Source: Acidobacteriota bacterium
GTDB lineage: Bacteria; Acidobacteriota; Blastocatellia; RBC074
NCBI GenBank assembly: GCA_019639255.1
Contig: JAHBSF010000002.1
Location: forward strand, 5,117-69,116
DNA length: 64,000 bases
Reading direction: 5' to 3'
In this document: positions 1-64,000 of the stretch, one piece after another
Layout of the letters: each line of letters opens with the position of its first letter
How positions within the stretch are numbered: the first letter of the stretch is position 1
Position numbers and translations under genes: made by a program
The notes under the pieces: generated by a model
The model's database searches: none
Told to the model about the DNA's origin: nothing
What the model saw: the letters and a program-made list of their open reading frames with translations, nothing else

Positions 1-27
1 GCGTTCAGGGCACTGTGTGCCGTCATA

Positions 28-2490
28 TTGTTTATTTTCCTTTCGGGGCCGGCATTCGCTCAGGCGGCGCTTCGTGTTTTCGCCGTAGATCCTTCCAATC
101 AGCCCGTGGTCGACGTTACGGTGCAGCTCAAGCGTTCGGGTGCGGTTGCAGCCACGGCGCGTACGAATGAAAAGGGTGCGGTTGAGTTTCCCAATGTAAC
201 GGCCGGACGCTACGAGGTAACGGTCGCACGCGACGGCTACGAATCCATGAGCCGCAGCGACATCATCATCTCGCCGGGTTCTCCGCTGGAAGTTCGATTT
301 TCACTGGTTCCGAAAATCGAACTGAAAGAGGGCGTCACCGTAACGGCGAGCGCAGGCACGCCGGTTGAAGCCGGAGCTGCGACGCCCGGCGGGCAATTCG
401 AGCGCAAGCAACTTTATGATCTTGCAAACCGGCCCGCGAACGTAGCCGATACGTTGCCGCTCGTGCCCGGCGTGACGCGCACGCAGGACGGAGAGATAAA
501 TATACTGGCGAGCGGCGAACACCGAAGCGCGCTTGTAGTCAACTCCGCCGATGTGACCGATCCGGCTACGGGACGCTTCGGGATGACGATTCCAGTAGAC
601 AGCGTCGAGCGCATAGACGTATTCAAATCGCCATTTCTGGCGCAATACGGGCGGTTCACGGCCGGGGTTGTGTCGGTAGAGACGCGGCGCGGCGGCGAAC
701 GGTGGAGCTTCGATGTGCGCGATCCGCTGCCCGCATTTCGTTTTCGCAGCGGGCATCTTGCGGGTCTGCTCAACGCCTCGCCCCGCATCGTTTTCAACGG
801 GCCGCTCATCAAGAACCGGTTTTATATTTCCGAAGGCGTGGAATACAGGCTTTTCAAGGAACCGATACGTACACTCGATCATCCGAACCGCGAGATGAAA
901 ACCGAATCGGTGAATTCATTTACGCAATTCGATTACATCGTATCCCCGACGCACACGCTCACCGCAACCGTGCACGCCGCGCCGCGCAAGGCGCTTTACG
1001 CCAATCTGAACTTTTACGATCCGCGTCCCGTATCGTCGAACTTCAGCGCGCGCGATTACACATCGACGCTCATCGACCGCCTCGCGATCGGCGGGCACCT
1101 TCTGGAAACCACGTTCGCCTACAAGCAATACGGCAGCGATGTATGGGGGCAGGGCCGCGGAGAAATGACGTTGACGCCGGTGGGCAATCGCGGCAATTTT
1201 TTCAACGAGCAGAACAGGAACGCATCGCGCCTGGAGCTGATAGAGCAGTTCACTCCCGCAACCTTCGATTATCTCGGCGCGCACAATCTGCGGTTCGGCG
1301 CATCGCTTGCCCGCACTATTAGCAGGGGGCAATGGTTTGCGCGCACGGTCAATATCGAGGATGCGCAGGGCCGACTGCGGCGGCGCATAGATTTCGCCGG
1401 CGGGCGTCCGTTTGAGGTCAGCGATACGGAAACAGCCGTTTACGCGCAGGACAACTGGGTGCTGCATCCGCAGTTCGCAATAAATTTCGGCGGTCGTGTG
1501 GAACGGCAGTCGATTGCGGGCAGCGTGAGGGTCACTCCCCGCTTCGGATTGTCGTGGGCGCCGTTCGGAATGAGGGACACGGTAGTGCGCGGCGGCGCGG
1601 GCGTTTTCTACGACCGGGTGCCGCTCAATGTCTATGCTTTTGACAGCTATCCCGAACAGATTGTAACGACGTACGGATCAAACGGGGAGGTGACGGACGC
1701 CCCGCGCCGTTATGCAAACATCATCGGGCGCAGCGGGCGAGGTTTTGGATTTGTGAGGGAAGCGGATCGCGCGGGCAATTTTTCGCCGCACAGTTTGACG
1801 TGGAGCGTAGAGTTGGAGCGCGGTTTCGGGCGTCATCTGCGCCTGAAGACGAACTATATGCAGGCGCAATCGGGAGGGCTCGTGCTGCTCACACCCGGAA
1901 AGGTTTCGGGGAAAGACGCGCTGCTTGTGAGCGGCGACGGCAGTTCGCGTTACCGGCAGTTCGAGGCGACGGCGAAGGTTGTATGGAGGGAGGAAGAGAA
2001 CTTCATTTTTTCGTATGTGCGCAGCCGGGCCAAGGGCGACATCAACGAATTTACGGATTATCTGGGCAATTCGCCGTTTCCCGTGATCCGCACGAATCAG
2101 TACACGAATCTGGGCGGCGATCTTCCGCACAGGTTTCTCGCCTACGGCCTGATCAAGGCGCCGCTGCGCGTAAGAATCGCGCCGCTCATTGAATACCGCA
2201 ACGGATTTCCCTACGCCGCGCTCGACGAACATCAGCAGTATTCGGGCGTGGCGAATTCGGATCGGACGCGGTTTCCTAACTTCTACTCGCTCGATCTGCG
2301 CGTGATGAAGGATTTCGACGTGAAGTTTCGCGGCGACAAGTATACGGTGCGGTTGTCGTTTGTAGGCTACAACGTGACGAACCATTTCAATCCGCTCGAT
2401 GTGCGCCGCAATGTGGCGGACCTGCTTTCGGGCGTTTTCTTCGGGCGTTACCGCCGCTGGTACAAGATGGACTTCGAGATTTTCTTCTGA
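28..2490 (+). CDS. TonB-dependent receptor-like outer-membrane protein (carboxypeptidase-regulatory-like N-domain + plug/barrel); 5' end probably truncated by window edge
   Basis: 820-aa ORF. The N-terminal '[24 protein letters not shown]...[14 protein letters not shown]' is the CarboxypepD_reg beta-sandwich typical of Acidobacteria TonB receptors. '[17 protein letters not shown]' is plug-like. Only 27 nt lie upstream, so the signal peptide is likely cut off. Confidence 0.7.
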
Positions 2491-2494
2491 GGGT

Positions 2495-2623
2495 GCGGAA
2501 GGCGGGGAGAAGAGTAACAACGGAACAGACGGAAAGAGACGGAACAGACGGAAGCGAAGAAAGAAAAGGGAAAAAAGAAAAGGGGAGAAAAGGAGAGAAG
2601 GGGAGAACGAGAGCAACGTAGAG
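2495..2623 (+). repeat. ~130-nt polypurine (GA-rich) tract between the TonB receptor stop and the enolase-family start; contains ACGGAACAGACGGAA motifs resembling the left arm of hairpin repeat family 1
   Basis: Direct read of 'ggaaggcggggagaagagtaacaacggaacagacggaaagagacggaacagacggaagcgaagaaagaaaagggaaaaaagaaaaggggagaaaaggagagaaggggagaacgagagcaacgtagag'. Almost no pyrimidines on the + strand. Confidence 0.55.
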
Positions 2624-3868
2624 ATGAAGATCACCGATATTCGCGCCACACCCGTCACCGTTCCGCTCGAAGCTCCGCTGCGCCACGCCAATGGCTGTCA
2701 CTGGGGAAGGTTCGTCAGAACGATTGTCGAGGTGGATACCGACGAGGGGTTGACGGGGCTGGGCGAGATGGGCGGGGGAGGCGAGTCGGCGGTTGCAGCG
2801 TTTAACGGACTGAAGTCCTATCTTGTCGGACGCGATCCGGCGCGCATCGAAGAGATGCGTTTCCTGATTGCAAATCCTACGGCATCGCTTTACAACAACC
2901 GGACGCAGTTGCTCGCAGCGCTCGAATTCGCCTGCCTCGATCTGCTCGGACAGAAGTGGGGCGCGTCGGTTTCGGATCTGCTCGGCGGCAGGCTGCGCGA
3001 TTGCGTGCCGTTTGCTTCGTATCTTTTCTTTCGTTATCCGAATCCGAAGGACGGAGCGGGCGAGGTTCGCACGCCGGAACAGTTGATTGCAAACGCGCTT
3101 GAATTAAAGCGCAAATACGGTTTTACCTCGCACAAGCTGAAGGGCGGGGTGTTTGCGCCGGAATACGAACTGGATTGTTACGGCGCGCTCGCCGCCGCGT
3201 TGCCGGGCGATCGTTTTCGCTTTGATCCGAACGCCGTGTGGTCTGCGGAGCAGGCGATATGGTTCGGCCGGCAGATCGAGGGGATTCGCAACGATTATCT
3301 CGAAGACCCCGTTTACGGATTGCACGGTATGCGAAGAGTGCGCGAGAAACTGCGCACCCCGCTTGCCACCAATACCGTGGTAGTCAACTTCGAGCAGCTT
3401 GCCGCAAACGTGCTCGACGCGGCCGTGGATGTGATACTGCTCGATACGACCTTCTGGGGCGGCCTGCGCCAGTGCGTCAAGGCCGCGGGCGTATGCGAAA
3501 CGTTTCAACTGGGCGTGGCCGTGCATTCATCGGGCGAACTGGGAATACAACTCGCCACGATGCTTCATCTGGGAGCTGCGATCCCGAATCTTTCGTTCGC
3601 CGCTGACGCGCATTACCATCATCTGACCGATGATGTAATCGAGGGCGGGAAGCTTCAGTACAAAGACGGGGCGATCGAAGTGCCCAAGGGTCCGGGCCTC
3701 GGCGTGCAGCTCGACCGCGAAAAGCTGTGCGAATATCACGAGATGTTTTTGCGCCTCGGAAATTATCCTTACGATCAGGACCCGCTGCGGCCCGGATGGA
3801 CTCCCGTGCTTCCGAACGATCGCTGGGCCGATCCCTCGGACGGGCGTATCCCGGAGATACCATTTTGA
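2624..3868 (+). CDS. Enolase-superfamily enzyme, glucarate dehydratase (GudD)-like
   Basis: The start was moved to the 'MKITDIR' Met (codon 76 of ORF 2399..3868) because the upstream part translates the polypurine tract. Family landmarks match glucarate dehydratase: '[18 protein letters not shown]', 'KLKGGV', 'DPNAVWS', 'EDP', 'PLATN', '[21 protein letters not shown]', C-terminal 'PGLGVQLD'. Confidence 0.78.
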
Positions 3869-3943
3869 GAACAAGGTAAACACGGGAAGCGGGCGGAAAA
3901 CGCGGATGGCTTTTTTCGCAGTTTCCGTTCGATCCCGCGATCT

Positions 3944-5149
3944 GTGCGTCCTCTCTTCCGGTTTGTGAACTTGAGCACATTGATTATAGTGTCGATAATC
4001 CGCGCGATATGTCTGCTTCCGGTTATGGGAGGATCGGTTTTCAGTCTGCTTGCTGTATGGGCGGGGGCGCGTTTTCGTCGCAGGGGCGGGGGAGTGCAGC
4101 CGGCTATATGGCCTGCGGTGAGCGTGCTCAAACCGGTTTACGGGCTGGAAAAGAATCTGCACGAGAATCTGCGCAGCGCCTGTTTGCAGGATTATCCGGA
4201 CTACGAAGTGATTTTTTCCGTGCAGCGGCCCGATGATCCCGCGCTTGCTGTGCTTGCGGAAATCGAGCGCGAATTCGGGCCCGATCGTGTGCGGGTGGTT
4301 ATAGAACAGAAGCGGCCCGGCACCAACGGAAAGATAAACAACCTTGCGGGCGGATTGCCCCGCGCGCGCCACGATGTTCTGGTCATAAGCGACAGCGATG
4401 TGCGTTTGCCGCGCGGCTATTTGCGTGCGATCATTTCGCCTCTTGCCGATGCCGGGGTCGGTTTCGTATGCACGCCTTATCGCGCCGCCGAAGCATATAC
4501 CTGGTTTGAGAAAATGGAACTGCTTTCGCTCAACGCGGACTTTATGCCGAGCGTGGTGTTTGCGTATGAAAGCGGCGCGTCGAAGTTCTGTCTGGGCGCG
4601 TCGATTGCGGTGCGGCGCGAAACGGTGGAGGAGGTGGGCGGAATCGAGGCGTTGGCGGATTATCTGGTCGAAGATTACGAAATGGGCCGCAGGATCATCG
4701 AGACGGGCAAGCGCGGCGTGCTGGTTGCTCCCGTAGTCGAAACGATGGTGGATCTGAAGCGGCCGGGCGACTGGTGGAAGCATCAGGTTTACTGGGACCA
4801 GAACACGCGCGCGGCGCGGCCGCTGGCGTTTTTCTTCACGGCGATAATTCGCGCCGTGCCGTTTGCGTTGCTGTATGCGCTGCTCGATCCGGCGAATCCG
4901 GCGGGGTGGGCGGTGCTTGCCGCCGCAGTTGCACTGAGAACGGGGACGGCCGCCTGGATTATGAGCCGCGTGTTTGAAGACCGCGAGGGCGTGCGCGCGT
5001 TGTGGCTGCTGCCGGCGCGCGATCTCTGCGGACTTCTTTCCTGGGCGCTGGCGTTTGTGCGGCGAACGACTACGTGGCGCGGCGCGAAATTCATACTGAC
5101 GCGCGACGGCAGGCTGATTGCGGAGGAGGAAGAAAGTGCTGAGTGCTGA
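3944..5149 (+). CDS. GT21-family glycosyltransferase (ceramide glucosyltransferase / HpnI-like), membrane-anchored
   Basis: There is an N-terminal TM segment. The conserved blocks match the ceramide glucosyltransferase family: 'SVLKPVYGLEKNLHENL...DYPDYEVIFSVQRPDDPA', 'GTNGKINNLAGG', 'ADYLVEDYEMGRRI'. The last ~6 codons and the stop lie inside the terminal repeat of palindromic element family 2. Confidence 0.7.
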   Translation: MRPLFRFVNLSTLIIVSIIRAICLLPVMGGSVFSLLAVWAGARFRRRGGGVQPAIWPAVSVLKPVYGLEKNLHENLRSACLQDYPDYEVIFSVQRPDDPALAVLAEIEREFGPDRVRVVIEQKRPGTNGKINNLAGGLPRARHDVLVISDSDVRLPRGYLRAIISPLADAGVGFVCTPYRAAEAYTWFEKMELLSLNADFMPSVVFAYESGASKFCLGASIAVRRETVEEVGGIEALADYLVEDYEMGRRIIETGKRGVLVAPVVETMVDLKRPGDWWKHQVYWDQNTRAARPLAFFFTAIIRAVPFALLYALLDPANPAGWAVLAAAVALRTGTAAWIMSRVFEDREGVRALWLLPARDLCGLLSWALAFVRRTTTWRGAKFILTRDGRLIAEEEESAEC

Positions 5150-5474
5150 GAAGAAGTGCTGAGTGCTGAGTGCGATTCGGAAATCAGAACTCTGTAAACA
5201 AGGTTCTTTGAGTTTTTCAGCCGCGGAGCGGCGAAAGATCTGTAGCCTGGTGCGTGAGCGCCAGGTCAGCAGAAAAAAAACGTTCAAGCCCTGAAAGGGC
5301 GAAAGATCTTCCGCCCCTCCGGGGCTGGTACGGCTTCTCTACACCCACCCAGGGCTTACGCCCTGGGCTACAGATCTTTCGCCGCTCCGCGGCTGAAAAA
5401 CTCAAAGAACTTTGTTTACAGAGTTCTGATTTCCGAATCGCACTCAGCACTTCTTCTCAGCACTTTCTTCTTCC
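5126..5474. repeat. Palindromic element family 2, copy 1 (~350 bp): long terminal inverted repeats ('...CGATTCGGAAATCAGAACTCTGTAAACAAGGTTCTTTGAGTTTTTCAGCCGCGGAGCGGCGAAAGATCTGTAGCC' and its reverse complement) around an asymmetric ~120-bp core; AGTGCTG heptad tandem repeats at both tips
   Basis: The inverted repeats were read directly. The left arm ~5126-5245 pairs with the right arm ~5355-5474. The core holds a third copy of the GAAAGATCT motif. Confidence 0.65.
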
Positions 5475-5503
5475 CCGATAACCGAGAGGGAGATGGGCGA
5501 CAG

Positions 5504-5932
5504 ATGTTCAGAGTTCTTGTTGCTGCGGCCATTGCGACGTTTTCGGGAGCGTTGGGGCAGATACTGCTGCGACGCGGAATGCAGGCCGTGGGGCCGCTTG
5601 AAAACTACGCTCCGCTGGAAATGCTCGCATACTTCTGGCGCGCGTTGATCGATCCGTATGTCATATGCGGGACGCTTTTGAGCGCGGTGTTTTATTTCGC
5701 ATTGCTTGCGGCGCTGGGCTGGACCGACGTTACGGTGGCTTTTCCTCTTACTGCGCTCGAATACGCATTCGGCGCATTGCTTGCCGTGATGATTCTTAAA
5801 GAGCGCGTGCCGGGGCTGCGCTGGACCGGCATCGCTCTGATAATTCTCGGCGTTGTACTCGTCAGTCTGACCGGAGAAGTCGATCATCCGGTCTCAGGTG
5901 ATGCAACGAAACAAATCGAAAGGAACGAATGA
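5504..5932 (+). CDS. Small 4-TM EamA/DMT-type membrane protein (ArnE/ArnF-like flippase subunit)
   Basis: 142 aa with four predicted hydrophobic helices. Its stop overlaps the next start (ATGA), so it is operonic with the DegT aminotransferase. Confidence 0.55.
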   Translation: MFRVLVAAAIATFSGALGQILLRRGMQAVGPLENYAPLEMLAYFWRALIDPYVICGTLLSAVFYFALLAALGWTDVTVAFPLTALEYAFGALLAVMILKERVPGLRWTGIALIILGVVLVSLTGEVDHPVSGDATKQIERNE

Positions 5933-7080
5933 AAGCTCAGGAGATGGAGAAGGCAAACATACAGGAAAGAAAAATTCCCGCAGCGAAGATACAGTTCTTG
6001 CCGGAAGACAGGGCGTGGATAACCGAACGTATCGCTGAAGTTCTCGAAAGCGGGCAGTTGACGCTCGGCAAATACGGCGCCGAGTTCGAACGCCGCTTCG
6101 CCGATTTGTGCGGAGTGCGCCACGGCGTTGCGGTCAACAGCGGCACGTCCGCTATGGAAATCATCCTTCGCGCCGCAGGCGTCGAGGGCCGCGAGGTGAT
6201 TGTTCCGACCAATACCTTTTTTGCGACCGCCGCTGCGGTACTGCACGCGGGCGCGCGCCCAGTGTTCATCGATATGGACCCGGAAACATTCGCCGTCAAA
6301 CCCGAAGATGTCGAAGCGGCGATCACACCGGACACCGCCGCGATAGTCGTAGTTCACATAGGCGGCATCGTCACGCATCGCATGCCGGAATTGCTGGCTA
6401 TAGCCGCTCGGCGGGGACTACCGCTGCTGGAAGATGCAGCGCACGCGCACGGATCATCGTTCGAAGGGGTTCGGGCCGGAGCCTTCGGACTTGCGGGCGC
6501 ATTCAGTTTTTATCCGACCAAGGTGATGACTTCGGGCGAGGGCGGGATGATCGTTACAAACGATGACCGCATAGCCGAGGAAGCGCGCATATACCGCGAT
6601 CAGGGCAAGGCCAGTTTTACCGTGAATGCACACGTGCGTCTGGGCTACAACTGGCGCATGTCTGAACCGCACGCAATCATCGGACTCAAACATCTCGAAC
6701 GCCTGCCGCAGATGATTGCAGACCGGCGGCGCATAGCGGCTTATTACGACCGGGCGCTGGCGTCGTTCAATAATCTCGACGTAGTGCGACCGGCCGAGGA
6801 CGGCGTCTCGAATTACTACAAATACATGGCCGTGCTGCGGGAAAGCCGCGACAGGAAGGCGTTGAAAATGGAATTGCGCGAGCGCTACGGCGTATCGCTT
6901 TCGGGCGAGGTTTATGAAGAACCGCTGCACAGGCAGCCGGTTTTTGCGGCGTATGCGACGCGTGAGCTTCCCGTTGCCGAAGACTACTGCGCGCGGCAGA
7001 TCTGCCTGCCGGTTTATTCCGGCATGGATGAGGCTGAAGCGCAGCAGGTCGTAGAGGCGCTTGCCTCGGTCATTGGATAG
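5929..7080 (+). CDS. DegT/DnrJ/EryC1/StrS-family PLP-dependent sugar aminotransferase (ArnB-like)
   Basis: It shows 'GKYGAEFERRFADLCGVRHGVAVNSGTSAM', 'FYPTKVMTSGEGGMIVTND' and the rest of the DegT fold signature along the full length. Confidence 0.85.
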   Translation: MKAQEMEKANIQERKIPAAKIQFLPEDRAWITERIAEVLESGQLTLGKYGAEFERRFADLCGVRHGVAVNSGTSAMEIILRAAGVEGREVIVPTNTFFATAAAVLHAGARPVFIDMDPETFAVKPEDVEAAITPDTAAIVVVHIGGIVTHRMPELLAIAARRGLPLLEDAAHAHGSSFEGVRAGAFGLAGAFSFYPTKVMTSGEGGMIVTNDDRIAEEARIYRDQGKASFTVNAHVRLGYNWRMSEPHAIIGLKHLERLPQMIADRRRIAAYYDRALASFNNLDVVRPAEDGVSNYYKYMAVLRESRDRKALKMELRERYGVSLSGEVYEEPLHRQPVFAAYATRELPVAEDYCARQICLPVYSGMDEAEAQQVVEALASVIG

Positions 7081-7125
7081 AAGCGATCTATACGCGATGT
7101 TTTTGAGGAGGAGCACAACGAAATT

Positions 7126-8043
7126 ATGGCAAAGGTTGCGGTAACGGGAGGAAGCGGGTTTATAGGTTCTCACGTAGTGGATGCGCTTGCGGATGCGGGG
7201 CACGAAGTGACGGTTATAGACCATCGCGTGCGGCCGCATCGCGAAGACGTGGCCTTCGAGGATGTGGATCTGATGGATCTGTCGTCGGTATTGTCGGCGA
7301 CGCGCGGCATCGAGCACGTATTCCATCTGGCCGCCGTGTCGAACGTCAACACGGCGCACAAGTATCCGGTTTATACGGCGGCGCTGAACGTGATGGGCAC
7401 TACACACGTTCTCGAAGCGGCGCGCATAAACGGGGCGCGCAGAGTTTATCTGGCTTCGACCGTATGGGTATACAACGGTATTCCCAACAACCTGCCTGCC
7501 GATGAAACCGCGCCCTTTTATCCGAACGGGGCGGGGCATATTTATACCTCGACGAAAATCGCATCGGAGATGGTATGCCACAATTACAGTCAATTGTACG
7601 GCGTGCCGGTGACGGTGCTGCGTTACGGCATCCCCTACGGTCCGCGAATGCGCGAGGAATTGCTGATCCCCGTGTTTCTGAAAAAAGCGCTTTCGGGCGA
7701 GGCGTTGACCGTATCGGGCAAGGGTGATCAGTTCCGCAAGTTTCTTTACATTACGGATCTTGCGCGCGCGCACGTTCTGGCTATGGACGAGCGCGCGGTC
7801 GGCGAGACTTACAACCTTGAAGGCGCGCGCAGAGTGACGGTGCTGGAAGTGGCTGAGGGAATAAAGAGGCTTGTGGGGGAGGGCGTGCGCATAGAGTTTA
7901 CGCCGGAGCGGCCCGGTGATTTCGGCGGCAAGGAAGTGATTGCTGAGAAGGCGAAGGCCGAGCTTGGATGGGCCCCGACCATCGAGTTCGGGGAAGGTCT
8001 TGAACGGACGGTTGAGTGGTTCAGGAAGAAGTGGTCGAAGTAA
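7126..8043 (+). CDS. NAD-dependent nucleotide-sugar epimerase/dehydratase (extended SDR; UDP-sugar 4-epimerase / UDP-GlcA decarboxylase-like)
   Basis: It has the 'VTGGSGFIGSHVV' Rossmann motif and the catalytic 'YTSTK' (YxxxK). Confidence 0.85.
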   Translation: MAKVAVTGGSGFIGSHVVDALADAGHEVTVIDHRVRPHREDVAFEDVDLMDLSSVLSATRGIEHVFHLAAVSNVNTAHKYPVYTAALNVMGTTHVLEAARINGARRVYLASTVWVYNGIPNNLPADETAPFYPNGAGHIYTSTKIASEMVCHNYSQLYGVPVTVLRYGIPYGPRMREELLIPVFLKKALSGEALTVSGKGDQFRKFLYITDLARAHVLAMDERAVGETYNLEGARRVTVLEVAEGIKRLVGEGVRIEFTPERPGDFGGKEVIAEKAKAELGWAPTIEFGEGLERTVEWFRKKWSK

Positions 8044-8068
8044 GAAACCGGAAGGGATCAGACAAGGG

Positions 8069-9205
8069 ATGGAAACGACAGCGAACATCCGTGAAGAAAT
8101 TGGGGGCGAAACGCAGCAGGGCGAAGTATGCCCGGTCAACTCCTGGAACGAATGGGACCCGCTCGAAGAGGTAATAGTCGGGCGGCTCGAAGGAGCCACG
8201 ATTCCGCCCGGACACGTCACGGTTACCTACAACGTGCCGCGCGCGGTAGCGCAGCTTGTGAAGCTTTTCGGCGGTATGCGCTATCCGGGGTGGATGAAAC
8301 GAGCCGCGCAGAAGCAGCTCGACGAGTTCATACACGTGCTCGAAGCCGAGGGCGTGCGCGTGCGCCGTCCGGAGGTTGTGGATTTCAAGCCGCGGTTTTC
8401 GACGCCCGACTGGAGTTCGCGCGGATTCTGCATCGCGTGTCCGCGCGACGGCTTTCTGGTCGTGGGCGACGAGATAATAGAAACGCCGATGGCGTGGCGC
8501 TCGCGCTATCACGAAAGCTTTGCATACAAGCCGCTGTTCAAGGAATATTTTCGCGCCGGCGCCCGATGGACCGTCGCGCCGCGCCCGCAACTGCTGGATT
8601 CGCTTTTCGACTACAGGTTCAGGATGCCCGAACCGGGCGGGCCTATGCGGTATGTGATAAACGATTCCGAACCCGTATTCGATGCGGCGGATTTCGTGCG
8701 CGCCGGGCGTCACATTTTTTATCAGAAGAGCAACGTAACGAACGATTCCGGCGTGGAGTGGCTGCGGCGGCATCTGGGCGAGCGGTGCGAACTGGTCGAG
8801 ATCGAGAGCCGGTGTCTGGACCCGATGCACATAGATTCGAGCGTGACGCTGCTGGCGCCGGGCAGGATTCTGGTCAATCCCGAATATATAGATGTTGAGC
8901 GTTTGCCGAAGCATTTCAAATCGTGGGATGTGATCGTAGCGCCGGAGCCCGATCCGCTGGCGAGTTCGGACGTGATGGCGCGGTTTTTTTCGATGTGCAG
9001 CAAATGGATCAGCGTCAACGTGCTGTCGCTCGACGAAAAGCGCGTGATCGTGGAAAAAACACAGGTCGGGATGATGAAGAAGCTGCGCGAATACGGCTTC
9101 GAACCCATTCCCGTAGCATTCGCCAACTACCTGCCTTTCGGCGGCGCATTCCATTGCGCGACGCTCGACATCCGCCGGCGCGGCGTGTTGCAGGATTACT
9201 TCTAG
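8069..9205 (+). CDS. Amidinotransferase (L-arginine:glycine amidinotransferase / StrB1 inosamine-phosphate amidinotransferase family)
   Basis: The start was set at the 'METTANIRE' Met (codon 44 of ORF 7940..9205). It gives near-collinear matches to AGAT family landmarks: 'PVNSWNEWDPLEEVIVGR', 'IETPMAWRSR', 'EPVFDAADFVRAGRHIF', 'DPMHID', 'VNVLSLDEKRV', and the active-site Cys block 'GGAFHCATLDIRRRGVLQDYF'. Confidence 0.88.
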   Translation: METTANIREEIGGETQQGEVCPVNSWNEWDPLEEVIVGRLEGATIPPGHVTVTYNVPRAVAQLVKLFGGMRYPGWMKRAAQKQLDEFIHVLEAEGVRVRRPEVVDFKPRFSTPDWSSRGFCIACPRDGFLVVGDEIIETPMAWRSRYHESFAYKPLFKEYFRAGARWTVAPRPQLLDSLFDYRFRMPEPGGPMRYVINDSEPVFDAADFVRAGRHIFYQKSNVTNDSGVEWLRRHLGERCELVEIESRCLDPMHIDSSVTLLAPGRILVNPEYIDVERLPKHFKSWDVIVAPEPDPLASSDVMARFFSMCSKWISVNVLSLDEKRVIVEKTQVGMMKKLREYGFEPIPVAFANYLPFGGAFHCATLDIRRRGVLQDYF

Positions 9206-9246
9206 ATCGAACCACAGCAGAATGGTACATACAACGGAGTCGGCAA

Positions 9247-9389
9247 CTGGGTACGCACGCGCCCTCGCGTGCGGTTTGTGACGAACAATAGCACGCGAGG
9301 GCGCGTGCGTACCCAGCAATGTGTCCCAATGTTTCGTGGTCTGATTTAGATCGAACCGTCCGGCAGTGGAATCGAAGAGAAACCGCGGA
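9247..9389 (+). repeat. Repeat family 3, copy 1: perfect 24-bp-stem hairpin (GGGTACGCACGCGCCCTCGCGTGC ... GCACGCGAGGGCGCGTGCGTACCC) followed by a conserved ~85-bp element (GCGTGCGTACCCAGCAATGTGTCCCAATGTTTCGTGGTCTGATTTAGATCG ... GAAGAGAAACCGCGGA) upstream of the GT39 gene
   Basis: Direct read. It is a near-identical copy of the element at 17056..17139. Confidence 0.5.
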
Positions 9390-9425
9390 ACACACGGAAT
9401 GAAACAGAACACACGGAATGGAAAG

Positions 9426-11153
9426 ATGTTTTCCGTGAGTTCCGTTTCACTCCGCGTTTTCCGCGGTTTTTCTGTGCTGCTCGCGGCCGCAATCGTCGTA
9501 TACGTTTTGCCCTCGGCGCGCGCGATACTCGACGACGGCGATGCGCTTTATTCAACCGTTGCAGCGGAGATGATTTCGCGCAACGACTGGGTGACGCCGC
9601 AGGCGGGAGGCGTCCGTTTTCTGGACAAGCCGCCGCTGATGTACTGGCTCGTAGCCTTGTCCTACCTCGTCTTCGGCGTGAGCGAATGGGCGGCGCGGTT
9701 GCCTGCGGCGATCGGGATTTTTGCAACTGCATTGATGCTTGCATATCTCGGGAGGCGCGTTGCGGGGGATGACCGCGCGGGGATCGTCGCGGGTCTGATT
9801 TTCATTCTTTCGGCCGGCACGCTGTTTTTTACGCTCGAAGCCTTCCCCGACATATTTCTGGTTGTGTGCCTGACGGGTGCGGTGCTCTGTTTTCTGGAAC
9901 TGCATTGCGCGGAAAAACAATCTGTCTGGGCGGCTGCAGGACTGGGCGCGGCGCTTGCAGGAGCTACGCTTTCAAAAAGCCTGATCGGGATTTTCTTCCC
10001 GCTTGCGACAATCGCAGCGTTTCTGTTTGTCGAACGGAAACGGCCGCGCGTGACGTGGTCGCATATGGCGCTGATTGCTGCGGTGTTTGTTGGGATTGCA
10101 TTGCCGTGGCACGTCATTGCTGCGGCGCGCAATCCGGGATTTCTTTATCATTACTTCGTCAACGAACAGATATTGCGGTTTTTCGGACGGCGAGAACCGG
10201 TGGATTACGGGTCGATACCCGCGCCGATTTTCTGGGCGCTGCTGCTTGTGTGGCTGTTTCCGTGGAGTGCGTTTCTGCCTGCAACGTGGAGATTGCCCGG
10301 GGGCGATGAAAACAGGTCGGCAATAATCAGGATGAGCTGGTGCTGGGCGGGGGTAGTGATCGGTTTTTTTACGCTGTCGTCGCGGCTGGAACATTATTCG
10401 TTTCCGGCGCTGCCGCCGCTTGCGCTGCTCATCGGCATTGCGCTCGCAGATACGAATCGAAAGTCGATAAGCCGGAGTTTTACTGCGCTGGCGATGTTCG
10501 GCGTCGTACTCGGATTGGCGGCTGGGGGCATTGGCGTGTGGTGGAATGCAACGGGCGCGGAGATGTTCGCCGGAGCGGAGGCGGGTGCGCGCAGCCGTGC
10601 ATATACAAATCTTTTTTCGCCGCTTTTTGAGCTGCCTGCCGAAACGCGCGCAAAACTGATATGGCCGCTAGTAGGGGCGCTTGGCGTATTCGCGGCAGGG
10701 ACGGCGGCTGCGTGGTTGTGGGAGCGGCGCGGGAATCGACTTGCAGCATTCGGTTCGCTTGCCGCAATGATGGCCGTATTTTGTCTGCTTGCGCTCTACA
10801 GCCTGCGATTGTGCGAGGGGCTGCTTTCATCAAAGCCGTTCGGGTTGGCGCTCAAGGATCGGGAGGGTGCGCAGGTCATAGTCTGCGGCGATTACGAATC
10901 GGCGAATTCGATCCTGTTTTACGCGCCGGTGCGGTTGCTGCTTTATGAAGGAAGAGCGGATTCGATCGCCGCGGGGCTGCGTTATGACGATGCGCCGAAG
11001 ATGATGATTACGCGCGAAGAGGTGGATGTATTGCGCGGCGGAGAAGTCCGCGTATACCTGCTGGGGACGCGCAAACAGATTGAAGATCTGGGTTGGGATG
11101 CATCGCGCGCAGTACTCGGGCAGGGTGGGCGCCTGCTGGTGGTTAACCGCTGA
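9426..11153 (+). CDS. GT39/GT83-family polyprenyl-phosphate-sugar-dependent glycosyltransferase (ArnT / PMT-like), polytopic membrane protein
   Basis: It has the N-terminal 'DDGDALY...DKPPLMYW' loop typical of the ArnT/PMT family, followed by >10 TM helices. The start was chosen at 'MFSVSS' (codon 21 of the ORF). Starts at 9366 or 9399 cannot be excluded. Confidence 0.78.
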   Translation: MFSVSSVSLRVFRGFSVLLAAAIVVYVLPSARAILDDGDALYSTVAAEMISRNDWVTPQAGGVRFLDKPPLMYWLVALSYLVFGVSEWAARLPAAIGIFATALMLAYLGRRVAGDDRAGIVAGLIFILSAGTLFFTLEAFPDIFLVVCLTGAVLCFLELHCAEKQSVWAAAGLGAALAGATLSKSLIGIFFPLATIAAFLFVERKRPRVTWSHMALIAAVFVGIALPWHVIAAARNPGFLYHYFVNEQILRFFGRREPVDYGSIPAPIFWALLLVWLFPWSAFLPATWRLPGGDENRSAIIRMSWCWAGVVIGFFTLSSRLEHYSFPALPPLALLIGIALADTNRKSISRSFTALAMFGVVLGLAAGGIGVWWNATGAEMFAGAEAGARSRAYTNLFSPLFELPAETRAKLIWPLVGALGVFAAGTAAAWLWERRGNRLAAFGSLAAMMAVFCLLALYSLRLCEGLLSSKPFGLALKDREGAQVIVCGDYESANSILFYAPVRLLLYEGRADSIAAGLRYDDAPKMMITREEVDVLRGGEVRVYLLGTRKQIEDLGWDASRAVLGQGGRLLVVNR

Positions 11154-11245
11154 AGATGGATTGCGGGAGAGGCGGAAACACGGACGCGGAAGGCGCGGAA
11201 AAGCTGACCCGGCCTGTTCTTTTCCGCCTCTCCCGCGATCCATCT

Positions 11246-14200
11246 TCAGTACAGGAGTTTCAGTGCGAACTGGATCGAGCGCGGTCCGCCGACCTGGTAT
11301 CGTGAGTCGAGTCCTCCGCTTGTGCCGCCGGGGCCGAGTGTGCGGTTGAGCATTTGCAGCGGCCGTCCGAAGGTTGCCGTCGAATTAAGCACGCTGACCG
11401 GGTCGCCGAAATTCGGATGGTTGAAGAGATTGAAAAATTCCGTGCGGAACTGCAAACGCAACGCTTCGCCGAGTCTGAACTCCCGGCGCAGCGAGAAGTC
11501 GTACTGCTGTACGCCGAAGGCCCGCAGCGCGTTGCGTCCGAGCGTGCCCTGCCGGCCGCGCGGAGCTTCGCTGAAGGCCTCGCGATTGATCCGGCGTCCG
11601 CCCGGCGCCGTGGGGTCGTCGATGTAAATCGGCGCGCCGAGGACGAGATCCGGCCGTCGCACATTGGCGGTTATGTTGAGCGGATCGGGCGTCGTAGAGA
11701 CTACATTGACGGGCGTCCCGGTGCGCATCCTGACTATTGCGTCTATGCCCCAGCCGCCGAGCAGTTGTTTGCCGAACGGATTTGAAACCGGCGCCGGCAG
11801 GTTATAGCTGAGGCTGCCGATGAAATTATGGCGAACATCGAAGTTGGCCGGAGCGCGATCGAGTCTTGCATCGACCGGGAAGCCGGGCAGTCCGTCGGGC
11901 GGCAGCCCGGCTATGGTTTCATCCGAAACATCGTCGATGGCTTTCGACCAGGTATACGAAGTAAGCGCCGAAAATCCGCGCGCCAGTCTGCGCTGAAACT
12001 GCAATTGCAGCGCGTGGTAATCCGAAGTCGATTCGCTGCGCGTGACGAAGACCTGGGCGGTGTTGGAAAAAAGCGCCGGATTGATGGTCACGATCGCCGG
12101 AATTCCCTGCGCTGTATTGGCCGCCTGATTGCGCAAAAGAGTCGAGCGCAGCAATCCGCGCCCGATTGCGCCGACGTAAGACGCCGTTACGGTCTGACTG
12201 CGCCCAAGAGGGTTTTCCACCGCTACATTCCATTGCCGCGTTTCCGGCAGATCCAGATTTCGGTCGAAGACGAAAAACTGCGCCGAATAGGGCGGCGCGG
12301 TGTTGAACGGCAGCGGTGCGAGTGCAGAAGCAGGCGCCGGGAACTCGAGGTTTGTCGTCGTACGCACGGAATTGAACGGGAAGCTGCTGTAGCCGCGCAG
12401 AGCCGTGCCTGCGCCCAGGTCATAGAAGAGGCCGAACCCGGCGCGCACTACCGCGCCGCCGATCGCTTTCCACGATTCCGGCAGTTGATAGGAAACTCCC
12501 GCGCGCGGAGCAAAGTTGTCGTACCGCGTTTCCCACTGGCGAGTATTCGGCGGCGCCAGCGTCGCCGTCAGCGGATTGTCCAACCCCTCGATAGAATACG
12601 GCAGTACGCTGCTTGAAGGCGGCGGATTGAGTTCCCAGCGCAGGCCGTAGGTCAGTGTCAGTCGCGGCGCCAGCCGCCAGGTATCCTGCGCAAAGGCCGA
12701 GAAATTGTGGAAGAGAAAATCATTGACCGGGGCGAGCGCCTGCACCTGAAGCGACTGCGCCAGTCCGTCGGTTCGGAAAGTGCCGGCCGCAGCGTTGTAA
12801 AAACTGTAGGAATAGCCGAGCGAACGAGCTGCGGCGCGCGGAGTCAGCCGGCGGTAATCGACGCCGGCTTTCAGCTCGTGATTGCCTGCAACGAGTGTAA
12901 AGGTATCGACGAGGTTTATCTGCCGCTGGTCATTGCCGAGGGAGCGGCCCTGCGTCAGGCTGGTTACGAATGAACTCGCCGAGATGATGTTGAGGCTGAC
13001 CGAGGTGTTTTCGCGCGAGACGCCTGCGGGAAAGATCAGGCTGTCCGGAGGCAGCACCGCGCCGTCTACGGGCAGGCCGACGAATTCAAATCGTCCCTGG
13101 GTGCGGCTCCGGTTGATGCGCGCGTCGTTGATTGCGCGCGGCGAAATCGTCCAGGTCGCACCGGCCGTCAGCGTTTCGGAATCCAGATCGAACTGATTGT
13201 TCTGACTTGCGAAGGCGCGCGTAGTGTTGCTCGAAGGCGCCCGGTTGAAACGCGCAAAAACGTTGAGAGCGCTTCCAAAACGATGATCGATGCGCGTGCT
13301 GACGGCGTCGAACTGCGAAGGCAGCGAAACGGTCAGAAAGTAACGGCCCGTGTTGGCCGGATCACCGGGCTGCGAAGCAGCGTTGGGGAATGGAAACGCG
13401 TTGAGCACGTCGCGCAGCGGCCCCGTGACGGTTTGCCGGACCTCGCGCGACGGAACGATCCAGAACCGCGTTCCGAATTGCGGTTGCTTCAACCGCAGTC
13501 CCTCATACGAAAAGAAGAAAAATGTCCGGTCGCGGCCGTCGTAGCCGAATGGGCCGAAGAGTTTTTTCGGCAGCCGTATGGGGCCGCCGAGGAAGCCGCC
13601 GAACTGGTTCTGGCGCAGCGGCAGGCGTTTGACGCCGTCGCGGTTGGCGAACCAGTCGTTGGCGTCGAGCGCTTCGTTGCGGAAGTAGTCGAAGACGCCG
13701 CCCGTCAACCGGTTTTTGCCCGATCGCGTCGTGAGTGAAATCTGCGCGCCGGGCGAGCGGCCGAATTCGGGCGCATAGGTCGAGGTCTGTATGCGGAACT
13801 CTTCGAGCGCGTCGATCGAAACCAGGCTGTTGGTGCCGCCCAGAACCGTGAGGCCGGGCAGCGTGCCTCCGGCCTGCTGGTAACCCTGAGCGGAGGTGCT
13901 CGCGGCGACGTTGGCGCTGACGCCGTCGACGATGAAGATGTTGGCGTTGGTGCGTTGCCCGTTGACGCTGAACTGTCCCGGCGAATTGATGTTCGGTTTG
14001 GCCAGCACTACGCCGGGCGCGAGTTCGATCAGCGACTGAAAACTGCGGCCGTTAAGCGGCAGGTTTTCGACCGATTGCCGGTCTACAAGCGCGCCGACGG
14101 CAGGCGAATCTTTCTCGACGAGCGAGGAGCGTCCCTCGATCACGACCGTTTCTTCGATCTGTCCGGGACTGAGGGCGAAATTCTCGGCGACGTTGCCGCC

Positions 14201-14503
14201 GATGTGGAGAATCACCTGCTGTCTGACGCTCGTGCGGAAATCCGATTTCTGCACCGATACGCGGTAGACGCCCGGCGCAAGCTGCGGAATGACGTATAAC
14301 CCTTCGGTGTTGGTCGTGACCGTTACGGTGCGGCCTGTCGATGTCTCGACCGCTTCGACCTTGGCTCCGGGCACGGCTGCGCCGCCGGCGTCCGTGACGC
14401 GGCCCGAGAGCGTTGACTGTACAACGTAGATCCCGGCCGCAGCCGTCGAATGAACGGCAATCGACAGCCACGCGATCAATACTGATTTGAGAAATAACTT
14501 CAT
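11246..14503 (-). CDS. TonB-dependent receptor (CarboxypepD_reg N-domain + plug + 22-strand barrel)
   Basis: The start was set at 'MKLFLKSVLIAWLSIAVHSTAAA', a signal peptide at codon 82 of the ORF. 'GRVTDAGGAAVPGAKVEAVETSTGRTVTVTTNTEGLYVIPQLAPGVYRVSVQKSDF' follows. The C-terminal '...QFALKLLY' ends in an aromatic residue. Confidence 0.8.
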   Translation of the reverse strand: MKLFLKSVLIAWLSIAVHSTAAAGIYVVQSTLSGRVTDAGGAAVPGAKVEAVETSTGRTVTVTTNTEGLYVIPQLAPGVYRVSVQKSDFRTSVRQQVILHIGGNVAENFALSPGQIEETVVIEGRSSLVEKDSPAVGALVDRQSVENLPLNGRSFQSLIELAPGVVLAKPNINSPGQFSVNGQRTNANIFIVDGVSANVAASTSAQGYQQAGGTLPGLTVLGGTNSLVSIDALEEFRIQTSTYAPEFGRSPGAQISLTTRSGKNRLTGGVFDYFRNEALDANDWFANRDGVKRLPLRQNQFGGFLGGPIRLPKKLFGPFGYDGRDRTFFFFSYEGLRLKQPQFGTRFWIVPSREVRQTVTGPLRDVLNAFPFPNAASQPGDPANTGRYFLTVSLPSQFDAVSTRIDHRFGSALNVFARFNRAPSSNTTRAFASQNNQFDLDSETLTAGATWTISPRAINDARINRSRTQGRFEFVGLPVDGAVLPPDSLIFPAGVSRENTSVSLNIISASSFVTSLTQGRSLGNDQRQINLVDTFTLVAGNHELKAGVDYRRLTPRAAARSLGYSYSFYNAAAGTFRTDGLAQSLQVQALAPVNDFLFHNFSAFAQDTWRLAPRLTLTYGLRWELNPPPSSSVLPYSIEGLDNPLTATLAPPNTRQWETRYDNFAPRAGVSYQLPESWKAIGGAVVRAGFGLFYDLGAGTALRGYSSFPFNSVRTTTNLEFPAPASALAPLPFNTAPPYSAQFFVFDRNLDLPETRQWNVAVENPLGRSQTVTASYVGAIGRGLLRSTLLRNQAANTAQGIPAIVTINPALFSNTAQVFVTRSESTSDYHALQLQFQRRLARGFSALTSYTWSKAIDDVSDETIAGLPPDGLPGFPVDARLDRAPANFDVRHNFIGSLSYNLPAPVSNPFGKQLLGGWGIDAIVRMRTGTPVNVVSTTPDPLNITANVRRPDLVLGAPIYIDDPTAPGGRRINREAFSEAPRGRQGTLGRNALRAFGVQQYDFSLRREFRLGEALRLQFRTEFFNLFNHPNFGDPVSVLNSTATFGRPLQMLNRTLGPGGTSGGLDSRYQVGGPRSIQFALKLLY

Positions 14504-14766
14504 GACGATCCTCTGTTGCCGGCCCTCTGTTACAGATTTGAACCAATACCGCAATGTACGTTGCCGAACCCGATGCGACCATGTATTTCCAATGGCCGGT
14601 CGATATTCGTAGATGAACTGACTGAAGGATTCGATGAACCGACGAGCGTTTAAGGATGCGTTGCAAAGAAAAAGGAAAAATGAGGAGGTGGAATAAAACG
14701 GTATGGACGGGAGTTGCGATTCTTTTTGGGTGAATTTTGTCTTCATATTGCGTATAGTCCGCGTTC

Positions 14767-15612
14767 TTGTTTTATCGCGTTATGGAGGTCATTGAAGTGA
14801 ATCGGATAGTTGTATTTGCGATTTTTGTGTTTTCGTTTTCGATTTCCGGGCGCAGCGCGTCGCCCGCGTGTTTTCCGTTCGAGACGCTGCCGCCGGAACT
14901 GCGCGCGAAGTCGGAGGAGATGCTGCTCAAAGCGCTCGATACAGAGGCGCTTTACACAATCGTCGGAGGCTTGAAGCCGATGAGCAGCGGGTTTGCTTCG
15001 TTCAAATTCAACGTAGCGAATCCCGATCTGACGGGGATCGAACAAGCGCGGCGGATGCTTTCGGTCTGGCGCTGCGGCGATGAAATCTACGCCGATATCC
15101 ATCATTTCGCCCGCATCTACGAAGGCGTTCGGCACGCCGAAGGCGTGATATTTCACCGATCGGCTCTCGCTGCGACGATCGAACGGCACACGGGATTTTT
15201 CGCTCCGTACGGATTGACGGCGAGCGCGCATCCGATAGAAGTGCTGATGGCGATCGAATACAGCGCTCAGGGACCGCGCTGGCGCGGGCAGGGGTATATG
15301 TTCGGGTTTCCAGATGCGGCCGTGGATTTCTTCGTCGCGGCAGGCGAGCAACAGGAAATTACGGGCCGGATGGTTGAACGCGATTTTATTTCGATTCCGA
15401 CCTATTCTTCGCCGACGAATCGTTTCGTATGGGCCGTGCCGAAAGGTTATGTGGAAAACGAAAGCGATCGACGGTTGCGCGCCGAGGCCGAAGCCATACT
15501 TTCCGAATACCGCACGCGCCGCACCCGGTACATCGGCCCTGGCAAAAAGGGCGTTGCGCGTATGCTGCGCGACTGGTTCGAGGACCGCAGAAAAATGAAA
15601 CGCGCAGCATGA
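14767..15612 (+). CDS. Hypothetical secreted protein
   Basis: 281-aa ORF with a hydrophobic N-terminus ('VNRIVVFAIFVFSFSISG'). A GTG start at ~14797 is possible. No family was recognised. Confidence 0.45.
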   Translation: MFYRVMEVIEVNRIVVFAIFVFSFSISGRSASPACFPFETLPPELRAKSEEMLLKALDTEALYTIVGGLKPMSSGFASFKFNVANPDLTGIEQARRMLSVWRCGDEIYADIHHFARIYEGVRHAEGVIFHRSALAATIERHTGFFAPYGLTASAHPIEVLMAIEYSAQGPRWRGQGYMFGFPDAAVDFFVAAGEQQEITGRMVERDFISIPTYSSPTNRFVWAVPKGYVENESDRRLRAEAEAILSEYRTRRTRYIGPGKKGVARMLRDWFEDRRKMKRAA

Positions 15613-15708
15613 AAGAGGCGCCATGGAAGGCGCGGAAACACCGATGCGAAAGGCGCGAAAAAGCTAACCGGGCGGATTCTTTTCCGCGTCTTCCGCGGTC
15701 TTTCCCGA

Positions 15709-16722
15709 TCAGATTTCCACCACGGCCTTGATGAACCGGCTGCGCGGATCGAGCCAATGCTGAAACTGCGCAATCAGGTCGTCGAGCGTGGCGCGGTGCG
15801 TGATCCACGGATCAATGTCTATGTCATTTTCTTCGAGAAGATTCATAACGAATCTGAAATCCGCAGCCGTCGCGTTGCGGCTGCATATGATCGTCAGTTC
15901 GCGGCGATGCGCGTCCGGGTCGTGAAACGTCAGATCGCCCTGAAAGAGTCCTACCAGAACGATTCTCCCGCCGTGCGACGGCAGATCGAACGACGCATTC
16001 ATCGAACTTGGATTGCCGGTCGCCTCGAAAACCAGCGTGGGCATATCGCCCGATGTTATTTCCAGCAGTTTTTTTGCGGCGTCGTTTCCGGCTTCGATAG
16101 TCGCTTCGACGTTGAAATGCCGAGCGGCGAAATCGAGACGCTCACGGTTGATGTCCATCACGATTACGCGAGCGCCTGCGGCTGCGGCGAACTGAATCAC
16201 GGAAAGCCCTATCGGGCCTGCGCCGACGACGAGTGCATATTCCCCGGCTTCGATCTGCGCGCGCGCAACGGCGTGCGCTCCGATCGAGAGCGGTTCGACG
16301 AGCGCGAGTTGATCGAGCGAGAGAGCATCCGACCGGTGAAGTTTCGAGGTCGGGACCGCCATCTGCTCGCACATTCCGCCGTCTATGTGCACGCCGAACA
16401 GTTGCAACCGCGCGCAGCAGTTGGTTCGGCCGCGTCGGCAGGCCGTGCACGCGCCGCAATTCATATACGGCTCGATTGCGCACCTGTCTCCGGCCTTCAA
16501 GCCATCCGCATTTTCGCCGACTTCGATGATTTCTCCGGCGAGTTCGTGACCGGGCACGCGCGGGTAGGAGAAAAACGGCTGTTTCCCCCTGAATGCGCGC
16601 AGATCGGTGCCGCACACTCCGACGCGGCGAATGCGCACCAGAGCTTCGCCTTTATTCGGCTGGGGAAACGATCGGTCGGCGGTGGAGAAATGTCCGGGGC
16701 AGTCGAGTACAATGGTTTTCAT
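15709..16722 (-). CDS. Zn-dependent medium-chain alcohol/polyol dehydrogenase (sorbitol/threonine dehydrogenase-like)
   Basis: It has 'GVCGTDLRAF...GHELAGEI' (catalytic Zn), 'CGACTACRRGRTNCC' (structural Zn) and a 'LVVGAGPIGL' Rossmann motif. Confidence 0.85.
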   Translation of the reverse strand: MKTIVLDCPGHFSTADRSFPQPNKGEALVRIRRVGVCGTDLRAFRGKQPFFSYPRVPGHELAGEIIEVGENADGLKAGDRCAIEPYMNCGACTACRRGRTNCCARLQLFGVHIDGGMCEQMAVPTSKLHRSDALSLDQLALVEPLSIGAHAVARAQIEAGEYALVVGAGPIGLSVIQFAAAAGARVIVMDINRERLDFAARHFNVEATIEAGNDAAKKLLEITSGDMPTLVFEATGNPSSMNASFDLPSHGGRIVLVGLFQGDLTFHDPDAHRRELTIICSRNATAADFRFVMNLLEENDIDIDPWITHRATLDDLIAQFQHWLDPRSRFIKAVVEI

Positions 16723-17012
16723 GGCTGAATAGAATACGGCAAGATTCGTAATCGACGTAATAACTCGATACGGAATTCAGCGGCCCGCGATGGACGGGAG
16801 AATGATTCAAATCGTTTACAGGCTCAGAGATGACGGTAACCTTATCAACCATTATTGGAGCGATTCAAGCGGGTCAAAGCCATTCGTTGACTAATCGACT
16901 GGTATTGCATATTTATCATCACATTTAACACCCGGGATTTTGCGGGTTTGGAACAGTTTGGATCAAGAGTTCCGGGGCCCAAAGCATTCTTGCAATTGAT
17001 AGGAGAAATAAA

Positions 17013-17072
17013 ATGAGCACTATTAGCTTGCGATTGCCGGAATCGCTCCACAAGAGCGTGCGTACCCAGTAA
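17013..17072 (+). pseudogene. Truncated N-terminal fragment of a HicB/ribbon-helix-helix antitoxin-like gene (MSTISLRLPESLHKSVRTQ*)
   Basis: A good AGGAGA Shine-Dalgarno sits 7 nt upstream of the ATG. 'ISLRLPESLH' is the classic RHH antitoxin N-terminus. The ORF stops after 19 codons inside repeat family 3 copy 2. The surrounding ~300 bp is conspicuously AT-richer than the rest of the window. Confidence 0.35.
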
Positions 17073-17139
17073 TGTGTCCCCATGTTTCGTGGTCTGATTT
17101 AGATTGGCACATAGCATGAACTGGAAGAGAAACCGCGGA
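17056..17139 (+). repeat. Repeat family 3, copy 2 (~84 bp) immediately upstream of the SnoaL-like gene
   Basis: 'GCGTGCGTACCCAGTAATGTGTCCCCATGTTTCGTGGTCTGATTTAGATTG...GAAGAGAAACCGCGGA' matches 9303..9389 with a few substitutions. Confidence 0.5.
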
Positions 17140-17161
17140 GTACGCATCGAAGGAGACGACG

Positions 17162-17569
17162 ATGGACACTGCAAAGTTGCAGGAGTTCGGAGCGAGATAC
17201 ACCACAGCCTGGTGCAGTCAGAACGCGGCCGGCGTTGCGGCGTTCTTTGCGGAGCGGGGCTCGCTGAAGATCAATGATGGGGTTCCTTCTGTAGGCCGAA
17301 CAGCGATCACTGCGGCGGCGCAGGGCTTCATGACCGCCTTCCCTGACATGGTCGTGACGATGGACGGGGTGAGCGTCGAGGGGGATCGGGCTGTCTACCG
17401 CTGGACCCTGACTGGGACAAACACCGGCCCAGGAGGTACAGGCAAGACTGTGCGTATCAGTGGGTATGAGGAATGGACGATTGGCGAGGACGGTTTGCTC
17501 GCGGAGTCGAAGGGGCATTTCGATGAGGCGGAGTATAATCGCCAATTGAAAGTTGAAGGTCGGCTTTGA
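17162..17569 (+). CDS. SnoaL-like / NTF2-like (ester cyclase family) protein
   Basis: 135 aa. 'YTTAWCSQNAAGVAAFFAERGSLKINDG...' is typical of the SnoaL polyketide-cyclase-like fold. An SD 'GGAGACGA' precedes the ATG. Confidence 0.65.
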   Translation: MDTAKLQEFGARYTTAWCSQNAAGVAAFFAERGSLKINDGVPSVGRTAITAAAQGFMTAFPDMVVTMDGVSVEGDRAVYRWTLTGTNTGPGGTGKTVRISGYEEWTIGEDGLLAESKGHFDEAEYNRQLKVEGRL

Positions 17570-17630
17570 TAGGAAGTAGAGATTCCGCCTCACACCTAGA
17601 CCGGATTTCAATTGCATATATGGGACGAAA

Positions 17631-17691
17631 GCTGATGTCGGGACACATTTCGTCAGCCCCTGACGGGGCGAAGAAATGTGTCCCGACATCA
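17631..17691 (+). terminator. Nested perfect hairpin (CTGATGTCGGGACACATTTC-GTCAGCCCCTGAC-GGGGCGAA-GAAATGTGTCCCGACATCAG) 60 bp downstream of the SnoaL-like gene, flanked by direct repeats GGGACGAAAG
   Basis: Direct read. It has a 20-bp outer stem plus a palindromic inner stem. It lacks a strong U-tract, so it could be an RNA-stability or REP-like element rather than an intrinsic terminator. Confidence 0.4.
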
Positions 17692-17888
17692 GGGACGAAA
17701 GGCCATTTTGTCTGATAATCGGGGGTAAAATGCCTTGTGAAACCCCTACATGCAATCAAGAGCCGATCTGATATATTGGAGCGTTCACCGCTAATCCCGA
17801 TAATCGATATGGAAGTGATCGGTCAATTATCAAATTTTGCAGCCCAGTCTTCTTTCTGGGCTGTTACAGCGGTTTCGATTTTGGTGTT

Positions 17889-18064
17889 CAGTACTCTGCC
17901 AATTAAGTTCTATGAGTTTTTCAGCCGCGAAGCGGCGAAAGATCTGTAGCCCAGGGCGGCGAGCCCTGGGTGAGTGTAGAGAAGCGGCGCCAGCCCCGGA
18001 GGGGCGGAAGATCTTTCGCCTCTTCGCGGCTGAAAAATTCTAAGAACTTTGTTTACCGAGTACT
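17889..18064. repeat. Palindromic element family 2, copy 2 (shorter, ~175 bp; diverged left tip, core in opposite orientation to copy 1)
   Basis: 'GAGTTTTTCAGCCGCGAAGCGGCGAAAGATCTGTAGCCC ... GGCGGAAGATCTTTCGCCTCTTCGCGGCTGAAAAATTCTAAGAACTTTGTTTACCGAGTACT'. Confidence 0.6.
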
Positions 18065-18098
18065 AATGCGCACAGGCAATGGAATGGCGCATAAGTAA

Positions 18099-19340
<1,242 letters not shown>

Positions 19341-19420
19341 CCGACCAGTGCGGCGGCGCGAGCAATGTGCGAAGCAAGCATAATTCAGAGTAGATCAGAC
19401 CGCTCGCATTCAACCTAAAT

Positions 19421-19638
19421 ACTCTGTAAACAAAGTTTTGAGTTTTTCAGCCGCAGCAGCGGCGAAAGATCTGCAGCCTATGGGTAGGTGTAGAGAAGCC
19501 GTACCAGCCCCGAAGGGGGCGGAAGATCTTTCGCCCTTTCAGGGCGTTATTTTTCTACTGGCCTGGCGCTCACGCACCAGGCTACAGCTCTTTCGCCGCT
19601 GCTGCGGCTGAAAAACTCAAAACTTTGTTTACAGAGTA
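19421..19638. repeat. Palindromic element family 2, copy 3 (~218 bp) abutting the MFS gene stop
   Basis: 'ACTCTGTAAACAAAGTTTTGAGTTTTTCAGCCGCAGCAGCGGCGAAAGATCTGCAGCC ... GGCTACAGCTCTTTCGCCGCTGCTGCGGCTGAAAAACTCAAAACTTTGTTTACAGAGTACT'. The core is the reverse complement of the copy-1 core. Confidence 0.65.
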
Positions 19639-21000
19639 CTAAACGACATTTGCCGAAATACTGCGGACATACCTGATCCTTCCAGGCCTCACCCTCCAGA
19701 TCAACGCCGCTACAGCAGTCATTGCAACCACCGATACCGTAAAGTTAACCGAGTATGCCTGAGTTACATCGAACATATAACCGCTCAGCCAGGCTCCCAG
19801 CGCCCCACCCGAATAACCGCCGAGTATGCATACACCCAATATCGAACCGAAATGCCTGCCCTGGAACAGATCCGCCGCTGTTGAAAAGAACGCCGGAAGC
19901 GTCAGTCCGTGCCCGAAGCCGAAACAAAGCGCAAAAACATAAACAAGCGCGGGCACGCCCAGACCGCCGATCACGCTAAGCAACATTACGCAGCACACAA
20001 TTACAATTGCTCCGAGAGTAAGGGTTTTCTCTCTTCCGACCCGATCCGACATTGCTCCTCCGACAAATCGTCCGACAATGTTGCCCACACCTTCAAGTCC
20101 TACGGCGGAGGCCGCCAGCGCAGCGCTGTATCCAATGTCGGTAAGATAGGCTACTAGTTGAACCGTAATCGTAGTCAACGCAACTGTGTCGAGCACCATT
20201 GCTGAGATAAGAAGCCAGAACCTCGACTTCCGCACCGCCCTGCGTATGGTCCAGTCGGTTTGCGCCCACTCGACATCTACTACAACAACTTCCGTGCGAT
20301 GATCGCCGGAGCTATTGTCCCCGTCATTTACAGTCCCCCTCCCTGCTCTCCATATTCCTCTTTCGTCATCAATGGTAAGACCCTTGTCCGCGGGCTGTCT
20401 GTGTAGAAACAGCAGTATCAATGTCGACGGAATAATCATGATCAGGATGCCGAGGACGATATAGGCATTGCGCCAGCCGACTTGTTCGATCAGATACTGG
20501 ATCGCCGGTATCCCTACTTGCCCAAGGCCGAGTCCTCCGCTGATAAGCCCTATGGCGAGTCCCCGATGTCTCGCAAACCAGTTGGAAATCACAGTGGTCA
20601 GCGGAACCAGATTGAGCATTTGCGATCCGATCGCGCCAAGCAACCCGAACGCCACATAAAAGTGCCAGGGCTGCGTCATCCGGCTCGTCCATATGAATGC
20701 GCCGGCAGTTACTACTGCGCCAATCGGCATTACAAGCCTCGGTCCGTACCTGTCTACAAGCCCGCCCGCAAACGGCGATACTATGCCGCCCGCAAGATAC
20801 CAGGATGAAAGAGCAAGCGCCGTATCCGCGCGGCTCCACTTGAGATCGTCCAGTATCGCAACGTAAAAGACGGAGAATGACGACTGGATAGGTGCAATCA
20901 GCGTCATTACCAGAAAACATACCGCGACTATCACCCAACCGTAATAGATTCGGGCGCCCGGTTCAGAATCATCGCCGCTGATAGAGTTTGGATTGTTCAT
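19639..21000 (-). CDS. MFS transporter (oxalate/formate antiporter-like)
   Basis: It has 12 hydrophobic helices. 'GGLVDRYGPRLVM' is the MFS loop 2-3 motif. The start was set at 'MNNPNSISGD' (codon 42), which avoids overlap with the upstream amidohydrolase. Confidence 0.8.
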   Translation of the reverse strand: MNNPNSISGDDSEPGARIYYGWVIVAVCFLVMTLIAPIQSSFSVFYVAILDDLKWSRADTALALSSWYLAGGIVSPFAGGLVDRYGPRLVMPIGAVVTAGAFIWTSRMTQPWHFYVAFGLLGAIGSQMLNLVPLTTVISNWFARHRGLAIGLISGGLGLGQVGIPAIQYLIEQVGWRNAYIVLGILIMIIPSTLILLFLHRQPADKGLTIDDERGIWRAGRGTVNDGDNSSGDHRTEVVVVDVEWAQTDWTIRRAVRKSRFWLLISAMVLDTVALTTITVQLVAYLTDIGYSAALAASAVGLEGVGNIVGRFVGGAMSDRVGREKTLTLGAIVIVCCVMLLSVIGGLGVPALVYVFALCFGFGHGLTLPAFFSTAADLFQGRHFGSILGVCILGGYSGGALGAWLSGYMFDVTQAYSVNFTVSVVAMTAVAALIWRVRPGRIRYVRSISANVV

Positions 21001-21028
21001 GGTATTTGGGTGGTGAACCGTTTGAAAG

Positions 21029-22441
21029 CTACGAATGCAAGCGGCTTTCAAGCCATACGGGGCGCGTTGGCGCCGGTCTCGGAGTCGGCACGGAATAATC
21101 GGCGTGATAGTTTGTGTCGACAACGTCGCCGTCTTTGATGACCATGTGGATCCGCTGGGTGTTGCGAATGTCTTCTAGTGGATTTCCGTCCACGACCAGG
21201 ATGTCGGCGAGTTTTCCCCGAGAGATTGTTCCCAGGTCGGCCGACAGACCCAGAAAATCTGAGTTGTCCCGGGTAGACATCGTAATTGCCTGCAACTCGC
21301 TGAAGCCGGCGTCTACGAGCATCTCCAATTCGCGTTGCATGCTCGCCCCCGGCACGGATATGAACGTATCTGAAGCGGCCAGCAGACGCCCACCCGCCTC
21401 GTAGTAATGGACAAGGAGGCATTGCAGCTTTTCGTAACCCTTCTGAACCTCGGCAAGAACGCGGTTATCGGAAAGCCTGAAAACCGCAGAATCTTCCCAG
21501 ATCCTCCTCCACATATCCGGAACGTATTTCAGCGCAGATCGAGCGGCATATCCGGCATCCTCTTCGGCAAACCTGTCGCGGCGAGCGGATGCCATTCGCC
21601 CCCAGTTGGCAAGCGTCGGTATGATGGCTACACGCTTTGCCGCCAGAAAATCCATAAGATGTTTGCCCTGGTCGAGGTCTACCAAATCCCACGCTTTCAG
21701 GTCTGCAATAAAGGTCGTGAGTTCGTCTTCTCGGGGATCGATCTCCCTAGGGTATCGCGTAAGCGCCTGCACAATGCCGCTTGCATGTTCCAGGCCATCG
21801 ATGCCCGCCTGAGCCGCCTCGCGTGCGTCGGTCATTCGAAGATGTCCAGTGACGGGCATACCCAGCCTGTGCGCCTGATCTGCAACGGCGCCCAACAATT
21901 CCGGCGTGATCTTTTCCCGGACCTTAACGGCGGTTGCGCCTTTTTGCTGAGACAGAGTAACCGCCAGCCTGCACATTTCGGAGTTTGACACGCCTACATG
22001 GGTATCCCTCGCAGGCGGCGGTGCATCCAGTCCGTTCCCTACATAAAAAATGCGCGGCGCGCGCACCTCTCCGCGTGCAATTTCGGAGCTTATGGTCGAA
22101 ATCCATATAAGATCGTTACCAAGATCTTTGACTGTAGTTACGCCGTGAGCCAGGAAAAGCTCGCCCATCCAGTCAAAATAATGCACGTGTACGTCAATGA
22201 GACCCGGCATTACATATTTCCCGCGTGCATCGATTACGAGCGCCATATCAGGAACCTGGATTTCGGCGACCTGACCGACATCCACGATCCTGCCTTTGCT
22301 GATAATTACGGATGAATCCTTGACCGGAGGCCCGCCATTTCCGTCAATAAGAGTGCCGCCGACAAGGGCTATAGCGGTTTTTGAGGAAATGTCTGATGAA
22401 TTGGGTCTTTCCGATGACTGCTTTATTTGGGACATAAACAC
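21029..22441 (-). CDS. Metal-dependent amidohydrolase (imidazolonepropionase / Xaa-Pro dipeptidase-like TIM-barrel hydrolase)
   Basis: It has the 'PGLIDVHVHY' His-x-His metal site, a downstream 'HLRM...DGLEHA' block and a C-terminal 'SRGKLADILVVDGNPLEDI' strand, all typical of Amidohydro_1. Confidence 0.8.
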   Translation of the reverse strand: MFMSQIKQSSERPNSSDISSKTAIALVGGTLIDGNGGPPVKDSSVIISKGRIVDVGQVAEIQVPDMALVIDARGKYVMPGLIDVHVHYFDWMGELFLAHGVTTVKDLGNDLIWISTISSEIARGEVRAPRIFYVGNGLDAPPPARDTHVGVSNSEMCRLAVTLSQQKGATAVKVREKITPELLGAVADQAHRLGMPVTGHLRMTDAREAAQAGIDGLEHASGIVQALTRYPREIDPREDELTTFIADLKAWDLVDLDQGKHLMDFLAAKRVAIIPTLANWGRMASARRDRFAEEDAGYAARSALKYVPDMWRRIWEDSAVFRLSDNRVLAEVQKGYEKLQCLLVHYYEAGGRLLAASDTFISVPGASMQRELEMLVDAGFSELQAITMSTRDNSDFLGLSADLGTISRGKLADILVVDGNPLEDIRNTQRIHMVIKDGDVVDTNYHADYSVPTPRPAPTRPVWLESRLHS

Positions 22442-22511
22442 TCCTGCATCCGGCGCCTTTCAAGACGGCCTGACTCAAAAGCCGACATATTCGCCGCCGG
22501 TGAATCGGTAT

Positions 22512-24029
22512 TCAGGCAAGATTTGATTTGAACCACTCGACGATCGTGGGTTCAAGGGTGTTATCCCTTTCGAAGAGCAGGTACGAAACCACGCCGCCCG
22601 GGGATGTTATCAATTTGTTGGCGGGATTTTCGGCGGCGAGTTTTGCAAAGTTTCTCGTCAACTCTCCCATACCCTCGCCCGAAACCATAAGTACCGGCCG
22701 TCCGACCGATGCCAACATTTCTCGATCCGTCTCCTCATCCCAGGGCCAGGTAACCGGATCGAGCATGGCTATGGCTTTTACCTTCGGATTTTCCTTGGCC
22801 GTGTAAAGCGCATATTTTGCAGCCAGTATTCCTCCCAGGATTCCCGTTCGATTTGAATCAATCTCATTTCGGGAGGACAGATAGTTCAACCCCTGGTGGA
22901 CATCGCGCCGGCCGGCAATCATTTCCGCCATGGTTTGAACGAGATAAAGCCCCTTGTTGACGCTCTTTCCTATTCCCCTGTATTCGAGATTCAGAAAAGC
23001 AATTCCTGCATCGAGGAGGAGACGCTCGAGTCGCGCGTAAATCTGCCTGTCGGTGAGCGCCGTGGGAAGCAGTATCAGTGCAGGGGCTGGATTATCCGGG
23101 CCGCAGGCATAGGGCAGGCCGAGATTGCCATACAAAAGCCAGCCGTCGTCCGTTTGCAGCGTGATTTCCTCGATACTTCCGGAACCGCGCAACTTATTCA
23201 GCAGCCAGTCGCCGGCCTGGAAATCGATCGCTTCCTCTATGGGCCGGGAAAGATACTTGTTGCGCCACATGTTGCACATCGTAAGACCGACGCCGAGACC
23301 GTCCTGCAACCATAATTCGCTGTCGGCGCCCTTAACCAGACCAAACGCTTCCGTCATATTATCGCGGCTGGGCTGGTCTTCATTACTGACCAGAAACAAC
23401 ATTGATTTGTGGCCGTTGCAGCCTATGAGATCCAGCGCCTCCTGACTCAGAATTCCGGACAGAAAAACAAACACGCGCACGCGTGGGTCGCCCATCGCAC
23501 CCATAACGGCCGCAGTAGCATTGCGTTCCTCTACGGCAATACCCAACCTGGAAGCGTCTACCTCGCGCTGCTGCGAAAGGAAATCTATTGCGGCGGCCAC
23601 GTCGAGAGCGACTTTTGCGCGCTGCGGCTCCGACATATCCGCAAACCGAATCGGCCCCTCGCTTCTCCCCCTGCCGCGACAATCTATCCTGAGCGTAACG
23701 ATTGACTCCTGAATCCTTGCCCACCCCGGAAAACTGAGCCACGCAGTATGAGAGTGCCTGGATGAGTGGAGCAGAAGCGCAGCCGGCAGTCTTTCGTCCG
23801 TGCGCAGATTTACGGGTACGGTCAAGGTGCCGTGAATTGTCCAACCGTCCGCGGTTTTGAACGCCACCTCGCGCTGCTGAGCGCTGGGATGATGATAAAA
23901 CCCGGCGGGCTTGCCATGTTTTGGTTCCAATTTACCTCCTCTTAAAAGTGTGGTCGTCCGGCCCGCAGGTCTGGATAGTAAGGATGCGGACGAAGCGCTC
24001 GCGCACGCGACCTGCGCACCAGGTATCAT
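22512..24029 (-). CDS. Hypothetical protein with two tandem alpha/beta-hydrolase-like (dienelactone-hydrolase-like) halves
   Basis: 505-aa ORF. Both halves carry 'HGxL/HSSR...' style hydrolase cores. The start is uncertain. Confidence 0.45.
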   Translation of the reverse strand: MIPGAQVACASASSASLLSRPAGRTTTLLRGGKLEPKHGKPAGFYHHPSAQQREVAFKTADGWTIHGTLTVPVNLRTDERLPAALLLHSSRHSHTAWLSFPGWARIQESIVTLRIDCRGRGRSEGPIRFADMSEPQRAKVALDVAAAIDFLSQQREVDASRLGIAVEERNATAAVMGAMGDPRVRVFVFLSGILSQEALDLIGCNGHKSMLFLVSNEDQPSRDNMTEAFGLVKGADSELWLQDGLGVGLTMCNMWRNKYLSRPIEEAIDFQAGDWLLNKLRGSGSIEEITLQTDDGWLLYGNLGLPYACGPDNPAPALILLPTALTDRQIYARLERLLLDAGIAFLNLEYRGIGKSVNKGLYLVQTMAEMIAGRRDVHQGLNYLSSRNEIDSNRTGILGGILAAKYALYTAKENPKVKAIAMLDPVTWPWDEETDREMLASVGRPVLMVSGEGMGELTRNFAKLAAENPANKLITSPGGVVSYLLFERDNTLEPTIVEWFKSNLA

Positions 24030-24060
24030 TTTTTCAGGTCATCGCTTTGCGAGTTGCCGG

Positions 24061-24462
24061 TCAATGCCCAAGAATATCGGTTATCTGAGCCTCCTCTATC
24101 AGATGCACGAATTGTTCGTGGAGCTTCTTGTGACCCTCGTCCCTGTTATATGCTGCAAGCGACTCCGCCCCGTCGAAATCCATCGAGACGCCGTACCTGA
24201 ACGCAGTTCCGTCGTTGATCTGCGCACCCGCGATTATGTTGCTCGTCCCTTTGATGCTCCCTACGTTTGCCTTCACCCCTTCCAGAACCCTGCGGATTTC
24301 GTCTTGTGTGGCTGCAGGCTTGAATTTGAGCAGAATGCTGCGCCTGATGGTCCCTGTCGCAGGGCTTCTCAGCGCCATTGCCTGATATCCAACCGCAAAA
24401 ATCAATACTGCACACATAACGGCGATAAAGCTCGTTCCCTTTCTCATCAACTCTCCTTTCAA
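24061..24462 (-). CDS. Dabb (stress-responsive dimeric alpha/beta-barrel) family protein with signal peptide
   Basis: 'GTIRRSILLKFKPAATQDEIRRVLEGVKAN...AESLAAYNRDEGHKKLHEQFV' is the Dabb fold pattern. Confidence 0.6.
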   Translation of the reverse strand: MKGELMRKGTSFIAVMCAVLIFAVGYQAMALRSPATGTIRRSILLKFKPAATQDEIRRVLEGVKANVGSIKGTSNIIAGAQINDGTAFRYGVSMDFDGAESLAAYNRDEGHKKLHEQFVHLIEEAQITDILGH

Positions 24463-24702
24463 CCTCTGTCTCGGTTCTGTTCCTGAAAACGGAATCTAAT
24501 TGGCTTCTGACCGATCAGTCAGTCGGAATTTTGGGGTGATGGTAGCACTGTTGGAAGAATGTGTCAAAAAAGCTGTAATTATGAGCCCGCTGGAGGGGCG
24601 GTCAAGGTAGGATCGATCAGGTCCTCCATCGTGCGATCAGGGAATATAACCTGTGTATCGAGGTATTTTTTCAGGTTCGGCGGACACGACTTCGGGACAT
24701 AA

Positions 24703-24803
24703 AAGAGAGATAACGGAACAAACGAAATGAAACGAAAATTACGGAAAACCTGAATATTTTAGTGGTTTCGGTCTTTTTTCGAATGTTGCGTTATCTCTCT
24801 TTC
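24703..24803. repeat. Hairpin repeat family 1, copy A (~100 bp imperfect palindrome) between chrA 3' end and the Dabb gene
   Basis: 'AAGAGAGATAACGGAACAAACGAAATGAAACGAAAATTACGGAAAACC-TGAATATTTT-AGTGGTTTCGGTCTTTTTTCGAATGTTGCGTTATCTCTCTTTC'. Confidence 0.7.
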
Positions 24804-24925
24804 AAAGCAGCTTTGATCGGATTGCGCTTCGCCGCCCAAAGATGCGCATTCGGTTTTTGCGAGGTATCGCCGGGCGCAAGGCGAGTGTCGTGCTCATGTA
24901 CTTCTCCTGTCTCTATAACATGAAT

Positions 24926-26278
24926 TCATTGATATAAGAACGTCCGCGCCATGCCGATCAAGCCGCCGCCTATGACGACCCAGAGCACATCCACCTTGAA
25001 CCGGTAGAGCGCAATAAACGCCGCCAGACTCAGCACAACGGCGAACCATTGCGTGCCGCCTGCCCAACCGCGCGGCCAGATCACCGCGGCGCCAAACACC
25101 AGCGCCAGATTCAGCACCACGCCAACCACTGCCGCAGTGATGCCGCTGAGCGCGCCTGTCAAATGGCGATTGCCGCGTAAAGACTCGATATATGGCGCGC
25201 CCAGAAAAATAAACAGGAAGCTCGGCAGAAAGGTGGCGTAGGTCGTAACAAACGCGCCGATGACGCCGCTCAAGGCGGGCGACATTCCCTGCGGATGATT
25301 CCACGCCGCCATAAAACCGACGAACTGCAAGACCATAATCAGCGGCCCCGGCGTCGTTTCAGCGAGCGCCAAACCGTCCACCGCTTGCTGTTGCGACAAC
25401 CAGCCGTAATTGCCGACCGCCGCCTGTGTGACGTAGGTGAGCACTGCATAGGCGCCGCCAAAGGTTACAAGCGCCGCTTGTGTGAAGAATCGATATTCCT
25501 GAGCGTGTAAACCGCCCCAACCGCTCCAGGCGATGAGTGTAATAAACGGCAAGACCCACAGCGTGATTCCAACCGCCAGCGTTCGCAATGCTCGCATGCG
25601 AGAAGGCTGCGTATGCGCGGGCGGCGGGGTCTCGACGGCAATGACGCTCACGGTTTTACCCTTTTCCTGGTTTGACAGCCCCTGCGGCCAGAAGCGTGAC
25701 AGCGCCAATCCGGCCAGCCCCGCCGCCATTACAAGCAGGGGAAACGGAACGTGAAGGAAATAAATCCCAACGAAAGCCAGCGGCGCGATCATAAAATGTG
25801 CTCGCCGCGACAACGCCCGTTTCCCGACTTTAAGCACCGCTTCGACAACAATGGCAACCACTACGGGCTTGAACCCGGTCAGGACGCCTGCTACCGCCGC
25901 GACATTGCCATACGCGGCGTAAATGTACGACAGCGCCAGCAAAATGAAGATTGACGGAAGGACAAAAAACGCTCCAGCTACAATGCCGCCCGGTATGCGA
26001 TGCAACAACCAGCCGATGTAAATCGCCAGTTGCTGCGCTTCAGGGCCCGGCAGCAACATGCAGTAATTGAGCGCATGCAGAAATCGTTCCTCGCTGACCC
26101 ATCGCCGCCGCTCGACCAGTTCGCGGTGCATAATCGCAATCTGCCCAGCCGGGCCGCCGAAACTGATGAAACCCAGCTTTACCCAAAAACGAAAGGCTTC
26201 GGCAAATGATATTCGGCGAGCACCTGGGTGTGCATCGATAGTCTCGCTTGAACTGCCTGTGAATACCGAATGTTTCAT
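24926..26278 (-). CDS. chrA: Chromate ion transporter (CHR family)
   Basis: '[53 protein letters not shown]' is the ChrA signature. The start was set at 'MKHSVF' (codon 17). Confidence 0.85.
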
Positions 26279-26471
26279 CGAGAACAATCTGCGGAGTACA
26301 CCGAACACGCGAAAGTTGATGAACAAAGATTGTTTTTCCCGGGATTTCCGTTTCTTTCGCGTATTCCGTGTTTATGTTTTATTCCCAAAACGAGAGACTT
26401 GTCCTTCGTTTTCCTGTACGACGAACCTGAATTCTTTGTTGCCGGCTTCGGTCAGACTGACCGTACTGGGC

Positions 26472-26570
26472 AAAGAGAGATAACGGAACAAACGAAATGT
26501 AACGAAAATTATGGAGAATCTGAATATTTCCGTAGTTTTCGTTGCATTTCGTTTGTTCCGTTGTTTACGT
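26472..26570. repeat. Hairpin repeat family 1, copy B (degenerate right arm) in the divergent chrA / regulator intergenic region
   Basis: 'CAAAGAGAGATAACGGAACAAACGAAATGTAACGAAAATTATGGAGAATC-TGAATATTT-CCGTAGTTTTCGTTGCATTTCGTTTGTTCCGTTGTTTACG'. Confidence 0.65.
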
Positions 26571-26624
26571 CTTACTTGAACCGCAACGCTCTGCGGAATA
26601 TGATCGCGGGCCAGGGAGGCGCGG

Positions 26625-29600
26625 ATGTTCCCCGGCTATACAGTTACCCAAGAAATATCGTCGGATTCGGTATATTCCCGGTACAGGTTGTATCGGGCGC
26701 GCAGGGTTGCGGACGGGCAACCGGTTCTGATCAAGGCAGCGAAACCGAAGAGCAACGGGCCGCACGGCGATGAATTGCTCGCGCGAGAGTACAATATTCT
26801 ACACAGCCTCAATGTTGAAAGCGTACCGAAGGTAATCGAGTTGCTGCACACCCCTGCCGGCGTCCATCTCGTGATCTGCGATCCGGGAGGACTTCCCCTG
26901 TGCACCGAACTTGCCCCGGGCCGCATTACGCTCGATCAGTTTCTGCGCCTCGCCGTTCGCATAACATCTGCTGTTGGAGAGATTCATCGCCGCCGAATCG
27001 TGCTTCGCTGCATAAATCCGGAGGGAGTATTTGTCGATCCGTCCCAAGACCGCATATCGATCGTGGATATGAGCCTCGCAAATCCGATTGCGCCTCCGGC
27101 ATCTGATCTGCCCTCTGAAGACGACCTTCAGGGCCTCCTCGGTTACTGCGCGCCGGAACTTACGGGCAGAATGAACCGCGCCGTCGACTTCAGTTCCGAT
27201 CTGTACTCGCTTGGCGTACTCTTCTACGAACTGATTACCGGACGGCTGCCATTCGAATCTTCGGATCCGATTGAACTCATCCACAGGCATCTGGCGGTAA
27301 CGCCTCTTGAGCCCGCCGCTGTCGATCCGCACATCCCCGAACAGTTGTCGCGGCTTGTAATGAAGATGCTTGCGAAAGCCCCGGAGGATCGATATCAGAC
27401 CGCTGCTGGTTTATACGCCGACATCGAAACCTGCACCCGCGATTGGATGCACAGCGGCCGGATTCGCCGATTTGCGCTCGGCGCCTGCGACGTTGCGGAT
27501 TCTTTTTCCGCACCGGAAAAACTGTACGGCAGGCAGCGCGAAGCAGAAGATCTGACAACAGCACTGAATCGGGCGTGCTCCGGACGCACCACAATTGTTC
27601 TGGTGCAGGGCGAATCCGGAATAGGCAAAACATCGCTCATACTGCAGCTTTGCAAACCCATGATCCGGCGCCGCGGCTATTTTATTACCGGAAAGTTCGA
27701 TCAGGTTTGTTCGGCGACACCCTACGGTGTATTGATCCGCGCATTGCGGGAGCTGGTTTCGCAGCTTCTAGGCGAAAGCGAAGCTCAATTAGCGACGTGG
27801 CGAGCGAGATTATCAGAAGTGTTGGGAGCTAACGCAGGCGCGATTGCCGAAGTGTTGCCGGAAATCGAATTGATCCTCGGCAAACAACCGCCCTCGCCTT
27901 CGGTGGCGCCCGCTGAGGCGCTGAATCGGTTTCAATCGGTGTTCCATAACTTAATCGCTGCTGTAGCGCGGCCTGAACATCCGCTGGTTGTATTCCTCGA
28001 CGATCTGCAATGGGCCGACGCCGGAACTCTGGAACTCATCCAAACGATGCTGACGCGAAATTCTACATTATCGCTTCTGCTGATCGGTGCATTTCGTGAC
28101 GGCGAAACCGACGACGATCACCCGCTTTCGCGTGTGCTTGCGACGATGGAATCAGCAGGAATCGCAATTGAACGTATTATTCCCGCCCCGCTCAATCGTG
28201 AGGATATGGAACGGATGCTTGCCGAGACGCTCCGCTGCAACGCCGAACAATCAGCATCGCTTGCGTCGTACTTGCTCGACAAGACCGGAGGCAATCCTTT
28301 TTTTGTGACGCAGTTGCTGAAATCGTTGAGCGAAGAAGGGCGGCTTCGCTTCGATCAGATGCGCCGGCAATGGGTATATCGAATCGACGAGGAAACGGAT
28401 GAGTCATCCGGGAATGAGGCGGTCGACCTGATTACACGCAGGTTGATTCGCTTGTCCGACGACGCAAGGCACGCGTTGACGGCGGCTTCCCTGATGGGAA
28501 ATTCATTCGATGCAGCAACCATAGCGATTGTTACCGATCGCCCCTCGGATGTTACTGTAAAGGCGCTGCTGGAAGCGGTGGAGCAAACATTCCTCATCCA
28601 ATCGCAGGAGCAAACATTCTCTTTCCTCCACGATCAGGTGCAACTCGCGGCATACTCGCTCATTCCGGAACGCGATCGACCATCGGTCCATCTCGCCGTC
28701 GGGCGACTTCTTCAAACACGCGGCGAGCCTGTTTCCGAAGACGATCATTTGTTCGATGTAGTCCATCACCTGAACATTGGAGCCGGGTTGATCGAGGATC
28801 ACGCCGAGAGGCTGGCGCTTGCACGCCTCAATCTCTCCGCCGGCGGAAAAGCACTGCGCGCCACGGCGTTCGATGCGGCGCGAGGTTACTTTACGGCAGG
28901 TGCACGGCTGATACAGGAAGACGAATGGACCACTGAGTACGAACTTGCATTTGCTCTTCATCACGGCGCGGCCGAATGCAGTTATTTATGCAGGGATTTC
29001 GATTCCGCCGATTCGGCGTTCGGCGAACTTATCAAGCGCGCCCGCACGAATACCGATCGAGCAAGCATATTCAACCTTCGCATAGTGCAGTACGAATACC
29101 AATCGCGGTATGAAGACGCAATAAATTGCGCGCGCACGGCGCTCGAACCGTTCGGCGTGCATTTGCCGGAAACCGGTTCGGTGCAGCAGGAGCTCGAAAG
29201 CGAAATGGAATCGATCGATCTGCTGCTCGGCGGCCGCAGAATAGCAGACCTCGCCGACCTTCCTTCGGCAACCCAACCGGAAATCAGGATGGTTATGAAA
29301 CTGCTGACCGCAACGTGGCCGTCGGCCTATATATCCGGAAGGCAGGCTCTCACTCGCCTGCTTTCCGCAACAATCGTCAGGTTATCGCTTGAATACGGAA
29401 ACGCGGAAGAATCCGCCTACGGCTACGTTACGCACGCAATCACTCTTGGACCGGTTCGGGAGGATTACCACGCAGCCTACGAGTTCGGGCTCCTTGCGCT
29501 GGAGGTGAATGAACGCTTCAACGACAGACGGCTGCGTGCAAAGGTGTTCCAGCAGTTCAATGCCCACGTAAACCTTTGGCGTCGCCCGCTTGAAACCTGT

Positions 29601-32600
29601 ATCGGATACGCACGCGAAGCCTGCCGCAGCGGATTGGAGAACGGGGATTTCACCTACGGCGTTTACGGCGCATTCACCGAATCGTGGGCGGGGCTGCTGA
29701 GTGCACCGAATCTCGCAGTCTTCATACGCGACTATGCCCCGAACACGGAGCTTTTCAGGAGATTGAATGCTTCGGCGATCGCCGACGCACAGGAGTTGAT
29801 CCTGAACTGGGCGCGCGCGCTTCGCGGCGAAACCGGATCACCCGCAAGCCTGTCGCACGGAGATTTTGACGAATCCCATTACATTGAAAAGTACCGCGAC
29901 GCCCCCTTCATCGCCGTCTATTACATCGTCGCGCGAATGCATCTGTTTTATCTGCACGGCGATATGGACTCCGCGCGGGATATGGCGCATCGCGGCGACG
30001 AAATAATTCACCATCTGAAAGGGACGATCTGGCCCGTAGAATTCCGGTTCTGGAAATCCCTGATCGCAGCAGCAGACCACACAAGCCGTGATGAAAAGAA
30101 CGGAGGTCCATATCACGAGGACCTGGATGAGGCGTGCAGATCTTTCGCCGTACTTGCAGCGAACTGCCCGGAAAACTTCTCGTGCCAGTCGCTCATACTG
30201 GAAGCCGAACGCGAAAGACTTGCGGGCAATGCGGCGCCGGCGATGAATCTTTATGAACGGGCCATCGAGTATGCCGCACATACCGGTTCAATCCGTTATC
30301 GCGCGCTCGCGCTTGAACTGTGTGCACGGCTTCAGGCGGCGGAAGGCCGCAGAAATGTTGCAGCTCTGTTTGCCGCTGAAGCGCGCGCCTGCTATCTGGC
30401 CTGGGGCGCGGTAACGAAATGGGAGCAGTTGGGAAGCCTATATCCGGAGGCGGTACGAACACACGAGGGGGCGACCGCATACGGACAATGGCGAGCAGGA
30501 TTGCCGGGGCAGGTAAAACCGGAAGGTAGTGACGGCAACAGGGCCCTTGATCACTTAAGCGTTCTGAAGGCGGCCCAGGCGATTGCCGGTGAAATGGAGC
30601 CCGACAAACTGCTGGCAAAGCTTACAAGAATTGTTACCGAAAATGCAGGAGCTACACGCGGATGCCTGTTGCTTGAATCGGCGAATGGCGCCCGCCTGCA
30701 CGCTGAATGCAGGACCGACAGCCGGGCTGATATTGACCGGGTAATTCTGCACCGGGCGGCGCCCCTGGCTGATTTGCAGGATCTTCCCGCCAGGCTGATC
30801 AACTACGTCAGACGTTCCGGAGAAAGCATCGTGCTGGAGGACGCCGCACTCGATGAGCGCTACGGCGATGAACCCCATTTTGCCCGCAACGGGGTCCGCT
30901 CGATTATGTGCGTTCCGGTAATAAATCAGGGCAGGCTCGTGGGCGTAATTTATCTTGAGAACAACAAGACCGCGAGTGCTTTTACGTCGAACCGGATATC
31001 GGTATGCGGAGTACTTGCATCGCAGGCTGCCGTATCGCTCGAAAACTCCCGTCTATACGACGAAATGAAATCGGGCAGGGAAACCCTGAAATCGATTATG
31101 GAGGGCACGGCTGCTGTCACGGGCGGCGATTTTTTTGCCTCACTGGTTCGACATCTGGCGTCGGCGATTCCGGTCAAAATCGCATTCGTCACCGAATGCG
31201 CAAACTCCGAACGCTCGCGCGCTCGCACGGTGGCATTCTGGGACGGCAAGGGTCTGGCGGAAAATTTTGAGTATGAAGTGCGGCAAACTACATGCGAAAA
31301 GGTCTACGCGGGCGAAACCTGCTTCTATGCCGACGAACTCCAGAAGCTGTTCCCCCAAGAAAAAGCGCTCACTGTGCTCGACGCTCAAAGCTACATCGGA
31401 CTTCCCATATTCGATTCGCAACACGAAGTCATAGGACACCTTGCCGTAATCGACGATGAACCGATGAACGAGCCGAGGGGAATGGAAATCCTGAAAATAT
31501 TTGCAGCACGCGCCGGGGCTGAACTCGAACGTATGGCGGCCGAGGCCGGTTTGAGGCGAGCAATGGCGGAAATCGAACAGTTAAAGAATCGACTGCATGC
31601 GGAGAATATTTACCTGCAGGAAGAAATCCGCTGCGAGCACAACTTTGATGAAATCGTGGGCACAAGCCCCGCGCTCATTGAAGTATTGCAACAGGTGGAA
31701 CGCGCCGCACCCACCGATGCCACGGTCCTCATACTGGGTGAAACCGGCGTCGGAAAGGAACTCATAGCGCGTGCAATACACGATCGCAGCCCGCGCAGGA
31801 CGCGGCCGCTGGTGAAGGTCAACTGCGGGGCCATTTCGTCGGGACTGGTCGAGAGCGAACTGTTCGGACACGTTAAGGGCGCATTCACCGGAGCGCTCGA
31901 CAAACGTACGGGCAGGTTTGAACTCGCGAACGGCGGCACCATCTTCCTCGATGAAGTCGGCGAACTCCCGCTCGAAGCCCAGGTCAAACTGCTGCGCGTG
32001 CTGCAGGAAGGCGAATTCGAACCCGTAGGCAGCAGCAAAACCGTCCGGGTCGATGTGCGCGTCATTGCGGCTACCAACCGGAACCTGGATGAAGAAGTCC
32101 GGACCGGACGCTTCCGCACCGATCTGTTTTACCGACTGAATGTGCTGCCGATAAATACTCCGCCGCTGCGCAGCCGGCGCTCCGACATTCCGCAGCTCGC
32201 AATGTTCTTCGCCGCACGCTTCGCACGACGGTTCGGCCGCGCAATAGATTCCATATCTCAGGAAACTGTTGACCGTATGGTGAACTACCACTGGCCGGGC
32301 AACATACGCGAACTTCAAAACCTGATCGAACGCGCCGTAATTCTCAGTACGGGTTCCGTACTTTCGATTTCGCCCGAACTCATCCCACTATCCCCGCCCC
32401 ATCAGGAGTACACAATCGACACACACCGCTCCTACAGCCTCCCCCAAATCCATATTTCTCCCTCGCCGGCAACCGAAAAGTACAATTCCCCTCCCCCCAC
32501 GCTCGTTGAACTGCAACGCCAACACATACTCAATGTTCTCAACCAGACCAAATGGGTAATTGAAGGCAAACACGGCGCCGCCAGACTCCTCGACCTTCAC

Positions 32601-32666
32601 CCCAATACCCTTCGCAGCAAATTGAAAAAAATGGGCATCAAACGCCCAACCTCACCCGCTTCCTGA
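26625..32666 (+). CDS. Giant (2013 aa) signalling protein: degenerate Ser/Thr-protein-kinase-like domain + AAA16/STAND P-loop NTPase + helical (TPR-like) region + GAF domains + sigma-54 interaction (AAA+) domain + Fis-type HTH
   Basis: A continuous ORF. Kinase-fold landmarks run through aa 1-270 ('GYCAPE', 'LGVLFYELITGRLPF'), but 'HRRRIVLRCINPEG' and 'IVDMSLA' replace HRDLKPEN and DFG. The Walker A is 'VQGESGIGKTSL'. GAF-like blocks follow ('CVPVINQGRLVGVIYLEN', 'YIGLPIFDSQHEVIGHLAV'). The EBP motifs are 'ILGETGVGKE', 'ELFGHVKGAFTGA' and 'RVIAATNRNL'. The C-terminal HTH is 'AARLLDLHPNTLRSKLKKMGI'. Confidence 0.85.
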   Translation: MFPGYTVTQEISSDSVYSRYRLYRARRVADGQPVLIKAAKPKSNGPHGDELLAREYNILHSLNVESVPKVIELLHTPAGVHLVICDPGGLPLCTELAPGRITLDQFLRLAVRITSAVGEIHRRRIVLRCINPEGVFVDPSQDRISIVDMSLANPIAPPASDLPSEDDLQGLLGYCAPELTGRMNRAVDFSSDLYSLGVLFYELITGRLPFESSDPIELIHRHLAVTPLEPAAVDPHIPEQLSRLVMKMLAKAPEDRYQTAAGLYADIETCTRDWMHSGRIRRFALGACDVADSFSAPEKLYGRQREAEDLTTALNRACSGRTTIVLVQGESGIGKTSLILQLCKPMIRRRGYFITGKFDQVCSATPYGVLIRALRELVSQLLGESEAQLATWRARLSEVLGANAGAIAEVLPEIELILGKQPPSPSVAPAEALNRFQSVFHNLIAAVARPEHPLVVFLDDLQWADAGTLELIQTMLTRNSTLSLLLIGAFRDGETDDDHPLSRVLATMESAGIAIERIIPAPLNREDMERMLAETLRCNAEQSASLASYLLDKTGGNPFFVTQLLKSLSEEGRLRFDQMRRQWVYRIDEETDESSGNEAVDLITRRLIRLSDDARHALTAASLMGNSFDAATIAIVTDRPSDVTVKALLEAVEQTFLIQSQEQTFSFLHDQVQLAAYSLIPERDRPSVHLAVGRLLQTRGEPVSEDDHLFDVVHHLNIGAGLIEDHAERLALARLNLSAGGKALRATAFDAARGYFTAGARLIQEDEWTTEYELAFALHHGAAECSYLCRDFDSADSAFGELIKRARTNTDRASIFNLRIVQYEYQSRYEDAINCARTALEPFGVHLPETGSVQQELESEMESIDLLLGGRRIADLADLPSATQPEIRMVMKLLTATWPSAYISGRQALTRLLSATIVRLSLEYGNAEESAYGYVTHAITLGPVREDYHAAYEFGLLALEVNERFNDRRLRAKVFQQFNAHVNLWRRPLETCIGYAREACRSGLENGDFTYGVYGAFTESWAGLLSAPNLAVFIRDYAPNTELFRRLNASAIADAQELILNWARALRGETGSPASLSHGDFDESHYIEKYRDAPFIAVYYIVARMHLFYLHGDMDSARDMAHRGDEIIHHLKGTIWPVEFRFWKSLIAAADHTSRDEKNGGPYHEDLDEACRSFAVLAANCPENFSCQSLILEAERERLAGNAAPAMNLYERAIEYAAHTGSIRYRALALELCARLQAAEGRRNVAALFAAEARACYLAWGAVTKWEQLGSLYPEAVRTHEGATAYGQWRAGLPGQVKPEGSDGNRALDHLSVLKAAQAIAGEMEPDKLLAKLTRIVTENAGATRGCLLLESANGARLHAECRTDSRADIDRVILHRAAPLADLQDLPARLINYVRRSGESIVLEDAALDERYGDEPHFARNGVRSIMCVPVINQGRLVGVIYLENNKTASAFTSNRISVCGVLASQAAVSLENSRLYDEMKSGRETLKSIMEGTAAVTGGDFFASLVRHLASAIPVKIAFVTECANSERSRARTVAFWDGKGLAENFEYEVRQTTCEKVYAGETCFYADELQKLFPQEKALTVLDAQSYIGLPIFDSQHEVIGHLAVIDDEPMNEPRGMEILKIFAARAGAELERMAAEAGLRRAMAEIEQLKNRLHAENIYLQEEIRCEHNFDEIVGTSPALIEVLQQVERAAPTDATVLILGETGVGKELIARAIHDRSPRRTRPLVKVNCGAISSGLVESELFGHVKGAFTGALDKRTGRFELANGGTIFLDEVGELPLEAQVKLLRVLQEGEFEPVGSSKTVRVDVRVIAATNRNLDEEVRTGRFRTDLFYRLNVLPINTPPLRSRRSDIPQLAMFFAARFARRFGRAIDSISQETVDRMVNYHWPGNIRELQNLIERAVILSTGSVLSISPELIPLSPPHQEYTIDTHRSYSLPQIHISPSPATEKYNSPPPTLVELQRQHILNVLNQTKWVIEGKHGAARLLDLHPNTLRSKLKKMGIKRPTSPAS

Positions 32667-32708
32667 ATTCCCGGGTGCACATATTCCCGGCAAATCCCGG
32701 TTGAGGTG

Positions 32709-32818
32709 GGGAGAGAGATAACAAAACAAACGAAATAAGACGGAAACTACGGAAATATTCAACCTTTCCGTTCTTTCCGTTTTATTTCGTTTGTTCCGTT
32801 ATCTCTCTCACGAAATGT
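32709..32818. repeat. Hairpin repeat family 1, copy C, 43 bp downstream of the giant regulator stop
   Basis: 'GGAGAGAGATAACAAAACAAACGAAATAAGACGGAAACTACGGAAATATTCAAC-CTTTCCGTTCTTTCCGTTTTATTTCGTTTGTTCCGTTATCTCTCTC'. Confidence 0.7.
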
Positions 32819-33110
32819 CGCGGCCACGAAATTTGTATGGCTCAATAGCCCTCGACAATTCGTGGGAGACGGATTTGAGATGATGGGTAGCAGTGTGTAT
32901 TTCATTGCAAATGCATAGTTTATGAGTAGCGGTGAGGAGATCGGGTCAACGGCACAAGCGTTGCCGTTGTGAGTGAGAAGGCAGAAAGGAGGGGAAAAGG
33001 CGTTGCGAATAAACGAGGAGTATATAGAGGAGCGGGCGACGAGGTAGCAGCTTGAGAGAAATCTGGTGAATCAATCGCACCGGATCTAATGATGCCGGAA
33101 AGGGAGAGTT

Positions 33111-33656
33111 ATGTTCAATTCACAAAATATGAATGAGTTTGAAGACGGGGCCCTGCCTTTGAGGAACCTGCTGTACGGGACCGCGAGGCGCGCACTCGGG
33201 AATCCTGCCGAGGCCGAAGACGTAGTGCAGGAAACCTACCTGCAAGCGTGGAAATCGTTCCACCGCTTTCAGCCCGGAACCGATTTGAGGGCCTGGATGT
33301 TCAAGATTCTCTTTCACGTCATACAGCATCACAGGCGCAAGTCCTGGAGGCTTGTGACGGCAGGGGAGGACGAAAGCGGGATCTTTAAATCGATTGCGTA
33401 TGAACCTCCGGCCGCGCAGGAACTGCGCGACGAAGATTTCATCGCCGCTCTTGATCAGGTGCCGCAATATTTTCGCTCGGTAATCCTGCTTGCCGACGTG
33501 TATGAATATTCCTACAAGGAAGTCTCCCGAGCACTGGGCATACCATTAGGGACGGTGATGTCCAGGCTCAGTCGCGGCAGGCAAATGCTGCGCCCTCATC
33601 TTGCACGCTTTTCATCCCCGGCGGTATCAGACGTTCGGGCGCCGCTTGCGGCGTAG
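33111..33656 (+). CDS. ECF-subfamily RNA polymerase sigma-70 factor
   Basis: Region 2 is 'AEDVVQETYLQAWKSFHRF...LRAWMFKILFHV'. Region 4 is 'YSYKEVSRALGIPLGTVMSRLSRGRQML'. No anti-sigma ORF lies adjacent. Confidence 0.8.
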   Translation: MFNSQNMNEFEDGALPLRNLLYGTARRALGNPAEAEDVVQETYLQAWKSFHRFQPGTDLRAWMFKILFHVIQHHRRKSWRLVTAGEDESGIFKSIAYEPPAAQELRDEDFIAALDQVPQYFRSVILLADVYEYSYKEVSRALGIPLGTVMSRLSRGRQMLRPHLARFSSPAVSDVRAPLAA

Positions 33657-33677
33657 GTCTCAACACCGCGATTTGCG

Positions 33678-34691
33678 TCACTGCTTCAGGTATTTGTCAA
33701 ACCACTCGATTGCGAGCCTGATGGATTCGGCGTATGCCTCGCGGTAAATGCCGTAGTGGGTGATGCCGGGAATGAGGACGTATTTCTTGTCCTTTCCCGG
33801 CGTCAGTTCGTAGGCGCGTTTTGCGTGGTGGGCGATGTCGAAGAGTTCTTCCTTCTCCGCGTCGATATACAATGCAGCGCACCGCAACCGCGCCGCATCT
33901 TCGACAAACCCGGCCCGCATCAGTTTGTCCCTTACGGGCGCGCCTATGAGATTGCCGTAGACGCCCTGTTTGCGCGCGGGCGGATACCCGATCTCGCCGC
34001 GTGCGCGCTGCGTGGCTTCCTCGTAGGCCGTCTTGAGTTGCTGCTCTTCCGGGCCGCCAAGCACAGTGATGGCCTTCGGGCGCGAATCGATCGCCGAAAC
34101 CTGGCTTACTATGGCCTTTACGCGCGGATCGTGCGCCGCTACGTGCACGATGTGACCGCCCGAATAACTCGATCCGCGCAGTCCGATCCTTGCGGAATCC
34201 ACCATCGGTTCACCCATCGCCCAGTGTATGGCGTTGAACCAGTCGGCTACGAATTCCAGCGGATCGACCACCTCTCGAACTTCCATTACCTCGGCGGTGA
34301 ATTTCTGATGCTCTCCGGATTTGGGTTTTACCGGCGAGGAACCCGCAAGAATCAACCGAGCATCGCTTTCGCCCCAGCCGCGATAATCGAACGTCAGCAC
34401 AAGGTAACCCGCTTTTGCTATATCGATCGAATCCCGGCGGAATGCTGCGGCCGTGCCGCCCCAGCCGTGCGCCTGAATCACGGTCGGGAGTTTCTTTCCG
34501 GTCAATTCCTTGAGCCAGAAAAGCTCGCCGTGCATTCGCACGCCCTCGCTCATTATGTTCACACGCCGGTACTCGATGCCCTCGGGCGGCCTGAAACCCG
34601 AAGGAGTCTGCGCCTGCTGCGCCGCTGCAAGCGAACAAACTACGAGCGCCGCACCGATAAACAGTCTGAAAGCGGATTTGCGTTTAGACAA
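33678..34691 (-). CDS. Secreted alpha/beta hydrolase, CocE/NonD (S15-like) type, paralog 1
   Basis: It has a signal peptide, 'AHGWGGTAAAFRRD...LTFDYRGWGESD' and a GxSYxG-type nucleophile elbow 'GLRGSSYSGGH'. Confidence 0.7.
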   Translation of the reverse strand: MSKRKSAFRLFIGAALVVCSLAAAQQAQTPSGFRPPEGIEYRRVNIMSEGVRMHGELFWLKELTGKKLPTVIQAHGWGGTAAAFRRDSIDIAKAGYLVLTFDYRGWGESDARLILAGSSPVKPKSGEHQKFTAEVMEVREVVDPLEFVADWFNAIHWAMGEPMVDSARIGLRGSSYSGGHIVHVAAHDPRVKAIVSQVSAIDSRPKAITVLGGPEEQQLKTAYEEATQRARGEIGYPPARKQGVYGNLIGAPVRDKLMRAGFVEDAARLRCAALYIDAEKEELFDIAHHAKRAYELTPGKDKKYVLIPGITHYGIYREAYAESIRLAIEWFDKYLKQ

Positions 34692-34710
34692 TTTAGTCCT
34701 CCCTGGTCTG

Positions 34711-34766
34711 AAGAGAGATAACGGAACTAACGAAATGATACGAAAATTACCGAAAATTGGTCAGAT
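34711..34766. repeat. Hairpin repeat family 1, copy D (left arm only; right arm replaced by the 3' end of the PQQ dehydrogenase gene)
   Basis: 'GAAGAGAGATAACGGAACTAACGAAATGATACGAAAATTACCGAAAATTGG' ends at the TAA of the minus-strand gene. Confidence 0.55.
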
Positions 34767-36794
<2,028 letters not shown>

Positions 36795-36965
36795 AACTCC
36801 TCCCGGGTTTGGGAAAAAACTCAGTCGATACTTACCGACCGGTTAGCATCGGGCGGCAGTATACGTGTAAAATCCCCGTGCGGAAAGCCGCAGACCGATT
36901 TTACGGTTCGATAAGAGACAGAGGTTGATCGGGGCGGGAATCCGCCATATCAATGGAGGCGCAGC

Positions 36966-38021
36966 GTGCACACAATCAGTTTGCTCACCCGTGCGATCGC
37001 ATTGTTGATTCTGGTTGCTTTCGTGGGTTCGGTATCGGCTGTATCGGCGCAGCAATCGCCCGCCTCGACCGGGGCGACGCGCCCGCCCGACCCTGCCCGG
37101 TTCGCTCCCGTTCCTTCGGCGCAGTTCCGTGCACCGGACGACATAGACTTCAGGACCGCAAACATTACGAGCGAGGGAGTGCGGCTGCACGCCGAACTCT
37201 TTTCATTAAAATCCCTCGCAGGCAAACCGTTGCCGACAATAATTCAGGCGCATGGATGGGGCGGCACGGCGGCGAATCTCCGTCGCGATGCGGTGGATAT
37301 GGCCGCCGCTGGATTCCTCGTCATCACGTTTGACTATCGCGGCTGGGGCGAAAGCGACGCGCGGTTGATTCTCACCGCACCGTCCCCGGTAACACCTAAA
37401 TCCGGGCAGAACCAGAAATTCACGGCCGAGGTAGTCGAGCAGCGCGAGTACGTAGACCCGCTCGAACAAACTACCGACTGGTTCAACGTCATTCACTGGG
37501 CCGCAGGTGAAACAGCCGTGGACAAGGACCGAATCGGGCTGCGCGGATCGAGTTTTTCGGGCGGCCACGTAGTATATGTCGCGGCGCGGGAACCCAGGGT
37601 AAAAGCCGCCGTATCGCAGGTAGCGTCGCTTGACGGGCGTTGGGTTGGAGCGGATCGCGAGCAACTGGAAATTACGCGCAGGGAGGCTTCAGCGCGAGCG
37701 CACGGCGAGGCGTACCCGGCGCCGCGCTCGGTCGTTGTGGGTCGTCTGATCGGAGCGCCGATACGCCAGAAGTTCATGCATTTCGCTCCGGTTGAAGATG
37801 CCGCTGCGATCAGGGATGCGGCGATACTGTTTATCGTGGCGGAAAAGGAAGAACTCTTCGACAATAAGGATCATGCAAAACTCGCATACGATCGAATGCC
37901 CGGCGCAAAAAAGAAGTACGTCTCAATACCGAACATCACGCATTACGGCATTTATCGCGAATCGCGCGATGAAGCGATCCGGCTAGCTATCGAATGGTTC
38001 GATCAATATCTGAAAAAGTAG
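36966..38021 (+). CDS. Secreted alpha/beta hydrolase, CocE/NonD (S15-like) type, paralog 2
   Basis: It is collinear with 33678..34691: 'AHGWGGTAANLRRD...ITFDYRGWGESDARLIL', 'GLRGSSFSGGH', and the C-terminal 'HYGIYRESRDEAIRLAIEWFDQYLKK' versus '...HYGIYREAYAESIRLAIEWFDKYLKQ'. Confidence 0.7.
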   Translation: MHTISLLTRAIALLILVAFVGSVSAVSAQQSPASTGATRPPDPARFAPVPSAQFRAPDDIDFRTANITSEGVRLHAELFSLKSLAGKPLPTIIQAHGWGGTAANLRRDAVDMAAAGFLVITFDYRGWGESDARLILTAPSPVTPKSGQNQKFTAEVVEQREYVDPLEQTTDWFNVIHWAAGETAVDKDRIGLRGSSFSGGHVVYVAAREPRVKAAVSQVASLDGRWVGADREQLEITRREASARAHGEAYPAPRSVVVGRLIGAPIRQKFMHFAPVEDAAAIRDAAILFIVAEKEELFDNKDHAKLAYDRMPGAKKKYVSIPNITHYGIYRESRDEAIRLAIEWFDQYLKK

Positions 38022-38025
38022 GTAA

Positions 38026-38125
38026 GGAAGAGATAACGGAACAGACGAAAATAGACGAAAACCACGGAAAAGTTGAATATTTCCGTAATTTTCGTCTTTT
38101 TTCGTTTGTTCCGTTATCTCTCTTC
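38026..38125. repeat. Hairpin repeat family 1, copy E, at the convergent junction of hydrolase paralog 2 and coxD
   Basis: 'GAAGAGATAACGGAACAGACGAAAATAGACGAAAACCACGGAAAAG-TTGAATATTTCCG-TAATTTTCGTCTTTTTTCGTTTGTTCCGTTATCTCTCTTC'. Confidence 0.7.
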
Positions 38126-38142
38126 TCTCTGCTGACGGGCGT

Positions 38143-38457
38143 TCAAAGGTTGGGTTCGGGCCAGCCGTGGCGCGTCAGGTAATCCATCATCGTGAACGCT
38201 ACCATTATGATCAGCCAAAGCACGCCGGAGAAAACCACGACCTGCGTCAGTTTCGAGCTGTAGCGCACGTGCATGAAATACAGCACGACGAGCGTCGCTT
38301 TTATTACCGCGATCGTCAGAGCGACTATTGCGTTGAGCGGCCCCCAGATTACGGTCAGGTCATATTTTGCGGTTATGACCGTCGCTGCGGTCAGCACCAT
38401 CAGGGCGAGAAAGATGAGTACGTATACGCGGACCGAAACGATATGTTCCTGTGACAT
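38143..38457 (-). CDS. coxD: Cytochrome c oxidase subunit IV (caa3-type, CtaF/CoxD family)
   Basis: 104 aa with 3 TM helices ('VYVLIFLALMVLTAATV'). It is the last gene of the cox cluster. Confidence 0.72.
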   Translation of the reverse strand: MSQEHIVSVRVYVLIFLALMVLTAATVITAKYDLTVIWGPLNAIVALTIAVIKATLVVLYFMHVRYSSKLTQVVVFSGVLWLIIMVAFTMMDYLTRHGWPEPNL

Positions 38458-38460
38458 AGA

Positions 38461-39153
38461 TCAGTGCCCTCCCAGGTGAAACCCGAGCAGGTACAGCAGC
38501 GGGAAAAGGAAAATCCACACGATATCGACGAAGTGCCAGTACAATCCGCCGAGTTCAATGGGCGCGTGATACTCCGGTGAATACTTTCCGCGCCACGCAA
38601 AATAAATAAGCACGAGCAACATCCCCGCGCCCACAACCATGTGCAGCGCGTGCAATCCGGTCATCGCAAAATAAAGCCAGAGAAAAATCCGCGCCTGATC
38701 CGCCAGTTGCGGATCGTGTCCCGGCTCGTGCGTCCAGTCGTAAAAGCCGACTGCCGGAAAAAGATGATGCTCGAATTTGTGCTCGTATTCGACAGCCTTT
38801 ACGCCCAGAAATACGCTCCCGAGTATGAGCGTGAGGACCAGGTACACAATCAGCATCTTCTGTTTGCCGGTCTGCGCGCAATATACCGACATCGCCATGG
38901 TCAGACTGCTGAGTATGAGGACCACGGTGTTGAAGCCGCCCAGGTAGACATCCAGTGTATTGCTGGCGGCTTCGAAACCGGCCGGGTATTTGGCGCGGTA
39001 GATGATGTAGGCAAGAAACAGCCCGCCGAAGAACATAATTTCGGTGAGCAGGAAAACCCACATCCCGATCGTGCCCGCTTCGCGCTGTTGCTCCATCGTA
39101 TCGAAATGGTGCTTGAGCGCCGGGTGGTGTTTGATCGTGTGACTTTCAGCCAA
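38461..39153 (-). CDS. coxC: Cytochrome c oxidase subunit III
   Basis: '[24 protein letters not shown]' and '[21 protein letters not shown]' are the subunit III signatures. Confidence 0.85.
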
Positions 39154-39227
39154 GGTTTTTCTCCTGTTGCCCGCGAATCTTAAATAACAACCGGTAAAGA
39201 TCCGCCGGGGCCTCTTTGGCGAATTGT

Positions 39228-40895
<1,668 letters not shown>

Positions 40896-40936
40896 AATGC
40901 ACCCCTGTCGCTCTGAATCGCCTCTGTTGATTAGGA

Positions 40937-42843
<1,907 letters not shown>

Positions 42844-42844
<1 letters not shown>

Positions 42845-43296
42845 TATTTCCCCTTGGCTGCCGCTGCCGTCGGCGAAGGCACGGGCATCCCCTTCTCAAG
42901 GACTATCTTTTTGGCTTCCTCTATGGGAATACGAACGACGCCCGTCCCCTTGTCGACCCAACTGTAGGAGGTCAGGGCGGCCTGCTCCTGTTCACGGTAC
43001 AGTTTCATTTCATCGAGAGGCAGGACTTCGCTGCCCGGCGCACCCTGCAGTCTCGGCATCGGCGGCAGACGCCGCACCCCCGGCGGGTTTACGCGCGAAG
43101 CCGGAGGCAGTTCGGCCTGTTCCTCCTGGCCTTCGAGAAAGTTCGTATAGTATTTCATCGCCACGAAAATGACGATCGTCGATACGGTCAGCACGACGAG
43201 AAACTTCACGAGCCCGCCGATACTGACGTCGCTCATCTCGTGACCCGGATCCGAATGTTTATCGTTGTCGTGATTCATCTTTGTTCCATCCAGCAT
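42844..43296 (-). CDS. Small membrane-anchored protein between actF and coxB (possible ActG-like accessory subunit)
   Basis: 150 aa with one TM helix ('[21 protein letters not shown]'). It is translationally coupled to coxB. The ActG assignment is speculative. Confidence 0.5.
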
Positions 43297-43326
43297 CGAA
43301 CGCGGCCCGAACGCATCAGAAATGCA

Positions 43327-44514
43327 TCAATGATGACTTGCGGCGACAAGCGCCTGCTCGAATTGCGGATCTTTTACCGGAAGAAGCTCCCGGCTCTGCA
43401 GATTCCTGAAGAAAAACCAGAGCCATATTCCGCCAATGCCGATGGGCGCAGTGGCATACATCCACAAACCGCCCACGTCGGTCTGCTTGAATTCCGGAGC
43501 TACGAGCCAGACAATATCCAGCACCCTCATCACAAGCAGCAAACCCGCAACGATCACCAGCTTTCGCGCGTTTCGCTTGAGTCCGCGCGAAAGCAGGATC
43601 GAAAACGGCAATATGAAATGAAAAACAAGCAGCGCCCAGCTCAACGGCTTCCACTCATTGCTGAACCGGCGCAGATACCACGGAATCTCTTCCGGCAGGT
43701 TTCCCGACCATATGATCACAAGCTGCGAATACGAGAAGTACGCCCAAAGCATTATGAGCGCAAACAGCAGCTTGCCGAGATCGTGGAAGTGGCCCGAGTT
43801 GTATACGTGGTTCATCGGCTCGCGATGCCACAGGCGCGTAGCGATCACTATCGTAAACGCGATGGAGGAAATTCCCTGACCCGCGATTACAAGCAGCCCG
43901 TAGATGGTCGAGAACCAGTGCGGATCGAGCGACATCACCCAGTCGAATGCGGCGAAGCTCATCGTCAATCCGTAGATAAGAACGCCCGGTCCGCTCAGAT
44001 CCGCTAGCCTCTGCCTGAACGAATGATTTCCCGTATCGTCGTGCTGTTTGGCCCACTTCGCGAGAAATGACGCCAAAAGCGCCCATACCGCGAAATAAAA
44101 CACCGCTCTGATGAGGAAAAACGTCACGTTCAGATACGGCTCCTTCTGCTGCAGTATCGGATCTTTGGCGACATCCTCAAGGTGAGTCCAGTGATACAGG
44201 CTGTGCATCCCCACGACTACGGGGATAAAGAGCAATGCGACGATCGGAAATATCGTGCGGGCTGAAGCCTCGAATATGCGCCGGGTTGCCACGCCCCACG
44301 AGCCGCCCGTCAGGTACTGGATCATGAGGAATCCGAGGCTGCCGAGCGTAATGCCGAGCACGAAGATGAATCCGACGAGCCACGCCCTGTAAAACTGATC
44401 GTGGTCGACGAAGTATCCGGCCAGGGTGGCAATCAATCCGATGACGCCGACGACGAGCGCGCGCTGCTGCCAGCCCGAGACGGCCGGGGGTGCGTTGTAT
44501 GTCGTGTTCGCCAT
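43327..44514 (-). CDS. actF: Alternative Complex III subunit ActF (NrfD/PsrC-like polytopic membrane subunit)
   Basis: 395 aa with ~10 TM helices. Its position and NrfD-like profile fit ActF. Confidence 0.78.
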   Translation of the reverse strand: MANTTYNAPPAVSGWQQRALVVGVIGLIATLAGYFVDHDQFYRAWLVGFIFVLGITLGSLGFLMIQYLTGGSWGVATRRIFEASARTIFPIVALLFIPVVVGMHSLYHWTHLEDVAKDPILQQKEPYLNVTFFLIRAVFYFAVWALLASFLAKWAKQHDDTGNHSFRQRLADLSGPGVLIYGLTMSFAAFDWVMSLDPHWFSTIYGLLVIAGQGISSIAFTIVIATRLWHREPMNHVYNSGHFHDLGKLLFALIMLWAYFSYSQLVIIWSGNLPEEIPWYLRRFSNEWKPLSWALLVFHFILPFSILLSRGLKRNARKLVIVAGLLLVMRVLDIVWLVAPEFKQTDVGGLWMYATAPIGIGGIWLWFFFRNLQSRELLPVKDPQFEQALVAASHH

Positions 44515-45134
44515 TACTGGGTTTGACCTCCTTGCGGCGCTGCTGCATCGGCGGCTTCTAGTTTGGCGCGTTCAGCCGCCGGAACGTCTTCGATCTTTGC
44601 GTTATGGCTCACCTGAAGGACGCGTATGTAGGCCGCCACCTTCCAGCGATCTTCAACCGAGAGTTTGTCGGAATAACTCGCCATCGCGCCGAAGCCGTTT
44701 GTCATGACATCGTAGAAATAACTCGCCGGCGAGTTGCGCAACCGTTCTTCGTGATACGAAGGCGGCCGCTTGAATCCGCGCTGTACAATCATGCCGTTGC
44801 CGTCGCCGAGTTTGCTGTGGCACGGAGCGCAGTTGATGTTGAAGCGGTTCTCGCCGCGAGCGAGAACCTCGGCGGTAATCGCAAACGGAAATTCGCTTTT
44901 TGCAGCGCCTGCTTCTGCAACCGGAGCCGAAACAGCCAGCGTTCCCCGCGCTACGGCGCCTTCGGGCGGAACGCGGTCGGCGCCCTCGCGGTAGGTCTTG
45001 AGTTTGGGCTGATCGTGCATATCCTGGCGGCACGCGCCTGCCGTCAGCGACAGTGAAGCAAGGAGCAGGGCGCCGATCGTTTTTTTGAGCGGCGCGCGGC
45101 GAAAACCCGTCATGGGCGGTTTATTTTTCGACAT
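44514..45134 (-). CDS. actE: Alternative Complex III subunit ActE (monoheme cytochrome c lipoprotein)
   Basis: It has a lipobox 'LTAGAC' and a single 'CAPCH' heme site. Confidence 0.8.
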   Translation of the reverse strand: MSKNKPPMTGFRRAPLKKTIGALLLASLSLTAGACRQDMHDQPKLKTYREGADRVPPEGAVARGTLAVSAPVAEAGAAKSEFPFAITAEVLARGENRFNINCAPCHSKLGDGNGMIVQRGFKRPPSYHEERLRNSPASYFYDVMTNGFGAMASYSDKLSVEDRWKVAAYIRVLQVSHNAKIEDVPAAERAKLEAADAAAPQGGQTQ

Positions 45135-45666
45135 CGGTCACCTCATTGGCTCCGAGGCTTTCGAGGAACTTCCTCGTTTCGCCGAGATCGAACTTCGCAT
45201 CCTCCGCCTCTATGCACAGAAAGAAATGCGTGCGCGAAGCGAGTTCAAAACGCGGCGCGTTAAAAACAGGATGATAGGGTCGCGGCAATCCGTTGAGGAG
45301 TATCATTCCGAGCACCGCTCCGAAAGCCGCAAGCAGCACCGTCATCTCGAACGTGACCGGAACGAACGCCGGCCAACTGATGAGCGGCCGCCCGCCTACA
45401 TTCAGAGGATACTCGATGGCTGAAGTCCATATTTGCAGACCAAGCCCTGCAAACAGGCCCGCCAGCCCCCCCACAAGCACAATCAACGGAACCCGGTTGG
45501 AGTGAAAGCCGATGGCTTCGGAGAGTTCCTCGATCGGATACGGCGAATATGCGTCCATTTTTCGGTATCCGGCCTCGTGCGCTTTTTTCGCTGCAACGAC
45601 TACGGCCGTGGGGTTGTCGAACTCCGCCATCAGGCCGTAAATGTTCGATTCTTTGTTGACGTTCAT
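45121..45666 (-). CDS. actD: Alternative Complex III subunit ActD (DUF3341)
   Basis: The ActD family shows 'YGLMAEFDNPTAVVVAAKKAHEAGYRKMDAYSPYPIEEL' plus 2 TM helices. Confidence 0.8.
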   Translation of the reverse strand: MNVNKESNIYGLMAEFDNPTAVVVAAKKAHEAGYRKMDAYSPYPIEELSEAIGFHSNRVPLIVLVGGLAGLFAGLGLQIWTSAIEYPLNVGGRPLISWPAFVPVTFEMTVLLAAFGAVLGMILLNGLPRPYHPVFNAPRFELASRTHFFLCIEAEDAKFDLGETRKFLESLGANEVTDVEK

Positions 45667-47112
45667 GCCGGGCTCTCCTGCGGACCGCCCGCGGGCGGCA
45701 TCGCCGGTTTATCGGGCGAAGCATGCGCCTCTGATTTGAGCTTCGCTTCAGGAACCATGGTCCGCATCTCGTAGATTGAAATCATCGGGAGTATGCGGAT
45801 GAACAGGAACATCAGCGTCAGGAAGAAACCGATCGTTCCGAAAAACATCGTGAAGTCGAATACCGTCGGCGTATACATCGTCCATGCCGACGGCAGGAAG
45901 TCGCGGTGCAGGCTCGTGACGATGATCACGAACCGCTCCAGCCACATTCCCACGTTGATGAACATCGAAATCACAAAAAGCATTACCGTGCTCTCGCGGT
46001 ACTTCTTGATCCACAGCAATTGCGGAACCGCAATATTGCAAAGAATCAACAGCCAGTAGATGTACCAGTACGGTCCCGTAGTCCGGTTCTTGTACATATA
46101 GGCTTCATATGTGTTGGCGCTGTACCAGGCGAAAAACGCCTCCATCGCATACCCGTAACCTACGATGAGGCCCGTGGCCAGCATGACCTTGGCCATGTTC
46201 CGGAGGTGGCGATTGGTGATGAAGTCGTCAAGGCCGTAGTATTTGCGAATGGGAATGCCGAGCGTCAATACCATTGCAAAACCCGCATAAATGGCGCCGG
46301 CGACGAAGTAAGGCGGAAATATCGTCGCGTGCCAGCCCGGTATGATTCCGATCGAGAAGTCGAACGACACTATGGTGTGCACGGAAAGCACCAGGGGCGT
46401 CGAGAGGCCCGCGAGCAACAGGTACGCAGTTTCATAGCGCGACCAGTGGCGCGTCGAGCCGCGCCAGCCGAGCGCGAGCATTCCGTAAATGACTTTGCGT
46501 ATCTTGCTCGTCGCGCGGTCGCGCAGCGTTGCCAGATCCGGGATCAGACCTATGAACCAGAACAGGGCCGAAACCGTGGCGTAGGTTGATACGGCGAATA
46601 CGTCCCACATCAGCGGGCTGCGGAAGTTCGGCCACATCCCCATCGTGTTGGGATATGGGAAGAGCCAGTAATCGAGCCAGGGACGACCGGTATGCAGCGC
46701 CGGGAACAGGCCCGCGCAGGCTACGGCAAACAGCGTCATGGCTTCGGCAAACCGGTTGATCGACGTTCTCCAAGACTGGCGCATCAGCAGCAGAATCGCC
46801 GAAATCAGCGTTCCGGCGTGGCCGATTCCGATCCACCATACGAAATTGATGATGTCGAACGCCCAGCCTACGGTGGTGTTGTTGCCCCAGATTCCGATGC
46901 CCTTGAACACGAGGTAAGTAATCGTGTTGAGCATCATCAGCATGCCGAGAAACGACAACCCGAAGCCGACCATCCATCCGCGCTTGGTGCCCTTGCGCAG
47001 CACAATCGAGGCTATCTTCTCGGTTACGCTTGCAAAGGTATGCCCCGGCCCTATGACCGGAGGCGGCCCATACGCCGCGTTGCTTGCTTCCTGCCCGGTC
47101 TGCTTCATTGCA

Positions 47113-47120
<8 letters not shown>
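45663..47120 (-). CDS. actC: Alternative Complex III subunit ActC (NrfD/PsrC-like quinol-binding membrane subunit)
   Basis: 485 aa and polytopic. It overlaps its neighbours by 4-8 nt (translational coupling). Confidence 0.83.
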
Positions 47121-50157
<3,037 letters not shown>

Positions 50158-50184
50158 CGAGTTCTCGTTTCTCTGCGGGATTGT

Positions 50185-50847
50185 TTACCGATGACAGGTC
50201 GAACAGCTCGTCATGACGTTCTGATTCTGAATTTTGTATTCCTTGACCAGCTTCGGCCCTTCGACGGCCTGATCGAAGCCCGAAGCGGGCCACTCCATCT
50301 CGAAGATCTTGTCTTTCGGCCGGACAAACTTCTCCGGCGCGCGGTGGCATTCCAGACACCATTCCATCTGCAGCGACTGAACCTGCCAGGTCTGCGGCAT
50401 AAGGTCTATGCGCCCGTGACAGGTCGAACAGCCCACGCCCTTGCTGACGTGTATGCTGTGGTTGAAATAGACGAAATCCGGCAGGTCGTGCACCCGCGTC
50501 CACAACAGCGGCTTGCCAGTACGCCAGCTTTCGCGTATCGGCTCCAGATACGGACTCGTCGCAAACAACTGCGAATGGCAGTTCATACACGTCTTCGTGG
50601 ATGGTATTCCCGCACTCGCCTGCGTCTCTACCGTCTGATGACAATAGCGACAATCTATCCCGTCGTCCCCGACGTGGTGCTTGTGCGAGAACTGCACCGG
50701 CTGCTGCTTGGCCATATACGCCTGCGATATGTACGGCGTCCGGTTGATCTGCGTCAATATCCCTATTACGCCACCCACGATCACCAACACCGATACTATG
50801 CTCACCCGCGATAATGTGTTCGTACTCCGGTGGAAGATTTGCGGCAT
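50185..50847 (-). CDS. actA: Alternative Complex III subunit ActA (membrane-anchored pentaheme cytochrome c)
   Basis: It has five CxxCH sites: CRYCH, CMNCH, CSTCH, CLECH, CSTCH. Confidence 0.85.
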   Translation of the reverse strand: MPQIFHRSTNTLSRVSIVSVLVIVGGVIGILTQINRTPYISQAYMAKQQPVQFSHKHHVGDDGIDCRYCHQTVETQASAGIPSTKTCMNCHSQLFATSPYLEPIRESWRTGKPLLWTRVHDLPDFVYFNHSIHVSKGVGCSTCHGRIDLMPQTWQVQSLQMEWCLECHRAPEKFVRPKDKIFEMEWPASGFDQAVEGPKLVKEYKIQNQNVMTSCSTCHR

Positions 50848-51052
50848 ACTTCAGACCTCCGCCTTCCTTGCTAAATTCAATTTGCTGCAAGTTTTCGGCG
50901 CGTCATAGTCGAGTTTGTGAAATTCTGTTCTTGAGAGCGTGGATATTTCCATGGATGCCTTGCGGATGTCAAGCAGCCACGGTGATGTGCGGGCAGAAAA
51001 GAGTTTGGCATTGCGCTTTTGCAGCATTTTCGTCCGACCATTTTCGTGACGA

Positions 51053-53719
51053 TCATTTTTCGAGCGGGTTTTCGGGCCAGGCGTGGCGCGGATAACGACG
51101 TGAAAGTTCCCGCCGCACGCTGCCGTAATGTCTGATCCAGAACCCTTCGAGATCCGATGTAACCTGCACGGGCCGGTTGTTGGGTGCAAGCAGGTGCAAC
51201 ACAAGCGGCACGCTGCCGTCGGCTATGCGCGGGCCCTGCCTCAATCCGAAAAAATCCTGTATTCGCGATGCTACCCAGGGCGTTTTGCCCCGCTCATATT
51301 CGACGCGCACCTGTTTGCGGCGCCCAATGGATACACGTTCCGGAGCAAGGAGGTTAAGTCTGCGCCGCTGTGCGGCGCCGAGTCGCCCGAGCAGCGCCTC
51401 ACGCCAATCGCCCCGCCTTGCGGTTTCGCGCAATTCGGCAAAACTGCTTCGCCCCTTGCACAAAGCAATCAACACAGAGTCTGCATCCGGCATCTGATCC
51501 GGCCACCCGCCGCTCGAATCCACAGATGCAGCGAACTCAATGCGCGCCAGCGTGCACTCCAGTTCATTCAAATCCAGAAACGCAGCCGGCCCGCGGCTCA
51601 ACGCCTTCTCGGCAAGCAATCGCCAGGCAGGTTCGCCCGACGCAACTCCCGCGGCAGTCTCGTCAATTATGAGATCGTCGTAAAACAACCGGCGAACGGA
51701 CTCGGCACGCTCTGACTTGTCATTCCAAACGACGCTTTCCACTTCGCGCAACCGCTCAAAGTACATTTCAAAAAGCATCTCGGCGTCAATTGCGCTCGCC
51801 AAACGGATTTCAACGCCCGATGACCGGCCCGTTTGTTTTTCCCCGGCTTCAACCGCAACGAGAAACTCCGACTGCGTGACTACGCTATGGCCTGAAAGCG
51901 TCGCCTGCCCCCCGCCGCACAGCAATACCTCTATTTCCTGCGATCCTTTTTGGCGCGCCGCCGCGCGCCGCCTCGCTACACGATCAGGAAACCCGGTAAG
52001 TATTGCTGCAAGAAGCGCCCGCTCCCGATTCGCGCCCTGAACGCCGGTTTCATCATTAACCGAGCCTGGATTAAACGCGCCTGGATTAACTGAGCCCGTG
52101 TTTTTGGTTGCGAATACAGCGTTTTCACCGGTTCGTCGCAGCAAAGCGAGCAAACGCCGCCGCACGCGATTTACGGCATTGACTGCGCCCTGATCGAGTC
52201 CGAGTCTGTGCAATACATCGGGCGAAAATCGCGAAACTTCAGCTTCATGGAAAAGATCCAGTCGATCCAGAAGATCCGACGGCCCGCTTCGCACTGTTGC
52301 CTGCTTTCGCGCCCCGCGTTCTGCGCCTGCGGCGCCGAACAGGTTGCGTTCCAGTACGTCGCGTTCACTCAGTATCGCCGCTATTATTGCCCCGTCCCGT
52401 TCTGCTCCGCACGACGCGCATTCAATCAATATCCGCGACAAACGCGGATGGAGCGGAAAACGGATCATCTGCCGTCCCGTTGTTGTCAAAGACCCGTCGT
52501 CAAGTATTGCGCCCAGGCGTTTAAGCAAATCCTCCGCCGATCCGATTGCCTCGCGCGGCGGCGCTTCGTACCAATCGAACGCCCGGGCGTCCCGCACACC
52601 CGCAGCATGCAATTCCAGCACGGTTTCGGCAAGATCGCTGCGAGCACACTCGGGTTGATCGAATTCGGACCGTGCTGCGAAATCCGCCGCAGTGTAGAGC
52701 CTCAGGCATCTGCCCGGTTGCGTGCGCCCCGCACGCCCCGCACGCTGCAGCGCCGATGCCCGGCTGATTTTCCCGATCGTCAGACGCTGCAAACCCGACC
52801 ACGGAGAATGAACTGCAATTCGCGCAAGGCCGGAATCGACTACGGCTGTTACGCCGTCGATCGTCACCGAACTTTCAGCAACATTGGTTGAAAGAATTAT
52901 TTTGCGCCGGTCCGACGGCCGCACGGCGCGATCCTGTTCGGCAACCGGTAGTTCCCCGTGCAGAGGAGCTATTAAAACGTCCTCGCGTGCAGCCATAGCT
53001 TCGCACGCCTCGGCTGCACGCCTGATTTCGGCCGCACCCGGCAAAAACACGAGCACATCGCCGTCGAGTCCGTCCCTCAGCAGACGCCCGACCGCGCCGG
53101 CGACCTGATCCGCCAGCGGTCGCGAATCGGGGCCGGGTATGTGTTCTACCCGAATGTCAAACATTCGCCCCGGAATTTTCAACGTCGGAGCGCCGCCCAG
53201 AAACTCCCTTACCGGCGCAGCATCAATGGTCGCCGACATTACAACAATGCGAAGGTCGGGCCGCGCGCGTGTCTGCAATTTCCTCAACAGGGCCAGCGCC
53301 ACATCGCCCTGCAGGCGCCGCTCATGAAATTCATCCAGAACGACAGCCTTTACACTCTTGAGCGACGGATCGCGCAGCAGCCGTCGGGTAAGCACGCCCT
53401 CGGTGACGTAACGAAGTCGCGTGTGCGGGCCCGATACGTCGTCAAAGCGCACCTGATACCCGACCGTGCCGCCGAGAGGTTCGCCGCGTTCGGCCGCTGC
53501 ACGTGCGGCTGCGAGTCTTGCCGCGAGACGGCGGGGTTCGAGAACCCAGACCTCACCCTCGTCTGCAAGTACGGAATCGAGAAGCGCCGGGGGCACCCTT
53601 GTAGTCTTGCCCGCGCCGGGTTCGGCTTCAATGACCAGATTGCGCTCGACGCCGAGCCGGTCGATTATCTCCGGCAGGTATGCGTCGACCGGCAGAGGCG
53701 TCAGTTCACTACGCCGCAT
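51053..53719 (-). CDS. hrpB: ATP-dependent DEAH-box RNA helicase HrpB
   Basis: The start was set at 'MRRSELTPLPV' (codon 66). It has the 'EAEPGAGKTTRVP' Walker A, the 'VLDEFHER' DEFH box and 'ILSTNVAESSVTIDGV'. Confidence 0.85.
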   Translation of the reverse strand: MRRSELTPLPVDAYLPEIIDRLGVERNLVIEAEPGAGKTTRVPPALLDSVLADEGEVWVLEPRRLAARLAAARAAAERGEPLGGTVGYQVRFDDVSGPHTRLRYVTEGVLTRRLLRDPSLKSVKAVVLDEFHERRLQGDVALALLRKLQTRARPDLRIVVMSATIDAAPVREFLGGAPTLKIPGRMFDIRVEHIPGPDSRPLADQVAGAVGRLLRDGLDGDVLVFLPGAAEIRRAAEACEAMAAREDVLIAPLHGELPVAEQDRAVRPSDRRKIILSTNVAESSVTIDGVTAVVDSGLARIAVHSPWSGLQRLTIGKISRASALQRAGRAGRTQPGRCLRLYTAADFAARSEFDQPECARSDLAETVLELHAAGVRDARAFDWYEAPPREAIGSAEDLLKRLGAILDDGSLTTTGRQMIRFPLHPRLSRILIECASCGAERDGAIIAAILSERDVLERNLFGAAGAERGARKQATVRSGPSDLLDRLDLFHEAEVSRFSPDVLHRLGLDQGAVNAVNRVRRRLLALLRRTGENAVFATKNTGSVNPGAFNPGSVNDETGVQGANRERALLAAILTGFPDRVARRRAAARQKGSQEIEVLLCGGGQATLSGHSVVTQSEFLVAVEAGEKQTGRSSGVEIRLASAIDAEMLFEMYFERLREVESVVWNDKSERAESVRRLFYDDLIIDETAAGVASGEPAWRLLAEKALSRGPAAFLDLNELECTLARIEFAASVDSSGGWPDQMPDADSVLIALCKGRSSFAELRETARRGDWREALLGRLGAAQRRRLNLLAPERVSIGRRKQVRVEYERGKTPWVASRIQDFFGLRQGPRIADGSVPLVLHLLAPNNRPVQVTSDLEGFWIRHYGSVRRELSRRYPRHAWPENPLEK

Positions 53720-53741
53720 CTTGAAAAAAGCGAACCGCCGG

Positions 53742-54797
53742 TCAGTTCCCGTGCGGCGTCGTACGGTAATGTTCTCGCAGCAAATCGCGTCCGAAATCGC
53801 CGTCGAAGTCGCGCCACCCGGAATGAATGTGATTGGCGTCGTTTTGCGTGTTGTCGTATTCGATGAGGAACGTAGGCCCCTGCACGCGGTAATAATGCGG
53901 CTTTCTGGGCTCAATCTCTCCGGCCCAGGCGAAATGTATCTTGTCCATTCCGGACGCCCTGATCTTTTTCATTCGCTCTTCGGCTACATCCTCGGGCATG
54001 CGCGTCAGGTAAACGTCAATAAGATTCTGGAGCATTTTGCGCTGCGCAGCGGTCATCGCGCTTGCAGCAAGGCCTGCGGGTGAAAGCGGATCGGCTTTGA
54101 GCGTTGCCAGCGTCAGTATGTCGCGCGGCGCAACCTTATCAAATATAGCCGCTGCACGCTGCCGGGCATCCAGCGCCAGAATCAGTTCCCTGCCCCTGTC
54201 CTCTTCCCCCGCAAGCGCTCTCAATCCGCTGCGCGGCCCCTGCCTGACCTCGGCGGGGTTTGCGCCGAACACCGCAGGCACGGTTACTACCATCGTACCG
54301 TTGACGATCGTGAAGTTGATCGAAACGTGATGGCCTTCAAACCGCCACCCCCAGCGCCCGCGCGCCGTTGGTTCTCCGAATATGGAAAAGTAATAGAGTT
54401 CCGAATCCCGCACGGGACCGGTGCTGCGCTCGATTTCACGAAGAACCGGTTCAAGGGAGATTATCGTTTCGACGCGTGTATATCCGGTGCGTCCGGTTCC
54501 GCTGCGCAGCAGGCTCATTGCGAGTTCGCGCTGCGCAGGATTCATTTCCTTGAGCGGGAGTCCCTTGCGCGCGCGCGGAATGATGTGCCAGTTGAAACGC
54601 TCTTCGTCCTCAAAGCCGAATACGGCCTTTACCCGCTGATCGGAGTCCAGCGATGCCAGAAACCTGCGCGCGTTGTCGGCCATCTGGGCGCCGGCCCGAA
54701 TACGCGCTACGCCATCTGCGATCGATACACCAAGCACTGCTACTACAAGCGTTGATGAGACTGCGAACAGGACCTTCTTGAGTCGATTCATCCGCAA
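53742..54797 (-). CDS. DUF3500-family secreted protein
   Basis: It has a signal peptide. 'HYYRVQGPTFLIEYDNTQNDANHIHSGWRDF' is the DUF3500 hallmark. Confidence 0.7.
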   Translation of the reverse strand: MRMNRLKKVLFAVSSTLVVAVLGVSIADGVARIRAGAQMADNARRFLASLDSDQRVKAVFGFEDEERFNWHIIPRARKGLPLKEMNPAQRELAMSLLRSGTGRTGYTRVETIISLEPVLREIERSTGPVRDSELYYFSIFGEPTARGRWGWRFEGHHVSINFTIVNGTMVVTVPAVFGANPAEVRQGPRSGLRALAGEEDRGRELILALDARQRAAAIFDKVAPRDILTLATLKADPLSPAGLAASAMTAAQRKMLQNLIDVYLTRMPEDVAEERMKKIRASGMDKIHFAWAGEIEPRKPHYYRVQGPTFLIEYDNTQNDANHIHSGWRDFDGDFGRDLLREHYRTTPHGN

Positions 54798-54876
54798 CTC
54801 CGATGCTGTGTAAATGTTGTCGGCACTTTAAGTCGCTGAGAGCTTCAAGTCAACACAGCCGAGCTCGTTTATAGAA

Positions 54877-54976
54877 GAAAGAGAGATAACGGAACAAACG
54901 AAATAAACGAAACAAACGGAAAGTTTGACCATTTCCGTTTGTTTCGTTTATTCCGTTTGTTCCGTTATCTCTCTTT
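54877..54976. repeat. Hairpin repeat family 1, copy F (most symmetric copy; palindromy extends into GTTTATA / TATAAAC flanks)
   Basis: 'GTTTATAGAAGAAAGAGAGATAACGGAACAAACGAAATAAACGAAACAAACGGAAAG-TTTGACCA-TTTCCGTTTGTTTCGTTTATTCCGTTTGTTCCGTTATCTCTCTTTTATAAAC'. Confidence 0.75.
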
Positions 54977-55000
54977 TATAAACAAGCTCTGCGATTTTCC

Positions 55001-58318
<3,318 letters not shown>

Positions 58319-58571
58319 TTCCTTCTCCATAACTCCTGAGTTTGCGGGAATAGCGGCTCCGGTTCTACGCCGGGCAATCGACCCGGGTACCGGCGCAAAT
58401 GAAAGAGGCATCGTAATCGCCCGGCCTTAAAACCGGAGCAACTCGACGTAAAATCGGTGTTAAGAATCCCAGCGGCGGAACAATAGCAGCGCTTCTGGAA
58501 AAGATAAAGGGAAAACTGATGCACTTGAAACGGGCCCGGGAACAAAATCGAATCACACGACTTCGGGATCT

Positions 58572-58672
58572 GGAAGAGAGATAACGGAATAAACGAAATG
58601 AGACGGAAACTACGGAAACAATCAATTTTCCCGTACTTTTCGTTTCATTTCGTATGTTGCGTTATCTCTATT
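58572..58672. repeat. Hairpin repeat family 1, copy G in the divergent TonB / DUF1080 intergenic region
   Basis: 'GGAAGAGAGATAACGGAATAAACGAAATGAGACGGAAACTACGGAAACAATCAA-TTTTCCCGTACTTTTCGTTTCATTTCGTATGTTGCGTTATCTCTATTTT'. Confidence 0.7.
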
Positions 58673-58807
58673 TTTTATACCAATCTACTGTAGATCGATA
58701 AAGGTTGTGATTCGGCCCGGGACGGTGCAATAATCCGGGCGATAACCAACAGGTTTCGACTGCATCGACTACTTCTGCTACTTCGAATACTTGTATAAGG
58801 AGAATAC

Positions 58808-59749
58808 ATGCGCGCACGCACATTGATGTCCGCACTGGCGGCGGTTTTGATTTTTACGGCAGTCGCCACGGCGCAGGAGAACCCGTTTCTGGGCAAATGG
58901 GATATCACCGCTACGGGACCGAGCGGCAAATTCCCGTACTGGCTCGAAGTGAAAATGGAAGATGGAATGTTGGCGGGTTATTTCCTGAACCGGGGTGGGA
59001 GCGTGCTGAAGCTTCCGGAAATCAGCATAGAAAACGGGGAACTGATTTTTTCACCCGCGCGAGGCGCAAACGCACCGAAGATCGTACATCGCGCACGGGT
59101 CGATGAGGGGCGGCTGCTCGGAACCGTCACGGGGGGAAATGCGCAGATCTCGTGGATAGGGGTGAGACCGCCGAGCTGGGGCATTCACAACGCAAATGCT
59201 CGCCATCGCTTCGGGACTCCGGTCGAACTCTTCGACGGCAAGAGCCTCGACAAATGGGATGTTCAGTTCAAGGACCGCGAATCGGGCTGGAGCATTGAAG
59301 ACGGGCTGATGACGAACATCCCGCGCGCAAACAACCTTGTTTCAAAACACCAATTTGAAAACTTTCGCATACGCGCCGAATACAAACTCGAAGAAAAAAG
59401 CAACAGCGGCATCTACCTGCGCGGCCGCTACGAGCTTCAGGTTCTCGACGATCACGGCAAAGACCCCGACAGCCACGGACATATGGGGCTTTACAGCCGC
59501 GTAAAACCCCTGGTCAATGCAAGCCTGCCTCCCGGCCAGTGGCAGGTTATGGAAGCGATAATCGTGGGCAATCGCCTGACCGTGACGCTGAACGGCAAAA
59601 AGATGCACGACAACATAGTCATTGACGGCATAACCGGAGGAGCGCTCGATGCAAACGAGGGCGCGCCCGGACCGATTATGCTGCAGGGCGATCACGGCAA
59701 GGTCTACTTCCGCCGCATAACGGTCACACCCATCATGGCTTCAAAGTAA
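58808..59749 (+). CDS. Secreted DUF1080 protein (3-keto-disaccharide-hydrolase / laminin-G-like fold)
   Basis: It has a signal peptide and an AGGAG SD. 'NSGIYLRGRYELQVLDDHGKD' and 'IMLQGDHGKVYFRRITV' are the DUF1080 signatures. Confidence 0.75.
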   Translation: MRARTLMSALAAVLIFTAVATAQENPFLGKWDITATGPSGKFPYWLEVKMEDGMLAGYFLNRGGSVLKLPEISIENGELIFSPARGANAPKIVHRARVDEGRLLGTVTGGNAQISWIGVRPPSWGIHNANARHRFGTPVELFDGKSLDKWDVQFKDRESGWSIEDGLMTNIPRANNLVSKHQFENFRIRAEYKLEEKSNSGIYLRGRYELQVLDDHGKDPDSHGHMGLYSRVKPLVNASLPPGQWQVMEAIIVGNRLTVTLNGKKMHDNIVIDGITGGALDANEGAPGPIMLQGDHGKVYFRRITVTPIMASK

Positions 59750-59752
59750 TAA

Positions 59753-60352
59753 ATGCCCTCGGTCTACGACCTGAAGCCGAGGTTCCAACGGCTCTTGCGC
59801 CCCCTTATGGCAAGGATGACCCGGCTGGGTCTGCGGCCGAACCACGTCACCATTGCGGCGGTGATGGGTTCGGTCGCCGCGGGCGCCCTTGTAGCATATA
59901 ACGGCTGGCTATGGCTGCTGCCCGTATGGCTGTTTGCACGTATGGCTCTTAACGCCATAGACGGAATGATGGCGCGCGAGTTTGACCTTGTTTCGGATCT
60001 GGGAGCAGTCCTTAACGAACTCGGCGATGTGTTATCGGATCTGGCGATCTACCTGCCGCTGGCGCTGCTTCAACCCGAACTGCGGATATCCGCAACAACC
60101 TTCGCAATCACCGCAACACTGACCGAATTTTGCGGAGTGATGAGCCGCGCGCTAGGCGCTTCGCGCCGCTACGACGGCCCTATGGGAAAAAGCGATCGCG
60201 CGTTTCTAATCGGTGCAATGGGCCTTGCAGGCTGGATTGCGCCTGAAACGCTGCGCTACTGGCCCTGGATTCTCGGCCTCGCCGCCGCAGCCGGCGTCTG
60301 GACCTGCATCAACCGCGTGCGGGGCGCGTTAAAGGAGTTGCGAGAGCGATGA
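59753..60352 (+). CDS. CDP-alcohol phosphatidyltransferase family protein
   Basis: 'NAIDGMMAREFDLVSDLGAVLNELGDVLSD' fits the DG-x2-AR-x8-G-x3-D-x3-D family motif. It starts 4 nt after the DUF1080 stop and overlaps cdsA by 4 nt. Confidence 0.7.
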   Translation: MPSVYDLKPRFQRLLRPLMARMTRLGLRPNHVTIAAVMGSVAAGALVAYNGWLWLLPVWLFARMALNAIDGMMAREFDLVSDLGAVLNELGDVLSDLAIYLPLALLQPELRISATTFAITATLTEFCGVMSRALGASRRYDGPMGKSDRAFLIGAMGLAGWIAPETLRYWPWILGLAAAAGVWTCINRVRGALKELRER

Positions 60353-61293
60353 GTCTTTCGGCGTTCACCGAGCTTTCACCCGTATGGCGAATGGGAGCAA
60401 TTCTCCTCGGCGTACTCGTTCTGGCTTCTGCAATCACGGTAATCCTGCGTGTTTTGCAGCCGAAGCGGAACTTCAGCGAACTCAGCGCGCGCGTGGCTTC
60501 GTGGTGGGCGATGGCGGCGGTATTTTTCGGCGCAGTAGCGGTAAGCGACAGGCTTGCACTGGTGCTGCTGGCGTTCCTGAGCTTCTGGGCGATGAAGGAA
60601 TACGTCACGCTGCTAAAGACGCGCCCCGCCGATCATTCCGGGTTGGTTCTCACGTTTCTGGCCGTACCGATTCAGTATTACTGGATATGGATCGGTTGGT
60701 ACGGAATGTTCGTCATTTTTATTCCTGTATATGTTTTTCTGATTTTGCCTGTGCGGCTGGTGCTGTCGCGCGAGACCGCCGGTTTTGTAGCCTCAGCGTC
60801 GCAGATCCAATGGGGGCTGATGGCGTTTGTATTCGGTCTTAGCCACCTGGGTTTTCTGCTCGTAATGCCGCCGACGCTCGATGGGGAGTCCAACGGAAGG
60901 GCGCTTCTGCTTTTTCTCGTCTTTGTCACCGAGATCAGCGACGTATTGCAGTACATATGGGGCAAGACCTTCGGTCGCAGGAAAATTCTGCCGAGCGTGA
61001 GTCCCGACAAGACCTGGGAGGGATTCCTGGGCGGCATTGCGACTACGGTTTTGATAAGCATCGGACTGCGATTTCTGACGCCGTTTACGGTTGCTGAAAC
61101 CGCGATCGTAGCCCTGATGACGACGCTTGCAGGTTTCGGCGGCGGGGCCGTAATGAGCGCGGTCAAACGGGATTTCGGCGTCAAGGATTTCGGCGGCCTG
61201 ATTCCCGGACACGGCGGGATGCTGGATCGCGTGGATTCGCTTTGTTACGCCGCTCCCATATTCTTCCACTATGTCCGCTACTTCCACTACTGA
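60349..61293 (+). CDS. cdsA: Phosphatidate cytidylyltransferase (CDP-diacylglycerol synthase)
   Basis: The C-terminal 'SPDKTWEGFLGG...IPGHGGMLDRVDSL' is the CTP_transf_1 signature. Confidence 0.8.
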   Translation: MSLSAFTELSPVWRMGAILLGVLVLASAITVILRVLQPKRNFSELSARVASWWAMAAVFFGAVAVSDRLALVLLAFLSFWAMKEYVTLLKTRPADHSGLVLTFLAVPIQYYWIWIGWYGMFVIFIPVYVFLILPVRLVLSRETAGFVASASQIQWGLMAFVFGLSHLGFLLVMPPTLDGESNGRALLLFLVFVTEISDVLQYIWGKTFGRRKILPSVSPDKTWEGFLGGIATTVLISIGLRFLTPFTVAETAIVALMTTLAGFGGGAVMSAVKRDFGVKDFGGLIPGHGGMLDRVDSLCYAAPIFFHYVRYFHY

Positions 61294-61963
61294 AGAAAAT
61301 CGCGCTGCGTCGTCCGCCGCAACCGGAAGGAGCGTATGGGCGGATCTTTTTCAGCGGCTGATATTCGCTCTTGCGATCAAGCCGTTTATGATCCTGTTCA
61401 TAGGCCTTCGCGTCAGCGGTCGCCGACATTTGCCCGAAAAGGGGCCGTTTATCCTCTATGCAAACCACAGCAGCCATCTGGATACGGTATCGCTGCTGAG
61501 CCTTTTCCCCACACGCAGGCTGCGCGAACTTCGCCCGGTGGCGGCGGCCGACTATTTCGAGCGCAACCGCTGGGTATCGATGTTTTCGCGCACGTTTTTC
61601 AATACGCTGCCCATTGCCCGTCGCGACATATCGCAAACGAACAATCCGCTCAAAGGCATGCTCTCGGCGATTGAGTCCGGTCAAGCGCTTATCATCTTTC
61701 CTGAAGGAACCCGGGGAAGCGGCGAATCGCTGGGGGCGTTCAGATCGGGGCTTTCGCATCTCGTTGAACAGGCGCCCGGCATTCCCGTTGTGCCCGTAGC
61801 CCTCGTGAACATGGGGCGAAGCCTTCCCAAGGGCGCTTTGATTCCGGTGCCGTTTTTTTGTGAAATCCGCGTAGGTGAACCCCGCGTCCCGTCGGGAGCG
61901 CGATCGGAGATACGGCGGGAGCTTGAGGGCGCGCTTCGTAATCTACTCGAGGGCGGCCGATGA
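61271..61963 (+). CDS. plsC: 1-acyl-sn-glycerol-3-phosphate acyltransferase (lysophospholipid acyltransferase)
   Basis: It has the 'ANHSSHLD' HxxxxD motif and 'IIFPEGTRG'. It overlaps cdsA by 23 nt. Confidence 0.8.
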   Translation: MSATSTTEENRAASSAATGRSVWADLFQRLIFALAIKPFMILFIGLRVSGRRHLPEKGPFILYANHSSHLDTVSLLSLFPTRRLRELRPVAAADYFERNRWVSMFSRTFFNTLPIARRDISQTNNPLKGMLSAIESGQALIIFPEGTRGSGESLGAFRSGLSHLVEQAPGIPVVPVALVNMGRSLPKGALIPVPFFCEIRVGEPRVPSGARSEIRRELEGALRNLLEGGR

Positions 61964-62058
61964 CTGAACAAACGAAATAAAACGAAAATGAGTTAAAAGT
62001 TGATTATTTCCGTCTGTTCCGTCCTGTTTCGTTTGTTCCGTTATTTCTCTTTTATGTC
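61964..62058. repeat. Hairpin repeat family 1, copy H (left tip overlapped by the plsC stop codon)
   Basis: 'CTGAACAAACGAAATAAAACGAAAATGAGTTAAAAG-TTGATTATTTCCG-TCTGTTCCGTCCTGTTTCGTTTGTTCCGTTATTTCTCTTTTAT'. Confidence 0.65.
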
Positions 62059-62102
62059 CCGATGTCGTTTGGTTTGATTTGTAGATCTGGATTTCGCGCG
62101 TA

Positions 62103-62132
62103 TTGACAGCCCTTGAGCCGCTGCCGTAATTT
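62103..62132 (+). promoter_or_regulatory. Candidate sigma-70-type promoter (TTGACA-18 bp-TAATTT) upstream of the K+ channel gene
   Basis: The hexamers were read directly ~45 bp upstream of the ATG at 62175. It is a weak, purely sequence-based call. Confidence 0.25.
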
Positions 62133-62174
62133 GCTCCGGGCTTTTGCGGAAACAGATCCCATAGACGAGAAAAA

Positions 62175-63212
62175 GTGCTCAGGAAACGAATCATATATGC
62201 AGTCGCAGTAGTGACATCGCTTGTCGCGGCCGGAACAATCGGATACAGGGTAATCGAGGGTTGGGACTGGTTTGACGGCCTGTACATGACGATCATCACT
62301 CTGTCTACGATCGGTTACGGAGAAGTCCACGAGCTCACCGAACCGGGGCGCGTGTTTACGCTGGTGTTGATTGTGTTCGGGCTGGTAATGTTCGGGTATC
62401 TGGTTTCGAGCCTCACCCAAATGTTGATCGAAACCGAATTCGAGTCGGTCTTTGGGAGGCGAAAGTTGTTCAAGGACATCAGCAAGCTGCGCGACCACTA
62501 TATAATCTGCGGCGCGGGCAGGGTGGGCAGCCGGGTATTGGATGAGCTACGCCGAAAGAATGTAAACTTCATCGTCATAGAGCGGGATCAGGCGGTTGCC
62601 CAACAGTTGCTTGTGCGCGGCGATCTGGTGTTGGTCGGTGACGCAACGGACGAGATGGTTCTCCAGGGTGCGCACGTGCGTGAAGCTCGCGCATTGATTA
62701 CTACGGCCTCGAGCGATCCCGAAAACGTTTACATCGTTCTGACTGCGCGCGGTCTGAACCCGAATCTTTTCATAGTAGCGCGCGCAATAGATGAAGCCGC
62801 AGAACGTCAACTTATGCGTGCGGGAGCAAACAAAGTGGTGTCTCCGGTGCTGATCGGCAGCCATCGGATGGCGCAGGCGGCGCTTACACCGGCCGTGGCG
62901 GATTTTCTCGAATTGACTACGATGACCGAGTCTCTCGACCTGAACTTCGAGCAGGTGCGCATCTCGCCCGGCTCGCCCCTGGATGGTGTGGCCCTGAAGG
63001 ACGCGGGAATACGCACCGAACACAATACAATTGTAGTGGCTATCACAAGCTTGGACGGACAGATGTATTTCAATCCGGCGGGCGATCACATACTGCGCTA
63101 CGGCGATCTAATGATCGCCATCGGTACGCGTGCAAGTCTTGATAAACTGGCCGAGCTTGCCCGGTATAAACCGGGACAGACCCGTCATCTTCCGAAAATC
63201 AATGAATTGTAA
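62175..63212 (+). CDS. Two-TM potassium channel with cytoplasmic RCK (TrkA-N/TrkA-C) gating domain (MthK-like)
   Basis: It has a pore helix plus the filter 'TLSTIGYGE', the RCK Rossmann motif 'HYIICGAGRVGSRV', and a C-terminal TrkA-C ('EQVRISPGSPLDGVALKD'). Confidence 0.85.
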   Translation: MLRKRIIYAVAVVTSLVAAGTIGYRVIEGWDWFDGLYMTIITLSTIGYGEVHELTEPGRVFTLVLIVFGLVMFGYLVSSLTQMLIETEFESVFGRRKLFKDISKLRDHYIICGAGRVGSRVLDELRRKNVNFIVIERDQAVAQQLLVRGDLVLVGDATDEMVLQGAHVREARALITTASSDPENVYIVLTARGLNPNLFIVARAIDEAAERQLMRAGANKVVSPVLIGSHRMAQAALTPAVADFLELTTMTESLDLNFEQVRISPGSPLDGVALKDAGIRTEHNTIVVAITSLDGQMYFNPAGDHILRYGDLMIAIGTRASLDKLAELARYKPGQTRHLPKINEL

Positions 63213-63245
63213 CCACCGAACGGAACAATTGTCAGGTTTCAGATT

Positions 63246-64000
63246 ATGCCTAAACGAAAACCTTCGAGTAATAATTCCGGGTTTGCAATCTTGACTATAT
63301 TGCTTTTTGTTCCGGTTATTGCGGTATTTCCTGTAATACGGACCTCGGCGAGGAGCAATCAAACGGTCCGTTCCGAACAAAACATACGGGTCTCGCCTTC
63401 CGAGACGACACGAAGAAACGTCGGCAGGTTTTTCGACAAGATGCGCGCGGGGAAAACCGTGAGCGTGGCCTGGTTCGGAGGCTCGGTAACGGCAGGCGCC
63501 GATGCAAGCGACCCTGCAAAGACATCGTACCGGGCGCTGGTCTCCGAATGGTTGCGCGCACAGTTCCCGCAGGCCAGGATACAGGAAATAAACGCCTCGG
63601 TCGGCGGCACGGGCTCGCTCTATGCTTCGATGCGCGCGCGCCGGGATGTCATCGCGCACAAACCGGATCTGGTATTCATCGAATTTGCGGCAAACGACGC
63701 CGAGGAGCGCGAGTCAGTGGTCAAACGCTCGGTCGAGGGTATACTTCGTCAGTTTCTCACCGTGCCGCAACCGCCGGAAATCGTGCTGCTTTACGCCCCG
63801 AACGAGCAGCGCAACGCACGCGCCGAATGGCACGATGAAGTCGCCGCCTACTACCGTACTCCCTCTCTCGACCTTCAGGAGAAAACCTGGAAACTGATCA
63901 AGGAAGGAAAATTTTCATCTGCGGCATTATGGAAAAATGGCGGGCATCCGCTCGATGCCGGGCATCGAGTCTTCGCGCAACTCATCACCGACTTTCTGAG
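63246..64000 (+). CDS. SGNH/GDSL-family hydrolase, 3'-truncated by window end
   Basis: The ORF is open to the window end. It has an N-terminal TM/signal, block I 'VAWFGGSVTAG', 'NASVGGTGS', and block V 'GGHPLDAGH' (DxxH). Confidence 0.5.
   Translation, partial: MPKRKPSSNNSGFAILTILLFVPVIAVFPVIRTSARSNQTVRSEQNIRVSPSETTRRNVGRFFDKMRAGKTVSVAWFGGSVTAGADASDPAKTSYRALVSEWLRAQFPQARIQEINASVGGTGSLYASMRARRDVIAHKPDLVFIEFAANDAEERESVVKRSVEGILRQFLTVPQPPEIVLLYAPNEQRNARAEWHDEVAAYYRTPSLDLQEKTWKLIKEGKFSSAALWKNGGHPLDAGHRVFAQLITDFL

Follow-up and report, generated by a model that had tools for sequence, protein, structure and literature searches.

Guanidine-substituted bacteriohopanepolyols have been known since 1985. 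BHT cyclitol ethers were first identified in Methylobacterium organophilum, and the guanidine-substituted BHT cyclitol ether, together with BHT glucosamine, has been published from methylotrophs, Zymomonas, Geobacter, and cyanobacteria (Gloeocapsa included). Guanidino-sugar lipids are already known chemically, so that the statement of the first-pass annotation that such a decoration was not described is wrong in this respect, and in the literature we did not find a paper assigning a gene to the guanidinylation step. In a genome survey, matches to the HpnI model were found only where SHC and HpnH were also present, and Acidobacteria of SD1 and SD3 both produce bacteriohopanepolyols and have hpnI.

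Within the window, the whole 64-kb stretch of DNA that was analysed, positions 3944-11153 hold six co-directional genes, all on the + strand, as first annotated. These encode an HpnI-type GT21/GT2 glycosyltransferase (3944-5149, with the real start probably near 3986; PF13506, 3e-40), a small EamA/DMT membrane protein with a single domain and 142 aa (5504-5932; Pfam EamA, 2e-9), a DegT/DnrJ/EryC1-family PLP aminotransferase (5929-7080; PF01041, 6e-115), an extended SDR of 305 aa with an epimerase/dehydratase fold (7126-8043; Pfam Epimerase, 2e-54), a soluble amidinotransferase (AmT) of the AGAT/StrB1/SxtG family (8069-9205), and an ArnT-like GT-C (PMT_2) membrane glycosyltransferase (9366-11153; Pfam PMT_2, 4e-18, and PMT, 1e-12). 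The AmT open reading frame spans 7940-9205; starting from the probable ATG at 8069, the protein has 378 aa, as many as a database protein 97% identical to it. The same genes in the same order form an intact cassette at three further loci in Acidobacteria whose flanks are unrelated, so the arrangement is not a chance one.

The genes had also been described as tightly spaced, which holds for DegT, whose first 4 nt coincide with the end of the EamA gene, but not for the 354 bp separating the glycosyltransferase and EamA genes, a gap filled by a palindromic insertion of ~320 bp (5142-5464, no strand assigned). Complementarity is 84% between its inner arms (5162-5306 and 5307-5451) and 100% between its outer 25-nt arms, and two copies of the Acido-Lenti-1 RNA motif (Rfam RF01687) lie within it in inverted orientation, at 5348-5394 (+ strand, 46.9 bits) and 5219-5265 (- strand, 37.4 bits). 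The spacing between hpnI and EamA is only about 30-45 bp in homologous cassettes, and no HpnK remnant was found in this intergenic region; the insertion has no part in the pathway.

The glycosyltransferase passed the NCBIfam equivalog model for HpnI, the bacteriohopanetetrol glucosamine enzyme (TIGR03472), with 334 bits (cutoff, 310), a higher score than those of the Rhizonema (304) and planctomycete (249) glycosyltransferases located within bona fide hpnJ/hpnK operons. An NCBI protein of 387 aa that is 100% identical to it is named HpnI by its source. In the PDB search, its only solved relative was ceramide glucosyltransferase (1e-24), which places its sugar onto a lipid alcohol, not polyprenyl phosphate, and there were no matches to the ArnC, GtrB, or DPMS families. 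The window GT21 is probably the enzyme that glycosylates bacteriohopanetetrol at its terminal hydroxyl with an (amino)sugar. None of shc, hpnH, hpnG, hpnJ, hpnK, or hpnL was found in the 64-kb window.

A commoner acidobacterial cassette has the order HpnI-HpnK-EamA-DegT-SDR-PMT_2, the last being ArnT-like, and the window cassette is a variant of this parent with AmT inserted and no HpnK deacetylase. The YdjC protein of the parent cassette scored 368-399 bits on the HpnK model (cutoff, 232.6) and is 55% identical to the Enterovirga HpnK from an hpnKJIL cluster. A minimal HpnI-HpnK-EamA trio with no adjacent GT-C gene also exists, and DegT-SDR-PMT_2 behaves like an accessory block, sometimes absent or displaced relative to the trio. 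On an unrelated divergent contig (L094), GT21, DegT, SDR, and AmT (54, 66, 74, and 66% identical to the window proteins, respectively) are kept together with neither a GT-C nor an EamA gene.

The annotation of the fifth gene as a true amidinotransferase proved genuine, with full-length PDB matches to SxtG (3e-130), human AGAT (3e-91), HsvA (2e-83), and StrB1 (4e-69). The catalytic Cys block reported at first, GGAFHCATLDIRRRG, is present, and all four motifs containing the catalytic Asp/His/Cys residues (CPRD, FDAADF, PMHID, and FHCATLD) were found. Relatives with 59-68% identity adjoin hpnI/J/K/L in Alpha- and Betaproteobacteria, Cyanobacteria, and Planctomycetota. The association was seen in 37 of the 38 Methylobacteriaceae loci, in which, as in M. 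organophilum (L057), hpnK-hpnJ-hpnI-hpnL is divergent from AmT, and also in Enterovirga, other Alphaproteobacteria, Burkholderia (rSAM-hpnL-AmT in Burkholderia sp. H160), Rhizonema/Iningainema (hpnJ, hpnK, hpnI, and AmT share one strand in Rhizonema), and a planctomycete (hpnI-hpnJ-rSAM-hpnK-hpnL-AmT). The guanidine form of the BHT cyclitol ether is likewise attributed to M. organophilum, and a Gloeocapsa MAG (L018) is also among the AmT loci. In delta-type and Rokubacteria MAGs the only such neighbor is an HpnL-like gene, and on delta-type contigs a small EamA gene lies directly upstream of AmT. The linkage to DegT, epimerase, and GT39 genes that the first annotation proposed to check holds in one lineage and not across phyla, where the recurrent partners are hpnI, hpnJ, hpnK, and hpnL. 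The conserved context lacking the sugar genes, which the first annotation named as grounds for refutation, exists in form only, since what stands there is again a lipid-sugar pathway and no route to guanidinoacetate or homoarginine. The closest non-acidobacterial AmT (L002, 72%) is flanked by genes for a sulfotransferase, a GATase_4 protein, an SfLAP protein, and an ABC transporter, and no hpn neighbors were seen for Streptomyces, Nitrospirota, and some cyanobacterial homologs, so that the AmT clade is not exclusively hopanoid-linked. We found no residue separating DegT-linked from HpnK-linked AmTs.

Among the remaining proteins, DegT had its best NCBIfam matches to PseC (249 bits), LegC-like, DesI, and ArnB (192 bits; cutoff, 631), all below cutoff, and its best PDB matches were perosamine synthetase (3e-65), scyllo-inositol transaminase (2e-55), and ArnB (3e-48). 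It is the probable origin of the sugar amine to be amidinated, and since the window variant has no deacetylase, no other protein of the cassette is a source of amine. The SDR was closest in the PDB to UDP-glucuronate decarboxylase (4e-45) and GalE-type epimerases. Its catalytic-region motif, conserved across both AmT-type and parent cassettes, reads ASTVWVY versus ASTSEVY in UXS, so that the Ser-Glu pair is lost while YTSTK is kept, and we rejected a classical 4,6-dehydratase or decarboxylase for this reason. A sugar oxidase/epimerase providing the keto group for DegT is probable. In the acidobacterial cassettes, the minimal trio among them, the EamA protein invariably comes after HpnI(-HpnK), and it matched ArnE and ArnF weakly (28 and 24 bits; cutoffs, 92 and 99); by analogy to ArnE/F, and possibly also to HpnL, it is a candidate flippase for a cationic glycolipid. 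The ArnT-like protein scored 131 bits on the NCBIfam ArnT model (cutoff, 567), and its only PDB match was ArnT (5ezm, 4e-25, residues 32-394). It is a periplasmic-side transferase to which we assign no reaction, and its gene belongs to the parent cassette with or without AmT.

The reading that we favor, and consider reasonably probable, is that the operon serves as a head-group module for hopanoids, in which an amino sugar is placed on a hopanoid and its amine is converted into a guanidine. The SDR would oxidize a sugar hydroxyl, with the sugar either nucleotide-linked or already bound to the lipid, and DegT would convert the keto group into a primary amine. On the cytoplasmic side of the inner membrane, the HpnI-type GT21 would glycosylate bacteriohopanetetrol at its terminal hydroxyl with the sugar. 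AmT is proposed to turn the sugar amine into a guanidine, moving the amidino group of L-arginine, its putative donor, through the Cys-His-Asp center with release of ornithine. The resulting permanently cationic guanidino-sugar hopanoid may then be flipped to the outer leaflet by the small EamA protein. We infer the acceptor lipid, the amine position, and the order of these steps; hopanoid had been one of the acceptors first named, beside lipid A and protein. Several points count against this model, among them the lack of any other hopanoid gene in the window, the AmT homologs without hpn neighbors, the want of a residue that distinguishes DegT-linked from HpnK-linked AmTs, and the close match of the cassette to the Arn/Lgm gene set. 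The SDR does not have the acid/base residues of the known dehydratases and decarboxylases that form keto sugars, such as DegT would need as substrate. In addition, the lipid-sugar donors that GT-C enzymes require are activated by phosphate, unlike a hopanoid glycoside, so that the ArnT-like gene is left unexplained.

A GT-C donor would be supplied by an envelope modification of the Arn/Lgm type, in which GT21 loads an amino or guanidino sugar on polyprenyl phosphate, EamA flips it, and the ArnT-like enzyme passes it to a periplasmic acceptor, lipid A or some other, with amidination replacing the formylation/deformylation of Arn. For five of the six genes the Arn pathway has a functional equivalent, the cassette corresponds nearly one-to-one to the Arn/Lgm scheme (GT2, small flippase, aminotransferase, SDR, ArnT-like), ArnT is the only solved relative of the ArnT-like protein, and the GT2, YdjC deacetylase, and ArnT-like trio of the parent cassette parallels FlmF2/NaxD/FlmK of Francisella and LgmA/LgmC/LgmB of Bordetella. 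However, we consider this route unlikely, given the HpnI and ceramide glucosyltransferase affinities of the glycosyltransferase, the strong HpnK identity of the parent YdjC, the AmT relatives beside hpn genes in other phyla without any ArnT-like gene, the L094 locus, and the minimal trio. The cassette contains no ArnC-type GT2, formyltransferase, or deformylase, and every Arn equivalog threshold was missed, so that the Arn-like operon first proposed is an analogy only and we rejected an Arn identity.

Slightly less probable still is that two pathways share the operon, HpnI placing a plain sugar or GlcNAc on hopanoids and DegT, SDR, AmT, EamA, and the ArnT-like enzyme making a separate guanidino sugar for lipid A or protein through a polyprenyl-phosphate GT2 encoded elsewhere. 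This would retain both the HpnI assignment and a conventional GT-C donor and agrees with the accessory behavior of DegT-SDR-PMT_2, but it requires an unseen GT2, and in L094 the GT21, DegT, SDR, and AmT genes travel together without GT-C, EamA follows HpnI/HpnK and not GT-C, and the partners of AmT elsewhere are hopanoid genes. That AmT merely rides in the operon, making a soluble guanidino compound of low molecular weight, such as guanidinoacetate or else a precursor of homoarginine or toxin type, that EamA perhaps exports, is very improbable, for although AGAT, SxtG, and StrB1 use small molecules, several homologs have non-lipid contexts, small EamA/DMT proteins can export metabolites, and EamA-AmT pairs exist, AmT is fixed between the SDR and GT-C genes at four independent acidobacterial loci with differing flanks, stands again beside GT21-DegT-SDR in L094, lies within or adjoining hpnI/J/K/L operons in at least four phyla, and has neither a guanidine riboswitch nor another guanidine-metabolism gene nearby, with SxtG and AGAT falling outside the clade that holds it and every hpn-linked AmT (NJ tree, no bootstrap).

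Given the conserved linkage of AmT to sugar/lipid cassettes, the guanidino-sugar lipid first suggested is the most reasonable reading of the product, which under the hopanoid head-group model is most likely a hopanoid bearing an amidinated sugar whose amine comes from the transaminase. The widespread AmT clade looks like the enzyme behind the guanidine-substituted bacteriohopanepolyols.

The six plus-strand genes at 3944-11153 probably form a hopanoid-type (HpnI-family) module for sugar amination and guanidinylation, rather than an Arn operon, judging from family models and gene linkage. The first-pass annotation pointed to a real feature, of a more specific kind than could be seen without comparison: an HpnI-family hopanoid-type cassette. 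Profile searches confirmed its six open reading frames and assigned each to a family. In order, they encode a GT21/GT2 glycosyltransferase (GT; 3944-5149, +), a single-domain EamA protein of 142 aa (5504-5932, +) with weak, sub-threshold similarity to ArnE/ArnF, a DegT-family aminotransferase (5929-7080, +; profile match 6e-115) homologous to scyllo-inosose aminotransferases, an extended SDR of 305 aa with an Epimerase fold (7126-8043, +), an amidinotransferase (AmT; 8069-9205, +) matching solved amidinotransferases end to end, and a PMT_2/ArnT-like GT-C protein (9366-11153, +; 131 bits with the ArnT model against a cutoff of 567). A scan for promoters and terminators gave no signal over background with which to set the operon boundaries.

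The genes had been described as tightly spaced, which needs correction for the first two, since the 354-bp gap between them is a palindromic insertion and not ordinary spacing. A near-perfect palindrome of ~320 bp (5142-5464) lies there, between the hpnI-like and EamA genes, with one Acido-Lenti-1 motif (RF01687) per arm, the two mutually inverted (5348-5394, +, and 5219-5265, -); the corresponding gap in sister cassettes is only about 30 to 45 bp long. The insertion has the appearance of a hairpin or MITE-like element made from the orphan Acido-Lenti-1 RNA motif. Beyond these motifs, no guanidine riboswitch or other Rfam family was found near the operon, and a search for an hpnK remnant in the 354-bp gap 3' of hpnI found none. 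A third RF01687 match (17923-17970, -; 37.5 bits) is intergenic, upstream of an esterase gene (18114-19340).

The GT scored 334.1 bits with the NCBIfam HpnI equivalog model (TIGR03472), above the cutoff of 310, while its relatives in sister cassettes scored 298 to 315 bits, and an NCBI protein 100% identical to it, from an acidobacterial MAG, was named HpnI by its source. In a published survey, matches to the HpnI model occurred only in genomes with SHC and HpnH, and the SD1 and SD3 Acidobacteria that have hpnI also have shc. Within the 64-kb window we found no hpnK, hpnJ, hpnL, hpnH, or shc, so that the GT has no HpnI-type neighborhood there. The window outside the operon is ordinary chromosome, with a cytochrome oxidase, a molybdopterin/NrfD complex, a large kinase/sigma-54 activator, and TonB-dependent receptors, those flanking the operon carrying CarboxypepD_reg domains. 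The flanking receptors and the Acido-Lenti-1 motifs are consistent with an acidobacterial source. An unusually large signaling fusion of 2013 aa (26625-32666, +) combines an N-terminal Ser/Thr kinase, an AAA_16 (STAND-like) ATPase, GAF, a sigma-54 activator, and HTH_8. The longest open reading frame of an enolase-superfamily gene starts with a low-complexity stretch rich in lysine, arginine, and glutamate (2399-2620), which is probably untranslated, the true start likely lying near 2618.

A Pfam profile search of AmT returned no match. Against solved structures, it aligned with SxtG (3e-130, residues 18 to 377), human AGAT (3e-91), HsvA (2e-83), and StrB1 (4e-69). Its motifs FDAADF, PMHID, and FHCATLD align to AGAT Asp254, His303/Asp305, and Cys407 and are invariant across 21 homologues; the block that the earlier reading had quoted as catalytic is retained along with these Asp, His, and Cys motifs. 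By full-length similarity and catalytic residues, AmT is an AGAT/StrB1/SxtG-type amidinotransferase (EC 2.1.4.-). The closest solved enzyme is SxtG from saxitoxin biosynthesis (PDB 6u1r), which is 55% identical over the full length and shares the catalytic motifs. However, in an unbootstrapped neighbor-joining (NJ) tree, both SxtG and human AGAT (45% identity) fell outside a clade containing the window AmT and all the hpn-linked proteins, and the window contains no toxin-cluster genes. The hpn-linked members, from Methylobacterium, Planctomycetota, and Cyanobacteria loci, are 59 to 68% identical to the window AmT. We searched for residues separating DegT-linked from HpnK-linked AmTs and found none.

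Scanning one genome per species for AmT gave 80 loci with relatives at 57 to 83% identity, which were queried with the window proteins plus HpnK, HpnJ, HpnI, and HpnL from one of the loci. An hpnK-hpnJ-hpnI-hpnL array was divergent from AmT in 37 of the 38 Methylobacterium, Methylorubrum, and Methylobacteriaceae loci, and Enterovirga had the same arrangement. In M. organophilum NBRC 15689, the AmT neighbors all passed the NCBIfam hopanoid models (HpnK, 355 bits; HpnJ, 811; HpnI, 447; HpnL, 353). AmT adjoins hpnL, sometimes together with hpnK, in Hyphomicrobiaceae, Sphingomonadales, Lichenihabitans, Acetobacteraceae, and Hyphomicrobiales MAGs. Among the cyanobacteria, hpnJ, hpnK, hpnI, and AmT are all on the same strand in Rhizonema, and the Iningainema locus has hpnK and hpnI with AmT. 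A planctomycete has a tight codirectional operon of GT21 (HpnI), B12 radical SAM (HpnJ-like), radical SAM, YdjC (HpnK-like), HpnL-like, and AmT genes; Burkholderia sp. H160 has radical SAM-HpnL-AmT, and in delta-type MAGs, AmT is preceded by an HpnL-like gene (LPG_synthase_TM). HpnL, related to the lysyl-PG flippase region, is the most constant AmT neighbor outside the acidobacterial cassette. The homologues in Streptomyces and Nitrospirota, and some of those in cyanobacteria, had no hpn neighbors within the sequence at hand, and the AmT clade is therefore linked to hopanoids, but not exclusively. The canonical hpn-linked guanidinylation locus, as defined from Methylobacterium, Planctomycetota, and Cyanobacteria, is hpnI-hpnK(-hpnJ)-hpnL plus AmT. 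Its HpnK and HpnL are both absent from the window, where we infer that their roles are filled by DegT plus SDR and by EamA, respectively.

Genes of the EamA family also adjoin AmT outside Acidobacteria (L007, 9578-10018; L091, 7558-7962; L092, 1822-2226; L013, 5846-6703; and L018, 2900-3676, all loci from other genomes). They are small and directly upstream in the delta-type contigs and downstream in unicellular cyanobacteria, which suggests that EamA is a recurrent transporter or flippase partner of AmT, alternative to HpnL. Other loci showed features of their own. The closest nonacidobacterial AmT (72%; locus L002, 7520-13232) has a different setting, among genes for a sulfotransferase, GATase_4, an SfLAP membrane protein of the sulfolipid-addressing type, and an ABC transporter resembling SbmA/BacA. 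Rhizonema sp. NSF051 carries tandem AmT copies (L004, 7248-8312 and 8381-9493; 66% and 59% identical to the window protein) adjoining hpnI, and a single Methylobacterium MAG has two AmT loci, one hpn-linked (L055) and the other (L080) lacking hpn genes for about 5 kb in both directions. In the planctomycete, Burkholderia sp. H160, and Iningainema, hpnL and AmT are accompanied by the gene for an unassigned radical SAM protein of ~385 aa (L087, 6908-8065; L084, 7643-8809; L008, 12358-13296), whose only similarity is weak, to BlsE and MoaA. HpnH was considered for the gene beside hpnL-AmT in the planctomycete and Burkholderia and rejected, as it gave no match to the HpnH model; it is not HpnJ either. 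The ~385-aa protein may be another undescribed hopanoid side-chain enzyme.

Within Acidobacteria, the same six genes recur in the same order in three other loci with different flanks (L001 and L081, with AmT 83% identical to that of the window, and L082/L083 from Bryobacteraceae, 78%), so the cassette is a conserved, self-contained unit whose genes did not come together by chance. The phylum has many homologues of the window GT at about 60% identity, and all three examined sit in a parent cassette without AmT, GT21-YdjC-EamA-DegT-SDR-PMT_2. The YdjC protein of this cassette matches HpnK strongly (368 and 399 bits; cutoff, 232.6) and is 55% identical to Enterovirga HpnK. The window-type and parent SDRs are orthologous (73 to 81% identity) and have in common the unusual motif ASTVWVY. 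Compared with the parent, the window variant has lost HpnK and gained AmT, inserted between the SDR and GT-C genes. Because the cassette has no deacetylase, the free amine that AmT needs has no evident source but DegT. Independent support for the DegT-AmT association comes from locus L094, where GT21-DegT-SDR genes (54, 66, and 74% identical to those of the window) are convergent with AmT (66%), and the EamA and GT-C genes are absent from the contig. A minimal HpnI-HpnK-EamA trio also occurs in Acidobacteria. In the acidobacterial loci L088, L089, L090 (10001-16400), and L095 (10001-12517), the gene immediately after HpnI is a strong HpnK (368 to 399 bits), with a small EamA gene next. According to published work, hpnI and hpnJ but not hpnK are found in SD1 and SD3 Acidobacteria, a statement that these cassettes qualify, and the acidobacteria carrying them may make lipids of the bacteriohopanetetrol (BHT) glucosamine type.

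The earlier assignment to an Arn-like operon did not survive comparison with family models. We rejected it because every equivalog cutoff failed: the GT-C protein scored 130.7 bits with ArnT (NF009784; cutoff, 567; PDB ArnT match, 4e-25), DegT scored 191.9 bits with ArnB (NF008658; cutoff, 631), lower than with the PseC, LegC-type, and DesI models, and the EamA protein, one gene and not a pair, scored 28.1 and 24.3 bits with ArnE and ArnF (cutoffs, 92 and 99). The Ser-Glu pair of UDP-GlcA decarboxylases is missing from the SDR, in contrast to an ArnA-type decarboxylase, and no formyltransferase or deformylase gene was found in the operon, which carries an amidinotransferase. The Arn (ArnA/B/C/D/E/F/T), Lgm, and Flm systems nevertheless share with the window the pairing of an aminotransferase with an SDR, a GT in the membrane, a small flippase of the DMT type, and a GT-C resembling ArnT, as well as the likely purpose of adding positive charge to the envelope. 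An Arn/Lgm-type pathway, in which the GT would load polyprenyl phosphate and the GT-C deliver the guanidino sugar to lipid A, finds Arn counterparts for five of the six genes and gives the GT-C a role. We consider it unlikely, since the GT is of the HpnI/GT21 type and matches HpnI and ceramide glucosyltransferase but no ArnC-type GT2, GtrB, or DPMS-type enzyme, the parent YdjC is an HpnK, and EamA accompanies HpnI-HpnK even without an adjacent GT-C. Moreover, L094 lacks a GT-C, and AmT partners in other phyla are hopanoid genes, again with no GT-C. The hopanoid reading has its own weak point here, as no donor is obvious for the ArnT-like GT-C if a hopanoid, and not polyprenyl phosphate, carries the sugar. 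That two pathways share the operon is about as unlikely as the Arn/Lgm-type pathway, and the alternative raised by the first-pass annotation, that AmT makes a small metabolite and simply rides in the operon, is very improbable because its internal position is fixed and lipid-sugar contexts recur.

For the hopanoid reading, which we retain, the nearest known system is the HpnI/HpnK/HpnJ pathway, for which Schmerk et al. reportedly gave the genetic demonstration in Burkholderia cenocepacia in 2015. This route leads to BHT glucosamine and BHT cyclitol ether (summarized in PMC5462960 and PMC12583986). The likeness lies in the GT, which passes the HpnI model, in the parent cassette, where HpnI is followed by a strong HpnK, and in the predicted end product, a hopanoid whose sugar-type head group bears nitrogen. 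However, the window lacks HpnK, HpnJ, and HpnL and adds AmT, a small EamA, and an ArnT-like GT-C, and its amine would probably come from SDR plus DegT transamination, whereas the known pathway obtains it by GlcNAc deacetylation.

A guanidino-sugar envelope lipid had been thought undescribed, but guanidino sugars and cyclitols on hopanoids are already published, and the product class is therefore known. Guanidine-substituted BHT cyclitol ether and BHT glucosamine occur in methylotrophs, Zymomonas, Geobacter, Dolichospermum, Aphanizomenon, Gloeocapsa, and Nostoc (PMC5358736, PMC5642901). The substituted cyclitol ether is known from Methylorubrum extorquens, other methylotrophs, Zymomonas mobilis, Geobacter sulfurreducens, Dolichospermum, Aphanizomenon, and a Gloeocapsa enrichment, and the substituted glucosamine from Dolichospermum and Nostoc; BHT cyclitol ethers were first identified in M. 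organophilum. The chemical class predicted for the window is a bacteriohopanepolyol bearing a guanidino sugar or cyclitol, and AmT relatives are found in the Methylobacterium/Methylorubrum hpnIJKL loci and in cyanobacterial hpn loci. Outside subscription journals, we found no gene for the guanidine step in the literature, nor "amidinotransferase" joined with hopanoid terms; as those journals lay outside the search, calling the gene unassigned is provisional. For Alphaproteobacteria, a 2025 survey of hopanoid genes saw no obvious new candidates near hpn clusters, and a 2025-26 microsynteny study named hpnL, hpnM, hpnS, and hpnT but not an amidinotransferase. Nor does NCBIfam, in its June 2026 release, include a model specific to such an enzyme.

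From the family assignments, motifs, and gene linkages, we infer the remainder of the pathway as follows. The SDR would make a keto sugar, which DegT would transaminate; the HpnI-type GT would join the sugar to the terminal hydroxyl of BHT, AmT would move the amidino group of arginine onto the sugar amine, and the EamA protein would flip the cationic lipid, in parallel with HpnL. A weak point for the supply of the keto substrate is that the SDR has neither the decarboxylase Ser-Glu nor the Asp-Glu of 4,6-dehydratases. The streptidine branch of streptomycin biosynthesis runs through a dehydrogenase, the DegT-family StsC aminotransferase, and the StrB1 amidinotransferase. The proposed chemistry has the same logic, oxidizing a hydroxyl, transaminating, and amidinating with arginine, and both DegT and AmT have homologues there. 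However, the streptidine substrate is a soluble inosamine phosphate, that of the window is probably a nucleotide- or lipid-linked sugar, and the window AmT is nearer to SxtG and AGAT than to StrB1.

A broader proposal, which we hold tentatively and regard as possible rather than probable, is that the AmT clade is the long-missing enzyme for guanidine-substituted bacteriohopanepolyols and that the window encodes a second, HpnK-free route (SDR plus DegT, then amidination) to an undescribed head group, a guanidino sugar other than 2-guanidino-glucose or cyclitol, with EamA as flippase and the GT-C coupling it to another envelope component. As the guanidine would sit on a transaminase-installed amine, the head group may not match that of either described lipid. 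The transaminase-based, HpnK-independent route of the window appears to be new.

In sediments and soils, guanidine-substituted BHT cyclitol ether serves as a source-specific biomarker, and a candidate gene for the guanidine step would make the distribution of the lipid predictable from genomes. An orphan step of hopanoid biosynthesis, 40 years old, would come within reach of one knockout, and the role of a permanently cationic hopanoid in the outer membrane (cationic-peptide resistance, acid stress, membrane ordering) would be open to study. If true, the proposal would add a sugar carried by a membrane lipid to the small soluble amines on which amidinotransferases act. It also bears on the puzzle of hpnI without hpnK in SD1 and SD3 Acidobacteria: some relatives have HpnI-HpnK-EamA, and the window variant would exchange deacetylation for transamination and amidination. 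Undescribed composite hopanoids are thus predicted in soil Acidobacteria, a dominant phylum whose intact hopanoids have hardly been analyzed.

Follow-up and report, generated by a model that had tools for sequence, protein, structure and literature searches.

We found that the stretch of DNA analysed here, a window of 64,000 nucleotides (64 kb), carries an apparently undescribed family of palindromic non-coding repeats of ~100 bases, located mostly just 3' of genes, and we could confirm that this family is real. In our best explanation, to which we assign a probability of about 0.6, these are lineage-restricted interspersed palindromes of the REPIN/MITE kind, the arms of which are kept complementary and which likely act as two-way transcript-end hairpins. 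The window originates from an uncultured, Blastocatellia-like soil acidobacterium.

A search of the window for the 24-nt tip of the element, GAGAGATAACGGAACAAACGAAAT, yielded 12 matches where 0.00 would be expected (≤3 mismatches; 100 shuffles). All eight copies reported in an earlier note on this DNA were found at the positions it gave, and the window tally comprises seven full copies of ~100 nt (A, B, C, E, F, G and H) and one half copy (D). A covariance model, proposed in the same note, added 9375-9475, 11153-11247 and a weak relative at 15613-15705 when the window was scanned. The 1.36-Mb contig of which the window is part carries three more copies within 9 kb outside it, and the scan together with the contig beyond the window gives ~13 family members in 73 kb. 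The elements and their tail modules are listed below, with folding z and covariance-model score where available.

2495..2623, plus strand: one-armed relic, AACAGACGG x4.2 followed by polypurine, between a stop at 2490 and an ATG at 2624
9375..9475: divergent full copy, GAGAAACCGCGGAACACACGGAAT... (z -9.6; 88.8 bits)
11153..11247: GC-richer relative with CGGAA sub-repeats, forming the entire convergent gap from the stop of a PMT_2 gene (11153) to that of a TonB-dependent receptor gene (11246) (z -6.4; 48 bits)
15613..15705: weak relative, 3 nt past an alcohol-dehydrogenase stop (minus strand) (z -3.6; 19.5 bits)
24675..24702, minus strand: tail module of A, reverse complement TTTTATGTCCCGAAGTCGTGTCCGCC
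24703..24802: copy A, complete palindrome, mismatched at several inner-stem positions; it precedes a Dabb gene and follows the chromate-transporter stop (minus strand) by 123 nt (z -7.4; 91.4 bits)
26473..26572: copy B, between the divergently transcribed genes of the chromate transporter (minus) and a 2013-aa kinase/sigma-54 activator (plus) (z -13.1)
32711..32810: copy C, between the 2013-aa kinase gene, whose stop lies 44 nt away, and a downstream ECF sigma factor gene (z -13.2; ~105 bits)
34711..34766: copy D, left arm only, no hairpin, directly adjoining the TAA (34767-34769) of a PQQ dehydrogenase (minus strand), in a 76-nt gap preceding the next minus-strand gene (z +0.5)
38026..38125: copy E, filling the gap where a hydrolase (stop 38021) and cox subunit IV (stop 38143) converge (z -12.2)
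54878..54976: copy F, best palindrome with 44/45 pairs, 24 nt past the stop of a TonB-dependent receptor gene (minus strand) (z -16.4; 106.9 bits)
58545..58573, minus strand: tail module of G, reverse complement CCAGATCCCGAAGTCGTGTGATTCGATTT
58574..58673: copy G, flanked by divergently transcribed genes for a TonB-dependent receptor (minus) and, on the other side, a 3-keto-disaccharide hydrolase (plus) (z -10.3)
61953..62052: copy H, full length with a degenerate left tip holding the acyltransferase TGA (61961-61963) where the consensus tip GAGAGATAAC has TAA (z -2.5; 75.5 bits)
62053..62082, plus strand: tail module of H, TATGTCCCGATGTCGTTTGGTTTGATTTGT

Of the two copies described earlier as half-elements, D is indeed one, whereas H turned out to be full length, its left tip overlapping the acyltransferase stop. 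The relic recognized earlier at 2495-2623 was recovered as a left-arm-like 9-nt array followed by polypurine. The 15613..15705 relative shares 80% identity with the 11153 element across 76 nt, and the 9375..9475 copy adjoins an unrelated perfect hairpin (9247-9316).

From one end to the other, the element consists of the tip, an arm, a loop that is short, variable and AT-rich, and the mirrored arm and tip. Each arm consists of ~4 tandem 9-nt units with the core ACGRAA, and TRF scored the arms as arrays of 9-nt period; this organization of mirrored 9-base tandem arrays is unusual among hairpin repeats. The tips are 91–93% conserved and the inner arms 78–81%, the loop is poorly conserved, and the purine content of the 5' arms reaches 70–85%. 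The central loop TGAATATTT, previously regarded as conserved, is common to only about half of the copies and occurs in both orientations. Four copies bear a one-sided tail of ~28 nt, the motif of which was found solely beside elements. With respect to the tail, the loop takes both orientations, in two copies each. Three things had been overlooked in the earlier note: the tandem 9-nt organization of the arms, the polar tail, and the occurrence in related genomes of further hairpin families constructed in this way.

The stems of the seven full copies span 30–45 bp, six of them with z between -7 and -16. The expectation that every copy folds into a stem of ~45 bp was borne out for B, C, E, F and G (39–45 bp; z -10 to -16), but A folds more poorly, H is weak because its left tip is degenerate, and D, as expected of a half element, remains unfolded. 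Pairing across the family is maintained: 90.5% of cells are paired versus 40–49% after sliding the partners, compensatory double changes affect 11 of 37 pairs (21 cells), and the covariation score was matched in none of 500 shuffles. In copy B, the plus-strand RNA folds far better than the minus-strand RNA and contains six G-U pairs. In the family, the asymmetry between G-U and A-C does not follow the direction of transcription and so does not speak for selection at the RNA level. We suggest that arm complementarity would be held by inter-arm recombination or gene conversion, by selection for the hairpin, or by both.

The CG dinucleotides that recur every 9–10 nt along each arm fit another idea, namely that mirrored ACGRAA/CGGAA cores spaced 9–10 bp apart on one helix face form an array in double-stranded DNA to which a nucleoid protein or regulator would bind. 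Both IHF and gyrase are known to bind REP/BIME elements. IHF also binds the Correia elements (PMC2649163). Yet, the core motif varies with the pairing retained, sister families are based on unrelated units, and no candidate binding protein was found, which makes this reading highly improbable.

The sister hairpin families are built on the units GTAGAAA, GGTTAGT and GTCAGTT, and arrays of GTAGAAA, GTGCTGA and GGTTAGT were also seen in the loci examined. In the GTAGAAA family, 90 nt of the hairpin is the exact reverse complement between two genomes with identical flanks, the neighboring TonB-dependent receptor protein being 98% identical. This inversion and the two orientations of the loop relative to the tail were counted for inter-arm recombination. 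Arms made of tandem 7- or 9-nt units occur in several genomes, and the number of units varies between orthologous copies (e.g., five in L025 vs. three in L026).

As for gene context, near-stop elements begin 0–45 nt past stop codons. The five near-stop copies counted earlier are C (44 nt), D (0), E (4 and 17), F (24) and H, which overlaps its stop. Copy A is not among them: the TAA at 24700 closes no ORF of at least 50 aa, and the copy follows the chromate-transporter stop by 123 nt. Long palindromes occupy all four convergent gaps in 73 kb of the source genome, and 8 of 10 convergent gaps versus 3 of 15 divergent ones in ~170 kb of related loci. No long palindrome lies inside the 12.7-kb ACIII-cox operon, and the only copy within a tight co-directional gene pair is D, which misses one arm. 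At the site just 3' of an orthologous TonB-dependent receptor gene, a hairpin is present in seven genomes and belongs to four unrelated sequence types; most of these hairpins are long, but that of L024 is imperfect and only ~23 bp.

RNA transcribed from either strand would be rich in purines in its 5' arm and in pyrimidines in its 3' arm, which ends in CUCUCUUU(U), and would form a stem of 40–45 bp right past the stop codon. Such a hairpin would set transcript 3' ends both ways, through termination, a block to 3'-exonucleases, or as an RNase III substrate. The post-stem U-run is just 3–4 nt, and the AU-rich stem is far longer than in known intrinsic terminators. Canonical intrinsic terminators number 23 against 18.5 expected, which is no enrichment, and none was found at gene ends, and a promoter search within the element returned none. 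In the source genome, three of four divergent gaps hold a palindrome, two of them from the described family (B and G, correctly located in divergent regions by the earlier note), and termination does not account for these. The two-way terminator or 3'-hairpin role proposed earlier thus agrees with the gene-end position, but its pure terminator version does not fit the two divergent-gap copies. On this positional and folding evidence, the element is probably a two-way transcript-end hairpin, termination itself being a prediction.

The nearly complete filling of convergent gaps, the gene end that is always hairpinned with a differing sequence, and the unit numbers that differ between orthologues would also suit modules built by the host, in which hairpins grow in place via tandem-unit slippage and template switching, and similar sequences arise or are exchanged by recombination. 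We regard this as very unlikely: near-identical 24-nt tips occur at many unrelated loci in different MAGs, and hence independent growth in place cannot be their origin; the divergent-gap copies B and G also speak against it.

Related copies are present in other MAGs, Blastocatellia ones included, and in metagenomes (L001, L002, L009 and L011, among the matches listed), including a JGI metagenome, and have non-orthologous, unrelated gene neighbors; that of L001, for instance, lies between a GNAT gene and an F420H2-quinone-reductase gene. Faulty assembly or scaffolding, or duplication within this region alone, which the earlier note had named as a possible source of the copies, is therefore ruled out, its probability being practically nil: an independent Logan assembly contains H unchanged and in a contig interior (L014:3378-3477), and copies differ by 13–35%. 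It is true that short-read contigs start or stop inside elements (Logan contigs L003–L005 terminate within copy E), but palindromes are expected to break contigs anyway. No matches to plasmids or phage contigs were found, Rfam comparison gave no family at gathering score, and the literature search yielded no paper describing the family, in line with the earlier note, which knew of none.

From the distribution of these sequences, we infer that the family is mobile and would have spread via copying or transposition through intergenic DNA of the acidobacterial genome and its relatives. Variants include truncated (D and 2495), short (L013:16947) and rearranged (L013:15799) forms; the truncated and composite ones were counted as an indirect sign of mobility. 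Copy-to-copy identity is 65–87%, which indicates no recent burst and gives no sign of recent activity. The closest relative at hand, L010 (~81% identical in protein), lacks the hairpin and tail in the orthologous divergent gap, where intergenic DNA is no longer alignable, and no clean empty site was found, this gap included. No direct repeats flank any copy, and the TATA flanks of F, previously suspected to be a target-site duplication, are the palindrome's own extension. No transposase or RAYT gene was found in the window, in the neighboring loci or in the other loci examined. Of the earlier interpretation, the dispersed hairpin family thus stands, but a target-site duplication, a transposase and a clean empty site were not found.

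Two kinds of transposition may be considered. Classical MITEs, i.e., internally deleted insertion sequences whose TIRs are read by a DDE transposase to give a fixed target-site duplication, agree with the family in size, intergenic place, truncated copies and the highest conservation at the termini, and a true MITE with TIR and TSD in a related genome (L012:13352-13790) indicates that such elements are active in the group. This origin is nevertheless quite unlikely, given the lack of flanking direct repeats, the palindromic and compensated nature of the entire element and not of the ends alone, the tandem-array arms, and the absence of an autonomous partner among the exact-tip matches listed (genomes, metagenomes, viral contigs). 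In turn, true REPINs would be doublets of REPs moved in trans via single-stranded DNA hairpins by a RAYT (IS200/IS605 Y1 family) encoded elsewhere. RAYT-type tyrosine transposases have been reported in Acidobacteria (PMC3733652), and the extragenic layout of about 100 nt with conserved inverted ends and a less conserved, compensated spacer is that of published REPINs (PMC3116915). However, the 24-nt end is not palindromic and lacks a tag of the GTAG or CGTC type, direct 9-nt arrays make up the arms, and no Y1 transposase gene was found in the window or other gene-called loci; we consider true REPINs unlikely.

The preferred reading, interspersed palindromes that likely define transcript ends, can be set against several known systems. 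The bidirectional intrinsic terminators of E. coli and Bacillus serve convergent genes and have GC-rich stems of 5–15 bp. Like them, the acidobacterial element shows an A-rich run, a hairpin and a T-rich run on both strands, lies tens of nt from stop codons and fills convergent gaps; in contrast, its stem is AU-rich and 40–45 bp long, its U-run is just 3–4 nt, its sequence is repeated, and copies occur in divergent gaps too. Inverted arms made of short tandem sub-repeats are shared with eukaryotic Foldback (FB) elements, which, however, are kilobase-sized. The GTAGAAA, GTGCTGA and GGTTAGT arrays resemble the STRR of heterocystous cyanobacteria, tandem heptamers scattered in intergenic DNA, although we know of no description of STRR as mirrored arrays forming gene-end hairpins.

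REPINs (~70–110 nt), known from Pseudomonas and other RAYT-bearing bacteria, are likewise extragenic and palindromic, with inverted ends that are highly conserved, compensatory changes in a spacer of lower conservation, a hairpin predicted in single-stranded DNA or mRNA, and many copies and several families per genome (PMC3116915). The acidobacterial family differs in its untagged, non-palindromic ends, its arms of tandem 9-nt arrays, the one-sided tail of some copies, and the lack of a RAYT gene near the copies. Correia/NEMIS elements (CREE) of Neisseria are intergenic inverted-repeat elements of 100–150 bp, often co-transcribed with their neighbors, whose long hairpins are RNase III targets and can change the expression of genes on both sides (PMC2649163). 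The acidobacterial family is similarly intergenic, inverted-repeat and long-hairpin. Yet, in Correia elements, 26-bp terminal inverted repeats surround a core that is not palindromic, a TA target is duplicated, and an IHF site and outward promoters are present (PMC2649163), whereas the acidobacterial element is wholly palindromic, with no TA duplication seen and no internal promoter found. ERIC/IRU, RUP, BOX and other MITE-like repeats are short, non-coding, intergenic imperfect palindromes, transcribed with their neighbors into stable RNA folds that alter mRNA stability (PMC3733652); our family shares their short, non-coding, intergenic and palindromic character, but not their sequences, and its tandem-sub-repeat arms are absent from them. 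The acidobacterial family adds to the hairpin repeats of REP/MITE type already described in other bacteria.

We found that the palindromic hairpin repeats of the window (copies A-H, about 100 nt long, D retaining the left arm only) form a real dispersed family, as the earlier note had proposed. Their conserved 24-nt terminus, the tip, has 12 matches in the window at up to three mismatches and none in 100 shuffles, and a repeat finder retrieves the family (D1-D3, I5-I17 and I24-I25 in the window). A covariance model of the copies, suggested at that time, was built from a training alignment of 10 copies; its unfiltered scan adds three members in the window. Further copies lie past the right end of the window on the same contig (L013), and about 13 members lie in the 73 kb of window and right-hand extension.

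Members of the hairpin family in the window and in the right-hand extension of its contig (L013)
9375-9475: divergent full copy, covariance model score 88.8 bits
11153-11247: GC-richer relative, covariance model score 48 bits
15613-15705: weak member, covariance model scan
24703-24802: copy A
26473-26572: copy B
32711-32810: copy C
34711-34766: copy D, left arm only
38026-38125: copy E
54878-54976: copy F
58574-58673: copy G
61953-62052: copy H
L013:12321-12420: further copy, 112 bits
L013:15799-15896: further copy
L013:16947-17021: further copy

The family is dispersed to unrelated loci and to other genomes. The tip occurs at no fewer than two loci of the genome collection and in one true copy from metagenomes, where three more matches fall by chance within chemoreceptor-like coding sequence; in viral contigs we obtained eight chance coding matches without a hairpin, and plasmid blastn gave no match to the repeat. 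The window sequence itself also corresponds to a stretch at approximately 917.8-981.8 kb in the 1.36-Mb contig JAHCHF010000001.1, which belongs to assembly GCA_026129895.1 ('MAG: Acidobacteria bacterium'), and the labels of the other repeat-carrying genomes and of the best TonB-dependent receptor homologues read Blastocatellia, Blastocatellales or Pyrinomonadaceae. An assembly artefact, which would have undone the family, is excluded, since the copies differ pairwise by 13-35% and an identical H lies in the interior of an independent Logan assembly (L014). Several short-read contigs begin or stop inside elements; contig breaks at palindromes are expected and carry little information on copy number. 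Logan contigs of the same strain (SRR12908336, SRR12908343, SRR12908352) start or finish within elements at the ends of L003-L005, at L014:1-98 and at L015:1-65, so that the palindromes systematically fragment the assemblies of this organism at gene boundaries.

The tips are the best conserved part of the element (91-93% column conservation), followed by the inner arms (78-81%), and the loop is variable. Tandem Repeats Finder resolves the arms into arrays of 9-nt period with about four units, AACGAAACA on one side and TTCCGTTTG on the other; a CG dinucleotide thus appears every 9-10 nt. Whichever strand is read, purines make up 70-85% of the 5' arm, so that any transcript would consist of a purine arm, the loop and a pyrimidine arm, and end in CUCUCUUU(U). 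The central loop had been described as conserved, and about half of the copies do share it, though not all, and in both orientations. A one-sided tail of about 28 nt, TTTTATGTCCCGAAGTCGTGTGAATCGAT, is common to four copies (A, G, H and L013:12321) and found nowhere else within the window. In A, H and L013:12321 the hairpin comes after the upstream stop and is itself followed by the tail and the next gene, and the tail of G, located in a divergent gap, faces the TonB-dependent receptor gene. The tip contains a TAA (GAGAGA-TAA-C), and the corresponding TGA in H serves the upstream gene as stop codon; H, formerly taken for a half-element, is in fact of full length, its decayed left tip holding the acyltransferase stop codon.

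The elements show a clear positional bias. Most of those in the source genome are situated 0-45 nt past stop codons, in agreement with the earlier observation; the nearest real stop of A, a correction to the earlier account, is 123 nt away. Long palindromes fill all four convergent gaps of the source genome (11153, 19420, E and L013:15799; the one at 19420 represents a different family) and three of its four divergent gaps, two of which hold the present family, namely B and G, as had been recognized. No element interrupts the 12.7-kb respiratory (cox) operon, and the sole copy within a tight co-directional pair (76-nt gap) is D, which has lost one arm and does not fold. When the source genome and six related loci are pooled (about 170 kb), long palindromes are present in 8/10 convergent, 18/68 co-directional and 3/15 divergent gaps. 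These counts depend on gene calls made by tools in the relatives, on our choice of Pfam-supported ORFs in the window (two calls being uncertain) and on palindromes called by a blastn self-reverse-complement scan, an MFE-based scan being too permissive (244 'hairpins' in the window). The gene content of the window is that of an ordinary chromosome, including TonB-dependent receptors, an alternative-complex-III/cytochrome-oxidase operon, PQQ dehydrogenase, a 2013-aa kinase/sigma-54 activator and phospholipid-synthesis genes, with no transposase genes within it. The 2013-aa ORF (26625-32666), lying between B and C, combines Ser/Thr kinase, AAA_16/STAND NTPase, GAF, sigma-54 activator AAA+ and Fis-type HTH domains. 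The PQQ dehydrogenase gene is flanked by paralogous alpha/beta-hydrolase genes in inverted orientation (33680-34487 and 37233-38019; 71-74% complementary DNA), one adjoined by D and the other by E.

We compared the sequence directly 3' of orthologues of the TonB-dependent receptor gene located between F and G.

Sequence directly 3' of the receptor gene in the window and in related loci (L numbers)
Window: copy F
L011 (77% identical): clear family relative, 55 bits
L024 (88% identical to L011): different hairpin, GC-rich, imperfect and only ~23 bp long, assigned by eye on the alignment and absent from the palindrome scan calls
L010 (81%): unrelated GC-rich hairpin with 46-nt arms
L025 and L026: (GTAGAAA)n/(TTTCTAC)n hairpins of 5 and 3 units, respectively
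L012 (98% identical to L025): L025-type hairpin interrupted by an element of ~440 nt that has terminal inverted repeats (TIRs) and a duplicated TTAAGTAA target

The presence of a hairpin at the end of this gene is constant, and its sequence turns over. Such constancy fits either selection for 'some hairpin' or preferential insertion at gene ends, and the turnover argues against the sequence itself, e.g., a protein-binding motif, being what matters. The L012 element (approximately 13352-13800), with terminal inverted repeats CTGATGTTACGCAGAG ... CTCTTCTGCGTAACATCAG and duplicated TTAAGTAA, is a genuine insertion of MITE type within a hairpin repeat; the hairpin it breaks, made of (GTAGAAA)n, is intact in L025. 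At the opposite end of the receptor gene, the divergent gap contains neither G nor the tail in L010, the nearest relative in this empty-site search at only 81% protein identity; compared with this highly diverged gap, G plus tail lie within an indel of about 170-180 nt, the flanks being too diverged for placing its borders.

Predicted RNA folds give stems of 39-45 bp for B, C, E, F and G (z -10 to -16), a weaker structure for A (z -7.4) and a weak one for H (z -2.5), and the half copy D does not fold. Hairpin pairing is maintained: standard pairs account for 90.5% of the cells in the 10-sequence alignment vs. 40-49% with partners slid by 1-3 columns, two-sided changes affect 11 of 37 pairs (21 cells), and the covariation score was reached by 0 of 500 shuffles. 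Several copies are mutually only about 75% identical, yet each is a near-perfect palindrome (44/45 pairs in F). Maintained pairing alone is no proof of RNA-level selection, because the G-U vs. A-C asymmetry of 16 copies does not track the direction of transcription and is uninformative as to the functional strand, and because a DNA-level process is directly evidenced. In the sister GTAGAAA-heptamer family, L012:7111-7200 (90 nt, most of the hairpin) is the exact reverse complement of L025:6428-6517, with identical flanks and, in the two genomes, neighbouring receptor proteins that are 98% identical. This is an in-place inversion, for which inter-arm recombination is the simplest explanation; such recombination would homogenise the arms and also produce apparently 'compensatory' changes. 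The flipped hairpin occupies a convergent gap. In the present family, the loop points one way relative to the tail in A and L013:12321 and the other way in G and H; inversion or either-way insertion has therefore occurred here too. Whether hairpin repeats are kept by RNA selection or by inter-arm recombination can be addressed in this tractable family, and the inversion seen in two nearly identical genomes speaks for the latter.

Other hairpin repeats accompany the family. A second, larger palindromic family (145-333 nt) is found at 5162-5451, 17888-18067, 19420-19638 and L013:13960-14292; its outer ends consist of AGTGCTG heptamers in mirrored arrays, and its arms contain the Acido-Lenti-1 sRNA motif (RF01687: 5219-5265 minus, 5348-5394 plus, 17923-17970 minus), which suggests that Acido-Lenti-1 belongs to a palindromic interspersed repeat and is not a stand-alone sRNA gene. 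The gene between two of these palindromes (18114-19340) was considered as an insertion sequence and rejected, as it encodes an ordinary esterase. GC-rich near-perfect hairpins of other sequence at 9247-9316 and 17632-17692 (perfect stems of 26 and 20 bp), as well as a 49-nt direct repeat, 96% identical between two intergenic regions (9303-9351 and 17056-17104), may represent further small repeat families. Many more long hairpins, unrelated in sequence, are present between the genes of related Blastocatellia contigs; several have heptamer-array arms (GTCAGTT, GGTTAGT, TTTTGGA).

Other long hairpins in related contigs
L001:1157-1235
L001:2734-2811
L001:2932-3024
L001:4262-4382
L001:5037-5131
L002:5663-5746
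L009:1066-1195
L011:15928-16013
L012:613-770

L001 contains five long palindromes and one more hairpin (4262-4382) within 8 kb, apparently at least one in each intergenic gap.

We favour, with a probability of roughly 0.6, an interspersed palindromic family of the REPIN/MITE kind, whose copies would have spread through the genome by some copying route, whose hairpin is probably kept by inter-arm recombination and/or selection, and which would act, or be tolerated, as a two-way transcript-end hairpin. We infer this RNA effect from position (0-45 nt past stops, 4/4 convergent gaps, none in the cox operon), but two copies lie in divergent gaps. A broader and rather doubtful reading is that Blastocatellia gene ends are generally punctuated by unusually long hairpins (30-60 bp), with arms that would be mirrored arrays of 7-9-nt tandem units, and that these hairpins, instead of canonical intrinsic terminators, would be the main signal for transcript ends. 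Families (CGGAA-type 9-mers, GTAGAAA, GTGCTGA, GGTTAGT and others) would then succeed each other at a given orthologous gene end, flip in place by inter-arm recombination and grow or shrink unit by unit, as a self-renewing, recombination-maintained 'foldback' repeat class. Were such hairpins the main terminators or RNase III sites, expression models and terminator predictors for the phylum would need revision. One more REP/MITE-like family is in itself unsurprising; Acidobacteriota, however, are among the most abundant soil bacteria, and their non-coding DNA and transcript ends are almost unstudied. The family and its sisters offer a ready operon-boundary marker and explain short-read assembly breaks at gene ends in these organisms.

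With regard to known classes, the stem of an intrinsic terminator is GC-rich and about 5-15 bp long, its loop measures 3-8 nt, and its U-tract has 7-9 nt. The present elements, with stems of 40-45 bp at about 35% GC, a loop of about 9 nt and only TTT or TTTT after CTCTC, are ruled out as canonical terminators by stem length, GC content and U-tract, and the consensus scan does not call them; canonical terminators are not enriched (23 found vs. 18.5 expected, 0 at gene ends). TIR-type MITEs have a target-site duplication of fixed length and TIRs matching an autonomous insertion sequence. The flanks of 12 copies contain no direct repeat, and the TATA flanks of F, put forward as such a duplication, are part of an extended palindrome; exact-tip scans of genomes (among the matches listed), metagenomes and viral contigs yielded only short elements or chance coding matches, with no autonomous partner. 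We therefore consider this class unlikely. Integron attC sites are rejected, the neighbours being core chromosomal genes on both strands and the R''/R' GTTRRRY signature being absent. No described family was recognized, as before: Rfam 15 at gathering thresholds has none for this repeat, its sole match in the window being RF01687 (5219-5394, 17923-17970), a different repeat; an E-value scan of F gave only sub-threshold generic hairpins, e.g., miRNA precursors; our literature search on acidobacterial or Blastocatellia palindromic repeats found nothing relevant, and a tree-of-life hairpin survey does not mention Acidobacteriota.

Arms built of tandem sub-repeats are a hallmark of eukaryotic Foldback elements, which the present family resembles in this respect, and to our knowledge of no described bacterial family. 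REPs are imperfect palindromes of 20-40 bp, usually with GTAG (or CGTC) at one end. The tip, GAGAGATAACGGAACAAACGAAAT, has no internal dyad and neither GTAG nor CGTC, and the arms are direct 9-nt arrays. The layout of inverted conserved ends with a compensated spacer is that of REPINs (PMC3116915), but the family lacks the REP unit that defines them, namely a short GTAG- or CGTC-tagged palindrome (PMC3733652), and neither the 64-kb window nor the fetched loci contain a RAYT (Y1 transposase) gene; we therefore do not file it as a REPIN. Correia elements were shown to be RNase III substrates (PMC2649163), as a perfect duplex of 40-45 bp would likewise be, which makes RNase III processing of the present elements as plausible as termination.

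Follow-up and report, generated by a model that had tools for sequence, protein, structure and literature searches.

The stretch of DNA analysed here, referred to as the window, comprises 64,000 nucleotides from an Acidobacteriota bacterium, and the locus of interest consists of a gene for a putative transcriptional activator of 2013 aa, a spacer with candidate regulatory elements, the remnant of a STAS gene and a gene for an ECF sigma factor (Table 1). The activator ORF starts with an ATG preceded by the ribosome-binding site GGGAGG, and its product has exactly the sequence of MCW5967605.1, a protein of a Blastocatellales MAG. By employing Pfam and AF2, the domain order was determined as Pkinase, AAA_16, an alpha-solenoid of approximately 800 aa, two GAF domains, Sigma54_activat and HTH_8. 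This was in line with a first-pass annotation made from the sequence, which had read the locus as a one-piece fusion of a pseudokinase, a STAND NTPase, a helical region, GAF modules, a sigma-54 AAA+ domain and a Fis-type HTH: no stop codon was found over the 2013 aa, and the HMM domain scan and structure prediction that it had proposed, both of which were run (Pfam, AF2 and Foldseek), supported this domain reading.

Table 1. Features of the activator–ECF locus, in window coordinates.
Feature	Position	Strand	Basis
Activator gene, 2013 aa (MCW5967605.1)	26625..32666	+	Uninterrupted ORF, Pfam domains, identical NCBI protein
Pseudokinase domain, aa 1-277	26625..27455	+	Pfam Pkinase aa 23-259, 1.7e-23; Hanks-type fold
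STAND-type P-loop NTPase, aa 299-520	27519..28184	+	Pfam AAA_16 aa 299-487, 1.2e-42
Winged-helix/arm (aa 525-700, GNPFF motif), then all-alpha TPR-like solenoid (aa ~702-1300)	28197..30524	+	AF2
GAF domain 1, aa 1326-1472	30600..31040	+	Pfam GAF 8.2e-25
GAF domain 2, aa 1488-1634	31086..31526	+	Pfam GAF 26.5 bits
Sigma-54 AAA+ domain and lid, aa 1677-1915	31653..32369	+	Sigma54_activat 1.4e-75 (aa 1677-1843), AAA_lid_14 2.7e-22 (aa 1849-1915)
Fis-type HTH_8, DNA-binding domain, aa 1960-2002	32502..32630	+	Pfam HTH_8 25.9 bits, cut-off 22
Candidate enhancer (UAS), two degenerate CCACGAA-NN-TTCGTGG copies	32808..32865	.	Block conserved with L001
Degenerate palindrome copy 1, TCACGAAATGTCGCGG	32808-32823	.	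CCACGAA-NN-TTCGTGG consensus
Palindrome half-site, CCACGAAA	32824	.	Within candidate enhancer
Degenerate palindrome copy 2, CCTCGACAATTCGTGG	32850-32865	.	CCACGAA-NN-TTCGTGG consensus
Candidate sigma-54 promoter, -24/-12, cGGCACaagcgTTGC	32950..32964	+	9/10 consensus positions, GG and GC kept
STAS gene remnant	33003..33087	+	TTG start, 14 codons, TAG at 33045-33047
ECF sigma factor gene, 181 aa (MCW5967606.1)	33111..33656	+	Pfam Sigma70_r2 plus r4_2

The model of the kinase-like domain matched PknB (5u94) with a TM of 0.85 (AF2 and Foldseek). At its catalytic loop, IHRRRIVLRCINPEG aligns with the canonical LHxxxIIHRDLKPEN, where HRD is changed to LRC (catalytic Asp to Cys) and the catalytic-loop Lys and Asn are changed to Asn and Gly, respectively. 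The Gly-rich loop is absent and the YxSPEQT segment reads YCAPELT, and both the VAIK Lys (K37) and the alphaC Glu (E55) are retained. The DFG position reads VDMS and keeps the Mg-binding Asp (D148); the first-pass statement that the HRD-Asp and DFG motifs were both replaced was thus right for the former and overstated for the latter. The HRD-Asp was present in only 13 of 113 family members, that is, it was lost in approximately 88%. This contrasted with the relatives carrying other outputs, which are mostly cyanobacterial and have a histidine-kinase output where checked (L016), and of which 69 of 72 showed HKD...N with the HRD-Asp kept. Judged by these residues, the kinase domain is a clade-specific pseudokinase, with the catalytic Asp lost in the sigma-54-linked clade. 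Since the VAIK Lys, the alphaC Glu and the DFG Asp are conserved (97, 101 and 92 of 113 homologs, by column counts), nucleotide binding by this domain is plausible, and by analogy it may serve as a scaffold or nucleotide sensor.

The STAND module carries the Walker A motif GESGIGKTS and the Walker B motif VVFLDDLQW. Both motifs and GNPFF were invariant in an alignment of 84 sequences, as were residues G329, G332, G334, K335, D459 and D460. The AF2 model, which covers 1200 residues and was built on an alignment of 84 sequences (pLDDT 86), placed strands at 323-328, 352-357, 454-459, 484-490 and 515-518 in an alpha/beta STAND fold, and modelled aa 490-1199 as a winged-helix/arm followed by an all-alpha solenoid, mostly at pLDDT 85-96. 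No Pfam match was obtained for aa 490-1320, nor did the winged-helix/arm and solenoid region show a PDB sequence match or a sequence-level match to any solved STAND protein. Foldseek matched the model to the PH0952-type STAND-TPR structure 6mfv_A, a "STAND protein with a tetratricopeptide repeat" (E 1.7e-11, 785 columns), and the region is presumed to be a sensor/oligomerisation scaffold. The window protein shares with PknK and the MalT/PH0952-type STAND regulators the P-loop NOD with Walker A/B, a GxP-like motif (GNPFF), the helical arm and the TPR-like sensor solenoid. It differs from these proteins at the output end, where the LuxR-type HTH that acts on sigma-70 is replaced by a further ATPase, namely an AAA+ ring that acts on sigma-54. 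Inducer and ATP drive oligomerisation and activation of MalT, and by analogy with MalT and with NifA/NorR, a STAND-driven assembly of the window activator upon reading of an input signal by the sensor can be envisaged.

The C-terminal 530 residues have the layout of GAF-regulated bEBPs (NifA, FhlA, NorR), namely GAF, coiled linker, sigma-54 AAA+ with GAFTGA, and HTH_8. Within GAF2, C1525, C1557, C1566 and H1605 are near-invariant (each in 74-79 of 83 sequences), and every Blastocatellia-type locus has the CCCH pattern, as does a split relative, L012; this Cys3-His set suggests a metal or redox ligand. A conserved linker, LKNRLxAENxYLQEEIR, leads from GAF2 to the AAA+ domain, in which GAFTGA, Walker A/B, the R-finger region and sensor II are all intact and the motifs (GETGVGKE, KGAFTGA, IFLDEVGE, ATNR, FRTDLFYRL, WPGNIRELQN) are at least 90% conserved in the 84 sequences. 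The closest solved chain was that of NifA (9qq6_C, 289 bits). The NCBIfam nifA model scored 430 bits over aa 1510-2006, below the equivalog cut-off of 529, and FhlA (390 vs. 830) and NorR (371 vs. 476) also remained below theirs. As in those proteins, binding of palindromes upstream and ATP-dependent remodelling of the sigma-54 holoenzyme would be expected. The window protein differs from them by an N-terminal extension of approximately 1300 residues (pseudokinase, STAND NTPase and solenoid), by a second GAF domain carrying the Cys3-His set and by its predicted target, an ECF sigma gene rather than nif, hyc or nor genes.

The ortholog search that had been recommended showed that the fusion is conserved: over 110 homologs match it at full length (44-84% identity), and they occur in Acidobacteriota, Nitrospirota, Gemmatimonadota and Entotheonellia. 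By sequence, the fused activator is a conserved protein of soil Acidobacteria and their relatives. The same domain order over at least 1830 aa was found in 113 of the best 120 cluster representatives, drawn from NCBI, JGI, ENA and Logan assemblies; all family sequences are MAGs or metagenomes, with no cultured member identified among them. The architecture, which the first-pass annotation had thought possibly undescribed, turned out to be already seen, albeit uncharacterised: it belongs under the kinase family catalogued as "CP1", and NCBI already names such proteins sigma-54-interacting regulators. The CP1 kinase/pseudokinase family, which always occurs with a COG3899 ATPase and in many cases with FhlA or PAS domains, has been described by sequence only in an Atlas of bacterial STKs and a review, with about 40% of its members reported as pseudokinases (bioRxiv 10.1101/2025.01.12.632604; PMC12599244 section 10). 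The window protein resembles it in having a kinase-like domain followed by COG3899/AAA_16, no transmembrane segment and the frequent "FhlA"/PAS domains, a placement made from the published family description. Sigma-54, its promoters and ECF sigma factors are absent from both CP1 papers, in which "sigma" has 0 occurrences, and no description of the module of activator, cis elements, STAS and ECF sigma was found in the literature.

The ECF sigma gene starts 445 nt downstream of the activator gene. Far from being an orphan, as it had initially been called, it is a conserved partner: all 16 fused-type loci whose flank could be read (the window, L001, L003-L008, L010, L013-L015 and L088-L091) have an ECF sigma gene directly next to the activator. 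These loci span Blastocatellia, Acidobacteriia, Vicinamibacteria, Gemmatimonadales, Nitrospirota and Entotheonellia, with activator identities of 40 to 84%. As a control, no homolog of the window ECF or STAS gene was detected within 10 kb in any of the 72 loci with the same N-terminal module and another output. In tblastn searches, ECF identity was 55-85% in L001, L003-L006, L008 and L010 and 30-36% in L013-L015; L007 encodes a different, longer ECF sigma, and those of L088-L091 were recognised by Pfam domains only. The window ECF sigma falls in no named NCBIfam family. It retains the acidic sigma2.2 motif (AEAEDVVQE), which the phosphorylation-activated ECF43 group does not have (PMC8999054); this is consistent with transcriptional control.

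A small STAS gene precedes the ECF gene in 14 of the 16 linked loci. In the window, approximately 300 nt of it are deleted relative to L001, an 84%-identical ortholog locus, and NCBI annotates no gene between MCW5967605.1 and MCW5967606.1. The STAS proteins show ADHEG, ADLDG or ADRTG where SpoIIAA has DSSG with its phosphorylatable Ser, so that this Ser is absent.

In the spacer that separates the activator gene from the STAS/ECF genes, TGGCAY-N5-TTGC-like elements lie on the correct strand. A search for -24/-12 promoters before the ECF gene, as suggested by the first-pass annotation, was productive. The window element (cGGCAC-N5-TTGC, with C replacing T at the first position) recurs in related loci: at least 9 of 10 positions matched in the window, L001, L003, L004, L005, L008 and L014, and 8 of 10 in L006, L010, L012, L015, L088, L089 and L090, against a background of 0.017 (9/10) and 0.175 (8/10) per kb-strand. 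Matches were weak in L091 (7/10) and in L007 (GT instead of GC at -12). The end of the -12 element lies 34-44 nt upstream of the STAS ATG in nine loci and 38 nt upstream of the start codon of the remnant in the window; in L014, where the STAS-ECF pair is inverted, a perfect TGGCAC-N5-TTGC is located on the minus strand. Further, 13 loci have one or two copies of CCACGAA-NN-TTCGTGG (at most 3 mismatches) approximately 50-200 nt upstream of the promoter (background 0.018 per kb over 1.4 Mb), whereas the palindromes of L015 and L090 differ from this consensus. The window copies carry 2-3 mismatches, and 11 other loci have better copies at the same relative position. Taken by itself, the window showed neither element above chance (-24/-12 matches with at most 1 mismatch, 2 vs. 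5.2 expected; palindromes, 3 vs. 3.9 expected), and the case for the cis elements rests on their position and recurrence across loci, some of them related.

A split relative was found in L012. Here, one protein has the order Pkinase-AAA_16-GAFx2(CCCH)-HisKA-HATPase_c-REC and a second is REC-Sigma54_activat-HTH_8, with an AAA+ domain 70% identical to that of the window. Downstream of them lie two palindromes, the element CGGCAT-N5-TTGC, a gene for an ECF sigma and one for a zf-HC2 anti-sigma factor, suggesting that a phosphorelay connects the same sensor to the same kind of output.

Taking the cassette model as a whole, we consider it likely that the 2013-aa protein is a bEBP whose usual short regulatory domain has been replaced by approximately 1650 residues of sensor, made up of the pseudokinase, the STAND NTPase with its solenoid and the two GAF domains, and that the self-contained cassette (activator, two palindromes, -24/-12 promoter, STAS gene, deleted in the window, and ECF gene) leads from the activator to the ECF sigma factor, whose gene is, from its sequence context, probably a direct target. 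HTH_8 dimers would occupy the CCACGAA-NN-TTCGTGG palindromes, and an input signal would be sensed by the solenoid, the GAF domains or both. ATP at the STAND module would then bring about release or oligomerisation, allowing the C-terminal AAA+ domains to assemble into the active ring, which would remodel sigma-54 RNA polymerase at the -24/-12 promoter. The ECF sigma thus produced would redirect transcription to what is presumably its own regulon.

It is unlikely that the activator and the ECF gene are neighbours on other grounds, for example because they were transferred together or share a regulon, with targets elsewhere and non-functional cis matches. The chance-level counts inside the window and the several promoter matches of 8/10 or less would agree with this, and GMC oxidoreductase, glyoxalase, SGL, HbpS-like and MIP genes, which recur nearby, could be the true targets. 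However, seven spacers hold matches of at least 9/10 despite the low background, at a fixed distance to the STAS start and accompanied by recurring palindromes, and the arrangement survives the inversion in L014 and is also present in the split system. Rather unlikely, too, is an atypical but active kinase that would phosphorylate and thereby control the adjacent ECF sigma (or STAS), leaving the sigma-54 domain to act on other targets. Adjacency of ECF sigma and Ser/Thr kinase genes is a known pairing (PMC8999054; PMC7826278), and the locus resembles ECF43 (EcfP-PknT, EcfK-PknS) in having an ECF gene by a Pkinase-domain gene without an adjacent anti-sigma gene; the plausible nucleotide binding and the 13 members with an HRD-Asp point the same way. 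Against it, most members lack the catalytic Asp, which 69 of the 72 other-output relatives retain, and the catalytic-loop Lys and Asn and the Gly-rich loop are gone too. The acidic sigma2.2 motif sets the window ECF sigma apart from ECF43, the STAS proteins have no Ser to be phosphorylated as in SpoIIAA, and the -24/-12 element and palindromes would be left unexplained; in contrast to ECF43, the link predicted here is transcriptional.

Two further readings concern the protein itself. A STAND-type anti-phage or conflict-system protein (Avs/NLR-like) instead of a housekeeping signal transducer is very improbable: defence systems commonly contain STAND NTPases joined to a kinase or an effector domain, and weak nSTAND Pfam matches were seen below cut-off, but the PADLOC hits were limited to generic domains (models for RtcR-type AAA+ and for the PD-T4-6 kinase), with none to a STAND defence family. 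Moreover, the protein ends in a transcription activator that has a candidate promoter and enhancer of its own, and the gene neighbourhood is metabolic and chromosomal. That an assembly or annotation artefact has fused a kinase/STAND gene with a NifA-like gene is hardly credible. The source is indeed a metagenome-assembled genome, a frameshift interrupts the AAA+ domain of L011, and in L013 two ORFs of 1300 and 812 aa take the place of one; nevertheless, the 113 independent cluster representatives share order and similar length, the junctions from GAF2 through the linker to the AAA+ domain are conserved, and a protein identical to the activator is present on 4 contigs.

The preferred cascade, from a bEBP through a sigma-54 promoter to an ECF sigma, is of the same type as that of Pseudomonas syringae, in which the gene of the ECF sigma HrpL has a sigma-54 promoter that is activated by HrpR/HrpS (PMC8999054, PMC5263251), and the Rrp2-RpoN-RpoS cascade of Borreliella likewise ends in another sigma factor (PMC11109971). 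HrpR and HrpS, small EBPs that lack sensor domains, are controlled in trans, whereas the window activator has a fused sensor; the module also differs from the HrpL cascade in its STAS gene, predicted to be co-transcribed, and in an ECF sigma that lies outside the named NCBIfam families. With the C in its promoter, its mismatched palindromes and its deleted STAS gene, the window copy is the most eroded of the module, and this locus might be decaying.

The activator gene (26625-32666, plus strand) was translated as one unbroken ORF of 2013 codons, which starts with an ATG just 3' of a GGGAGG and whose product is identical to MCW5967605.1, a "sigma 54-interacting transcriptional regulator" from a Blastocatellales MAG. 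Pfam scans left aa 490-1320 of the protein without any match, and a comparison of aa 289-1320 with PDB sequences returned nothing at E<=1. An AlphaFold2 model of aa 1-1200 was obtained on an alignment of 84 sequences (pLDDT 86, pTM 0.56); the run on the single sequence, with a pLDDT of 38, was not usable. The protein has a STAND architecture, in which a P-loop NOD leads into a helical arm/winged helix and a TPR-like repeat domain. Its Walker A, Walker B and GNPFF motifs were invariant in the 84 sequences, as were residues G329, G332, G334, K335, D459 and D460. The C-terminal 530 residues were NifA-like, with a KGAFTGA loop and with ATPase motifs that read as intact in the translation (Walker A GETGVGKE, Walker B FLDEVGE, sensor I ATNR, R-finger region FRTDLFYRL and sensor II WPGNIRELQN), all of them at least 90% conserved in the same alignment. 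Judged by this GAFTGA AAA+ domain and its motifs, the protein is a bacterial enhancer-binding protein (bEBP).

Coordinates of the features discussed, in the window, in the activator protein (aa) and in related loci
Feature	Position	Remarks
Candidate sigma-54 -24/-12 element	32950-32964	cGGCACaagcgTTGC; between activator and STAS/ECF genes, correct strand
STAS remnant and deletion	33003-33087	beside CCGGATC repeat; ECF ribosome-binding site intact
ECF sigma gene	33111-33656	181 aa, MCW5967606.1, accession directly after MCW5967605.1
Pkinase	aa 23-259	Pfam, 1.7e-23
AAA_16	aa 299-487	Pfam PF13191, 1.2e-42
GAF1	aa 1326-1472	Pfam
GAF2	aa 1488-1634	Pfam
Sigma54_activat	aa 1677-1843	Pfam PF00158, 1.4e-75, model positions 1-167/168
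AAA_lid_14	aa 1849-1915	Pfam
HTH_8	aa 1960-2002	Fis-type; Pfam, 25.9 bits, cut-off 22
Kinase fold	aa 1-277	AlphaFold2 model
Alpha/beta P-loop domain	aa 300-520	AlphaFold2 model
Helical/winged-helix arm	aa 525-700	AlphaFold2 model
All-alpha solenoid	aa 702-1199	AlphaFold2 model
Recurrent genes, L001	12924-17607	
Recurrent genes, L003	2764-5715, 15121-17838	
Recurrent genes, L005	1-5724, 13295-18114	
Recurrent genes, L089	11149-13589	
Recurrent genes, L090	1-3868, 11409-14014	
Recurrent genes, L091	1-3791, 11267-13261	
Split system, L012	9992-19292	from Acidobacteriota MAG

Homologs were drawn from NCBI, JGI, ENA and Logan assemblies and came from Blastocatellia, Acidobacteriia, Nitrospirota, 'Deltaproteobacteria' and Entotheonellia. 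The best 120 cluster representatives all scored above 1800 bits and shared the domain order of the activator at 44-84% identity; a subgroup of the homologs, of about 2100 aa, carried added PAS domains. An assembly artefact as the source of the fusion was excluded by the many independent full-length homologs and by the identical NCBI protein. The first-pass annotation had read the ORF as a one-piece fusion of these domains, an anatomy on which the Pfam scans and the AlphaFold2 model agree, and had left its conservation to be checked; at least 1830 aa were present in 113 of the best 120 representatives, so that the fusion is conserved across relatives.

The kinase-like domain was examined in the 113 full-length homologs. 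The position of the HRD aspartate was occupied by N (42), S (14), H (14), D (13) or G (11), and by Cys in the window, where the catalytic loop reads LRC...N..G. At the catalytic-loop Lys position we found N in 73 and S in 20 homologs, and at that of the catalytic Asn, S in 48, N in 25 and G in 19; no Gly-rich loop (GxGxxG) was seen in the family. The VAIK Lys (K37 in the window), the alphaC Glu (E55) and the DFG Asp (D148) were kept in 97, 101 and 92 of the 113, respectively, and comparison of the modelled domain with PknB gave a TM of 0.85. The fold and its K/E/D residues were retained, and the catalytic Asp/Lys/Asn and Gly-rich loop of an active Hanks-type kinase were missing in the window.

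The N-terminal 1320 aa served as the query of a genome scan, which does not amount to a census of the sigma-54 type and which yielded at least 80 loci, mostly of cyanobacterial relatives among the matches listed. The 72 listed loci without a sigma-54 domain, again mostly cyanobacterial, showed the catalytic loop HKDINPSN, with the Asp kept in 69. The one locus among these that was checked with Pfam, L016, ends in a histidine kinase; we presume that the other, cyanobacterial relatives are of this type as well. In L012, a relative in which sensor and activator are encoded separately, the kinase is already degenerate (HKA, TGF). Since the Asp is lost in most of the sigma-54 clade and kept in 69 of the 72 others, degeneration goes with the sigma-54/ECF-linked clade, and the kinase domain of the activator is, on its residues, a dead one specific to that clade.

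The ECF sigma factor encoded 3' of the activator matched PF04542 (1.7e-16) and PF08281 (6.5e-13), i.e., sigma-70 regions 2 and 4 only, and TIGR02937 with 79 bits (cut-off 43); no NCBIfam equivalog exceeded its cut-off, and no named group was assigned. It had been described as an orphan in the first-pass annotation. Instead, it is likely to be the target of the activator, whose gene it adjoins in 16 of the 16 related loci with a readable flank (the window, L001, L003-L008, L010, L013-L015 and L088-L091, all of the fused type). The ECF gene usually lies on the same strand directly 3' of the activator gene; in L013 and L014, the two genes converge. In 14 loci, the ECF gene is preceded by a small STAS gene of 78-108 aa. 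Within 10 kb of the 72 control loci without a sigma-54 domain, no homolog of either the ECF or the STAS gene was detected.

The same annotation had suggested a search for a -24/-12 element before the ECF gene, which returned a candidate in the window that recurs across loci. Counts of -24/-12 matches and of palindromes within the window alone were at chance level, and the case was therefore built on recurrence across loci against the background of the 72 loci without a sigma-54 domain. Equivalents of the candidate promoter were found in 14 loci, far over background: L003 and L014 carry a perfect TGGCAC-N5-TTGC, L001, L004, L005 and L008 match it at 9/10 positions and L006, L010, L012, L015 and L088-L090 at 8/10, compared to 0.017 (9/10) and 0.175 (8/10) matches per kb on the control strand (2.8 Mb). 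The -12 element ends 34-44 nt 5' of the STAS ATG, and the interval includes a ribosome-binding site of the GGAG type. Further, the palindrome CCACGAA-NN-TTCGTGG occurs 50-200 nt 5' of the promoter in one to several copies, usually two that are 16-51 bp apart; these candidate sites recur in 13 loci, against a background of 0.018 per kb. The promoter and palindrome copies of the window are the weakest among the loci. As predicted from these elements, the layout is that of a textbook bEBP enhancer with a -24/-12 promoter, and the activator probably drives the adjacent ECF sigma gene via sigma-54. No rpoN gene was found within the 64-kb window.

Variants of this arrangement were observed in two loci. 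In the Nitrospirota locus L007 (11640-12000), an uncalled STAS-like ORF (MFRIRRILENE...NCPVGVKNML) separates the activator gene from a longer ECF sigma gene (292 aa); 5' of the ORF are TGGCATagttcCTGT, with GT, not GC, at -12, and a different palindrome, TCGAAATATCAACG/CGTTGATATCTCGA. In L003, a nearly perfect, MITE-like palindrome of about 220 nt (12100-12330) is situated between the activator stop codon and the enhancer sites, and the spacer therefore tolerates insertions in several genomes.

The spacer of the window was aligned with that of L001, the locus of an 84%-identical ortholog. Conserved between the two are the palindrome block and the promoter, as well as the ECF ribosome-binding site and the first ~95 nt of the STAS gene. 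In the window, the STAS frame meets a TAG after 14 codons (33003-33047), and a deletion has removed ~300 nt, comprising the rest of the STAS gene and spacer. The sigma-54 transcript predicted for the window would consist of a ~135-nt leader followed by the ECF sigma gene.

With regard to how the ECF sigma factor is controlled, its acidic sigma2.2 motif AEAEDVVQE was kept in seven loci. This is in contrast with the phosphorylation-activated ECF43 sigma factors, whose sigma2.2 is devoid of the acidic DAED motif (PMC8999054), and the difference fits control by transcription. The STAS proteins of five relatives matched PF01740/PF13466 with 21-30 bits, three of them over the PF01740 cut-off of 22.6 bits. 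In place of the DSSG of SpoIIAA, the STAS proteins presumably have ADHEG, ADLDG, ADRTG or VDREG; without the SpoIIAA phospho-serine, they are unlikely to switch partners through phosphorylation. The STAS protein may feed back on the activator or the ECF sigma factor.

The split relative L012 offers a point of comparison. Its first gene encodes a hybrid kinase of 2161 aa (Pkinase-AAA_16-GAFx2-HisKA-HATPase_c-REC), which is overlapped by the gene for a 512-aa REC-Sigma54_activat-HTH_8 protein that shares 70% identity with the activator of the window in the AAA+ domain; further 3' lie two palindromes, the -24/-12 element CGGCAT-N5-TTGC and the genes for an ECF sigma factor and a zf-HC2 anti-sigma factor. 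The GAF2 type and an LKNRLxAENxYLQEEIR linker are common to both versions. Given the matching sensor, GAF2 and linker, the fused protein can be read, at the sequence level, as an L012-type pathway with the phosphorelay removed, and the two versions lend themselves, as a natural pair, to the study of how direct fusion replaces a phosphorelay.

In GAF2, which adjoins the AAA+ domain, C1525, C1557, C1566 and H1605 (window 31197-31439) were near-invariant, being present in 74-79 of 83 homologs, and the Cys3-His set also occurs in L012. It may point to a metal or redox cofactor, which we regard as only a lead. A stand-alone PAS-GAF protein of Variovorax ginsengisoli (L016, 14977-16158, minus strand), encoded beside a CP1 gene of the histidine-kinase type, carries the same set.

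MalT-type STAND control and NifA/NorR-type GAF control are established models. By analogy with them, a signal together with ATP at the STAND module may lead to oligomerisation, which, in concert with GAF2, would license formation of the AAA+ ring; the pseudokinase, having kept its nucleotide-binding residues, could act as a scaffold or as an allosteric nucleotide sensor. We hold these gating details with far less confidence than the sigma-54 link to the ECF gene. Doubtful, too, is the more far-reaching proposal that these proteins are the first recognised sigma-54 activators with AAA+ ring assembly under a STAND switch and a dead kinase, with two oligomerising ATPases per polypeptide, a GAF metal/redox sensor, STAS feedback on the activator and a portable enhancer-promoter-STAS-ECF 'signal-to-sigma-cascade' cassette. 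If this is true, Acidobacteriota and other soil phyla would possess in the cassette a major route of stress signalling that is unstudied. A reading of the activator as a defence system was rejected on the PADLOC result.

Several genes recurred around the cassette in distant genomes (L001, L003, L005 and L089-L091) and were missing from the window. They encode a GMC oxidoreductase, a two-domain glyoxalase, SGL/gluconolactonase-like, HbpS-like and cupin proteins, a MIP channel, MGH1/GDE-type glycosidases and a zf-HC2 protein of about 290 aa, and are candidates for the ECF regulon. A search for an ECF-type promoter common to these neighbours and the STAS-ECF spacers revealed no convincing motif, only scattered GGAAC.

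The architecture was claimed as possibly undescribed in the first-pass annotation, which overstated the case, as the kinase family is already catalogued as CP1. The cytosolic CP1 kinases are described as always linked to a COG3899 ATPase and often to FhlA or PAS, about 40% of them are pseudokinases, almost nothing is known of their function, and sigma-54 is unmentioned in the papers (bioRxiv 10.1101/2025.01.12.632604; PMC12599244). The activator, for which PAS variants exist, fits this published description and probably belongs to the family. These catalogue papers were the only literature found on kinase- or STAND-fused sigma-54 activators; an earlier mention is possible, e.g., in the myxobacterial kinome literature, in subscription journals beyond the search. 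Likewise, a search that reached a minority of subscription journals turned up no account of bEBPs gated by a STAND module or a pseudokinase, nor any of the STAS-ECF cassette and its cis elements, and sigma-54 and STAS contexts are absent from the main text of the ECF classification paper. Sigma cascades that involve sigma-54 are known: in HrpRS-HrpL, a sigma-54 activator drives an ECF sigma gene (PMC8999054, PMC5263251), and Rrp2-RpoN-RpoS runs through sigma-54 (PMC11109971). The activator is a variant of the bEBP and, probably, of the sigma-54-to-ECF cascade, with an input module that is unusual, conserved and testable. It would represent a second, phylogenetically remote cascade of this kind beside HrpRS-HrpL, and part of the CP1 pseudokinase family, which is uncharacterised, would gain a concrete function.

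Acidobacteriota rank with the most abundant bacteria of soils and, to our knowledge, the means by which they perceive their environment are almost entirely unexplored; the cassette, with its activator, predicted CCACGAA-NN-TTCGTGG site, predicted promoter and ECF output, is one such pathway open to test. The current bEBP models that we know of describe gating by REC, GAF, PAS, V4R or in-trans partners and do not cover a STAND module combined with a pseudokinase. In terms of mechanism, the cassette raises the question of how these two would gate an AAA+ transcription activator.

A palindromic repeat element of ~100 nt lies between the activator stop codon and the enhancer in the window. It is dispersed in intergenic positions (consensus GAGAGATAACGGAACAAACGAAAT...ATTTCGTTTGTTCCGTTATCTCTC; arms of 34-45 nt, 89-91% complementary), with copies at ~24712, 26482-26562, 32711-32809, ~34720, 38035-38115, 54888-54966, 58583-58663 and 61962-62042, and its 17-mer core gave 21 matches vs. 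0.18 expected. The element is REP/MITE-like and had no match in Rfam. Copies flank the activator gene on both sides and also bracket the divergent chromate transporter (ChrA) gene 5' of it (24926-26326, minus strand). In L001, this position is instead occupied by a Dabb-domain gene together with an ORF of 135 aa, which suggests a local insertion or rearrangement.

The window is otherwise that of an ordinary acidobacterial chromosome, with TonB-dependent receptors, an HrpB helicase and an alternative complex III and cytochrome oxidase cluster. The latter (38461-50157, minus strand) encodes the alternative complex III subunits ActD, NrfD-like and molybdopterin/Fe-S, COX2 fused to SCO1 and cytochrome c, COX1 and COX3. 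Finally, the Acido-Lenti-1 RNA (RF01687; gathering score 37) gave three Rfam matches, at 5348-5394 (plus strand, 46.9 bits), 5219-5265 (minus strand, 37.4 bits) and 17923-17970 (minus strand, 37.5 bits).
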